DNA from: Octopus sinensis
Taxonomy: Eukaryota
Length of the DNA stretch: 64,000 nt
Assembly: GCF_006345805.1 (NCBI RefSeq)
Contig: NC_043017.1
Location: 18,104,001-18,168,000, forward strand
Direction of reading: 5' to 3'
Below, piece after piece: positions 1 to 64,000 of the stretch; position 1 is the first letter of the stretch, and each line of letters opens with the position of its first letter. The notes under the pieces are model-generated. The model did no database searches, was not told the DNA's origin, and saw only the letters and a list, made by a program, of their open reading frames with translations. Both the position numbers and the translations under genes were made by a program.

Positions 1-1980
1 GATTTTATAAGAGGCAAATCCCATTCAGAAACAGAGTCAATTGAAGACTTCAGATTATTTTTTTCAAGAAAAGAAATAGGATTCTTTGAACGTGGCCTAA
101 AAAAAGTTACACACACACACACACACACACACAACATAACGTGAACTTTCAGAAATGTTTGCCTTTCATTGTGTTGCTATAAATACTGACAATTTTTCAT
201 GGTTCTTTCTACCTGCCCACTGTTTTCACTGATCTCTTCAAATGCACATATCTTTTGTCTTTCATCTTCATTGAACTTGTTCTTTGTAAAAACAATAATA
301 CGTAATATTTATTTTAGTGTTAATAAAGTGTTTTGTTATTGGAGTTGTTCTCCTTGACTATAGCAAATGTATATTAAATCTATCTATCTTCTATCTACCT
401 ATCATCTATCTCTATCTATCTATCTATCTATCTATCATCTATCTATCTATCATCAATCAATCAATCAATCATATATACAAAATATACACACATATAAACA
501 AACAAGGAGTATGTGCGAGATTCCAATGTGCACAAACGTGTTGTATCGAAAGTTATGACATCCGCTTCGTCGCTTTATTCTGAGACTACGAATTCTTGAC
601 TAAAGGCTGGAAAGGTTACAAAGTTAAAAATCATTACACCAGGGAACAAAAAAAAAAAAAGATATTTCTCGTCTATCTGATTTCTCTCTACAAGATAATG
701 CTTCCAAACTGAAATTTTCACGTTTTATTTTTGAAAACCCAGGATTAACTGTTACAAATAGGAAGTAAATTACAGATTTGGTAATTGAAGTCCTTTTAAT
801 GTTGCTAGTCACACGCCTACATTCATTTTATTTTCACTGGTCTGAATTCAGCGATTTAACAAATATAAACAATTACATGCTTGCTTGAAGTATCCTAATA
901 ACCTTTATACGTGTATGTAGTCTATTATTTAATTAGGGGTGGGGCAAAATGAGTAAGTTCTGATTTCTGCTTATTCTTTCCTTTCCTGTTTGAAATCATT
1001 ACATTGGAAATATTCCGTCGTTATTTTGTACTGTTGCGTCATCTTCAGGAGTAAAAATTGATCAGCATAGTTGTTGAAGTTGAGGAAGCCCAAAACGTAG
1101 TCAGGTGGCCTTTTTCAGTAAATTTTGATATTTTCACCGAAAAAACGAAAAAACCCTCGGGTTTTTCCATGTAATCAAGTACCCTGACCTAATATGCTAC
1201 AAACCACTTACTTTTGTTCGAAAAAAAACTCCCTCTGATTAGAATAGCCGCGCATCACGTCGTTTGATTATTTTAGATAAAAGTACACTGTATCCTGGAT
1301 TTCTTATTCCTGCTTTAAATCAAAGCTTGCTAATTACTATAGCGACATCTATGTGTTTAGGTGTTTTCGCTCATTAAACACTCACAACGCCCAGTCTGGG
1401 AATCGAAACCGTGATCCTACGACCGTGAGTCTGTTCCCCTAACCTCTAATCCATTGCACCTCCACATGTAGATAGCTATGTGCACACACTAAATATGTAG
1501 GCTATATACACATATACTTAGACCAATATATGCACAAAATATGTAGAATATATGTACTATATACGCAGACAAGCATCCCCTGTATCTTATACTGTTTCTT
1601 TTTTTATTTCAGAAATATCAGATGACATTGGCACACAAAAATATTTTACTTCAGTTCCATCAACAATATTTATCTTTTCAAGACTAAAGGATGATGTTTC
1701 AGAGAACAGATATAACCCTACTTACATAAATCCATGATGGAATTTATTGGGAAATGAAATATTTCCTGTGAACTGGGAATAATAGCAAAACTTTTCTGCT
1801 TCATTGATTGGAATAAGTTAAGGCAAATTTACAAAAGAGTTTACAACAACTCCAGATATTGACAAAAGTAACCGGTGATGGAAATAAAACAGTAGAAATA
1901 TTTTGTGGAGACAGATTTAAAAAGCTAAAACTAGAAAAAAATATCTGTATTGTAGGGAAAGAGAAGCAATATTAAGAAAA

Positions 1981-4011
1981 ATGAGTTGTGAGGGGACAGT
2001 TGCAAAAGATCTGAAATATATTGATTATTCTGATGAGATGTTGAAAGAGACAGATAAAACATTGTATCAATGTAATACCTCTCAAAAAGGTAGCCTAATC
2101 ACTCACAAATGTATTCATACTGAAGAGAAACCATATTGTGATATCTGTGGGAAATCATTTTCAGGAGAGAAACCATACCGTTGTGATATTTGTAGCAAAT
2201 CATTCTCCCAGATTGGTAATTTAACTACTCACAAACGTATTCATACAGGGGAGAAACCATATCACTGTGACATCTGTGGTGACGCATTCTCTCAAAAATG
2301 TCATTTGTCCAAACACAAACGCATTCATACAGGAGAGAAACCTTATCACTGTGACATCTGTGATAAATCATTCTCTGACAATAGCGTGTTAACAAGACAC
2401 ACACGTACTCATACAGGAGAGAAACCATATCGGTGTGTTATCTGTGGGAAATCATTTTCTCAAAAATGTCATTTGTCCAGGCACCAATGTATTCATACAG
2501 GAGAGAAGCCATATCCCTGTGAAATCTGTGGTAAATCATTCTCTGAAAATACTTTGTTAATAAAACACACACGTATTCATACAGGAGAGAAACCATATCG
2601 GTGTGATATATGTGGAAAATGTTTCTCGATAATTGGTAACTTATCTAAACACAAGCATGTTCATACTGTTGAGAGGGCGTATCTTTGTGATATCTGTGGT
2701 GACTCATTCTCTCAAATATGTCACTTAACTAAACACAAACTTGTTCACACAAGTGAAAAGCCATATCTTTGTGATACCTGTGGTAAACCATTCTCCCAAA
2801 GTAGTGAGTTGTCGAGACACAAACGCATTCACATTGGGAAGAAACCGCATCACTGTGTTATTTGTGGCAAATCATTTTCTGCAAACAGTCACTTGGCTAT
2901 TCACAACCGTACGCATACTGGGGAGAAGCCATATTGCTGTGATATCTGTGGGAAATCATTCTCTAATGGTAGTAACTTAACAAAACACAAATGCATTCAT
3001 TCAGGTGAGAGGCCATATCACTGTGATATCTGTGGTAAATCATTCTCTCAAAGAATTCATCTAACTTTACATAAAAGTATTCATACAGGTGAGAAGCCAT
3101 ATTCATGTGATGCCTGTGGTAAATCATTCTCATCGAATGCTAAATTAACTACACACAAATTAATTCATACGGGAAAGAAACCATATTCTTGTGATATTTG
3201 TGGTAAATCATTCACTTCAAAGAGTAAAGCAACAGTACACAGACGAATCCATACCGGGGAGAAGCCATATTGCTGTGATATCTGTGGCAAATCCTTCTCT
3301 CAGAGTGGTGACTTAACTGCTCACAAAAGCGTCCATCCAGGAAAGAAACCTTATCCCTGTGATATTTGTGGTAAATCATACTTTCAAAATTGTCAATTAA
3401 CTGTACACAAACGTTCTCATACAGGAGAGAAGCCATATTGCTGTGATATCTGTGGTAAATCCTTCTCTAGAAATACTGCTTTGACTGATCACAAACGTAT
3501 TCATACAGGAGAGAAGCCATATCGCTGTGATATATGTGGTAAATCATTCTCTCAAAAAAGTCACTTAAGAAGTCACAAACGTATTCATACAGGGGAGAAG
3601 CCATATCATTGTGACGTCTGTGATAAATCATTCTGTGTGAGTAGTAACTTAACTATTCACAAACGTATTCATACAGGAGAGAAACCCTATCAGTGTGGCA
3701 TCTGTGGTGAATCATTCCCAGGAAATTATCATTTAACGAGGCACATGAACATTCATACAGGAGAGAAACCGTATCACTGTGATGTCTGTGATAAATCATT
3801 TTTTAAAAGTGGTAACTTAACTGCTCACAAACGTATTCACACTGGTAAGAAGCCATATCGCTGTTATATTTGTGGTAAATCATTTTCTCAAAAACATGGC
3901 TTATCTTATCACAAACGTACACATACAGGAGAGAAACCATATCACTGTGATATCTGTGGTAAATCGTTTTCTGGAAGTGGTATCTTAAAGAAGCACAAAC
4001 ATATTCACTGA
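1981..4011 (+). CDS. C2H2 zinc-finger protein A (676 aa; 22 intact fingers plus 2 internally deleted N-terminal fingers; no KRAB/SCAN/BTB/ZAD seen)
   Basis: ORF of repeated CxxC-x12-HxxxH units with TGEKPY linkers; splice acceptor ttttatttcag|AAATATC at 1612/1613 opens the exon. Confidence 0.93.
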
Positions 4012-4103
4012 CCTACTACAGTTATGATATTTGCAACATATTATTTTTCTGATCCTAGTCACTCAACTAGATACAGTTATATTCATACATGGAAAAGGCT
4101 TTC

Positions 4104-4448
4104 ATCATCATCATCATCATCATTTAGCGTCCGTTTTCCATGCTAGCATGGGTTGGACGGTTCTACTGGGGTCTGTGAAGCCAGAAGGCTTCATCAGGCC
4201 CAGTCAAATCTGGCAGTGTTTCTATGGCTGGATGCCCTTCCTAACGCCAACCACTCCGTGAGTGTAGTGGGTGCTTTTTACGTGCCACCCGCACAGGTGC
4301 CAGACAGAGCTGGCAAACGGCCACGAACGGATGGTGCTTTTTATGTGCCACTGGCACGAGGGCCAGGCGAGGCTGGCAACGGACACGAACGGATGGTGCT
4401 TTTTACGTGCCACCGGCACAAGGCCAGTCGGGGCGGCGCTGGCAACGG
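4104..4448 (-). mobile_element. RTE 3'UTR copy (reverse) in the ZNF-A 3' flank
   Basis: (CAT)n-ttagcgtccgttttccatgctagc...ctggatgcccttcctaacgccaacc. Same family at ~7580-7878(+), 10020-10165(-), 20275-20520(-), 35520-35910(+), 41115-41490(-), 49920-50300(-), 51857-52240(-), 54985-55220(+), 61677-62098(-). Confidence 0.85.
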
Positions 4449-7400
4449 CTTTATACATGATAATTTATTCTCTCCAAAAAGCGACTTAAATTCATGCTTG
4501 TCTCTCTTTCACGCTTTAGCCTTCAACACATATCAGTACTGGGGCTGGTTTATTTTGACTAAATTTCTCAAGGCAGTGTTGCAGCATGGCTGCAGTCCAT
4601 TGACTGAATTGAGCAAGAGAGAGAAAATAGAATAGTTTATGCTACTAATGCTATACAAAATATGAAATAAAATTGTTTATCATAATGTGATATTCCTATG
4701 ATCTCTTATATGAATTATTCAACTAACATGTTTGTTCATTTTCATGTCTATTTTTCCATGCTAACTTAAGTTTTACAAATATATCATTGAGATATTGTTT
4801 TACAGATAGCTGGCCTCCTCCTTGTTTTGCAAATCTAATGAATCTCCTGTTCTGCATTTCTTCGAAGATATAAAACCAGCAGATGCTGTACTGACAGTGA
4901 AAGTGACATCACTTCTGGCAGCTGAACAGTTTTCAGGGAGCACCGAAATAAACAGAGGCTCACACACTTTCAATATGCATGTTTGTGTGTGTATGTATGG
5001 CTAATGTAAACGTGTGTGTGTGTGTGTATTTATAAATATATGTAAAACCATAAAGTCAGGAGGTATAAGTGAATATATATTTATTTAACCATGTAACTTC
5101 TATAGGGTTACAGCTGTTTCGCAACCTTCTTCATGTAGTTTTACTATATAGTGAGGGTTGCAAAATGGCTGTAATCCTATGGAAGTCACGTCATTAGATA
5201 TATATATTCAACTTTCACACCTCATGACTTTATTATGGTTTTACACACTCCTTATGAAATAATTTCAACCACTGAACTTTCTAGATTTTCAGTTACATGG
5301 ACAATCTCTATTGCACTTCTTTGTAATTGGACTGATAGCTGAGTCTGTAAGAGGAGCTTTCTGTGATAGCCACACAATTCTCTGAGTCCTCATCTTCCAT
5401 ATAAATATATACGTATATGTACATGTTTTTCTTTTTTTTTTCTTTTACTTGTTTCAGTCATTTGACTGCGGCCATGCTGGAGCACCGCCTTTAGTCGAGC
5501 AACTCGACCCCGGGACTTATTCTTTGTAAGCCCAGTACTTATTCTATCGGTCTCCTTTGCCAAACCACTAAGTGACGGGGGACATAAACACACCTGCATC
5601 GGTTGTCAAGCAATGCTAGGGGGACAAACACAGACACACATATATACGACGGGCTTCTTTCAGTTTCCGTCTACCAAATCCACTCACAAAGCTTTGGTGG
5701 GTCCGAGGCTATAGAAGAAGATACTTGCCCAAGGTGCCACGCAGTGGGACTGAACCCGGAACCATGTGGTTGGTAAGCAAGCTACTTACCACACAGCCAC
5801 TCCTGATATATATCATCATCATTTAATGTCCGTTGTCCATGCTTGCATGAGTTGGATGGATTGATCAGGGCTGGCAAGCTCAGAAATCACTTAAGAAGCC
5901 ACAAATGTATTCATTCAGGAACCTGAACACAGAACCATGTTGGTAAGCAAGCTACTTATCACCCAGCCACTCCTGTGCCTATGAATAAACTATTTTAATA
6001 GAATTTTCGTTACTATTCTGATACCTACGATTTTTTGCTGAATTCTGATTCAACTGGAATTCAAAAGCAGAGATAGACATTCCTCCAAGAAGTCGAAGCA
6101 GAATGTGATATGGGACCATAATTAGCTTGAAGTATGACTGATCTTTTAAGTTATACGTGTGTTAAGGGAGATAATCGAGGCATTTCCTTGTAACTGTGGA
6201 AGAATGTTTAACATTTATTGTTGGAGTCCATGAAATGCTAAAGTAAGAATAAATACCATAAACATTATTTACATTTGACGGATATTTGTCCTCATCTTGT
6301 TTGTTGTTATTTTATTTTAAGGTAATAAGTAGTTTTCTGTTGAAAATTAGTATTCATTTCAATGTTTTCTATAAGCATGAAGACATCTGAAATTATTATT
6401 CTTGTGTGTTCCAAATTGTATTATATGACGGCCAGCACTGTAAAACTATGTAGAAGAGTGGAGGCTGGGCTGCCAGCACTATATTTGATGGCATACAAAA
6501 AATACACTCGTTTCTTTTCTGAAACAAAATCACCCCTTATCTCATATGCAAAGTTTGATCTCCCTTAAGCTACTCATTTCAATAAGCCAATTTTAATTCA
6601 GGTAGATTTTTCTACCTAACCTGACTCCATAACTTTTTATATATAAGGTTCTTTTCAAGCATAATGCCCAGATTGCCGTATTATATGCCTGAATGCACAA
6701 ATGATCTTTTTCTTTTGTTCTGAATATAACCTGCAGAAATTGGGCGCCAGTAGCCCTCCCCCAGCTGTTTGCATATGTGCTTTGTACATAAATGCTTCTG
6801 CATGCACACCCACACTCATACTTAGGTAGATGTGATGTCACCTGTCTCTTATACATCATGCATAACTCTCTCCCTATTGTACAATGTCCAAGTAGTGCAG
6901 ACGTTTTCAAAAGGTCTGCAATCCAGTAGGCAAAGCAAAAGCTTGCACATGCAATATTCTGTATGTACAAATGGGTGGAGCACTCTGCAATCACACTTGG
7001 CAAATGTTACAGTAGTATTGCACAAAGAACTTATCCATGCAAATCAAGTGCTCGCTCTAAAGAAATAAAAGCATTCAGAACCCCAAGATCAAGTTACAGG
7101 CTGCCATGTACACTGATTACATGCTTTGGCTCACGTCATCTACTTTAAATAAATGAGACTTGGAAGAACAAGATTTTGCAAAAAATACTGGGTTTGTATG
7201 TCTCAGGTTTCATCACTGTTGTCAAATGCCAAGCTGTCTGGCAGGTGATGTATATTGCACAATATGAACACATAAAAAGCAGTGACATAGCTAATAGGGG
7301 AGCAAGCAGAATGACCGCTCCTGTTGAGCACATTTTTTCAAAATTAGTACCTTTAATAAAATGTATAATCGAGTTAAAAATAGTTTGATATGTATCATGG

Positions 7401-7495
7401 CACCTTTTTTTTATATGCCCAATCCCACTAAACTTAAAACCAGGCTAAATCCCTGTATAAAACTATGTATATTTCTATCTATATATACATATAAA

Positions 7496-7529
<34 letters not shown>

Positions 7530-8939
7530 CATATATAAATCATAATCTATCAACATCAATGGAATTTGTAGCTGTGATACCAGTGCCGGTGGCACGTAAG
7601 AGAACTATCCGAACGTGGCCATAGCCAGCGCCACCTGACTGGCCTCCGTGCCGGTGGCACGTAAAAACCACCATCCGATTGTGGCTGTTTGCCAACCTCG
7701 TCTGGCACGTAAAAAGCACCCACTACACTCATGGAGTGGTTGGCATTAGGAAGGGCATCCAGCTGTAGAAACACTGCCAGATCAGACTGGGCCTGGTGCA
7801 GCCTTCTGGCTTCCCAGACCCCAGTTGAACCGTCCAACTCATGCCAGCATGGAAAGCGGACGTTAAACAATGAAGGTGATATATATGTCTAATATAATAA
7901 ATGTGAAAACTAATTTCTGTGTGTCACACTTTGACCCCCTCTCTCACTGTTCATTGACACTCCTACTATCGCTCATGCTAAGCTAAGAGTAATAATAGTA
8001 GGCATAGAGACGGTAGTAGATTGACAGTTGTGATGGTAATGGGGGTGATAGTAATTGTGATAGAGGCAAAGGTGATGGTGATGATGGTAGTGGCTGAAGC
8101 AGTCAGGGACAATGGCGATAGTAAGCAATGTGAAAGACAGTAGTGATGGTGGTGGAGGGGAAGGTGGAAAAGTCAAAGGTATTGATGGTGGTGACATCAA
8201 AAGTCTGAATAGTGTGTGTATAGCAGATGTGGTGGTGATGGTACTGGTTGAAAACAATCAACAGGAAGAGAGAGAAAGAAAGAGGCTAGACAGAAAAAAA
8301 ACTGTAATGACCCCTAAATGGGAAGACAAAAAATGTTGTTCATCATGCAGCTTTGCAATAAATTCCAAGTCGAGAAATATATCATTGTTTTGATGAAAAT
8401 TGTTCATTGCTTGAAAAATATTGGTGAAGTTTAATAAAATTTAATATGTACTCAATGCATGAAATGTCATTTATGGGCCCAAGGCCCAATGAAGAGCTCT
8501 CAACAGGAGCTAGTATAGATATACATATAAATTTGTAGGTGCTAATGTCGAGAACAATAGAAAGGAACTCATAGAAAAATCTAGGTTGGGTTTCAAATTT
8601 TGGCTAAGAAGCTAGGAAGCTTTTCACTACAAAGGCAAGTGAATTAAAAAAAACGAGGGGAAAATAGTGGGAGGGAGTAACAGTTTGTACACCCCAGTCT
8701 GAATGGTGTGTTCAGCCAAGCCTTGTAGACATAATTGCAAAGGCATTGCTGCAAAGAGTGGCCAGTGGCTCTAATGAAATGACCAATGATCAGGTGGAAC
8801 GATATATGAACATTAGCAAATAACTGTTGGCAAATCCTTGAGATGCCCACTTTTGGCATCAAATTGTAACTAAGGATAAAAAAATAGATCTATTTTCATA
8901 ATCATAATAACAGAAATCAATAGCTTCATTCTGATCAGG

Positions 8940-9515
8940 CTTCAGAACCATTTGTCAAACAAAGGTGGTTTGAAGGAGTCATGATGTGTGTTTGGTGGAA
9001 TTTCGAGATTGTTGTACTTTAAGCTTGTCCCAAAGGGTCAAGCTACGAATGCTAACTATTATGTTCAACAACTGTTGTATGCCTCTGATGCTTTGAAAAT
9101 CTGCTATCTGGCATTGGTCAACTGAAGATGTGCACTCCTACAACAGGGCATTGCCTGGCACACGCTGCCAGTGTGACCAAGCAGAAATTTGAGGGGCTGG
9201 AAATGCTGCCTTACCCTGCCTACAGTCAAGCCCTTGCACCATTAGAGTACCACCTTTTTAAAGCCAGGGATCATTTCCTGCATGGACAGAGGTTCAACAA
9301 TGTAGATTGCATTGAAGATGAGTGCAGTGAGTTTTTTGCATTTAAACCAGCCAAATGGTATAAACATGGAATTGAATTGGCACAACAATGACAACAGACA
9401 ATAGAATATGATGGGGGTATGCTTTGATGAATAAACGTTTTTGCATATGTAATTTGTTTGAATTATTAATTAAAGCTTGAAGTACGAAGAACTTAATATC
9501 GATGTCTTGTTAGAA
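8940..9515 (+). mobile_element. Degenerate mariner transposase fragment
   Basis: MMCVWWNF and LEMLPYPAYSQALAPLEYHLF (HPPYSPDLAPSDYHLF-like) motifs with stops and frameshifts. Confidence 0.85.
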
Positions 9516-10248
9516 TACTGAATACTGCAGTACCTGCCTTGACAATTCCTCTCATACAGACACATGGTGCATAAGCGCACAAGCATATATCATAGCAGTC
9601 CAAAACCGTTTATTATGGTGGTTGGAACTGCCAAATCACAGGACTTCAGTTGCATATAAAAATTGCCTTTTCATACACGTACTGCTTCTGTTGCTAATAA
9701 TTTTTTAATAAGCTTGTCAGCTATTTGCAGCATCTGTAACTGAAAAGACATTGTTGTACAATATATTATGGCAGCAAGATTTGGCTGGTGTGCAGTCACC
9801 AGATGCCTGCTGCTGAAGTTCAGATAGAAATTACAATCTGGCAATTCTGGAACCCATAATATGCAATTTCCATCTGCTACCATATATGTCTATGTGAGAG
9901 GATCTCTCAAGGCAAATACTGCAGCATTCAGCATCCTAACAAAACATCCACATTAAGTTGGATATAAAGATTGCCTTTTGGTACTAATACTGATTCTGCT
10001 GTAAATAATTATACAGACATATCATCATCATTTAATGTTCACCTTCCATGCTGGACGGTTTGACAGGAGGTGACCAGGCAGAAGCCTGCACCGGATTTCT
10101 ATGTTTGTTTGGACAGAGTTTTTATGGATGTATGCTCTTCCTAACACCAACCACCCAGCATCAATTAGACTCACTCAGAATACTGTTGGTCAAGCAGTAT
10201 ATGTGTGAGTGTGTGAGTATATGCATGTACATATATAATATACATGTG

Positions 10249-10291
<43 letters not shown>

Positions 10292-10479
10292 ACCGCGTGT
10301 GTACCGTTGGCAATTTTTTTCCCTCTGTCTTCCCTTCTCTGGATCTTTCCTTCTCCTATGTTTCCGATGAAGAGCTCCGCTCGAAAAGTTAAACTCTCCT
10401 TCTTCCTTTCCTTCCTGAGCGTCCAATAATACTATATTCGTTCCACGTCCTCGTGTTGTTGTGTTTTCATGTTTGGATT

Positions 10480-10594
<115 letters not shown>

Positions 10595-10743
10595 GCATGT
10601 ATATGTATTTATTTATACATATATACGTATATATACCATCATCATTTAATGTCTGTTTTCCATGCTGGCAGGGGTCAGATGCTTTGATAGGAACTGACAA
10701 GCCAGAGGCGTGCACCAAGCTCTACTCTCAATTATTACATTTC

Positions 10744-11160
10744 GGATCTTTTTTGGTTTGAACGGCAGTTTTCAACATAATTTCTAGGTAACTAAAAAAA
10801 TTTAAACTTCGTATATTGGTAGAATGTGTTTATAAAACATCTTTTTCTCTTGGCTTTATTGAGAAAATTCTATAGTTTGTAAGATATTTGTTGTTTTTTC
10901 TTCAATTTCTGCAATTTCAACCAATCGATTACGTCATTTGAAGTAAAAAAAACATTCTGTGCCGTATGAATATGTCCCTCGTTTAAGAAATAGATTGGGT
11001 TTATTTACATTTGTGAAGAAGAAAAAATATACTCTTCCCCCCACCTTTCCTAACCCTAAAACAGATTGAAATGCAATAGATCGATACTAGGGTCATAATT
11101 ATGGGTGACAATTTCATATGACACCGCTAGAAAAAACTGCCGTTCAAACCGAAAAGATCC
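10744..11160. mobile_element. Second copy of the GGATC-TIR MITE family
   Basis: Same TIRs and interior as 36308-36695; no TSD recognisable. Confidence 0.85.
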
Positions 11161-11323
11161 AACTATACATTGTAATGTATTCAAAAGGTTAGACTTCAGC
11201 GATTACAAAAGAGTAATGTGTAATAATGGCATTTATTAATTCATTTTCATGCACTTAAATCTTACGTTTCGTTTCAGTTGTTTTAACCAAGTCTATTTTT
11301 GTAATTTCCCCATTCATTCTCAG

Positions 11324-11423
11324 TGCATTGTCGGTCCCAAGTCCGAATTGTTCAGGTATTCCACTGACTCAGTGAGTCCAATGAATATCTCGTCATCTTC
11401 ATTGGATGAGTTCAGTTGTTCAG
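11324..11423 (+). other. Putative short 5' exon of ZNF-B followed by a 99-nt intron
   Basis: Donor CAG|gtaaac at 11423/11424; intron 11424-11522 ends at the acceptor; near-identical arrangement upstream of ZNF-F. The 5' boundary is uncertain. Confidence 0.55.
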
Positions 11424-11825
11424 GTAAACGTTTCTATCTACTGTTTATCAATATAGAAGAAATGTAAGAAAATGTCTTCATTTTAAATATCCTCTATATT
11501 TTATATTGTTTCTTTATTTCAGAATATCGGATGACATTGGTGTAAAAGAATGTTATTAACTTCAGATCCATGAATATTTATGATCTTCTAAAGACTAAAA
11601 GAAGATGTGCAGAGCAAATATCAACCGTGTTTATATAAATCTATGGAAGAATTACTGTGAAATATTTACTTCAAACGAAAATTAACTGCAATATATACAA
11701 GTTGATTTTATGTTCAAAGGACTGGCGTCTTCACATATCAACGAACATTGCAGTTGAAGAAAATACAGCAAAAGAATTATTTGTTTGGAATAAAATAGCA
11801 GAAAAACATATGTGTCTTGTGATGA

Positions 11826-12761
<936 letters not shown>

Positions 12762-13174
12762 TTCTGTAACATCTGTGGGGAAATAAGTCTCTCATGCAGT
12801 TATTTTCATTAAACATGTAGGTATTCATACACAACAGTAAATATATGAATGTCATAGTTTGGGTTTTGGTAAACGCAGCATGTTTTGTAGTCAATTTCTA
12901 TTGTTCAGATTAGATTTGTTGAGCTTTCATTTCATGGTATGTATGTCTGCCAGACTGAAAATGAAACAAAAGCAATCCATAAAAAATATGAAAATTGACT
13001 GGGATATCCCAAGTAAGTGCAACAAATATGTATATAAGTAATTTATTAAATGATCTGTTTAATAAGCTGTTGGTATTTCGTTTTTATTTAATGAAAATTT
13101 AACCTTTTTAATATAAACACTCTTGTTTTAACACTAATAACAGAGTTGTTAAACTGACTTGGAAAAGCCTACAA

Positions 13175-13745
13175 AACAGAGATTTAGGGATGTGTTACTT
13201 GAAGCTTTTGAAGAAAAAGAGGAGGATATAACAATGTGGAAGACAACTTGAGGTCCATATGGAACAACCTGTTGAGGGCTACTGACAAGATTGTGGATGG
13301 TTTAAAGTTCCCCCCTTGGCCTAAGGTAACGTGGTGGTGGAACAATGTAGTTGACAGGGCCATTAGGGTAAAGAAACAGGCATGGAATGACTAGATGTGC
13401 AGTGGTAGCAGGGAACTATCAGATTGCCAGAAGGGAAGCTAGGAGACAGGTTTACTTAGCCAGATGGGAAGCAGATAAAAAATTTGCCAATGTTTTGCAT
13501 CATGAGGACCAAAGACTTGAAGTGTTTCATATTGCAAGATAGCATGTGAGAGAGAAATGTGTCTGCATGGATGATGGCTCACTTGCATATAATGATGCTA
13601 CAAAGAGAGAGTTAGAGATGACACTATGAAAGGTTGCTGAATGGGAGAGAGTCTACCAAATGTCGACCCAACAGTGGGACCAGCTATCTGAATTGACAGT
13701 ACCTTGGTAGATAAAGCAATTAAGAGTATGAAGACAGGAAAAGCT
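13175..13745 (+). mobile_element. RTE LINE internal ORF fragment
   Basis: Decayed PKVTWWWNNVVDRAIRVKKQAW segment typical of the RTE EN-RT linker. Confidence 0.7.
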
Positions 13746-15287
13746 TGAGATGTGTATGTAGAAAGATGGTGTTGACAACACTAAGAAGATGATGGTGGTG
13801 ACGAAGAAAGGGATGCTGTAATACTGTTGGATGGGTGTTGCCGTCTGGCTCACAGGTTGTATATTTGCTGTTGATCCATGGTGAAGTAATCTATGATCAG
13901 TGATGTGTTGAAACCTGGGCGTGTTGCTGTTGGATGGGTGTTGTCACTGGAACTGGCTGTGTCATGTGTGGTCAAATTGTGCAAGTGAGCCCTTGCAAAA
14001 CCAATACAGCTTCTTTTTTGAAGTGGTAAGCTCCCAGACAATCCTGAAAATATTGCATATCTGCAATGGGAGTTGGACGCAATATATAGTTTCATGTAGG
14101 AAAATTCCAGGCCCTATGCTACCAGCACACAAAGCCAATATGGACGACTTGTTCTGAAACAACACCCGAGTAGGAAATGGTTCTCAAAAATAACCCCCCA
14201 ATTGTTTTCCTCCCAAATTTCTATGTCCTCGGAATCTACATAGTACGACGGATATTTGTAGAAAATTTCATTAAAAAATATCCATTTTCTTGAAAGTTAA
14301 AACGAGCTGAAGTGGACTTCGTTGAATTTTCCGAAATTCCCCACCCACATTTCCCACCCACATTTCCCACCAAAAGTTTGTATATTCGCAATCTACATGA
14401 TATAACACATATTCGTAGAAAATGTCATTTAAAAAAAAACCCATTTTTCTGAAAGTTATGACCATCCAACGTCGGTGGTGGGGAGGGAAGTATGTTTTGA
14501 ATAGATTACAATGTTATCCAAAAAAGAATAGATTTGTTTTATTTAAAAAAAAAATTAAAACTCATAAAAATGTCATTGAAAGTAATTACCTTCACCACGT
14601 TACATAAAAATGTTTCTACAAAAATATGACATTAGAATACCGTAATTCATCTAATATTGATGTTAAGGGTTGATTTGTTTTCATTTTCAAACTGTAACGT
14701 TATGCAAAAAACGAGGAAAATAATTAAAACAAAGGGAACAAATCATTGTAAGGGACATACATGCTTTGACGCCGTTTTTGGTGAAGAACGATAATAATAA
14801 GAACTAAGAATTTTCAAATTTTACATATTTTAGTGGATAAAATATATATATTCTGTTGTGTGATAAACATCTTTAATTTCTAGGACAGATCTAGTTTACA
14901 ACTGACATTTAAGTGATCCAGTTAATTAGAGATGATTGCTAATTAACTATGAAAAGATAATACTGTAGCTTTCTTTAATATGTCGATGTGAAAAATTTGA
15001 ATGAAGGTTTGTTGTAAAATATAGAAGTTGTGTTGAAGCTGTCATTGTCCAGTCTAAGTTGTGACTACTTGAATCTATCGTGGCATCTTCGTCAATGGCT
15101 CTATATTAATATGTAAGTATTATTGATAGAAACAACGTTTACATTGTACAGGTCGTATGTTTGGATGTGTTCAAAGATGATGGAAAGAAAGTGAAGTAAA
15201 GAAGAAATTTTCCTGAAGTAACGATGTTGTCTTAATTCCTATATGGTAGTCTGTCATATGTAATATAGCGAGTTGAGACACTTGCTT

Positions 15288-16896
15288 GGTTAATATAGGG
15301 CGTAACAAATATCAGAAAATCAAAAAAAAAATGTGTGTAATAGGTGTAAAACAACTTCCTATGAACGAATATGAAAAAAAAAATTCGCGCACGCGAAAGG
15401 GGGGTGGGGGAGAGGCTTCGGAAATTTCACATCTTCAGTCCACGGCCTTTAAACTAAGAAAAAATAGTGTAATTGGTGTAAAACTACTTGTTCTCAACGA
15501 GTATCAAGAACACACACTCACACATGAATCATAAACTCCGTATTTCGCAAAAAAAAAAAAAAAGAGAAGAAATTCTGGAAAAAGTGAAGAAATGTTGGAT
15601 CTCACTCCTTGGTTAAAGCTATTTTAAACATTAAATTTATGCTTTTCTTTGAAATAGTTCAGATATATGCAATTCTCACTTATTAAGATGCATTTATCAG
15701 AAAAAAAGAGACAGAAAAAATTATTATTTTGTGTCAATCCTTCCCTAATTATCCTTTATTAATTAGTTTTGGCGTGTATTTTTTTCCCAAATTTATTTTT
15801 TCACCTTTACAACACTGTTTAGTAAAGCAATTAATTATCTTTATAATTTGCATATTTGACTTATTAATCAAAATTCTCTAGATGTAATATATACTAAGTA
15901 ATGCATCCTTCATTTATGTGTTCCGTTCTGTATTATGCATGCGTGACTGTTTGTATGTAAGTGTGTTTAACTGTGCACATGAATGTGAATATTAAAGAAC
16001 ATATTTATTTACTATGATTGTTATTTTCAGAACAAATAAATCTTTTGGCTGTTATGTTATTGATGTTATTATTATTGCTAGTTAAAGGGTGGTGACTTGG
16101 CTGAATATTTTGAGTCTTGTAGTATGTAGTTGTGTTAGTCAATATTCTGAGTTCAAATCCAACTCATTTCTTTATCATCATTATCGATGGACCACTCAAA
16201 GAGGTATGTATACATTATCATTTTCGTAACATAATTTCAAGATGTTTCTGACACGTATTTTGATTCACATGGCGGAGATCCAACATTTCTTCACCTTTTC
16301 CAGAATTTCTTCTCTTTATTTTTTTTTTTTGCGAAATACGGAGTTTATGATTCATGTGTGAGTGTGTGTTCTTGATACTCGTTGAGAACAAGTAGTTTTA
16401 CACCAATTACACTATTTTTTCTTAGTTTAAAGGCCGTGGACTGAAGATGTGAAATTTCCGAAGCCTCTCCCCCACCCCCCTTTCGCGAGCGCGCATTTTT
16501 TTCATGATAGTCGTTTAGAGCAAGTTGTTTTACACCTATTACGCTGTTTTTGTTTTTGTTTTTGTGCCCGGTTCAGACGCTTTCGGAAATTCCCGATATA
16601 AATATTCCGAGGCCTCTCCCCCACCCCTCTTTCGCGAGAGCGCATTTTTTTTTGTCATATTCGTTTAGAGCAAGTTGTTTTACACATATTACACTATTTT
16701 TTTTTTGTTTTGGTGCCCGGGTCAGCCCCTCAGACGCTTTCGGAACTTCCCGATGTGAATTTTCCGAGGCCTCTCCCCCACCCCCCTTTCGCGTGCGCGA
16801 ATTTTTTTTTTCATATTCGTTCATAGGAAGTGTTTTACACCTATTACACACATTTTTTTTTTGATTTTCTGATATTTGTTACGCCCTATATTAACC
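15288..16896. mobile_element. Non-autonomous foldback/Merlin-like DNA transposon with long asymmetric TIRs and an 8-bp TSD (ACTTGCTT)
   Basis: Arms 15288-15603 and 16275-16896 are inverted; TSD at 15280-15287 and 16897-16904; single-copy empty sites near 31440 (-) and 37484 (+). Confidence 0.85.
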
Positions 16897-18229
16897 ACTT
16901 GCTTTAGCTAACATTGCCTTTTGTTGTCTTAATACTTTCAGTATTTTACTTTCTACACTCCATTTCAATGCTCGTTATTCCTCCATATCTTCAGATCAAC
17001 GCAAAGAGAAAGTTTGTATTTCTTAATGTCATTTCGGAACATTGTTTAGTCGCCATTTACCTTTATTTCTATACATACTTGACAACTCATGGTGAAATTC
17101 TGGTTTCAGCACTCCATGTACTTCCTCGTAGCTTACATATATTTTTAAAATTTACTTGCCCTTGTTTACCCTACCTACCTATCCTCTATGGTAAATTTTT
17201 ACAAGTTCACCACCATGTTCTTCACTAGAAAAAACCCCAAAGAACTTCGGATTATTCGCGTGGAATCAAGTACCCTGAACTCCTAATATGCCGCAAACTC
17301 CTTATTTTGGCTCGGAAAAAGAAGGGGCGGGGTGAGAAACCCCCCTCACAGGAATTATTGGAATTTTTTTTTAATCAATTATACCACAACATACCACAAA
17401 AGACTTTTTTATCCAGAAAAAAGATGGAGTGCAGTGGAATACACGGAAATTCACCCCACTTCCCGTATCATTGGAAAATATTTTCTTTTTTTTTTTAGTT
17501 GAATGAAATACGGTGACTTCCTAATGTGTCACAAAATACTTTTTTTCTTTTGACCGAGGTGAGGTGATGTGAAACCCTCGTAAATTTCAACCGCTCCTCC
17601 CTCATTTCATGGAGAAATTTTTTTTTTTTGCTGTTTGTTAATATATGCACAAAACACTTCTTTTTGTCCAGAAAATAGGGAGTGGTGTGGGGTGGAGTGT
17701 AACCCGCGGAAATTTCACCCCCCCCCCATCGGAATCCTTAGTCCATCAGATAAAATGCTTTGCAGCATTTTTGCTCTCTCTTTGCACACCTCATTGAAGT
17801 CAGGTTTGTCTTTCACTCTTTTCGGGTTGTTAAAATGAAGTACTACTTGAGTTTATGCCAAAAACCTGAACCAAATAAAAGAAATGTAGTAAAACGTCTA
17901 CTTTTTATAGAAATATCCTCTATATTTTATATTTGTTCTCCTTTTATTTCAGAACATAGATGATGATGCCATAAAAGAATTATTTGCCTGAGATCCATCA
18001 ATATTTATCATCTTGTGAGGACAGAAAGACTCAATGAAAAACATTACCAGCAAAAAACACAGATTAATAGCTGAATTTTCTGTCTGGAATGTGTACAAAA
18101 TGAATTTATATTCTAATTAAAATTGGATTACAAAGGAGTTTGCAGCATCTTCAAATATTAATCAAGATCACAGTTGACAAAACTATAGCAGAAGAAAAAA
18201 CATCTCCATATTGTGGAGAGCGATAAAGA

Positions 18230-19672
18230 ATGACGGAAAACAAAATGTGTGAAAGCAAAGCCCAATATAAAACACCGAGGCAAAGAGTGAATTTCCCCAA
18301 TGATATTAAGAAAGAAGAGAGGAAAATATTATATCAGTGTGATATCTGTAAAAAATCATTCTCTTATAAATGTAACTTTACAACTCACAAATGTATTCAT
18401 AAAGGAGAGAAACCATATCACTGTGATATCTGTGGTAAATCATTCTCTGTAAGTAGTCACTTAACTACTCACAGACGTATTCATACAGGAGAGAAGCCAC
18501 ATCACTGTGATATCTGTGCTAAATCATTCTCTCAAAGTAAGGATTTAACTGTACATAGACGTATTCATACAGGAGAGAAGCCATATGACTGTGATATCTG
18601 TGGCAAATCTTTCTCTGTAAGGAGTCAATTAACAACTCACAGACGTATTCACACAGGAGAGAAGCCATATCACTGTGATATCTGTGGTAAATCATTCTCT
18701 CAAAGTAATGATTTAACTGTACACAGACGTATTCATACAAAAGAGAAGCCACATCACTGTAACATCTGTGGTAAATCATTCCCTCAGAGTGGGCACTTAA
18801 CTATGCATAGACGCATTCATACAGGAGAGAAGCCACATCACTGTGATATCTGTGGTAAATCATTCTCTCAGAATGGTGAGTTAACTGTACACAGACGTAT
18901 TCATACAGGAGATACACCATATCACTGTGATATCTGTGGTAAATCATTCTCTGTAAGTAGTACCTTAACTACTCACAGACGTATTCATACAGGAGAAAAG
19001 CCATATCGCTGTGATATCTGTGGTAAATCATACGCTGACAGTAGTCAGTTAACTGTACACAGACGTGTTCATACAGGAGAAAAGCCATTTCAGTGTAATA
19101 TCTGTGGTAAATTTTTCTCTCAGGGTAGTAACTTAGCTACACATAAACATATCCATAGAGAAGGGAAACCATATCACTGTGTTACATGTGGTAAATCATT
19201 TTCCGATAGTAGCCACTTAACAAAGCATAAACGTATTCACACAGGAGAGAAACCATATCAGTGTGATATCTGTGGTAAATCATTCTCTCACAGTAGTCAG
19301 TTAACTGTACACAGACGTATTCATACAGGAGAAAAGCCATATCACTGTGTTATCTGTGGTAAATCATTCTCTGCATGTAGTACCTTAACTACTCACAGAC
19401 GTATTCATACAGGAGAGAGGCCATATCACTGTGATATCTGTGATAAATCATTCTCTCAGAATGGGGAGTTAACTGTACATAGACGTATTCATACAGGAGA
19501 GAAACCATATGACTGTGATATCTGTGGTAAATCGTTCTCTATATGCTTTAACTTAATTACACACAAGCGTATTCATACAGGAGAGAAGCCATACCACTGT
19601 GATGTCTGTGATAAATCATTCTCTGTCAATAGTGCATTAGGTAAACACAAACGGATTCATACAGGAGAATGA
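18230..19672 (+). CDS. C2H2 zinc-finger protein C (480 aa, 16 fingers; ends at a premature TGA in a linker)
   Basis: ORF track; TGA at 19670-19672 replaces AGA/AAG in TGE[R/K]PY; acceptor at 17952/17953. Confidence 0.9.
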
Positions 19673-20177
19673 CCATACCACTGTGATATCTGTGATAAAT
19701 CATTCTCTGTCAATAGTGCATTAGGTAAACACAAACGGATTCATACAGGAGAAAGACCATATCAGTGTAATATTTGTGATAAATCATTCTCTGTCAATAG
19801 TGCATTAGGTAAACACAAACGGATTCATACAGGAGAAAGACCATATCAGTGTGATATCTGTGATAAATCATTCTCTGTCAATAGTGCATTAGGTAAACAC
19901 AAACGGATTCATACAGGAGAAAGACCATATCAGTGTAATATTTGTGGTAAATCATTCTCAGGAAGTAGTAATTTGACTACTCACAAACTCATTCACACAG
20001 GAGAGAAACCCTATCACTGTGACATCTGTGGTAAATCATTCTGTCAAGCTGGTCAGGTCATGTCTCATAAACGTATCCATACAGGAGAGAAACCATTCCA
20101 CTGTGACGTGCGGTAATTCATTTGCTGAAAAAAGTCACCTAAAGAGACATATCAGTGTTCATCGTGATTCATCATGA
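19673..20177 (+). pseudogene. Post-stop finger tail of ZNF-C (3 more VNSAL fingers, GSSNL, QAGQV, frameshifted EKSHL finger)
   Basis: Finger sequence continues in frame after the TGA; 2-nt deletion (gacgtgcggtaat vs gacatgtgtggtaat in G) near 20107; ends with the homologous ...VHRDSS* at 20175-20177. Confidence 0.88.
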
Positions 20178-21949
20178 TTCTGTATCAAAATTTAGCTTGT
20201 AGGGAAATAAAATCCTAATAACTGGTTCAACTGAATGTTTCTTGATCAAATTATTTTTGTCTTTTGCTTGTTAGTCATCATCATCATATAACATCCGTTT
20301 TCCATGCTGGCATGGATCGGACAGTTTGACTGAAAACTATTAATCTGGAGAGCTGCACCATGTTCCAATCTGATTTGGCAGCATTTCTACTGCTGGATGC
20401 CCTTCCTGACATCAACCACTCCAAGAGTGTAGTGGGTGTGTTTTATGTGCTACTGGCATGGGTTCCCTTGACCTGACATGACATCAGCCACAACTACGAT
20501 CTGACTTGTCTACACAGCAAAACGATCTTCTTAATTACACAGACATGCCTGCGATGCTACTTAAATTATTTCATTGTTTTGAAATTTTATACGGCTAAAT
20601 ATTTTGTCCCTATTGTCCACTCATCAGCATCGTCGTTTTAACATCAACTTTTCCATACTTTTCTATGGGTCAGATGGACATCATTGAGGAAGATTATCTA
20701 CAGCTTGAGGCTCTCCCTATGCCCAACCCACCCTCTCCTCAAGCAAGGTAACCTTTTCCCTTCATTAGTGGCATTTTGTTTGTCTCTACGTTCTGAGTTC
20801 AAATTCTGCTGAGGTTAACTTTGCCTTTTATTATTTCGGGGTCAATAGAATAAGATGCAGTTGAGCAGTGGGCTGGGGCTGGAGGGATGTCAATGGTATT
20901 GACTGAAAATGAAACAAAAGCAATCCATAAAAAATATGAAAATTGACTGGGATATCCTAAGTAAGAGCAACAAATATGTAAATAAATAATCTATTAAATA
21001 ATCTGTTCGATAACCCGTTGGTATTTCGTTTTTATCTAATGAGAAATTTAATTTTTAATAAAAACGTTTTAACACTAATAACAGAGTTGTTAAACTGACT
21101 TGGAAAAGCCTACAAATAAATATATATAATACATGATGTGTATTTTTATGTAGGTGTGGTTATCTTGTCAGAAGCTTTCTTCCCAACCACATGGTTATTG
21201 GTTCAGTCCCATTGCATGACACCTTTGTCAAGTGTCTTCTACCAGAGCTTTGGGCTGTCAAAAGCCTCTTCAGTGGATTTGGTCGAAGAAAACTGAAAGA
21301 AGTTCATTGTGTGTGTATATATATATATATATATGTCTGTGTGTATGTCTTTTTTTCCACCATCACTACTTGACAACTGGTGTTGGTGTGTTTACATCCC
21401 CATAACTTAGCAGTTTGGCAAAAGAGATCATTACAGTAAGTACCAGGCTTTAAAAAAAAAAATCCTTATTTTGATTCATTCAATTAAAGTTCTTCAAAGC
21501 AGTGCCCCAGCATGGCCACAGTCTAAAGAGTGAAACAAGTAAAAGATGGAGGATAAAAGATTGTTAACAATAATTGCTGTTGGTTACTTTGTTGACCAAC
21601 AGGTTTAAAACCCCTTCGCCAGTGTGATCCAAGCACTGGAAGAAGTGTGTGGAGCATGAGGACTATATTGAAAACTAAACCTCATTTGGGCAGCCAATGA
21701 AATTTTCAGCCGACCCTGATAGGTCCATTTCATGAGATTTAATAAATGACTTTTTAAGTATTTATTTCATTTTTATATTTAGTTTGCAAGATTCTTCATG
21801 TGAATTCGCTTGTTGAAACGTGTGTTTGGAGGATCATAATGTCAATAATAATAAACATATGCACTGCTTCACAGACAGAGCCACAAGTTTCCTCTTAAAA
21901 TTAATGATATTGGAGAAAAGTTGTCAAGTTTATATGATACGAATAAAGG

Positions 21950-23512
21950 GATGCTGTCAGTAAGGTGAGGGTTGGCAACAAGTACAGTGAAGAATTCTGG
22001 GTAGAGGTAGGGGTCCACCAAGGTTCAGTCCTCAGCCCCCTCCTATTTATCATAGTCCTCCGGGCAATAACAGAGGAGTTCGAGACAGGATGACCCTGGG
22101 AGCTCTTCTATGCTGACGACCTTGCTGAGTCACTATCAGAACTAGAGAAGTTTCAAGTGTGGAAACAAGGATTAGAATCAAAGGGCCTTAGAGTCAACCT
22201 AGCTAAAACCAAAGTTCTAAGTAGGAAGGCAGGCAAACCACAAATCCCTTCAGGTAGAAACTCTATAAGATGTACCCAGTGTAAGCTATGGACACATAAG
22301 AGGTGAAGCAATATCAAGGGAAGGCTAACCGGGAAGATAGTTTTTGTATGTGGCAGATGCTCAGGAGAAATAAACACTGAAAATCTGCAGAGAACAACTT
22401 CCATCATTTTCCGAGGAGAAAAACTAGAAGTAGTTGATAGCTTCCATTACCTAGGTGACCAAGTCAGTAGCGGAGGAGGGTGCTCTGAAAGTGTAGCTGC
22501 TAGAATAAGAATAGCCTGGGCAAAGTTCAGGGAGCTCTTACCTCTGCTGTACGAACAGCCATGCTACATGGCAGTGAAACATGGCCATGACTACTGAGGA
22601 CATGCATAAGCTCGCAAGGAATGAAGCCCTATGCTCTGATGGATGTGTAATGTCAGTGTGCATACTCGACAGAGTGTTAGTACCTTGAGAGAAAAGTTGG
22701 ACTTAAGAAGCATTAGATGTGGTATGCAAGAGAGACGATTGTGCTGGTATGGCCATGTGGCGAAAATGGATATGGATAGCTGTATGGAAAAGTCCCACAC
22801 CCTAACAGTTGAGGGAACCTGTGGAAGAGGTAGACCCAGGAAGACCTGGGATGAGTTCGTGAAGCATGACCTTCGAACACAGCCTCACTGAGGCAATGAC
22901 TAGTGACTGGGACCTTTGGAAATATGCTGTGCTTGAGAAGACTCAGCACGCTCAAGTGAGACCATAACCTTGTGGCCTCTGCCAGGGCTGTAACCAGACA
23001 ACTTATGCATACCTTTCCTTCATTGGTCACTAACCTTTGCTTGTGAAGACCTGTTGAGGCAAGTGAAATCGAGATTGAAATCAAATTCGATGACTGGCTA
23101 GTGGAGCGCTAAGAGTACCATACGAGTGTGATCATTGCCAGAGCAACAAGCTGGCCTCCGTGCCGGTGGCACATAAAAAATACCATTCGAGGGTGATCGT
23201 TACCTGCATTGCCTTACTGGCACTTGTGGCTGGTGGTATGTCAAAAAACATTTGAGCAAGGTCATTGCCAGTTCCGCTGGGCTGGCTCCTGTGCAGGTGG
23301 CACATAAAAAGCACCTTTTGAGCGTGGCTGTTACCAGTACTGCTTGACTAGCCTTCTTGCCGGTGGCACATAAAAGCACCCACTACACTCTTGAAGTGGT
23401 TGGCATTAGGAAGGGCATCCAGCTGTAGAAACTCTGCCAGATCAGATTGGAGCCTGGTGCAGCCATCTGGTTCACCAGACCTCAGTCAAATCGGACGTTA
23501 AACGATGATGAT
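21950..23512 (+). mobile_element. 5'-truncated RTE-clade LINE: decayed RT plus ~600-bp 3'UTR ending in (GAT)n
   Basis: GVHQGSVLSPLLFIIV...YADD RT motifs; C-terminal RLCWYGHV..RGRPRKTW; tail ggacgttaaacgatgatgat. Confidence 0.9.
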
Positions 23513-23573
23513 CCATCATGGCTGACCTAGTCATTTATTTTATTTTATTGACCTAACACCAAGAAAGATGACG

Positions 23574-23730
23574 GGATCTTTTCACTTTGACCGGCAGATT
23601 TTAAAAATAATTTCTTTGTAACTAAACACTTTTAAATTTCGTATACGGGTAGAATGTGTCACATAAAACATCTTTTTCTCTTGGTATTCTTGAGAAAATT
23701 CTGTAGTTTGTAAGCTATTTCTTGTTTAAT
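23574..23730. mobile_element. Truncated left end of a GGATC-TIR MITE
   Basis: gggatcttttcactttgaccggcag...ggtagaatgtgtcacataaaacatctttttctcttgg. Confidence 0.65.
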
Positions 23731-23864
23731 TTCATCCTATTTCAGATGTTAAATGATGATGATGATGACCAAAAAGCAAAAGAAAACAAAATAATTTGAT
23801 CAAGAAACATTGTTATACGATTTATTAGATTTTATTTGCATACAAGCTGAATTTTGATACAGAA

Positions 23865-24497
23865 TCATGATGAATCACGATGAACACTGATATGTCTCTT
23901 TAGATGACATTTCTCAGCAAATGAATTACCACAGACACCACAGTGGAATAGTTTCTCTCCTGTATGGATGCATTTATGAGACGTGACCTGACCAGCTTGA
24001 CTGAACGATTTACCACAGATGTCACAGTGATAGGGTTTCTCTCCTGTGTGAATGAGTTTGTGAGTAGTCAAATTACTACTTCCTGAGAATGATTTACCAC
24101 AAATATTACACTGATATGGTCTTTCTCCTGTATGAGTCCGTTTGTGTTTACCTAATGCACTATTGACAGAGAATGATTTATCACAGACATCACAGTGGTA
24201 TGGCTTCTCTCCTGTATGAACACGTTTATGTCTAGTTAAGTTAAAGCATATAGAGAACGATTTACCACAAATATCACAGACATATCGTTTCTCTTTTGCA
24301 TGAATACTTCTGTGTACAGTTAACTCATCATTTCGACAGAAGGATTTACCACAGATATCACAGTGATGTGGCTTCTCTCCTGTATGAATAAGTTTGTGAG
24401 TTGTAAAGTTACATTTATAAGAGAATGATTTTTTACAGATGTCACACTGATATAATATATTCCCCTTCTCTTTCTTAATATCATTGTGGAAATTCAT
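23865..24497 (-). CDS. C2H2 zinc-finger protein D (210 aa from the downstream Met, 7 fingers); ancestral start at 24554 is interrupted by TAG at codon 17
   Basis: ORF track; upstream in-frame [21 protein letters not shown] matches the E/G leaders (NTQWQR); acceptor at 24841/24840. Confidence 0.88.
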   Translation of the reverse strand: MNFHNDIKKEKGNILYQCDICKKSFSYKCNFTTHKLIHTGEKPHHCDICGKSFCRNDELTVHRSIHAKEKRYVCDICGKSFSICFNLTRHKRVHTGEKPYHCDVCDKSFSVNSALGKHKRTHTGERPYQCNICGKSFSGSSNLTTHKLIHTGEKPYHCDICGKSFSQAGQVTSHKCIHTGEKLFHCGVCGNSFAEKCHLKRHISVHRDSS

Positions 24498-25539
24498 TCT
24501 TTGCTACTGTGTATTATATTGGGCTTTGTTTTCACACATTTCATTTTCCATCATTCTTTATCTCTCTCCATAATATAGATGCCTTTTTTTCTTCTGCTAT
24601 ATTTCCATCAACTGTGATCGTAATAAATATTCAAAGATGCTGCAAACTCCTTTGTAATCCAATTTTAATTAGAATATAAAATCATTTTCTACACATTCCA
24701 AACAGAAAGACAGAAAATTCAGCTATTAATCTCTATTTTTTGCTGGTAATCTTTTCCATCGAGTCTTTCTGTCCTCACAAGATGATAAATATTGATGGAT
24801 CTCAGGCAAATAATTCTTTTACAGCATCATCATCTATATTCTGAAATAAAAGGAGAACAAATATAAAATATAGAGGATATTTCTATAAAAAGTAGACATT
24901 TTACTACATTTCTTATATCTTCTTGTTTCAGATTTTTGGTTTAAACTCAAGTAGTACTTCCCTTTATCAACCCAAAAAGGGTGAAAGACAAACCCAACCT
25001 CAATGAGGTGTGCAAAGAGAGAGAAAAAATGCTGCTAAGCATTATATGAGTCGATTATATTGACACCAGTACTTAGCTGGTACTTAATTTTATTGATCCC
25101 AAAAGGATGAAAAGTTTAAGCAAACCTTATAACACTTCATAACTTTTTCTGTTTTGGGAAATTTTCAGAAAACCTTTGTGAATTTGTGTTCTACACACAG
25201 GAATTCATGTGATTATGGAAAAAAAAAGGTTGATTTTAATTCAACCTTTTTAAATATTGGAAATCCTTTGAAATCCAAATTCGCAATGTTAAAAATATTC
25301 ACACATATGCACAGCCTATTATGGATTCTGAATCAATGTACACTATGTAATCAATCATAACTTTTGTTGGTATTTTCAGAATTATTTTGTCAATTTGTGT
25401 TCTACACACTGGACCTTGTATAATTATGGGAAATAAATTTTTCAATTAAAATTTTTCCATTCTTCTTCCCACCCAATAATCCTCAAATTCAACTTAATCC
25501 ATATCAAACACAGATGTTGTTTCTCTCTAGAATACTTAC

Positions 25540-26840
25540 ATGTTAATATAGAGCCAATGACGAAGATGTCGTGATAGATTCAAGTAGTCACAACTCAGAC
25601 TGGGCAATGACAGCTTCAATATTTTACAACAAACCTTCGTTTAGGTTTTTCACATCGATATAATAAAGAAAGCTGTAGTATTATCTCTTCATATTTAATT
25701 AGCAATCATCTCTAATTAACTGGATCACCTAAATGTCTGTTATAAACTAAGGATCGGCTAAATTAGATCTGTCCTAGAAATTAAAGATGTTTATCAAACA
25801 ATAGAATAATTTAGCTCGTCTTAACAATTCTCTCTCCGCTTTCAACATAAGTCTTTATATATATTCTGGTTTCCTTGAATTATTCTTTTATCTTCTAAAA
25901 GATGTAAATGCGAGCATTTCTGGTCCGTATTACTAAAAACGGTGTCCAAACATATATATACCTCAAAATGACATGTTCCATATACTTCGGTGTGTTTTTT
26001 TTCTTCTCGTTTTAGAATAAGTTTAGAAAGTGAAAATGAAAATAAATCAACCCTTAAGATCAATATTAGATTAATGATGAAATTACGATGTCATTTTTGT
26101 GTAAAAATATTACTATGTAAAGTGGTGAAGATAATTACTTTCAATTATATTTTTATGAGTTCATATTTTGAAATAAAAGGAATCAGGGATCTAATGCAGT
26201 TTTGCACCTCTGATGGAAAAATGCATTTTTTGATAATATTTTTCGGATACGTTTAAATGTCGGAGATTACGAATATGCAAAAAAAAAAATTAGATTCACC
26301 CCACTCCTACCAGCGAATTAAAAATTTTGAATTCGTTTACTTTCAAGAGAACGTCGCGAAATGACGAACATATGCAAATCGAAATTAAATATAGACAAAA
26401 ACATTAAAGTAAAAAGAATTTGCGCTTTACTTGTGTTTGCCTTAAATAATCGTAAAACATTTTCATCCATTTATTTCTTTGTCTGTCTATTTATCCGTAT
26501 CTGTTTATATCTATCTATCTGTCTGTCTGTCTATAAACATAACTTTATGCTTACTCACCGAATAAGAAAAATCAGAAATGTGTTTTTGTGTGACTGGGTG
26601 TGAGATCCGCCGGAGAGGCGGGGCGAAATTTGAAAAATCTAAAATTAGGGAGAATGGGAGGATCTTTTCAGTCTGGCGGCCAGATTTTAATAATGAAATT
26701 ATTGTATACAGTGCTCAGGTGCACTTTGAAAATTCGGATGCTAGTAGAATGTATCACATAGAACAGGGTTTACTCTTAACGTTTTTGACAAAATTTTGTA
26801 TTTTAGAAGCCTATGATCAAGACCTTTCCCATCCGTAACC
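25540..26840. repeat. Direct segmental duplication (upstream of D), paralog at ~31500-32860 (upstream of E); inverted partial paralogs at ~14620-15290 and ~36760-37740
   Basis: Long near-identical stretches, e.g. the ORFs at 26361 and 32399 translate almost identically. Confidence 0.9.
26559..26650 (-). other. Putative non-coding first exon / GC-box promoter of ZNF-D
   Basis: Minus-strand donor TCG|gtgagtaag at 26559/26558; GC-rich GGCGGGGCG patch at ~26617; duplicated upstream of E. Confidence 0.5.
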
Positions 26841-27369
26841 GTTCCAAAGACAATGGGCGATCTTTCTTACTTTGGAGGAAATAAAAACAAGAACCAATGT
26901 AACAATACAAGAAAAAAAAATGTCCTCAAATAGTCTTAAAAAAACGACGATGGCCGCTAAGATATATTTTAGGATATTTTTTGTTTATCAACATTTATTA
27001 ACATAATAGTATAATTTTATTAAATATTCTTTCTACACTTGGCAAAACATGTAAAGTTTTGTGGGGAGCAAGAGAGTCGATTACCTTGACCCAAGTGCTC
27101 AACTCCTACTTATTTTATCGATCCCAGAAGGATGAAAGGTAAAGTCGACCATGGTGGTATTTGAACTCTTAGAGGCGGACGAGATGTTGCTAAGCGTCTC
27201 CTAGCTGTGTTGGGAATAAGTTTGCTTCCCAATCATGTAGTTTATAAGTTTAATCCCACTGGAATCACTTTGGACAAGTGTCTTCTATAGCCCTAGGCCA
27301 ACTGAAGCCTTATCCATGGATTTGGGAGAAAGAAATTGAAAGAGCTCAGTTCTCAGTCTCCTCTTCCTG

Positions 27370-28258
27370 TTCAGCATCCATTATCATCCTCCAGGCCATT
27401 ACAGAGGAATTTAAGACCGGCTACCCCTAGGAACTACTATATGCTGATCATTTCACTCTCATGACAGAATCTCTAACAGAATTGGGTAAGAAATTCCCAG
27501 TGTAGAATCAAAACCAGCAATCACAGAGCCTTAAAGTTAACTTAGCAAAGACCAAAGTTCTAGTAAGCAAGAAAATAGACAATACTCTACCACCTTCAGG
27601 TAAATGGCCTTGCTTGATATGTAGGAAAGGTGTAGGCAGAAATTCCATGCAGTGCAAGCTATGGACCTACAAGCAGTGCAGTGGAATCACAGAATGGTTA
27701 ACAGAGAAAGGAATGTTTGTGTGTGGAAGATGCACAGGAGACATGGGTAACTGACTATAATCAAATGCTCTGGAAGCTCTCTAGAGGTTGTAGAGAATTT
27801 CCGTTTCTTAGATGACCTACTCAGCAGTGGAGGAGGGTGTTCCAAAAGTGTAATTGCTAGAATAAAATGGGAAAAAAATTCAGAGAGCTTTAACCTCTGT
27901 TGGCAACCAAAGGTCTCTCTCTCTCTGAATGAAAGGAAGATTCTATGATGTTGTGTACAAAAAGCAATGATAGTGAGGTGTGGGCCCTAAATGTAGAGGA
28001 CATGCAAAGATTAGAAAGGAACAAAGCTAGTATAGTCATTGCGTGGGCAATGTTAGGGCGCATGCATAACAAAGTGCTAGTGTATTAAGGGAAAAGTTAG
28101 ACTTAAGAGGAGTTAGATGTAGTGTACAGGAGAGAAGACTGAGCTGGTTCAGTCATGTGATGTGTATGGATGAGGACGGCTGCATAAAGATGTACTGACC
28201 ACTTAAAGTGGACGAAACTCATGGCAGAGTGAGACCTAGGAAGACATAGAATGAAGTA
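27370..28258 (+). mobile_element. Older RTE RT fragment (inverted partial paralog at ~42080-42420)
   Basis: QAITEEFKTG.P.ELLYAD-like segment alignable to 22050-22900. Confidence 0.75.
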
Positions 28259-28489
28259 GAAACCAGTGGTAGAAACCTTACCAAATCAGATTGGAACATG
28301 GTGCAGCTCCCCAGCTTACTAGTTTTCAGTCAAACCGTCCGACCCATGCCAGCATAGAAAAACAGATGTTAAATGATGATGATGATGATGACCAAGAAGC
28401 AAAAGAAAAAAAAAAATTTGATCAAGAAACATTGTTATATGAGTTATTAAATTTTATTTCCCTACAAGCTGAATTTTCATACAGAATCA

Positions 28490-29466
<977 letters not shown>

Positions 29467-30753
29467 TCACGCATGATATGGTTTCTCTCCTGTGTGAATA
29501 CGTTTATGCTTCATTAAGTGGCTACTATCAGAAAATGATTTACCACATGTAACACAGTCATATGGTTTCTCTCCTGTATGAATACGTCTGTGTACAGTTA
29601 AAGTAGCATTCTGAGAGAATGATGTACCACAAATATTACACTGAAATGGCTTCTCTCCTGTATGAATACGCTTATGTCTAGTTAGGAGATTTTTTAGATA
29701 GAATGATTTACCACAGATATCACAATCATATGGTTTCTCTCCAGTATGAACATGTCTGTGAGTAGTTAAGTCACTTTTTTGAGAGAATGATCTACCACAG
29801 ATATCACAGTGATATGGCGTATCTCCTGTATGAATACGTCTGTGTATAGTTAAATGAGAATTCGTAGAGAATGATTTACCACAGATATCACAGTGATATG
29901 GTTTCTCTCCTGTATGAAGACGCCTGTGAGAAGCTAAGTTAAAACTTGGAGAGAATGATTTACCACAGATATCACAGTCATATGGTTTCTCTCCTGTATG
30001 AATATATCTGTGTGTAGTTAAGTGACTCTTTTGAGAGAATGATTTACCACAGATATCACAGTGATATGGCGTATCTCCTGTATGAATACGTCTGTGAACA
30101 GTTAATTGACAACTTACAGAGAATGATTTACCACAGATATCACAGTGATATGGCTTCTCTCCTGTATGAATACGTTTGTGTACAGTTAGATCAGCATTCG
30201 TAGAGAATGATTTACCACAGATATCACAGTGATGTGGCTTCTCTCCTGCATGAATACGTTTGTGAATTGCTAAGTAACCGTTTCGAGAGAATGATTTACC
30301 ACAGATATCGCAGTGATATGGCTTCTCTCCTGAATGAATACGTCTGTGAGTAGCTAAGTTACCACTGATAGAGAATGATTTACCACAGATATCACAGTGA
30401 TGTGGCTGCTCTCCTGTATGAATACGTCTGTGACCTACTAAGGTACTGCATTTAGAGAATGATTTACCACAGATATCACAGACATACCGTTTCTCTTCTA
30501 CATGAATACGTCTGTGTACAGTTAACTCATCATTTCGACAGAAGGATTTACCACAGATATCACAGTGATGTGGCTTCTCTATTGTATGAATAAGTTTGTG
30601 AGTTGTAAAGTTACATTTATAAGAGAATGATTTTTTACAGATATCACACTGATATAATATATTCCCATTCTCTTTCTTAATATCATTGGGGAAATTCATT
30701 CTTTGCCACTGTGTATTACATTGATTTTTTTCACACATTTCATTTTCCATCAT
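29467..30753 (-). CDS. C2H2 zinc-finger protein E (428 aa, 14 fingers)
   Basis: ORF track; acceptor at 31042/31041. Confidence 0.92.
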
Positions 30754-32596
30754 TCTTTATCTTTCTCCACAATATAGATGCCTTTTTTTCTTCTGCTATA
30801 TTTCCATCAACTGTGATCGTAATAAATATTCAAAGATGCTGCAAACTCCTTTGTAATCCAATTTTAATTAGAATATAAAATCATCTTCTACACATTCCAA
30901 ACAGAAGAGACAGAAAATTCAGCTATTAATCTCTATTTTTTTGCTGGTAATGTTTTCCATCGAGTCTTTCTTTCCTCACAAGATGATAAATATTGATGGA
31001 TATGAGGCAAATAATTCTTTTATGGCATCATCATCTATATTCTGAAATAAAACGAGAAGAAATATAAAATATAGAGGATATTTCTATAAAAAGTAGACAT
31101 TTTACTACATTTCTTATATCTTCTTTTGTTTCAGATTTTTGGTATAAACTCAAGTAGCACTTCCCTTTATCAACCCAAAAAGGGTGAAAATTGTAAAAAA
31201 ATATATAGGTTATGAGGAGTTACACAGGGTGCTGAAACCAGAATTTCACCATGAGTTGTCAAGTATGTATAGAAATAAAAGTAAATGGTGACTAAACAAT
31301 GTTCCGAAATGACATTAAGAAATACAAACTTTCTCTTTGCGTTGATCTGAAGATATGGAGGAATAACGAGCATTGAAATGGAGTGTAGAAAGGAAATTAC
31401 TGAAAGTATTAAGACAACAAAAGGCAATGTTAGCTAAAGCAAGTTTTTTAACTCACTATATTATATAGGACTACCATATAGGAATTAAAACAATATCGTT
31501 ACTTTAGGGTAATTTCTTCTTTACTTCAATTTCTTTCCATTGTCTTTAAACACATCAAAACAAAAGAATGTAGTAGAAAGAGGACACGACCTATACAATG
31601 TAGATGTTGTTTCTATCAATAATACTTACATATTAATACAGAGCCAATGACGAAGATGTCACCATAAATTCAAGTTTTACAACAAACATTCGTTTAGATT
31701 TTTCACATCGATATAATAAAGAAAGCTGTAGTATTATCTCTTCATATTTAATTAGCAATCATCTCTAATTAACTGGATCACCTAAATGTCTGTTATAAAC
31801 TAATGATCGCCTAAATTAGATCTGTCCTAGAAATTAAAGATGTTTATCAAACAATAGAATAATTTAGCTCGTCTTAACAATTCTTTCTCCGCTTTCAACA
31901 TAAGTCTTGAAATATATTCTGGTTTCCTTGAATTATTCTTTTATCTTCTAAAAGATGTAAATGCGAGCATTTCTGGTCCGTATTACTAAAAACGGTGTCA
32001 AAACATCTATATACCTCACAATGACATGTTCCATATACTTCGGTGGGTTTTTTTTTCTCGTTTTAGAATAAGTTTAGAAAGTGAAAATGAAAATAAATCA
32101 ACCCTTAAGATCAATATTAGATTAATGATGAAATTACGATGTCATTTTTGTGTAAAAATATTACTATGTAAAGTGGTGAAGATAATTACTTTCAATTATA
32201 TTTTTATGAGTTCATGTTTTGAAATAAAAGGAATCAGAGATCTAATGCAGTTTTGCACCTCTCATGGAAAAATGCATTTTTCGGATACGTTTTATATGTC
32301 GGAGATAACGAATATGCAAAAAAAAAATTAGATTTACCCCACTCCTACCATCGAATTAAAAATTTTGATTTTGTTTACTTTCAAGAGAATGTCGCGAAAT
32401 GACGAACATATGCAAATCGAAATTAAATATAGACAAAAACATTAAAGTGAAAAGAATTTGCGCTTTACTTGTGTTTGCCTTAAATAATCGTAAAACATTT
32501 TCATCCATTTATTTCTTTGTCTGTCTATTTATCCGTATCTGTTTATATCTATCTATCTGTCTGTCTGTCTATAAACATAACTTTATGCTTACTCAC

Positions 32597-32690
32597 CGAA
32601 TAAGAAAAATCAGAAATGTCTGTTTTTGTGTGAGACTGTGTGAGAGGTCCGTCGGAGAGGCGAGGCGAAATTTGAAAAATCTAAAATTTG
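32597..32690 (-). other. Putative non-coding first exon of ZNF-E
   Basis: Donor TCG|gtgagtaag at 32597/32596; paralogous to 26559-26650. Confidence 0.5.
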
Positions 32691-32701
32691 GGAGAATGGG
32701 A

Positions 32702-33248
32702 GGATCATTTCAATCTGGCGGCCAAAATTTTCAATTAATTTTAAAAAAATAATAATGAAATTATTGTATACAGTGCTCAGGTGCACTTTGAAAATTCGGT
32801 TGCTGGTAGAATGTATCACATAGAACAGGGTTTATTCTTAACGTTTTTGACAACATTTTGTATTTTAGAAGTTGTTTCGTGTTAAAGTTGTCGTATTTGG
32901 GTAATTTTAACCAATCAGTGACGTGTATTCAGCTGAAGAAAATTACTCCTGCTGTTTGTGAACAATAACTTCCGGGTCCTTTAATAAAACTCTTCTTTAA
33001 TAACCAGAGATGATTTTATAGCAAGATAAGTTTGCTGTATCAGGGTTGATTTGAGGCTAAATAACAACAAAATTATTACTGAGACAGACCAACGACAGAG
33101 CCTCTATGTGGTTGAATGACCTACTAGAAAATGTAGCCAAACTTTTTTATGTGCAGAATAGAAAAACCTCCGACACATTCAACCAGCATCCGAAGTTTCA
33201 AACTGTTTAGTTATTTTTAAAAATCTGTGACTTAGATTGAAAAGATCC
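32702..33248. mobile_element. Diverged GGATC-TIR MITE relative (left part duplicated at ~26660-26810)
   Basis: GGATC(A/T)TTTC... and ...GAAAAGATCC ends; interior ggtagaatgt.tcacata motif shared with the family. Confidence 0.55.
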
Positions 33249-33744
33249 GTAAAACTACTTTCGTACAACACTGGATATTAGCCATTATATGAACCTAGTT
33301 CCCATAACATCTATTTATTTAATACGAAAATCTGAATAGATTGAGCTAGTCAAAGGAATGCCATTATTTGGAATATAGATACTTGCTATCTTTTATTCTT
33401 TCAACTTTTCTTTAACTTTAGCTGCTTCATCAAACAGTGAAGAATAGCTCTGATTGTAATGGCTATGTGAAAAAAGGTGTTCCAGCCATGGCTATTTTGT
33501 CTTATTCTTTTCTAGAAGTAATGAATTCCTAAGCGAACATTATAAACTAATTTAAACTTGCATTCTTCTTATTTTTGAAGACGGAAATTTCATTTTTCTT
33601 TTTGTCAGGAAGAGTTGGTTGCTCTTTCTAGCGACCCGGAAGTTGTTATTCGCAAACAACAACAATAATTTTCTTCAGCTGAATACACGCCATTTATTTG
33701 TTAAAATTACCCAAATATTTTGGTAATTTCCCCATTCATCCCAG

Positions 33745-33844
33745 TGCATTGTCGGTCCCAAGTCCGAATTGTTCAGGTATTCCACTGACTCAGAGAGTCC
33801 AATGAATGTCTTGTCATCTTCATTGGATGAGTTCAGTTGTTCAG
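33745..33844 (+). other. Putative short 5' exon of ZNF-F followed by a 101-nt intron
   Basis: CAG|gtaaac donor at 33844/33845; acceptor at 33945/33946; paralog of 11324-11423. Confidence 0.55.
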
Positions 33845-34316
33845 GTAAACGTTTCTATCTACTGTTTATCAATATAGAAGAAATGTAGTTGGATGTCTTC
33901 ATATTAAGTTTCCTCTATATTTTACATCGTTTCTTTTTATTTCAGAATATCAAATGACATTGGGATACGAGAATGTTATTAACTTCAGATCCATCAGTAT
34001 TTATTATGTTTTAACGACTCAATGTCATTTAGAACAGACGTCAACCTTGGTTACATAAGTATATCTATGGAAGAATTACTTTGATATAATTGCTCCGAAC
34101 GAAAATTAATCGCCGTATACACAAGCTGATTTTATATTCTAATTGAACTTGGATTAGAAAGAATTTTGCGGCATCTTCGATTATAAAACAAATATTGTTT
34201 GAAGGAAATACAGCGGAAGAAATATTTCTTGGGAATGAAAAATAGAAAAATAGGAGAAATGAAAAAAGAAAAATAGGAGAAAAATATCAGCATTTTGTGG
34301 TGAGAGAAGAAACATT

Positions 34317-35252
34317 ATGGAAGGTCAATTGTGTAAAAATGAAGTTAAATGTGAAACGTGGTCTGAAAGTATTGATTTTCCTAATGATAAAAAGAAAGAA
34401 AAAACATTATATCACTGTGATACCTGTAACAAGTCATACACTCACAAATGTAGCTTATATACTCATAAACGTATCCACACAGGAGTTAAACCATATCATT
34501 GTGATATCTGTGGTAAATCATTCCTTATCAAAGGTCAGCTTACTACTCACAAACGCATTCATACAGGAGAGAAACCATTTCCCTGTGATATTTGTGGTAA
34601 ATCATTTTCTGAAAGTGGTCACTTAACTAGTCACAAACGAACTCATACAGGTGAGAGGCCATTTCAGTGTGACATCTGTGGTAAATCCTTTTCTGATCGT
34701 AGTTATTTAACTATACACAAACGAATTCATACAGGAGAGAAACCATATTCCTGTGATATCTGTAGTAGATCCTTCTTTGGAAGTAGTGAATTAACTAATC
34801 ACAAGCGTGTTCACACAGGTGAGAAACCACATCGCTGTGACATCTGTGGTAAATCATTCTCTGAAAGTAGTGACTTAACTAAACACAAACGTATTCATAC
34901 AGGAGAGAAACCATATCAATGTGATATTTGTGGTAAGTCATTTTCTGCAAGGTGCACATTAACTAACCACAAAATTGTTCACACTGGAGAGAAATCGTAT
35001 CACTGTGATGTTTGTGGTAAATCTTTCTCTTTAAGTTTTAATTTAACTAATCACATCCGTATTCATACAGGAGAGAAGCCACATCATTGTGATATCTGTG
35101 GTAAGTCATTCTCTCGAAGTGCTACCTTGAATACTCACAAAAATATTCATACAGGAGAGAAACCACACCAATGCGATATTTGTGGTAAATTCTTCTCTCA
35201 AAAATGTAATCTAAGCACTCACAGAAATATTCATACAGGAGAGAAACCATAA
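34317..35252 (+). CDS. C2H2 zinc-finger protein F (311 aa, 10 fingers; paralog of B)
   Basis: ORF track; finger-for-finger colinear with B. Confidence 0.93.
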   Translation: MEGQLCKNEVKCETWSESIDFPNDKKKEKTLYHCDTCNKSYTHKCSLYTHKRIHTGVKPYHCDICGKSFLIKGQLTTHKRIHTGEKPFPCDICGKSFSESGHLTSHKRTHTGERPFQCDICGKSFSDRSYLTIHKRIHTGEKPYSCDICSRSFFGSSELTNHKRVHTGEKPHRCDICGKSFSESSDLTKHKRIHTGEKPYQCDICGKSFSARCTLTNHKIVHTGEKSYHCDVCGKSFSLSFNLTNHIRIHTGEKPHHCDICGKSFSRSATLNTHKNIHTGEKPHQCDICGKFFSQKCNLSTHRNIHTGEKP

Positions 35253-35949
35253 TAACATCTGTGGTAAATCATTCTGTGATACAAGTTACTTAACTAGACA
35301 CAAATGTGTTCATACAGAAGAGAGACCATAGAACTATGAACTCTGAAGTAAATCAATCGCTCAAAAGAGTATAAAATATTTAAATAGATATTGTGTTTTG
35401 AAAAAAATAAAATCTCAGTACATGGGAAATTTTAACTTTGTTTTCGTTTTCAATAAATATAACACTTAAATACAACCATATATATATATTATATATATAT
35501 ATATATATATGTACGACAGGCACCTTGCCAACCCCCTTTGCTTGTGAAGATGTTGGGCAAGCGAAATCGAAATCGAATTGAACAGCCAGGATCCCTGGTC
35601 TGGTGGTACGTAAAAAGCACTATCCAACTCGTGGCCGATGCCAGCACCGCCTCGACTGGCTTCCGTGCCGGTGGCACATAAAATACACCAATCTGACCGT
35701 GGCCGTTGCCAGCCCCGCCTGGCACTGTGCAGGTGGCACGTAAAAAGCACCACTACATCACGGAGTGGTTGGCGTTAGGAAGGGCATCCAGCTGTAGAAA
35801 CATTGCCAAATTAGACTGGAGCCTGTGCAGCCTTCTGGCTTCCCAGAAACCCGGTCGAACCGTCCAACCCATGCTAGCATGGAGAACGGACGTTAAACGA
35901 CGATGATGATATATAATATATAGATATATAATATATATATATATAATAT

Positions 35950-36097
35950 ATATAATTCGAGACAAAACCACTATTTAAAACCAAACAGGAAAGACTTAAT
36001 CAATACATAAAATTTATTTAATTTATATTAAAATTTTATGTATTGATTAAGTCTTTCCTTGTTTGGTTTTAAAATAGTGGTTTTGTCTCGAATTATA
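35950..36097. repeat. Near-perfect palindrome, ~65-bp arms
   Basis: ataattcgagacaaaaccac...cataaaattt vs its reverse complement, with two 1-nt homopolymer indels. Confidence 0.9.
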
Positions 36098-36178
36098 TTA
36101 TATAATATTTTACTATAAAATTGGATTTAACCCTAAATCTGATTTTTCCCTGTAATTTTGGATTCATTCCCTAATATT

Positions 36179-36223
<45 letters not shown>

Positions 36224-36307
36224 AAAATTTTTAATTTTGGACATGGGGTTTCCTAAGGTTTTGTGTCCACAAAGCCAATGATTTGTCGATAGCTGGTCAT
36301 AAATTTT

Positions 36308-36695
36308 GGATCTTTTCGGTTTCAACGGCAGTTTTCAACATAATTTCTAGGTAACTAAAAAAATTAAACTTCGTATACTGGTAGAATGTGTTTATAAAAC
36401 ATCTTTTTCTCTTGGCTTTATTGAGAAAATTCTATAGTTTGTAAGGTGTTTGTTGTTTTTTTTCTTCAATTTCTGCAATTTCAACCAATCACGGACGTCT
36501 ATTGAGGTAAAAAAAAGCATTGACGTAAAAAAACAAACTGATTGAGTTTATTTACATTTGTGAAGAAAAAAAAGATACCCTTACCCCATCCCCAACTCTA
36601 ACCCAAAAACAGATTGAAATGCAATAGATCGATACTAGGGTGACAATTTCATATGACACCGCCAGAAAAAACTGCCGTTCAAACCGAAAAGATCC
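36308..36695. mobile_element. MITE with GGATC...GATCC ~28-bp TIRs and an 8-bp TSD (TAAATTTT); Merlin-like
   Basis: TIR GGATCTTTTCGGTTTCAACGGCAG / CTGCCGTTCAAACCGAAAAGATCC; TSD at 36300-36307 and 36696-36703. Confidence 0.85.
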
Positions 36696-39600
36696 TAAAT
36701 TTTCTACGTCAAGGATGTGAGGAAACGCTTGCAAGTCAAGACTTAAGTCTTAACATATATGCATCATCGGAATTTCGTCATTAATCTAATATTGATGTTA
36801 AGGGTTGATATATTTTCCTTTTCAAACTCTAAAATTATTCTAAAAACAAGGGGGGGGGGGGAAGCATATGGAACATGTCATTGTGAGGTATATAGATGTT
36901 TTGACACCGTTTTTAATGATGCGGAGAATAATACGGAACTGGAATGCTCAGATTTACATCTTTTAGAAGATAAAAAAATATATAAGGGAAACCAGAATAT
37001 ATATAAAGACTTATGTTGAAAGCAGGGAGAGAATTAATTGTTAAGACTAGCTAAATTATTCTATTGTTTGATAAACATCTTTAATTTCGAGGACAGATCT
37101 TGTTTTCAACTGACATTTAAGTGATCCAGTTAATTAGAGATGATTGCTAATTAACTATGAAAAGATAATACTGTAGCTTTCTTTAATATGTCGATGTGAA
37201 AAATTTGAATGAAGGTTTGTTGTAAAATATAGAAGTTGTGTTGAAGCTGTCATCGTCCAGTCTGAGTTGTGACTATTTGAATCTATCGTGGCATCTTCGT
37301 CAATGGCTCTATATTAATATGTAAGTATTATTAACAGAAACAACATCTACATTGTACAGGTCGTTTGTTTGGATGTGTTCAAAGATGATGGAAAGAAAGT
37401 GAAGTAAAGAAGAAATTTTCCTGAAGTAACGATGTTGTCTTAATTCCGATATGGTAGTCCTATATAATATAGTGAGTTAAAAAACTTGCTTTAATTACAT
37501 TGCCTTTTGTTGTTTTAATACTTTTAGTTTTCCTTTCCACACCCCATTTCAGTTATCTTTATTCCGCCATACCTTCAGATCAACGCAAAGAGATAGTTTG
37601 TATTTCTTAATGTCATTTCGGAACATGTTTAGTCGCCATTTACCTTTATTTCTATACATACTTGACAACTCATGGTGAAATTCTTGTTTCAGCACTCCAT
37701 GTAACTCCTCGTAGCTTACATATTTTCGTGAATTTGTGTTCTACATACGGGAATTCGGCAAAAGCAATTTTTAGAACATTTTTCGTCTCCATCCCCATAA
37801 ATCCTAAAATTCCACTCTTTCTCGAATTAAATATAAAATCATAGTTTCAAAATACAGATAGTTCGATTCCTAAATTTGTTTCTGATTATAAGTTCAAAAT
37901 AATTTTCAGACGAAAATGTGTGTGATTTAAGAGACATTTAGCTGTTGCTCTCGGCATATCCCAAGTCCACAGGGTACCTTCCTCGCTTTCTGTCACTCTG
38001 ACATGTATTGATGTTTTTCAATACTTTGTCCCCATAAAAATATACAGTGGAATGATGATGCGCCCAAGGGAGGGTTTATCGCTGGGGGTTCAAGCAAAAC
38101 AAAAACAAAAAACGTTTTGTAATTTAAATCCTTACACCCCTACCCTCCCATGCACCAAGCAGGTGTGTCTGTATTGTGTCAGAAAAAAAAAAACTTACTA
38201 ACAGAAAAGTATGCTATTATTATAAATTCTCATTTACTTATAGGTGCAGACATGGCTGTGTAGTAAGAAGCTTGCTTTCTAACCACATAGTTCCAGGTTC
38301 AGTCCCACTGCATGACACCTTAGGCAAGTGTCTTCTACTATGGCCTCAGGCCCTGCAAAGCCTTGTGAGTGGATTTGGTAGATGGAAACTGAAAGAAGCC
38401 CAAAGTGTATACATGTACATGTTTGTGTGTCTGTGTTTAATTCCCTCCCACCCCGCCATCACTGTACAACCGATGTTACTATGTTTATGTCCCTGTAACT
38501 TAGCAGTTCAGCAAAAGAAAACGATGGAATAAGTACTAGGCTTACAAAGAACAAGTCTTGGTACCACTTTGTTCGACTAAAGGCGGTGCTCCAGCATGGT
38601 TGCAATCAAACAACTGAAATAAGTAAGAGAATGTGCCTTCTTTTAAATCCCTATGGATAAATCTCAGCAGATACTTCACACTCCCCAATACCTGTGTGAT
38701 TGATATGCATTAGATCGAATTTGAGTATCCACAAGGATTATTGGGTGATAGGAGGGATGGGAAAATTTTAATAAAATACATTTTTGCACAGTTGTACAAG
38801 GTCTAATGTGTAGAACACAAATTGACAAAATAATTCCGAAAATACCAACAAAAGTTATGATTGATTACATAGTGTACATTGATCCAGAATCCATAATATG
38901 CCGTGCATATGTGTCAATATTTTTAACATTGCGAATTTGGATTTCAAAGGATTTCCAATATTTAAAAAGGTTGAATTAAAATAAACCTTTTTTCCATAAT
39001 CACATGAACTCCTGTGTGTACAAAACAAATTCACAAAGGTTTTCTGAAAATTCCAAGAAACAGAAAATGTTATGAAGGGTTACAAGGGGTGCTTAAACCT
39101 TTCATCCTTTTGAGATCAATAAAAATAAGTACCAGCTAAGTACTGGGGTCAATATAATCAGCTCTCCCCATCCCCAGATTTTCAGGCCTTGTGCCTATAT
39201 TAGAAAGGATTTTTCATTATTCTTAGGTGGGGAGTAGTCAAAATCCTTAGTCCATGCTTAGCAGCATTTTTTCTCACTCTTTACACATCTCATTGAGGTC
39301 AGGTTTGTCTTTCACCCTTTTTGGGTTGATTAAGGGAAGTGCTACCAGAGATTATGCCAAAAATTCGTCACAAATAAAAATAATGTAACAAAATGTCTAC
39401 TTTTTATAGAAATATCCTCTATATTTTATATTTGTTCTCCTTTTATTTCAGAATATAGATGATGATGCCATAAAAGAATTATTTGCCTAAGATCCATCAA
39501 TATTTATCATCATGTAAAGAAAGAAGGACTCTACAGAAAATATTACCATCAAAAAATGGAAATTAATAGCAGAATTTCCTGTCTTTTCTGTTTGAAATGT

Positions 39601-39739
39601 GTAGAAAATGATTTTATATTCTAATTGAAATTGGATTACAAGGGAGTTTGCAGCATCTTCAAATATTTATCAAGATTACAGTTGAGGGAAATATAGCAGA
39701 AGAAAAAAAAAGCATCTATATTGTGGAGAAAGATAAAGA

Positions 39740-41017
39740 ATGATGGAAAATGAAATGTGTGAAAAAAAAGCCCAACGTAATACACAGTGGCAAAGAATAA
39801 ATTTCCCCAACTATATTAAGAAAGAAAAAAGGAAAATATTATATCAGTGTGATATCTGTAAAAAGTCATTCTCTCATAAAAGTAACTTAACAACTCACAG
39901 ACGTATTCATACAGGAGAGAAACCATATCACTGTGATATCTGTGGTAAATCATTCTCTGTAAGTAGTCACTTAACTACTCACAGACGTATTCATACAGGA
40001 GAGAAGCCGTATGACTGTGATATCTGTGGTAAATTATTCTCTGATGGTAGTCACTTAGCTACACATAAACGTATCCATAGAGGAGAGAAACCATATCACT
40101 GTGATATCTGTGGTAAATCATTTTCTGATAGTAGCCACTTCACGAAACATAAACGTATTCACACAGGAGAGAAACCATATCAGTGTGATATCTGTGGTAA
40201 ATCATTTTATGATGGAAGTCACTTAACTAAACACAAACGTATTCATACAGGTGAAAAACCATATCACTGTGATATTTGTGGTAAATCATTCTCTGGAAGT
40301 AGTGACTTAACTACTCACAAACTTATTCATACGAGAGAGAAACCATACAACTGTGATATCTGTAAAATTTCTTTCTCTCAAAAAGGTAACCTAACTACTC
40401 ACAAACGTGTTCATACAGGAGAGAAGCCGTATCACTGTGATGTCTGTGGTAAATCATTCTCTCAGCTTGGTGACTTGAACACTCACAAACATATTCATAC
40501 AGGAGAGAGGCCATATCACTGTGACATCTGTGGTAAATCATTCTCTCAGAATGGTGAGTTAACTGTACACAGACGTATTCATACAGGAGAGAAACCATAT
40601 GACTGTGATATCTGTGGTAAATCGTTCTCTATATGCAGTAACTTAACTAGACATAAACGTATTCATACAGGGGAGAAGCCATACCACTGTGATATCTGTG
40701 ATAAATCATTCTCTGTCAATAGTGCATTAGGTAAACACAAACGGACTCATACAGGAGAAAGGCCATATCAGTGTAATATTTGTGGTAAATCATTCTCAGG
40801 CAGTAGTAATTTGACTACTCACAAACTCATTCACACAGGAGAGAAACCCTATCACTGTGACATCTGTGGTAAATCGTTCTGTCAAGCTGGTCAGGTCACG
40901 TCTCATAAACGTATCCATACAGGAGAGAAACCATTCCACTGTGACATGTGTGGTAATTCATTTGCTGAGAAAAGTCATCTAAAGAGACATATCAGTGTTC
41001 ATCATGATTCATCATGA
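39740..41017 (+). CDS. C2H2 zinc-finger protein G (425 aa, 14 fingers; intact member of the C/D/E/G subfamily)
   Basis: ORF track; acceptor at 39451/39452; ends with the shared ...VHHDSS*. Confidence 0.94.
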
Positions 41018-43200
41018 TTCTGTATCAAAATTCAGCTTGTAGGGAAATAAAATCCTAATAACTGGTTCAACTGAATGTTTCTTGATCAAATTATTTTTTT
41101 CTTTTGCTTGTTAGTCATCATCATCATATAACATCCGTTTTCCATGCTGGCATGGATTGGACAGTTTGACTGAAAACTAGCAAGTCAGGGAGCTGCACCA
41201 GGTTCTGATCTGATTTGGCAAGGTTTCTATGGTGGGATGCCCTTCCTAACACCAACCACTCCAAGAATGTAGTGGGGGGGCTTTTTAGGTGCTATTGGCA
41301 TCAGCCATGACTATGCTCTTATCTAGCTTGACAGGTATACACAGAATTGTATATCGCCAAGGTTCTTGGTCATCTGTCACTGCCTCCATGAAGCCCAACA
41401 CTCGATTGGTGCTTTTTATGTGCCAGTCAGACAGCACTGGCATCGGCCACAACCACTTGGCTTGACAGGTCTTCACAAGCACAGCATGTCACCCAACATT
41501 GATGTAATTAGTAATTTTATAAACTTAAATCCTTAAAAATGTTTTAGCCTGAAGGCCGCGGCCATGCTGGGGCACCACTGCTGAATGAGCTACACTAATA
41601 TGTGAATCCACCTCTGATACGTGGCACTTGGTCAACAAGGGTGTTTGATGCCGCTGCCCGCATCTGTGTCTCCTGTCGTGAGGTAGGTTCATCTGGGACC
41701 CCCGACAAGAAGAGATCCAGTTTAGTTTTAAAGAAACCCACATCCACACCATGCAAGTCTCTCAGGCATTTAGGGAGGATGTTAAAGAGCTGTGGTCCTC
41801 TGAAACATTGATTTTTTTTTCCCTCATGTGTTAATTTACTTATCATTTCACATAATGTGTACTCATATGAGTTATTATCAGTATATTAGGTTGTCACACA
41901 TGAAATGTATTTGAAAGGTAATAATAAAATGTTTCAGAAGCATTAGAGAACTAATTTATATAATCAAAGTATGATCTATGTTCATTTATGACATTTACCC
42001 AACGTTTCTCTAAGTCATATATTCCATCTTTAAAAAAAATTTCATCTTTTGCTGTGATAAACTGTCTGAATGCTTCCTTTCTCTGTTAACGATTCTGTGA
42101 TTCCACTGCACTGCTTGTGGGTCCATAGCTTGCACTGCATGGAATTTCTGCCTACACCTTTCCTACATATCAAGCAAGGCCATTTACCTGAAGGTGGTAG
42201 AGTCTTGTCTATTTTCTTGCTTACTAGAACTTTGGTCTTTGCTAAGTTAACTTTAAGGCTTCTTGATTTCTGGTTTTGATTCTACACTGGGAATTTCTTT
42301 CCCCAATTCTGTTAGAGATTCTGCCATGAGAGTGAAATGATCAGCATATAGTAGTTCCTAGCGGTAGCCGGTCTTAAATTCCTCTGTAATGGCCTGGAGA
42401 ATGATAGTGACACTGAATAGGAAGAGGAGAATGAGAATTGAGCTCTGGTGAAGATGAGTTTCTTTCAGTTTCTTTCTCCCAAATCCATGGATAAGGCTTC
42501 AGTTGGCCTAGCGCTATAGAAGAAGACACTTGCCCAAAGCACTGCCAGTGGGATTGAACCTAAAAACCACATGATTGGGAAGCAAACTTCTTCACTACAT
42601 AACTAGGAGATGCTTAGCAACTAAGAGTTCTAAGGTCCGCCTCTACGAGTTCAAATACCACCAAGGTCGACTTTACCTTTCATCTGGTTATTGTTTATAT
42701 CGGACATTACGATTATAAAGAGATTTGTGGGGAAAATCTTTTCCAAGGGGGTGAGGAGAAGACTTCGGAAAATTCACAAGATCCGAGCTTTTCTCTCGTA
42801 ACTTTTAGGAAAATGGGGTTTTTCTCAATGAAATTTTATAGAAATATCTTTCCAACAGCATACATTACGATTATAAAGAAATTTGTGGGGAAAACCTTCT
42901 CCAAGAGAGTGGGGAGAGGACTTCGGGTCAAGATGTGAACATACCCCTTTCATCCTTCTGGGATCGATAAAATAAGTAGAAAGATTATTTAATAAAATTA
43001 TACAATTACATTAATAAATGTTGATAAAAAATATCATAAATATATCTTCGCAGCCATCGTTGTTTTTTTAAGAATATTTGAGGACGTTCGTTTTTTGTAT
43101 TGTTACATTGGTTTTTGTTTTTATTTCTTCCAAAGTATGAAGGATCGCCCATTGTCTTTGGAATGGTTACAGGTGGCAATAGTCTTGATCATAGGCTTGC
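41017..43200. repeat. Inverted segmental duplication: G 3' flank vs E 3' flank (~26800-28500)
   Basis: For example 43030-43200 is the reverse complement of 26810-26990; shared RTE and SINE fragments. Confidence 0.8.
41530..41810 (-). mobile_element. CR1/L2/Jockey-group LINE 3' end
   Basis: FRGPQLFNILPKCLRDL..FKTKLDLFLSGVPDEP..RAAASNTLVDQ; clade uncertain. Confidence 0.75.
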
Positions 43201-44719
43201 TCGTTCAGCGCTAACCTATGGCTAAATACCACCAGCAACAATCTAAAGAGACATGTCTATACATTGGTGCATTCACCTCTCAGACTCAGTTCACTCATAA
43301 CTTACTGAAAAATGCATATTTTTTAATGAAATTTCACAGCAGCAGAATTTCGATGGTTTATAGTACGGTTATGTCGGTAAAAATTTAGGGAAAAAGGAAA
43401 TGGAGAAGTTTCGAAAAATGCCTCAGGTTCGTTACCATGAGCTTCCTTAACTTCTAATATTGTTCATTCGTTCATAGGTTTTAAATGTCTATAAGCATTT
43501 ACACTACGTAAACTACACCTGCAAAAATATATTTCTGCAAGATATTATATAAAAAGTTTTATTTTAAAGAGAGTTGTGAAGAACTATGGTCAGAAGTGGG
43601 GTGAGAACGAGCCAAAATGTTTTCAAAAAGGCTCTTTTTAAAAAAAACTTTTATCAACATAATCGTAATTTACACCCTCGAAAAGATTTGTTCGAGAAAA
43701 AAAAAAAAAACTGTCGATTAAAAAAATTCCGTATTTTTCAAGAAGTTACGAGATAATAAAATCAAGATGAGAGGCGCCTATCTGCAAGTATTCCCAATCT
43801 GGGTTGGTTAACCGTTTACCTGTCCTGTTACCATATCTGATATACAGGACATATTTCTCAGGCGTACATGTATCATTTATTATACGCATTCCTCAATTTT
43901 TCTTTTTAATTACCAGAGTAAGTTGGAACTTTGAAAAGGAAAGCTTTATATTACTCAGAAACGTATGAGACAAGAGCCAAGAAAATGTCTGACAACCAGT
44001 TTAGACTTAGGAACAAACTCGAGAAAATGTTTTGAACTGACAAAGGGTGAGTTTTGGCTTGTAAATATTGGGGGAAAAACCCCTTAACTTTAGGGAGAAG
44101 TCAGTTGTTTAGTTTATTTTGTCCAACCAACAATACCTATTTCTTTATTACCCACAAGGGGCTAAACACAGAGGGGACAAACAAGGACAGACATAGGTAT
44201 TAAGTCGATTACATCGACCCAGTGCGTAACTGGTGCTTAATTTATCGACCCCAACCAACAATACCGTAACAATGTTGACCATGGCAGAATTTCACCGCGA
44301 AATGTAATGAACTAGAAGAAACACTTTGAGGGAAAAGAATGATCCAAAATGAAAAAGAAAATTAAATGCTATGAACTTAATTCGTAATCTATAGTCCCGA
44401 AAATATATCTCTGAAAAATTTCTTTAGAAATTCGCATCTTTCAGAGAATTATGAAGAAACAAAAAACGGAGTAGCATGGCTTAATCTATGGTTATAACCA
44501 GCCTGGGTAGGTTTATGAAATTGGGGTGAATTTAGGCTTCTGATGTTGGCACAAAACCTGAAATCTTATGGGGAAGGAGTTAATCATTTATTTTATTTTA
44601 TTGACCTAACACCAAGAAAGATGACGTTGACTACAACTGGATTAGAATTCAGTCTCCAGAGACAAAACGAGTACTGATAAGCAGGATGTTCTCGAATAAT
44701 CGAACAAAATCCCACCCCT

Positions 44720-44771
44720 AACAACGGAAAGCGGAAGTTTATTGTACAGCTTCCGGCGTGTATAAAATATG
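44720..44771 (+). promoter_or_regulatory. Housekeeping-type promoter motifs at the UBXN11 start (ETS GCGGAAGT and CTTCCGG; YY1-like ATATGGCG over the ATG)
   Basis: Local CpG-rich patch with these motifs directly before ATG 44769; motif match only. Confidence 0.45.
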
Positions 44772-44791
44772 GCGTCCTTGACAACACGAAA
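44769..44791 (+). CDS. UBXN11: UBXN11 exon 1 (MASLTTR + 2 nt)
   Basis: Splicing AA|gtggta to 48045 gives MASLTTRKKVNLP, resembling the vertebrate N-terminus ..ASLSKTRKVPLP (from memory); donor is weak. Confidence 0.5.
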
Positions 44792-46183
44792 GTGGTAGCA
44801 GTGAGAGAAGTTGCTACAGAAGAAGAAATAAAAATAAAGTGACATAGACACACTAGTGTGTGTGTGTGTGTGTAGATATATATATATATAAAGAGGAGTG
44901 TGTAGGGGTGTTGAGGATGAGTTCACCATTGTCTAGTTTGAAACGATACAGCAAGTTGCCTTTACCTGGACACATGAGGTAAAATAACAACAAATCCGAC
45001 AAATTATATTTACATACACAGACACATATATATAACGTACATGCATATGTGTGTGTATACATATGTATATGTGTGTGTGTATATATATGTATGTATATAA
45101 ATATATATGTGTGTGTATGTATATATATATGTATATCATCATCATCATCATCCATCCGTACAACCCGTGCTAGCACGGAAAACGGACGTTAAACGATGAT
45201 GATGATGATATGTGTGTGTATATATATATATAGGTATGTGTGTGTGTATTTAATCGTACACACACACACACATATTTCATGCTAAATTTGTTTCAGTCAA
45301 TGAATTGCGGTCATGATGAGGAAACGCCTTGAAAGGTTTTATTTTAGATAAACAAATTGACCTTTGTAATTATTTTGTTGAAATCTGGTATTTATTTATC
45401 AGCCCCTATGCTGTACCATTAAGTTATGGGAACGTAAACAAACCAACACCCATTGACAAACAGTTGAGGCACGTCTACAAATACAGACATATATATATGT
45501 ATGTATATATATATATATATATATTGCGATGGACTGGCATCCCGTCCAGCTGGTGGTGGTGGGGGAAACACATATGCCACAGAAACCGGGAAATCAGGCC
45601 CATGAGCCTAGCTATGCTTGAAAAGGGCAAATATATATATATATACATATATCTATACACACAGACACACACACATATATATATGATAGACTTTTACTCA
45701 GTTTCCGTTTACCATTTTCACTGACAAGGCTTTGGTTGATCTGGGGCTATTGTAAAAGAGTCTTGCCCAAGATGCTACTCAGTAGAACTGAACCCAAGAT
45801 AGCATGGTTACAAAGCAAGCATCTTAACCTCACAGCTATGCCAGTGCCTTAATATATATAACCTCTTTTAACATTTGACACCTTGTCAAGATCTGATGCG
45901 TCCAATAGCTTCAAGCTTTAGTGTCTTTGGCTGAATTTCTAAGGTTGGATACCCTTTCTCACACCAGCTGCCCTTAATATGAATGTGCATGTGGGTGTAT
46001 ATATGTTGTATGTATAGCATATATATATATACAGCATCTCTTCAAAGCTGGGTGAAGAGCCTCCCTACACTGCATATCTTTTTAGTTACCTGAAAACTGC
46101 TGTAAGTAACCCTTCACACTTCTCTATAGCCCTGAGTACCTTTTAGCTTCCCTACAACCTGACCAGTGTGACCCCTACCTCAT

Positions 46184-46245
<62 letters not shown>

Positions 46246-46670
46246 TCATCATCATCATCATCGTTTAATGTCTGCTTTCCATGCTAGCATGGGTTGGACA
46301 ATTTGACTGAGGACTGGTAATATATATATATGTATTTATGTATATATTCCCTTCATGCATATACAGTTTTTCCCTTATGCATAAACGTATGCTTAGGTAT
46401 ATCTCTGGTAGGTAGAAGTTAACTTTATTTGTATATTTGTGTAGCGATACAAGAAAGATATTAACTGTGAAATACATTATATAATGATAAGGATGTCATT
46501 GATTTTCTTCATTAACATGTGGTGGGCACTTTTGTACTTGTTTCTTTTCTATTCTAATCCACTATGTCCCTATCCTAGTAAACAGTGGATCATCTTCTGG
46601 GGTAAAGGGGATAAGTATAAAAGTAATTTATTTCAAACAAGTTTCAGAGTGAAACCAACTCCATATTTTC

Positions 46671-46918
46671 TTAACCCTCTTGTTACCATATTTTTGATGA
46701 AATGCACCGATTTTGCTTCTCTTAATTTTGAAAATAATGAAGAATTTAGTGAAATAACTTTCTCGTTATTAAACTGGCGTTTAACATGAAATTTTGATGG
46801 AAGGTTTCAATTTAGATCACTTTAATTAAGGGAGTGTCTGTCATAGAGCCAAGCTCTGGTACCAAGTTTTATCATAGAACCAGTGATAGTCTAAGATGGT
46901 TTAGTATGAAAAGAGTGA
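46671..46918. mobile_element. Degenerate piggyBac-like MITE
   Basis: ttaaccctcttgttacc left end; decayed right end aaaagagtgaa. Confidence 0.45.
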
Positions 46919-48044
46919 AAATATTAACTATTACATATATATGTTATAAAAATCTGTCACACATTCATTGGTAAGAGTTAAACACTCTAAAGGCAACATT
47001 TAACAAAAACTAAATCACATTTGCTGAATCTGAGAAGCAATTTAGGAAAGGAAAGAAATATAATAATACACAAGTCATTATTATTTATCTTCTCTACCCA
47101 CTCCTGGGAGGGTCATGGGGATATAGTCCTCAGTCATCTCCATAGGCTCCTATCAGAAGCAACTGTCATTTGATTTTCTCACTGAATTCCCAAATGCAAC
47201 TAAGACAGTGTAACAAAATTTTTATTTTTCTTCTTCTTTGTCTTGGGCCATTGAGTGTTATTTCCTATTTGCTTCTAATTACAACTATTCCCTTCAAACT
47301 TTGGTTTTGTGACCTGGAGGTCAATGTTTTGCAACTGACCTATATTCCATTACATTTCAGACAGATTCTGCACTGTCTTGCTGAAGCAGAAATATCATTA
47401 TACCTCAGATTTGCTTGTCACTTGCTTGACCTTAACCACTTGAGCATGTTCCTTAGTGCCCAAAATGTGTATATTTATAAGTTTGGTGCTCAAAATGTGT
47501 CTATCTATAAGCTTTGCAAAGGAACACTCTAGCAGCTTTTATAAAGGTACATCATGCAATGACTTGATGCTGTTTAATCTATAAGTCAGCCAGTCACATG
47601 AAAAAGCTGTTGCTTAGCCATGTTTTTAACTTGGCAATTAGTTGATTTGGTTTCAAATTTTGCTACAGACCCATTATAGAATGTAATCCAAGAAACATAA
47701 TGCTCCACAAAAGAGACTGGATAGTCATAGATGATATGTCTTTAATTATAGTTCCGCTCAAGCAGAACTGATTAATAGCAACCTTACTAAATGACCATTT
47801 ATAGCACTGACTGGGTTGGGAAATTCTGCTTAGCGGTATTTCATCTGTTTTTTTTACTCAATTTTTGAGAGCGGTTGGGTTCATTTTTAGTATTCGCATT
47901 TGTGAGAATTTCATACATTCTCATTTTAATGGTCATCTCTGGCTAATCGTTAAGAGGACATTGGTGTTGCCTTGGCAGAGGTTTGCACTGTCTGAGTGCT
48001 CTTGTTTATATAGTTATTTACTTATTTATATATTTTATTTTCAG

Positions 48045-48082
48045 GAAGGTCAACCTACCCATAATTCCTGATGAAGAAAAAG
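48045..48082 (+). CDS. UBXN11: UBXN11 exon 2 (KVNLPIIPDEEK)
   Basis: ttttcag|...AG|gtaaga; phase 2 to 1, compatible with both neighbours. Confidence 0.7.
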
Positions 48083-48840
48083 GTAAGACACGAACAGCAT
48101 ATCGTCTTCCAGCTATCAAATAATGTTGCAGATAATCATTATTGTCGGCATGGTCACCGTCACCATCACCATTATCATCATCACCATTGTCATCATCACT
48201 ATCGTCATCATCATTACTATTGTTCTCATCATTATCACTCAAGTACACCTTGCACTCCCATCAGATAGACCCTTCCTCTTCCTGTATCATGTTCTGTCAA
48301 TGTTGTTCCAATGCCTCAGTTAATTAACCATATCAATGTCTTTGTAACTCTAGTATTGTAATGTAAGGAGAGTAGTAATAGTAGTAGTAGTAGTAGTGGA
48401 GGTGGTGGTGGCATTGACAACAGTAGTGATAGTAGTAGTAGTAGCAGCAGCAGGAGAGTGTTGTTGGTGGTGGTTATTGTTTAGCTCAAAGGCAACCCTA
48501 CCAATCAAACCTGTGATAACAGACATTTCAACCATGACCATCCCATCATTTATTCAGATATAATAATGGTGTCCATGAAGGTAGTGGTGGTGGTGGTGGT
48601 GGCAGTGGTTGATGTAGTGTGATGTTGGTCTAGTTTAGAAACCTTATCCCATGTTGTAAGATAATATCTATTCTCTAATGTCACCCTCTCTCTTGTGCTA
48701 ATTAATCAGTTTCATTAAAGCCAAACGCCCTAATGTAACCTGCCCTCACTCAGAGGATGTCTCACTAAACGAGTTTTATATTTCATTTCTACTTACCAGC
48801 AGACCTTTATGTATGGCCCAGTGGCTTGTATGTGAGTTTG

Positions 48841-48879
<39 letters not shown>

Positions 48880-49283
48880 TGTGTACAGTGCTCAGGTGCA
48901 CTACAACTCATCTAAAGTGTATATATAATCAGGTGTAGTTTCGGCGGATTTCGGAAAGCATGAGGGCCTTATGTGTGTATGTGTGTATATATCTTCTATT
49001 TTGTTTTCGAACCCTCTTCTTACTATATTACTTTAGAAATGGAGAGAGTTTGGTTCACATAGCTTTTGAGGAAAAATTGTATCTAGAGGGTGTGTAAAAA
49101 CAAGTAAAAAATGTACAGAATGGAATAGATTGTCTCAAGAAATAGAAATTGGAAATGATTAAAAGGAATCCATGCCCTTTTTTTACTTTTATTTTATTCC
49201 TTTTTATTCCTAAACTCTATATCCATTACTTTACTCATGACTAACTTTTAACTTACTAACAGCACCTCTTCATGTGGTGTGAG

Positions 49284-49682
49284 TGGAGGCGTAATGGCCC
49301 AGTGGTTAGAGCAGCAGACTCGCAGTCTTAGGATTGCAGTTTCGATTCCCAGACCGGGTGTTGTGAGTGTTTATTGAGCGAATAAACCTAAAGTCCCACA
49401 AGGCTCCGGCAGGGAGTGGTGGCGAACCCTGCTCTACTCTTTCACCACCACTTTCTCTCACTCTTCCTTCCTGTTTCTCTTGCACCTGTATTTCAAAGGG
49501 CCAACCTTGTCACACTCTGTGTCACACTGGATCTCTCCCGAGAACTATGTTAAGAGTACATGTGTCTGTAGTAGTGATAGTACTGTGGAGTGCTCAGCCA
49601 CTTGCACGTTAATTTCACGTGCAAGCTGTTCTGTTGATCAGATCAACTGGAAGCCTTGTTGTCACAACTGACAGAGTGCCAC
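49284..49682 (+). mobile_element. tRNA-derived SINE family 3 (head gtggaggcgtaatggcccagtggttag)
   Basis: tRNA-like head with GTTTCGATTCC B box; a 5' fragment of the same family lies reversed at ~1350-1465. Confidence 0.75.
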
Positions 49683-49917
49683 ATGGTCTGTACCACTTTC
49701 ACAAGCCATTCGTCTATCTGTAACTTCCTCAGAGACCACCGTGTCAACAGAACAAGACACTCTGTTGAAGGCTTTCTCTAGATATTTCTCTGCTGCAATC
49801 AGCCACCGATGGCAGCAGCCATTTATCCTGTTTGGTATTTATCAACCATAGGCAGTGACCACAGCTTTATCCAACCCTACCTGGTGCATATCTTTTTTAA
49901 GTACCCAGTTCTATCTG

Positions 49918-49957
<40 letters not shown>

Positions 49958-50361
49958 GTTTAGCGTCCGTTTTCCATGCTAGCATGGGTTGGACGGTTCT
50001 ACTGGGGTCTGTGAAGCCAGGAGGCTTCATCAGGCCTAGTCAAATCTGGCAGTGTTTCTACGGCTGGATGCCCTTCCTAACGCCAACCACTCCGTGAGTG
50101 TAGTGGGTGCTTTTTTACGTGCCACCCGCACAGGTGCCAGACAGAGCTGGCAAACGGCCACGAACGGATGGTGCTTTTTATGTGCCACCGGCACGAGGGC
50201 CAGGCGAGGCTGGCAACGGACACGAAACGGGGCGGTGCTGGCAACGGTCGCGAAACGGAAGGTTCTCTTACATGCCACCGGCACTGGTAACACATCTGCA
50301 ATTTCCATTATCATCATTATCTATATATTTATGTCATTGTGTTTTTATGCTTTGTTTTCAG

Positions 50362-50487
50362 AGACCAATAACTTGATTGATGACGTTACTGCAGACATGT
50401 TAAAGTCTCTGTTAGACAAGGAGTCACGTCGTTCCTTACCCAATGTGAACTTTCCATCCACCTCTACTGGCAGCCCTCTTTGTTCAG
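50362..50487 (+). CDS. UBXN11: UBXN11 exon 3 (ETNNLIDDVTADMLKSLL...GSPLCS)
   Basis: ttttcag|...CAG|gtattc; open frame, phase 1 to 1. Confidence 0.7.
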
Positions 50488-50629
50488 GTATTCACTCAGA
50501 TCTACAATGGTTCTGCTTTTGTTTGCATTATTCCTGTGTTGTTGTTGCTCCTGCTACTGCTGTTCCACCTTATATCAAGACACTATCTATGGAAGACTAC
50601 GTCCTCTAATGTGTCATTCACTGTTTTTG

Positions 50630-51095
50630 TTTAACCACAGGTCACCCTGATCCAGCAAACTGCTGATCAGCGAATTTCCACCTATGACCATTCTATCTTT
50701 TATCGAGACATAGTGTATCTAGGACTCTATTATCTAAGTGTCCTTCCATATTGTTGTTGATGTTTATGGACCAATGATGAATGATATTTCAAGTGTGACC
50801 ATCCTGTCTTTTATTCAGGTATGGTGTATCTAGGACTACATCATCTAATGTCCTTCCTTGTTGTTTAGCCCCGGGTCAGCCCTGACCCCAATAATGTAGT
50901 TCTAGATGCACCATGTCTGAATTAAAGACAGGATGGTCACAACTGAAACATCTTTGATCATAGCCCTGGCCTATGGACCTATGTTCAAAGATGTTTCAAG
51001 TGTAACCATCCCGTCTTTTATTAATCAGGCACGGTGCATCTAAGACTACATCATTTAATGTCCTTTCTTGTAGTTAGCCCCAGGTCAGCCTTGAC
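50630..51095. repeat. Degenerate tandem/interspersed repeat (ccatcc.gtctttt...ggtgtatctaggactacatcatctaatgtccttcc...tagccccaggtcagccctga units)
   Basis: 3-4 imperfect copies of a ~120-bp unit. Confidence 0.6.
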
Positions 51096-51107
51096 TCTCA
51101 TATACTT

Positions 51108-51141
<34 letters not shown>

Positions 51142-51155
51142 CTGTGGATGCTCAG

Positions 51156-51241
51156 AGAAGGAGCTGTTGTCTCTTATGGCAAGTCGTTTATCAACTGCAG
51201 AAGCGAGGCTGAAGTTACAGAGAGAAGAACTCATGTCAAAG
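51156..51241 (+). CDS. UBXN11: UBXN11 exon 4 (EKELLSLMASRLSTAEARLKLQREELMSK)
   Basis: (CT)n tract then ctcag|; AAG|gtacgt; resembles human SELMAFMTRKL...EILSK coiled-coil segment. Confidence 0.85.
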
Positions 51242-52262
51242 GTACGTAAATTTTCATTGGTGGTGGTCATGGTGTTGATGGGATGGTAGTAGTGAGGATG
51301 GTCAGAGTATTGGTCAGTGGTGTTGATAGTGGTGGTGGTGGTGAGAGTATTGGTGGAGTGTCGACAACAGTAGGAGTGGTGATGGTGATGGTGAGGGTTG
51401 TGTATCTCAGTGATGATACTGCCTGTGGTGGTGGTGGTCATAGAATGTTGGTGAAGCATTTAGGCAATGATAGGCATAGTGTAGTGGTGGTGGTGGTGGT
51501 GGTAGCTACATTATATGCTGGAGCGCCACCTTTAGTAGAGCAAATCGACCCCAGGACTTATTCTTTGTAAGCCTAGTACTTATTCTATTGGTCTGTTTTG
51601 CTGAACAAATAAGTTATGGGGACGTAAACACACCAGCATCGGTTGTCAGGCGATGGTGAGGGGACAAACACAGACACACAAATACACACACACACACATG
51701 TACTCTGGGCTTCTTTCAGTTTCCATCTACCAAATCCACTCACAAGGCTTTGGTTGGCCTGAGGCTATAGTAGAAAACTCTTGCCCAAGGTGCCACACAG
51801 TGGGATTGAACCTGGAATCATGTGGTTGCTTAAGCAAGCTACTTACCACACAATAACATCATCATCTGCTTTCCATGCTGGCATGGGTTGGATGGTTTGA
51901 CTGACGTCTGGAAAGCCAGGAGACTGCACAAGGCTCCAATCTGATCTGGCAAGGTTTCTACAGCTTGATTCCCTTCCTATCGCCAACCACTCCAAGAGTG
52001 TAGTGGGTGCTTTTTATGAGCCACCAGCATGGGGGGCTGTCAGGCGGCATTGGCAAAGACTACGCTTGAATGTTGCTTTTTATGTGGCTCCGCCATGGGA
52101 CCAGTCAGGTGACACTGGCATCAACCATGCTTATATGGTGCTTTTTATGTGTCCTGGCATGGGTGCCAGTTAGATGGTACTGGCATTGAGCACAACAGTT
52201 ATTTCACTTGACTCAACAGGTTTTTTCAGCACAGCATATTGCCCAATGATTGAAAGGTACTC

Positions 52263-52479
52263 TTGACCCTTTAGCATTCAGATTATTCTGTCAAATATAA
52301 TATTTATTTATCATATTGTTTTAAGCTAATCATGTCATTATTTTGTAGCTTTAAGATTTTGATGATGTTATCACCTGTTTTTAGATTGACATTATAGGCT
52401 GATGTGAGATACCAAATGCGGGCAGTTTTAACAGAAAACAGGTAGATTATTTGGGCCGGTTTAAACACTAAAGGGTTAA
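52263..52479. mobile_element. piggyBac-like MITE (TT[G]A-CCCTTTAG ... CTAAAGGG-TTAA)
   Basis: CCC/GGG termini with TTAA-type flanks. Confidence 0.7.
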
Positions 52480-52580
52480 ATGGGCCAGTTATGCGACACT
52501 GGCCATAATTCTTTTTCTTTTTTGCTCGTTTCTTTTTATTGTTTAATTAATTCTTTCATTATTCTTTGATTGCAACTCAG

Positions 52581-52635
52581 GAGAAAAGAATCCTGTATTT
52601 GGAGCGGAAGGTTCACCAATTGGAGAAACAATGCA
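52581..52635 (+). CDS. UBXN11: UBXN11 exon 5 (EKRILYLERKVHQLEKQC)
   Basis: actcag|...A|gtaagt; resembles DQKIAALEDLV; phase 0 to 1. Confidence 0.85.
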
Positions 52636-52814
52636 GTAAGTTGTAGTTGTTGTAGTAGTAGAGGTGGTTGTTGCAGCAGTTGTAATTTGTGTTGCTGTTG
52701 TTGCGGTTGTTTTATTTACTAATCTCGTTTATATAGTATTGTTGTTGCTTGTCTTGTTGTTATGCACACTGTTGTCATAGTTTTGTATGGTATTTGTGTT
52801 GTGTGTATATTTAT

Positions 52815-53283
52815 ATTTCTTTACTACCCACAAGGGGCTAAACATAGAGGGGACAAACAAGGACAGACAAACAGATTAAGTCGATTACATCGATCCCAGT
52901 GCGTAACTGGTACTTTATTAATCGACCCCGAAAGGATGAAAGGCAAAGTCGACCTCGACGGAATTTGAACTCAGAACGTAATGGCAGACGAAATACGGCT
53001 ACGCATTTCGCCTGGCGTGCTAACGTTTCTGCCAGCTCACCGCCATATACCTATTTCTTTATTACCCACAAGGGGCTAAACACAGAGGGGACAAACAAGG
53101 ACAGACATAGGTATTAAGTCGATTACATCGACCCCAGTGCGTAACTGGTACTTAATTTATCGACCCCGAAAGGATGAAAGGCAAAGTCGACCTCGACGGA
53201 ATTTGAACTGAGAACGTAATGGCAGATGAAATACGGCTACGCATTTCGCCCGGCGTGCTAACATTTCTGCCAGCTCGCCGCCT
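52815..53283 (-). mobile_element. Head-to-tail pair of SINE family 2 copies
   Basis: Two full copies at ~52815-53044 and ~53051-53283; partial copies at ~44135-44250 and ~59030-59220. Confidence 0.88.
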
Positions 53284-53689
53284 TTGTGTATATATTATTT
53301 GGGTTGTCTTTGTTGCTGTTGTTAATGAACCTCCCCAGATCTAACTAAATTTTATTTAAAAAAAAACAAAACAACCCTGCCATGATTTGTGTGTCTACTT
53401 TAAAACATCAGAGCTTCAACAGCTGAAACACTCGGATGTTTCAGCTGTTTCCATGAGACATGAAGACAGTTTTGCAGATCACATATAATCTTCAGATGAC
53501 ATTTCTACTGAACAAAAAACCTCCATCAGAAGAGAATGTGACCCAGAATTACACATGTTCCATCCCATATAGCTGGTGACAGTGAAATATATAGGTGAAA
53601 CCAGCTGTAGCTTAAAAGCAATCTTAGTTGAGCACAATGGTTGGTAGCATCCTTTCTGTCTCGGGAGACAATGGAGTTGCGCACAAAGT

Positions 53690-53990
53690 AGTCTAGTCCG
53701 GCTTTTATATTTCATGTCCTGATACATTTTCTGCTGTGGCTGTGTAGTCCTATCCTGGACAAACATTCCCTCTGGCAGGTACCGCAAATGTAGCGAAGAC
53801 TGTTCCTGGCTGGTTGTAGTGCCATAGTCTCTTGTTGACGTCTCTTCCTTTCTTTCCATTTCTCCTCTCTCTCTCTGTCACTCCTTTGTATTCCCCCTTT
53901 TACGGTACGTCGCCATTCTCCACGGTAGCCGGCAACTGCCTCCCAACCGCTAATATTGATGTGAGCACAATAAAGCTGCACAAACTGGGG
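53690..53990 (-). mobile_element. RTE-BovB/Expander-type LINE C-terminal fragment
   Basis: WEAVAGYRGEWRRTV...CGTCQRECLSRIGLHSHSRKC terminal C2H2-like motif. Confidence 0.8.
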
Positions 53991-55361
53991 AGCAATAAAA
54001 TTCAGGCACAGCTGATCACTGATGGAAGGAAAAGGGAAGTGATTGACTTTTGTAGAATATAGTGAAAAACAACGATGAAAGATCGAACCAATAACTGAAT
54101 ATTAGAGGAATCGGATGCTGGATGCAAGAGAAAAGACTGCACTAGTATGGACAACCTTTACTTCCGGTGAACCTATATAAATAATCACCTCGTGTGCTTC
54201 TCTTTCATTCACCCTTTCTTGACCACACAGCGAAGATCATAGCAAGCAAGCTAAGAATTCTCATTTCATTTCTTCCGACTCTTGTACTACACACATACAT
54301 TTGCCGCTAACCCTTAAATGTTCGAATCTATTCACTAATTCTGCTTGTTCTTAAAATATAACCCTTTAATTTGTTTAACCCCTCGGTACCAAGTTAATTT
54401 GTTCGTTACTCTGTTCATTTCTTCAAACCCCGATTGTTTTAAGTCTACTGTCCCCAATCAAAATCTTCGCAGCACGCCATTCGTTCGCGGTTCGCCCGCC
54501 CTCCCACCCCCACCACCCATACCGGAGAACACTCTGTTTACACCATCCTCACCGGATATCCCCTCTACCACCGCCACCACTACGTGTGTCTGTTCCTCCT
54601 ACCCCTCCTCCTCAATATACTTTCTCACTATGTATTTTACCCCTGCCTCTCTCCCCCTGGACAGAAGCAGCTAGCGCTGCAGCTCATCAAACGTCCCACT
54701 TAACCTGTTATCTTATGTTCCTCCTGTTTTGAAATGTGTCACTGCCTCAACCGGCTATCTCCTTCCAGCCCCCTCCCCCACTCGTGATATCCTACGTTTT
54801 ACTTCCTACTTTTCATTCTGTCTAGAACCTGCCACCAACCCTACCTGTCATCGTTTCTCTTTACCCCAAACCTTCCCCACTGGTGCTCCCCTATATTACA
54901 TGCACCCCCCCCCCCACTCTCTCTCCCTCTCTCCTCTCTGCCGGAACCCTCCCCCCTGCCGCAATGCAACGAAAAAAAGGCAATAACCGATCGTGGCCGA
55001 TGCCAGACCCCTCTGGCACCTGTGCAGGTGGCACGTAAAAAGCACCCACTACACTCGCGGAGTGGTTGGCGTTAGGAAGGGCATCAAGCTGTAGAAACAC
55101 TGCCAGATCAGACTGGAGCCTGGGGCAGTCCCTGCTCCCCAGACCCCGGTCAAACCGTCCAACCCGTGCTAGCGCGGAAAACGGACGTTTAAACGATGAT
55201 GATGATGATGATGATGATGAGCTTTTTAAACCCACTGTTCTACATGTTATCATTTATAGCTCTATCTACTTTGAGTCCCACTGTTAAAATGATCTATTTC
55301 TTATCTTTTGTACTAAAAAACAAGAAATGAAAAATTCTTATGATCAACATATATATATATA

Positions 55362-55425
<64 letters not shown>

Positions 55426-55530
55426 TATATATATACATATATATATATATGTTCACACATGCATATATGTATGTGCATGTATGTATGTATATGTATATAT
55501 GTTTAGATCCTATTTACTATTTTAACACAG

Positions 55531-55607
55531 ATGAATCTCCAGATGAAGTCGTGGCCAGCCTGACACACCAATGTGACAGTTTTCAAAACCAAATCAGAGA
55601 AATGGAG
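55531..55607 (+). CDS. UBXN11: UBXN11 exon 6 (NESPDEVVASLTHQCDSFQNQIREME)
   Basis: acacag|...GAG|gtcagt; resembles LETMCVQLQRQVREME. Confidence 0.88.
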
Positions 55608-56269
55608 GTCAGTGTTTGACTCTACCGGTCTGCCTTGTCCACTTTGTCCATCATGTGTGTGGCTACCACCACAACCTAGGAGTGTACAATATTTAGATTA
55701 GATAGTGGAGAGAATGAAACATGTCCAGAGTGTCACCGCACTCAACTACAATTCATCCCTGCTCCTGTGTAAGGAGTCCAGAGACATGGCTGTAGTATTT
55801 GAGTGATTATTTGCACCCTATTGTCCTTGGGTACCTTTAGTAGAACCCACTCTGTTGTCACCTATTTAACATTACTGACTGGTCCTTGGTTACCTTTAGT
55901 AGAGCCCACTCTGTTGTCATCCTAAAAAAAAAATATGATAATATAAATCTTTTAGATGCCAACCCACCTGAAGCAACTTCCTGTTTAAAAGTGTGCTAAA
56001 TCAAAAATAGTCATCAAAATTTTTATATCCATATTCCAAACACGAGTTTGATAATGACAGTTATTTCACAAAATTTTTCACTATTTCCAAAATTAATTTA
56101 AACAAAGGTAGTGTATTTCAACAGAAATATGGTGTTCTAAACTTACCAGCAAATAACATGGTGACCAGTTGTTAATGTTGACTCTCCATTTAAGGACCTT
56201 GTTCTCATGTAAACAGGTCCCAAATTACTATCTTTATAAAGATCTAATTATGGTTTCAATAGACTCAGT

Positions 56270-56620
56270 GACTTCATCAATGGGGGATCTGTTACTACCT
56301 TCAGAGGGATCTGTTACTTTGTCAACAGGGGTGAGAATATGGCCTCACTATCGAGTCAGATCACTGCTTCAACTGTCTCACCAGGGCTTGGATTACAGCC
56401 TCAATAAGGTCATATTCATCAATAGAATGTCAGTTTTTACATCCATGGGGGTCAGATTACTACCTTGACAGGGGTCTGTTAATGTCTCTCTAGGGCTATC
56501 TTCAGTAGGGGCTGGGTTACTTTGTCAATAGAATGTCACTTATTGTCTTCATAGGAGTCAGATTACTTCAGTAGGAATTTGTTAGTGTCTCACTAATGGT
56601 CTGTTGTGGCCACAATAGGG
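56270..56620. repeat. Degenerate minisatellite (caataggg/gtcagattactacct units)
   Basis: Recurring gattactacct, ctcactaat and caatagaatgtca motifs. Confidence 0.5.
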
Positions 56621-56673
56621 ACCTAGGTAATATTTTGCCCAGCCTATTCTGTAATTGTATCAATTTTCACCAG

Positions 56674-56788
56674 GATTTCCTCTATGACTATGGCCTGATA
56701 TGGGTTGGAGAAGCAAGAGGTAGACGAAAGAGATCACTAAGAAGGAAAAGTAGCACAGGTACTTATGACCCGTGTTTGTGGAGCCCAG
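56674..56788 (+). CDS. UBXN11: UBXN11 exon 7 (DFLYDYGLIWVGE...LWSP)
   Basis: Hallmark FLxDYGLxWVG motif; caccag|...CAG|gtatga. Confidence 0.93.
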
Positions 56789-56856
56789 GTATGAACTCAT
56801 ATTTACTCCTTCTAATATATATTTATGTGTGTGAGTGTGTGTGTGTTTGTGTATTA

Positions 56857-57300
56857 ATGAGGTGGTATCAAAAAGTTCCAGGACTCGTTATGTTTAATTA
56901 AAAGTAACTTATTTACCTAAGTATTAACATCATCTTCTTTGAAATAGTAACCTTGCTCAGCAATGCACCAGTCCAAGCATTCTTGCCATGTTTGGAATCC
57001 GGCCTGAAAGTCATTTTCTGTAAGTGAGTTGAGGATCTTCTGTGATTTGCTCTGGATTTTGACAACAGTGTTTAAACGGCAACCTTTGAGTTGTGTTTTC
57101 GTCTTGGGGAAGAGATAGAAGACCGCAGGTGCTAAACCTGGCAAATAGGGCAGGTGCAGAAGTGATGCCATGTTGTTTTTGGTGAGAAACTTACAAGTGA
57201 GGAGAGTTCAGTGGCAAGATGCAATGTTGTTGTGAAGAATCCAATTTTTGGCACCCTGCAGATCTGGTTGTTTTCACTGAATGTAGACCATGTAAATAAT
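56857..57300 (-). mobile_element. Degenerate mariner transposase 3' part with TIR
   Basis: LHLPYLPGLAPAVFYLFPKTK motif; TIR-like gaggtggtatcaaaaagttcc at 56859. Confidence 0.85.
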
Positions 57301-57493
57301 TCTTTCTTCTAGAGGCACAAGGCCTGAAATTGTAAGGGAAGGTGGGGCGGGTAGTTAATTAGATTGACCCCAGTGTATGACTGGTACTTTATTTCTATCG
57401 ACTCTGAAAGGATGAAAGACAAAATCAATTTTGGCAGTAATTGAACTCAAAGAATGTGCAAATAATTACCGGAATTATTGTTTGTTTCTGTAG

Positions 57494-57624
57494 AGGAGTC
57501 CATTCCAGAGCCATCATTGAAAGTAGATTATGATGTCATCATTGAGAACATTAAAGAATTGAACTTATTGGCAGGAGAAGGAGTTGCTAATGTGGAATCA
57601 ACAAAGGATGGTGCCAGACTGAAG
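57494..57624 (+). CDS. UBXN11: UBXN11 exon 8 (..VDYDVIIENIKELNLLAGEGVANVESTKDGARLK)
   Basis: Resembles VDFDRLLASLQDLSELVVEG...GGARLR; ctgtag|...AAG|gtaagt. Confidence 0.93.
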
Positions 57625-58116
57625 GTAAGTAATATTCCTTGTTAACAACTTCTCTTCATTATCAGACAGACAGTCTTACCATTATAGTAAACTGAGGAAT
57701 CAGAGGAAGTTTACAGGATTTTGCATCAGCAGTAATTAATAATTCATAGGAGAGCTCATAGGGCTACTTGTTACATAGATTTTCTTCTTTCCTTTTTGCT
57801 ATTTAATCAGGGAAGGAAGGGTCACACCCATGATCTTGTAGTTTTTAGGGCCCCTATGACTGGTAGAAGGAAGGGAGAAAGCCAATCTGTGATCAGCAGG
57901 GCTGGCCTGAATACTTGCAGGTGCCATGTGGAGAGTGACAAATTAACTCTAGCACCCATGTAGCTGCAATCAAAATGCTGCAATTAATAGTGGGTGCTAT
58001 TTCCGAAGAGTCTCTCAATCCCAACAATCCACTGACCTGAATCTTTGCACTATAACAGTACACCTAACACCTGTATGGTATTGCCATCTGTATTCGTAGA
58101 TGGTACCACCACCATC

Positions 58117-58328
58117 TACGAGGAGGTGCTGAAAAGTTCCTTGCTTTAAGAATATTGCCAAAGACCTAGTTGGCGGCCCAGCCTTCCAAGGTCTTTTACA
58201 TGGTGTAGAAGGACCACTGCAATAAGTGTGTGAATCTGAGAGAGGAATATGTTAGATAAAACCATAATTGATCCTCCTGCATTTTTCTTTTACCCAAAAG
58301 CCAGGAACTTTTCAGCAACCCCCTTATA
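58117..58328. mobile_element. Mariner-derived MITE (~210 bp, TA ends)
   Basis: tacgaggaggtgctgaaaagttcc ... ggaacttttcagcaacccccttata. Confidence 0.75.
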
Positions 58329-58329
58329 C

Positions 58330-58645
58330 ACTACAACACTACAAAGTAAGAAAACAGCACAGCTCCCATGACTTCAGGAAACATTTTTTCACGCTAAGAG
58401 TTGCTGAAGCATGGAACAAACTGCCGGCATCGGTTGTTAGTTGTCGGAGCACTGCATCCTTCAAAACTTCCATGCTTCCTGAGATTCGCCAACACTACAC
58501 CTGATTTTCTCCCCTCCATACACACACAGGCATGTATCTGACTCATACACTGTTCACTTTCCAGACATTTCTACATTGCTGCATGTACTTTATATGCACT
58601 TTCTGACAAGTTGTGGTGCACCTGAGCACTATATACAATAATTTC
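58330..58645 (+). mobile_element. CR1 LINE 3' end with (ATT)n tail
   Basis: FRKHFFTLRVAEAWNKLPASVV..FK motif; the same tail occurs reversed at ~48843-48965, ~26695 and ~32755. Confidence 0.85.
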
Positions 58646-58793
58646 ATTATATTATATATTACATGGTACTCCCCTATGCATATACAATACACCCCACTTT
58701 AAATACCACATGGTACTCTAATTAAATTATATATATTCTCTGTTTTCGTTTCATATACACTGTTTGCACTTCTCTCTTTCTCTCTCTCTCTAG

Positions 58794-58961
58794 TACACAG
58801 AACCAGCAACAATGACCCTGTATAAAAACGGAATCTTTTTGCTGAATGGGCCATTCCGATCCCTTTCTGACCCAGCAACTCGTCGCTGTTTGTATGACAT
58901 CATGGAGGGTTACTTCCCTTCAGAACTTCAATCTACTTACCCAGAGGGGATTCCCTTAAAG
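58794..58961 (+). CDS. UBXN11: UBXN11 exon 9, SEP domain (YTEPATMTLYKNGIFLLNGPFRSLSDPATRRCLYDIMEGYFPSELQSTYPEGIPLK)
   Basis: Strong resemblance to LYRNGIMMFDGPF...RCLRDILDGFFPSELQRLYPNGVPFK; canonical splice sites; 168 nt. Confidence 0.96.
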
Positions 58962-59937
58962 GTAAATCAAACGCTTTGATCTAATTCATTGTCGTCGTTG
59001 TCGTCAAGGCAACAAGCTAACAGAATTGTTATCACTCTGGGCAAAATGCATAGTGGAATTTGCCTCATGGCTATGTTCTGAGTTCAAATTCTGCTGAGGT
59101 TGACATCGCCTTTCATTCTTTTTAGGTCAATAAATAAAATGCCAGTGAAACCCTAGGGTCAATGTAATTGACCAGTCCCCTCCCTTCAAATTTCAGGTCT
59201 TGTGCCTTTAGTTGAAAGGATTATTATTATTATTATTGAGTGAGAGAGCAGTGCATGCCATCAAAGTGACACTAGGGTACAAATACATAAAGCCCAATGA
59301 CTACCCATCTGATAAGGGTACACCAGGCACATGCATCACAACCATATGTGTCCAACATGGTGATCTCATATCAAGATAAACAGCACATGACCTTGCAGGT
59401 GGGGCCCAGTTAGAATTTTCTTCCAGTTGAATAGCCCATCCTGCTCAAAAGATCCCTGATAAGGGTTATTTAAGGATGATGAACAAAACACCCATGTTTC
59501 CAGAGGTGAATAATTTAAACCACAAAGAATTCTTCTCCACACATGGCTATGATGCTCCTCCACTAATACTCTTACCAACCACATGGTTCCGGGTTCAGTC
59601 CCACTGCGTGGCATCTTGGGCGAGTGTCTTCTGCTATAGCCTCGGGCCGACCAAAGCCTTGTGAGTGGATTTGGTAGACAGAAACTGAAAGAAGCCCGTC
59701 GTATATATGTATATATATATTTATGTGCGTGTATGTTTGTGTGTCTGTCTTTTTCCCCCTAGCATTGCTTGACAACCGATGCTGGTGTATTTACGTCCCC
59801 GTCACTTAGCGATTCGGCAAAAGAGACCGATAGAATAAGTACTGGGCTTACAAAGAATAAGTCCCGGGCTCGAGTTGCTCGACTAAAGGTTGTGCTCCAG
59901 CATGGCCGCAGTCTAATGACTGAAACAAGTAAAAGAG

Positions 59938-60002
<65 letters not shown>

Positions 60003-60171
60003 ATATGTGGGTACAAGGGTACAAGAGGTCATGAAATGCATGCAACAAAAAAATACGAAGCACGAGTACATGGAACACGAACTATTCTTTCGAACAAAAG
60101 ACACAAATGGAAAACAAAACAAACAACATAAAGAACGACCCTTCATCAGTTGTTGGCCGTTTTTCTAATCT

Positions 60172-60602
60172 TGTGTCGGTGGCACATAAAATCACCCACT
60201 ACACTCTCGGAGTGGTTGGCGTTAGGAAGGGCATCCAGCTGTAGAAACACTGCCAGATCCGACTGGCCTGGTGCAGCCTTCGGTCTCCCCAGACCCCAGT
60301 TGAACCGTCCAACTCATGCTAGCATGGAAAGCGGACGTTAAATGATGATGATGATGATATATATATATATACACAGGGTTGTTAAATAACCCTGTGTATA
60401 TATATATATATCATCATCATCATCATCATCATTTAACGTCCGCTTTCCATGCTAGCATGAGTTGGACGGTTCAACTGGGGTCTGGGGAGACCGAAGGCTG
60501 CACCAGGCCAGTCGGATCTGGCAGTGTTTCTACAGCTGGATGCCCTTCCTAACGCCAACCACTCCGAGAGTGTAGTGGGTGATTTTATGTGCCACCGACA
60601 CA
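60172..60602. repeat. Near-perfect palindrome, ~210-bp arms, 7-nt loop
   Basis: Arms 60172-60380 and 60388-60602 are complementary except for microsatellite copy number. Confidence 0.92.
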
Positions 60603-60990
60603 GGTGCCAGACGAGGCTGGCAAACGGCCACGCTCGGATGGTGTTTTTTATGTGCCACCGACACAGGTGCCAGACGAGGCTGGCAGACGGCCACGCTCGG
60701 ATGGTGTTTTTTATGTGCCACCGACACAGGTGCCAGACGAGGCTGGCAGACGGCCACGCTCGGATGGTGTTTTTTATGTGCCACCGACACAGGTGCCAGA
60801 CGAGGCTGGCGAACGGCCACGATCAGATGGTGTTTGTTACGTGCCCACAGCATGAAATCCAGTCGATGCGGTACTGGCTACGGCCACGTTCGGATGGGTT
60901 TCTTATGTGCCACCGGCACTGGCACCACAAAGATACAAATTCCATTGATGTTCATCTATTTTGATTTGGTTTGATTTTCACTTGCCTCAA
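60411..60990 (-). mobile_element. RTE 3'UTR copy carrying a 4x 63-bp internal VNTR
   Basis: Family hallmarks; repeat units start at 60587, 60650, 60713 and 60776. Confidence 0.85.
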
Positions 60991-61473
60991 CAGGTCTTCA
61001 CAAGTGTCACAAGAAGGAAGGTATGCACAGGTGGACTGACTACGTCCCAGATATATATTTATATATATATACATGTATATAGAAATAGATCACCAACAAT
61101 CAAACTACAAAGAATGTTCTCTAGCGGAAAATTCAGCAAACACCAGAACAATTAGGCGGGCAAAACAGATGAAAATTATATAAAAAAACAGAATTAATCA
61201 CATACCGGCGGTTTCAACTATTAACAAAAGAATTATTTACATAATCCAATTGTCCGTAGTTTTGTCAGTGCGATCGTTCCGACAAATGTAATTTGAAAAA
61301 CTAACCCCAGCCTTCTGTGCCAAAACAGACACGTGTTTAGTTTTTACCGATTACATTAGGGATAATTTCAAATGTCTTAGTTCTGGCGCGCTAAAAATTC
61401 CGGAAGTGAAGAACTGCAGTAAATAATTTACTACGGTTAGTGCTGCCTATTAGAGAACATATTTATTTTAATA

Positions 61474-61646
61474 TTTAAATAATGAGGGAGATAAATTAAT
61501 ATTAATTTAAAACCAGTAGCCTAGCATACAAAAATCTGAAAAATCAGAGAAAATTCTAGTGTATTAGAATTTTCTCTGATTTTTCAGATTTTTGTATGCT
61601 AGGCTACTGGTTTTAAATTAATATTAATTTATCTCCCTCATTATTT

Positions 61647-61649
<3 letters not shown>
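61474..61649. repeat. Perfect palindrome, 85-bp arms, 6-nt loop (gtgtat)
   Basis: 61474-61558 is the exact reverse complement of 61565-61649. Confidence 0.95.
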
Positions 61650-61677
<28 letters not shown>

Positions 61678-62112
61678 CATCATCATCATCATCATCGTTT
61701 AACGTCCGTTGTCCATGCTAGCATGGGTTGGACGGTTCGACCGGGGATCTGGGAAGCCAGAAGGCTGCACCAGGCTCCAGTCTTATCTGGCAGTGTTTCT
61801 ACAGCTGGATGCCCTTCCTAACGCCAACCACTCCGTGAGTGTAGTGGGTGCTTTTTACGTGCCACCTGCACAGGTGCCAGGCGAGGCTGGCAACGGCCAC
61901 GGTCGGATTGGTGTATTTTATGTGCCACCGGCACGGAAGCCAGACGAGGCGGAGCTGGCATCGGCCACGAGTCGGATAGTGCTTTTTACGCCACGAGTCG
62001 GATAGTGCTTTTTACGTACCACCAGACCAGGGATCCTGGCTGGTTCAATTCGATTTCGATTTCGATTTCCCCAACATGTCTTCGCAAGCAACGGGGTTGA
62101 TATATATATATA

Positions 62113-62341
62113 TAGGGCTGGCCAAAAGTCACTGGACAGTAAATCAAAATTCCATAAATGCTATTTGTAATCCTGTATTGACTGGAATGCAAAAAATGTG
62201 TCACTCAAGAACTTCAGTTTGAACAATTTTCATGATGTTTCATATTTAGACGCTTTTATTAAGTTCATTCAGTTAACATAAACAAATCTTGGAATTAAAT
62301 GGTTTTGATTTACTGTCAGGTGACTTTTGGCCAACCCTGTA
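62113..62341. mobile_element. Tc1-like MITE in a (TA)n tract
   Basis: ~38-bp TIRs tagggctggccaaaagtcactggacagtaaatcaaaa / ttttgatttactgtcaggtgacttttggccaaccctgta. Confidence 0.8.
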
Positions 62342-62578
62342 TATATAGCTGAAGAGTTTGAAGAAACACAATTTATAACAAAATTAGACTTCTAGTTCTA
62401 AAGAAAATGGGGAACTAAATGTTCTTTGAAGGTAAAATCTTCAGGTAGAGGATGCAATTAGGGATCAGAGTAACTTAGGTTAGGGAAGAAGGGAACTCAG
62501 TCAATGTCCCCCTCTGGTTGAACCCGTTCTCTTGTAACTCCAATTCTTACTCTCTGCTTCTCTTCTCTTGTTTGAAAG

Positions 62579-62738
62579 GTCATAGACAACAGGAATATAG
62601 AATACACTATGCAGCCGTCCAGTGCTTTCCCTGGGATTGGACAGCTCCTGAATGGCACGAAAAATGATACTCCATGTTTACATACTCATAGAACTCTAAG
62701 ATCAGCTTCTTCTCTCCAACACATGACACAGCCTCATG
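62579..62738 (+). CDS. UBXN11: UBXN11 exon 10 (VIDNRNIEY...AFPGIGQLL...QPH)
   Basis: Resembles VSDLRNQVY...FPGEGRVVG; gaaag|...G|gtaagt; phase 0 to 1. Confidence 0.88.
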
Positions 62739-62843
62739 GTAAGTTCACCTTTCAGTCCTTTATCACATGTTACACTAAACCACAGTATAACACTGTCTTG
62801 TATGCCTCTCCACATTACTCTCCAATATGATACTGTTCTACAA

Positions 62844-63013
62844 GGCGCAGGAGTGGCTGTGTGGTAAGTAGCTTGCTAACCAACCACATGGTTCCGGGTT
62901 CAGTCCCACTGCATGGCATCTTGGGTAAGTGTCTTCTGCTATAGCCCCGAGCCAACCAATGCCTTGTGAGTGGATTTGGTAGACGGAAACTGAAAGAAGC
63001 CTGTCGTATATAT

Positions 63014-63045
<32 letters not shown>

Positions 63046-63246
63046 TTGTGTGTCTGTGTTTGTCCCCCTAGCATGGCTTGACAACCGATGCTAGTGTGTT
63101 TATGTCCCCGTCACTTAGCAGTTCGGCAAAAGAGACCGATAGAATAAGTACTGGGCTTACAAAGTATAAGTCCTGGGGTCGATTTGCTCGACTAAAGGCG
63201 GTGCTCCAGCATGGCCGCAGTCAAATGACTGAAACAAGTAAAAGAG
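62844..63246 (+). mobile_element. Full-length tRNA-derived SINE family 1 (CORE-like central domain, tentative)
   Basis: A/B boxes (TGGCTGTGTGG; GGTTCAGTCC), ggcatcttgggtaagtgtctt core, tail gcggtgctccagcatggccgcagtcaaatgactgaaac. Other copies at 5441-5805(-), 21150-21550(+), 38241-38630(+), 51515-51852(-), 59570-59937(+). Confidence 0.85.
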
Positions 63247-63516
63247 TAAAGGTAACAACAGCCCTGATTACTCTTTTCCCTGTCATTCCTTTATATCCTG
63301 CTGCACTGTTCACTGTTGCACTGCTGCACTGTTCACTGTGCACTGCATGTTTAGTTCACAGAGTCCATTGTAGTGTACACTACAGACTCTGACTGTCCAT
63401 GTTGATGGAGTTTGATGTGTTATGGAGTGTCTTAGTGTGTAGGTGTGTTTCAATAGACAAAACTTGATGACTTACCTCCAACTGTCCCCCAAACTATTTT
63501 TTTCTCTCTCCCACAG

Positions 63517-63620
63517 AACCCCGGCTGTCAGCTGACCAGTTCATTAGGAAACTCCCAGGCTGTGTCATCAAAGATGGCAATACAATTGAAGTGAAGAAAT
63601 CTATTGAAAGTCTGCTGAAG
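63517..63620 (+). CDS. UBXN11: UBXN11 exon 11 (EPRLSADQFIRKLPGCVIKDGNTIEVKKSIESLLK); UBX-domain exons lie beyond the window
   Basis: Resembles MTAEKFLNRLPKFVIRQGEVIDIRGPIRDTLQ; ccacag|...AAG|gtaagt. Confidence 0.93.
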
Positions 63621-64000
63621 GTAAGTCCTTCCGGAAATATCTTAATGGCAGCAGATGATGAAGTACTAGAAAGAAACCATTATTAAGATTGGACGACACA
63701 GACGTAGCTGTGTGATTAACGAGTTTGGTTCTGAGTCACATAGTTTTGGGTTCAGTCCCACTGCCTGGCACCTCGAGCAAGTGTCTTCTATTATAGCTCT
63801 GGGCCTACTGAAGTAGATTTGGTAGTTTGATGCCAAAAGAAGACTATCTATCTGTTTGTCTGTCTGTGTGTCTATCTATCAATCTGTCTCTATTTGTCCA
63901 TCATCTGTCTGTGTTTCTATCTCTCTATCTGTCCATCTCTATAGATCTATCTATCTACCTACCTACTTATCCACCTTCTTTCCTTCTCTTGTGTGTACAA

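Follow-up and report, generated by a model that had tools for sequence, protein, structure and literature searches.

The window, meaning the whole 64,000-nucleotide stretch of DNA analysed, contains seven single-exon C2H2 zinc-finger genes (A–G) of Octopus sinensis, the East Asian common octopus. Across 25,310 bp it is 100% identical to O. sinensis sequence CM016879.1 of assembly GCA_006345805.1, which is assigned to this species (PMC10700109). The seven arrays hold 103 canonical C-X2-C-X12-H-X3-H units with TGEKPY-type linkers, and the repeat period as analysed by TRF is 84. A Pfam search of the genes returned only the zinc-finger families zf-C2H2 and zf-H2C2_2, with E values down to 1e-174, and no KRAB, SCAN, BTB or PR/SET domains were detected. 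A concealed N-terminal effector exon was excluded because stop codons lie in frame just 5' of the ATG, confirming an earlier remark that no effector domain is attached.

One gene unit of ~5–6 kb was duplicated to give C, D, E and G, which have in common an intron end, a 5'UTR exon, a leader, finger 1, a 3' cassette of fingers and a 3'UTR. In order, the unit consists of a splice acceptor, ~280 nt of 5'UTR, a 36-aa leader, the array of 84-bp fingers and ~120–180 nt of 3'UTR. The leader, previously described as common to the four genes, is homologous in all four loci, and homology of the acceptor, intron end, 5'UTR exon and leader extends to A, B and F. Blocks upstream and downstream of the paralogs are 84–97% identical. 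Since homology runs into the flanks, the cluster genes were multiplied by segmental duplication; retroposition was rejected because intron and flanks are homologous among the copies.

When the E ORF was searched against a protein database, vertebrate zinc-finger proteins swamped the results and no octopus match appeared. A profile of the leader and finger 1 gave five weak matches, one of them from octopus, a 74-aa O. vulgaris fragment. Look-ups of the exact products of the C, E and B ORFs returned no record, and none of the zinc-finger proteins of the window was present in an exact protein-cluster look-up.

The coordinates of the features are collected in Table 1. Leader and cassette stand in one intact frame only in G; C, D and E all bear disabling lesions. 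The preliminary description, in which all four genes share the leader and the cassette, is thus correct as to DNA homology but not as to intact protein for C, D and E, which are interrupted by stops, a frameshift and a SINE. Three further VNSAL copies, GSSNL and QAGQV remain in C downstream of its stop. In D, the leader contains a TAG and the ORF therefore begins again at an internal Met; its fingers follow in the order E1-like, E2-like, ICFNL, VNSAL, GSSNL, QAGQV and EKCHL. The tail of E (28481–29473) contains a 1-nt deletion, indels, stops and the 224-bp SINE, which is flanked by a 13-bp target-site duplication, CACTGTGATACCT, at 29141–29153 and 29378–29390, and has copies of 89–91% at 52815–53275. 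ARAGORN called no tRNA-like gene over the SINE region. The setting of the cluster is SINE-rich. The paralog of gene F is B (11838–12761); each has 10 fingers, which are colinear one to one with no unit indels.

Table 1. Positions of genes, units and lesions in the window.
Feature	Position	Strand	Remark
Gene C	17953–20298	+	probable pseudogene or truncated gene
C 5'UTR part of exon	17953–18229	+	
C ORF	18230–19672	+	leader and 16 fingers
C finger units (n = 22)	18338–20185	+	
C VNSAL units (4 copies)	19598–19933	+	
C TGA	19670–19672	+	in C16 linker, after finger 16
C–G low-divergence tract	19850–20298 (C); partner 40688–41138 (G)	+	putative gene-conversion or exchange tract
C final finger, 2-nt deletion	~20108	+	frameshift
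C 3'UTR	ends 20298	+	
Gene D	23745–24840	-	
D 3'UTR	to ~23745	-	
D annotated 210-aa ORF	23865–24497	-	7 fingers
D leader TAG	24504–24506	-	
D 5'UTR part of exon	24555–24840	-	original ATG at 24554
Gene E	28361–31041	-	truncated, tail pseudogenised
E 3'UTR	ends 28361	-	
E19–E23, young cassette	28481–28900	-	VNSAL (2 copies), GSSNL, QAGQV (TGA in linker), EKSHP; putative conversion tract from a C-like donor
E15–E18, decayed units	28901–29473	-	
SINE-like insertion, 224 bp	29154–29377	-	within E finger 16
E ORF	29467–30753	-	leader and 14 fingers
E 5'UTR part of exon	30754–31041	-	
Gene F	34317–35252	+	lies between the copies, other subfamily
Gene G	39452–41138	+	sole fully intact copy among C, D, E and G
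G 5'UTR part of exon	39452–39739	+	
G ORF	39740–41017	+	36-aa leader and 14 fingers
G 3'UTR	ends 41138	+	

Shared ends and differing middles of the arrays

The pattern of fixed ends and a variable middle, for which the four genes were originally singled out, is real at the DNA level: the four genes have their ends in common and diverge in the middle. The first units C1, D1, E1 and G1 are 88–96% identical across 84 nt, the median for all unit pairs being 76%, so that finger 1, earlier assigned to C, D and E, is shared with G too. At the 3' end, the units ICxNL, VNSAL, GSSNL, QAGQV and EK[SC]HL...VH[RH]DSS are common to all four genes with 93–100% identity. These five units justify speaking of a common cassette but not of invariant anchors, as VNSAL is present in four copies in C, two in E and one each in D and G. 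At synonymous sites the cassette has diverged by 2–8% (1–4 sites only), which is not significantly less than in the flanks, and cassette pN is low; plain purifying selection may account for part of the conservation.

As proposed earlier, D consists of the first two fingers of E (96% and 95% identity to E1 and E2) joined to the terminal five units, the fusion of E2 to ICFNL being in register at the conserved framework TGTGATATCTGTGGTAAATC. The proposed match of finger 14 and the decayed tail of E to fingers 4–7 of G was likewise recovered, with identities of 92, 78, 88 and 87% for E14–E17 against G4–G7; the E-tail units were delimited by anchor sequences, and the MAFFT register against G slips around the SINE. 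The units VSSHL, DSSH and QNGEL had been thought to lie in different contexts in C and G. Their relative order is the same (C2/C11/C14 corresponding to G2/G4/G9), and the two arrays remain colinear, other units being inserted among the three. All inter-gene unit pairs of at least 90.5% identity are colinear. Reciprocal best hits gave 0–3 inversions in each of the six gene pairs, all arising from a multi-copy QNGEL/Q-type unit, and no order-breaking exchange of middle fingers was found among reciprocal-best unit matches of C, D, E and G.

The arrays differ by whole-unit deletions, local amplifications of 1–3 units and helix substitutions. Copy number shifts by whole units, in keeping with the suggestion that the 84-bp unit behaves like a tandem repeat; the further suggestion that middle fingers are swapped between paralogs into a combinatorial repertoire finds no support, unit matches being colinear in every gene pair. 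The nearest relative of a middle unit lies within the same gene for 8 of 12 units in C, and in E the same gene and other genes are split 5 to 6; where nearest relatives are in the same gene, in-situ amplification is indicated. The middle of C is made of two alternating unit types, E7–E8 resemble E10–E11, and TRF detected higher-order periods, of 168 and 252 bp for C and of 252 bp for E. Identity is 100% between the VNSAL units C17 and C19 and 98% for C18. Because the units are short (84 nt) and even non-orthologous ones are 75–88% identical, orthology is ambiguous for near-consensus middle units, such as C2, E4, E7 and B8 at 92–93%, and some middle units may have passed from one gene to another. 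Nonsynonymous differences per pair amount to 0.43–0.50 at helix positions -1, 2 and 3 and 0.11 at other codons, with synonymous differences of ~0.05 at helix and other codons alike.

O. sinensis and O. vulgaris separated ~2.5 Mya (PMC10700109). The comparison between them covered E1–14, F and G (~38 units), which are identical in number and order and differ by 0.2–0.7% substitutions, this low divergence being all that the comparison spans. The G protein is identical in the two species, with three synonymous differences, and F has the same length in O. vulgaris and differs from the window F at two residues. The O. vulgaris locus lies on OX597834.1, where the model for E is 542 aa long, compared with 428 aa in the window. 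The PRDM9-like turnover that had been envisaged is therefore not seen in these arrays.

Low-divergence tracts at the 3' end

C and G differ at 78/603 positions (12.9%) in the 5' region and at 11/449 (2.4%) in the 3' region (Fisher p = 2e-10; p = 6e-8 for the ratio of C–G to D–E). Within this tract the non-coding 3'UTR has 2/124 differences, and past it, in the downstream repeat, C–G divergence is high again. A second discontinuity is found in E, where E18, 25–30% diverged from its orthologues, adjoins E19, which is 1.2% from C16. E19–E21 are 1–2% from C16, C17 and C20, and E22–E23 are 4–5% from C21, G13 and G14. Relative to G, divergence is 25% for E18 (vs G10) but ~4% for E19–E23 (vs G11–G14; Fisher p = 8e-8). 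Region-wise Fisher tests were used in place of a run-length permutation test (p = 0.0002–0.04), which is confounded by the non-homologous 3' flank of D.

Tracts of low divergence that are bounded by higher divergence and reach into non-coding or non-functional sequence are expected from ectopic gene conversion. Exchange between paralogs, as earlier suggested, thus appears to have taken place at the C–G tract and the E18/E19 boundary, but not among the middle fingers for which it was invoked. Judged from the sequences, the exchange that can be detected homogenises the 3' end rather than diversifying the middle.

Origin of the array differences

We consider it probable that a single octopus-specific poly-C2H2 gene lacking an effector domain gave rise to C, D, E and G by tandem and inverted duplication. 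Their arrays would then have been shaped by standard birth-and-death evolution, with unequal crossover and gene conversion, rather than by a hitherto undescribed system of diversification. Replication slippage or out-of-register recombination between similar finger frameworks would cause whole units to be lost or amplified inside the array, while the two end units, anchored by unique flanking sequence, would be kept. Substitutions would gather in the DNA-contacting helix codons, short conversion or exchange tracts between paralogs would homogenise the 3' cassette, and disabling mutations together with the SINE insertion would be eliminating three of the four, the outcome being birth-and-death evolution of a lineage-specific zinc-finger cluster. 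These recombination events are read from their end products. Flank homology, colinearity, unit indels, lesions, the breaks in divergence and the constancy between species are seen directly in the sequences, whereas the recombination mechanism, the direction of conversion and any function are inferred.

Active diversification, with 84-bp units repeatedly swapped among neighbours to give combinatorial binding between functionally invariant anchors, would also produce common ends and middles that differ in number and identity. Sequence is indeed exchanged between paralogs, and a QNGEL-type unit that lies to one side of DSSH in E lies to the other side in G. However, unit order is colinear in 6/6 gene pairs save for one multi-copy unit, the nearest relatives of most C middle units (and of nearly half of those in E) are in the same gene, and the exchange tracts lie in the supposedly fixed cassette and not in the middle. 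Copy number is not constant even within the cassette, only one of the four genes is free of disabling lesions, O. vulgaris has the same E1–14, F and G arrays, and neither associated machinery nor signal sequences were observed. Active diversification is therefore very unlikely.

Under a purely vertical history without exchange between paralogs, duplication was followed only by internal indels and point mutation, and the cassette is alike by purifying selection alone; the low cassette pN, a pS not significantly under that of the flanks and quartet-informative sites favouring (C,G),(D,E) at both ends (13/18 and 6/10) agree with this. It is nonetheless unlikely, given that the fall in C–G divergence includes the non-coding 3'UTR, and given the E18/E19 contrast, which selection is unable to explain because the E tail is dead and untranslated. 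Repeat collapse or mis-joining during assembly might instead have made chimeric arrays, the four VNSAL copies and the frameshifts, as 84-bp repeat arrays are difficult to assemble and several lesions are 1–2-nt indels, of which single-base ones could be long-read errors. An artefact of this kind is extremely unlikely: the O. vulgaris assembly, which is independent, matches E1–14, F and G unit for unit at 0.2–0.7% substitutions, several lesions are substitutions (AGA>TGA, TGG>TAG, GGA>TGA), and the target-site duplication of the SINE is clean.

Comparison with known zinc-finger systems

In tandem arrays undergoing unequal crossover, the copy number of the interior changes and the flank-anchored first and last repeats are always kept, so that this edge effect gives fixed ends and a variable middle without any special system. 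The octopus genes differ from the simple case in keeping five 3' units rather than one, and conversion between paralogs would add to their similarity. In vertebrate poly-zinc-finger paralogs, finger number nearly always differs through whole-finger deletion or duplication, and the clusters show diversifying change at contact residues, short conversion tracts and frequent pseudogenes (PMC2604467; PMC5363842). Whole-finger gain and loss with short conversion tracts is thus the documented norm, and the claim of an undescribed diversification system falls (PMC2604467; PMC5363842).

Birth-and-death evolution of this kind is best compared to that of the KRAB-ZNF clusters, with which the octopus genes share tandem and inverted duplicates, fingers in one exon, finger indels, contact-residue change, conversion and pseudogenes. 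Unlike them, the octopus genes lie in a mollusc, have only the 36-aa leader in place of KRAB, SCAN or BTB, and carry a five-finger 3' cassette common to all copies. The locus shows mollusc zinc-finger clusters to evolve by the rules of the vertebrate KRAB-ZNF clusters, although no effector domain is present. PRDM9 likewise has a tandem 84-bp finger unit, copy-number change by unequal exchange and variation at helix positions -1, 3 and 6. The octopus genes differ in lacking PR/SET, KRAB and SSXRD, in units that are only ~76% identical at the median, in arrays (E1–14, F and G) that are unchanged between species ~2.5 Mya apart, and in change that sets paralogs, not alleles, apart and takes millions of years. 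Unlike VSG/pilin-type or V(D)J-like cassette diversification, the octopus arrays keep a colinear unit order and contain no non-colinear mosaics.

It is improbable that finger 1 and the five-finger cassette form a functional anchor module, kept alike by selection and gene conversion while the middle is free to vary. Within an octopus-specific, effector-less subfamily, such a module might attach to one common repeat or, standing in for a KRAB-type domain, recruit a partner. If true, this would amount to a two-part architecture of anchor and variable fingers that is as yet undescribed among invertebrate zinc-finger proteins.

Clustered, tandemly duplicated octopus C2H2 genes were reportedly described by Albertin et al. 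in 2015. Such genes are present in O. sinensis, A. fangsiao and O. bimaculoides, and were analysed at the level of genes and expression (PMC9795677; PMC12513265); the text of PMC12513265 does not mention gene conversion, unequal exchange or pseudogenes. The present locus belongs to this lineage-specific expansion, sharing with it the O. sinensis host, clustered tandem C2H2 genes and a SINE-rich setting, and displaying canonical arrays, clustered paralogs of octopus origin, finger indels and contact substitutions. The finger-level map is new detail on the cephalopod C2H2 expansion and not a new kind of system, and the locus does not reveal a new diversification mechanism. It offers a clean finger-by-finger case of array remodelling within the large octopus C2H2 expansion, with internal unit loss and gain, helix-focused substitution, apparent 3'-end homogenisation and rapid gene death. 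For annotation, C and E are to be treated as truncated or pseudogenic, and D as having a broken leader.

Anatomy and condition of the gene copies

With a GC content of about 0.36 the window is AT-rich; it holds 103 canonical C2H2 fingers in the arrays of seven single-exon genes, A–G; tandemly duplicated C2H2 genes in clusters are a known trait of octopus genomes (PMC9795677; PMC12513265). The four paralogs C, D, E and G share an intron 3' end with a TTTATTTCAG acceptor, a 5'UTR of about 277–288 nt that is part of the coding exon, a ~36-aa leader followed by finger 1, a 3' cassette (ICxNL, VNSAL, GSSNL, QAGQV, EK[SC]HL, named by recognition-helix residues) and a 3'UTR of about 120–180 nt. The leader is family-wide and not peculiar to these four, since the same type of acceptor, 5'UTR exon and leader is present in A, B and F. 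In-frame stops lie immediately 5' of each ATG, and Pfam returned only zinc-finger families and no effector domain for the ZNF proteins, confirming that the absence of such a domain is real. The first 100 nt of the exon are its most conserved stretch (94–96%), and a 4-codon upstream ORF (ATGATGATGCCATAA; MMMP*, in D MMML*) lies right after the acceptor in C, D, E and G.

The preliminary description of shared ends around a variable middle is largely right for the DNA but presented the four genes as more intact and more invariant than they are; G alone is undamaged. Behind the premature TGA of C follow three more VNSAL copies, GSSNL and QAGQV, and the last finger has a 2-nt deletion. D has a stop in its leader, and its annotated ORF (210 aa) begins at an internal Met. 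E is ended after finger 14 by a 1-nt deletion; beyond it, E15 carries indels and one stop, E16 a SINE-like insertion, E18 is 2 nt short and contains stops, and the E22 linker carries a TGA. Nonsense truncation is common at this locus, because relic units also trail the stops of A, B and F (the one after F scoring E=3e-18), whose arrays are shortened by nonsense mutation as in C.

The D gene model, which starts inside the E tail, may represent read-through or a shared transcript. Fragments of the SINE-like element occur elsewhere in the window. Another repeat, dispersed and with spurious ORFs reading '...LDALPNANHS...', lies directly 3' of the C, E and G 3'UTRs but not of D; one copy holds a 63-bp x4.2 tandem repeat (96% matches).

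Coordinates of features in the window
Feature	Position	Strand	Remarks
Gene G	39740-41017	+	intact
C stop, AGA>TGA	19670-19672	+	linker after finger 16
D stop, TGG>TAG	24504-24506	-	in leader
SINE-like insertion in E16	29154-29377	-	224 bp; perfect 13-bp target-site duplication (CACTGTGATACCT); with duplication 29141-29390
Copies of this element	52815-53275		two in tandem, 89-91% identity
Relic unit, A	4025-4099	+	directly after stop codon
Relic unit, B	12765-12833	+	directly after stop codon
Relic unit, F	35255-35330	+	directly after stop codon
Gene B	11838-12761	+	paralog of F, ~81% nt identity
Gene F	34317-35252	+	paralog of B
D gene model, O. sinensis	23865-29174	-	5.3 kb; 5' end within decayed E tail
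Intron end, acceptor, homologous ~280-nt 5'UTR	17942-18229, 24555-24851, 30754-31052, 39441-39739		also upstream of A, B, F; all seven ZNF genes
Dispersed repeat	60583-60845		related pieces 20299-20459, 28270-28360, 41139-41300 and >10 other sites

Colinear units and the origin of the variable middles

All arrays were split into 84-nt units and compared all-against-all. Unit identity among C, D, E and G has a median of 76% and a 95th percentile of 88%, while orthologous units are 90–100% identical. In G numbering, C reads G1, G2, [C3-C9], G3, G4, [C12, C13], G9, G10, G11 x4, G12, G13, G14, and E reads G1, E2, [E3-E13], G4, G5, G6, G7, G10 (decayed), G11 x2, G12, G13, G14; the order in D is E1, E2, G10, G11, G12, G13, G14. 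All unit pairs between genes at >=90.5% identity are colinear. Reciprocal best hits contain 0–3 inversions per gene pair, every one traceable to the QNGEL-type unit, which is present in multiple copies (C7 and C14, E13, G9). Since this unit flanks the DSSH unit of C on both sides, E13 can pair colinearly with C7-C9. The occurrence of shared C and G fingers in 'different contexts' therefore stems from insertions and not from reordering. The proposed interpretation is thus supported only in part: unit-wise recombination and exchange between paralogs do occur, but there is no evidence that fingers are swapped combinatorially.

The middles point to local events. That of C consists of two alternating unit types, V (C2, C4, C8, C13) and Q (C3, C5, C7, C9, C12, C14), for which TRF reports higher-order periodicity at 168 and 252 bp, and 8 of its 12 units have their nearest relative within C itself. 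In E, E7-E8 resemble E10-E11 (TRF period 252 bp); of its middle units, five are closest to another unit of E and six to units elsewhere, the outside matches being mostly to C2, a near-consensus unit. The VNSAL run of C holds copies that are 98–100% identical, and the D deletion junction lies in register at a unit start, within conserved framework. Non-synonymous differences between related units cluster at helix positions -1, 2 and 3 (0.43–0.50 per pair, versus 0.11 elsewhere), whereas synonymous differences show no such peak. Wherever a tandem array undergoes unequal exchange, its geometry leads to fixed ends and a variable middle, because the terminal repeats, anchored by their flanks, are always retained.

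Unlike C, D, E and G, the B and F arrays (ten fingers each) correspond 1:1 in order without unit indels, and diverge by substitution only. Each of B and F is followed ~5-6 kb downstream by a C/G-type gene, an arrangement suggesting that B-C and F-G stem from duplication of a two-gene module.

Exchange between paralogs

Divergence depths are mosaic, although both ends favour (C,G),(D,E) (13/18 and 6/10 quartet-informative sites). C and G diverge by 12.9% (78/603) in the stretch that begins at the acceptor and includes finger 1, but by only 2.4% (11/449) between the last VNSAL and the end of the 3'UTR, both included (Fisher p=2e-10), with 2/124 differences in the 3'UTR alone; the downstream repeat is again more divergent. 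For D and E the trend is reversed (3.8% vs 6.6%; ratio test p=6e-8). In the tail of E, E18 is 25–30% divergent from C15, D3 and G10, which differ by 6–8% from one another. The adjoining E19 has one difference from C16, namely the stop mutation of C, and E20-E23 differ from their partners by 2–5% (E18/E19 discontinuity p=8e-8). Because selection cannot act on an untranslated tail, the best reading of this young tract is recent conversion or exchange.

Synonymous divergence in the cassette is low (2–8%, from just 1–4 sites), and selection probably contributes to its likeness too. That finger 1 and the cassette form a functional anchor module, kept similar through both selection and conversion, appears improbable. 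Given the low-divergence 3' tracts, the exchange detected between paralogs makes the ends alike and does not diversify the middle.

Stability between species and relation to known arrays

The product of D matched exactly in O. sinensis CM016879.1 (GCA_006345805.1; a 25,310-bp locus equal to window 13865-39174, 100% identity), and that of G in O. vulgaris OX597834.1 (GCA_951406725.2), which was aligned to window 29533-50575 (98.1–99.3% identity, substitutions 0.23–0.69%). The identities of both assemblies and the species divergence of about 2.5 Mya are taken from PMC10700109. The O. vulgaris G protein matches that of the window at every residue, its 1278 nt carrying just 3 changes, all synonymous; F is unchanged in length and carries 2 substitutions, and the E leader and fingers 1-14 keep their order with 1 substitution and one 3-nt indel. 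Thus the ~38 units covered (E1-14, F, G) are structurally unchanged over ~2.5 My, in a limited comparison across a small divergence. PRDM9-type arrays are hypermutable, and the analogy drawn with them does not fit this stability.

The suggestion of an undescribed diversification system likewise finds no evidence. Among lineage-specific poly-ZF paralogs, finger number nearly always differs, mainly through whole-finger deletion or duplication, and GENECONV detects short conversion tracts (Emerson and Thomas, PMC2604467); arrays of close paralogs undergo 'drifting and shifting' (Kauzlaric et al., PMC5363842). The locus is therefore a new, well-resolved case of a known process, in a clade for which the papers searched give no finger-level account; the text of PMC12513265 mentions neither gene conversion, unequal exchange nor pseudogenes.

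The E orthologue is annotated with 542 aa in O. vulgaris (1-1221, -, of the locus retrieved through G), compared with the 428-aa ORF in the window. From this product length, the E tail may be less decayed in O. vulgaris, and some E lesions may be specific to O. sinensis. In the O. vulgaris annotation, moreover, G falls inside the same-strand model of a 490-aa SEP/UBX-domain gene (7579-21278, +, of that locus).
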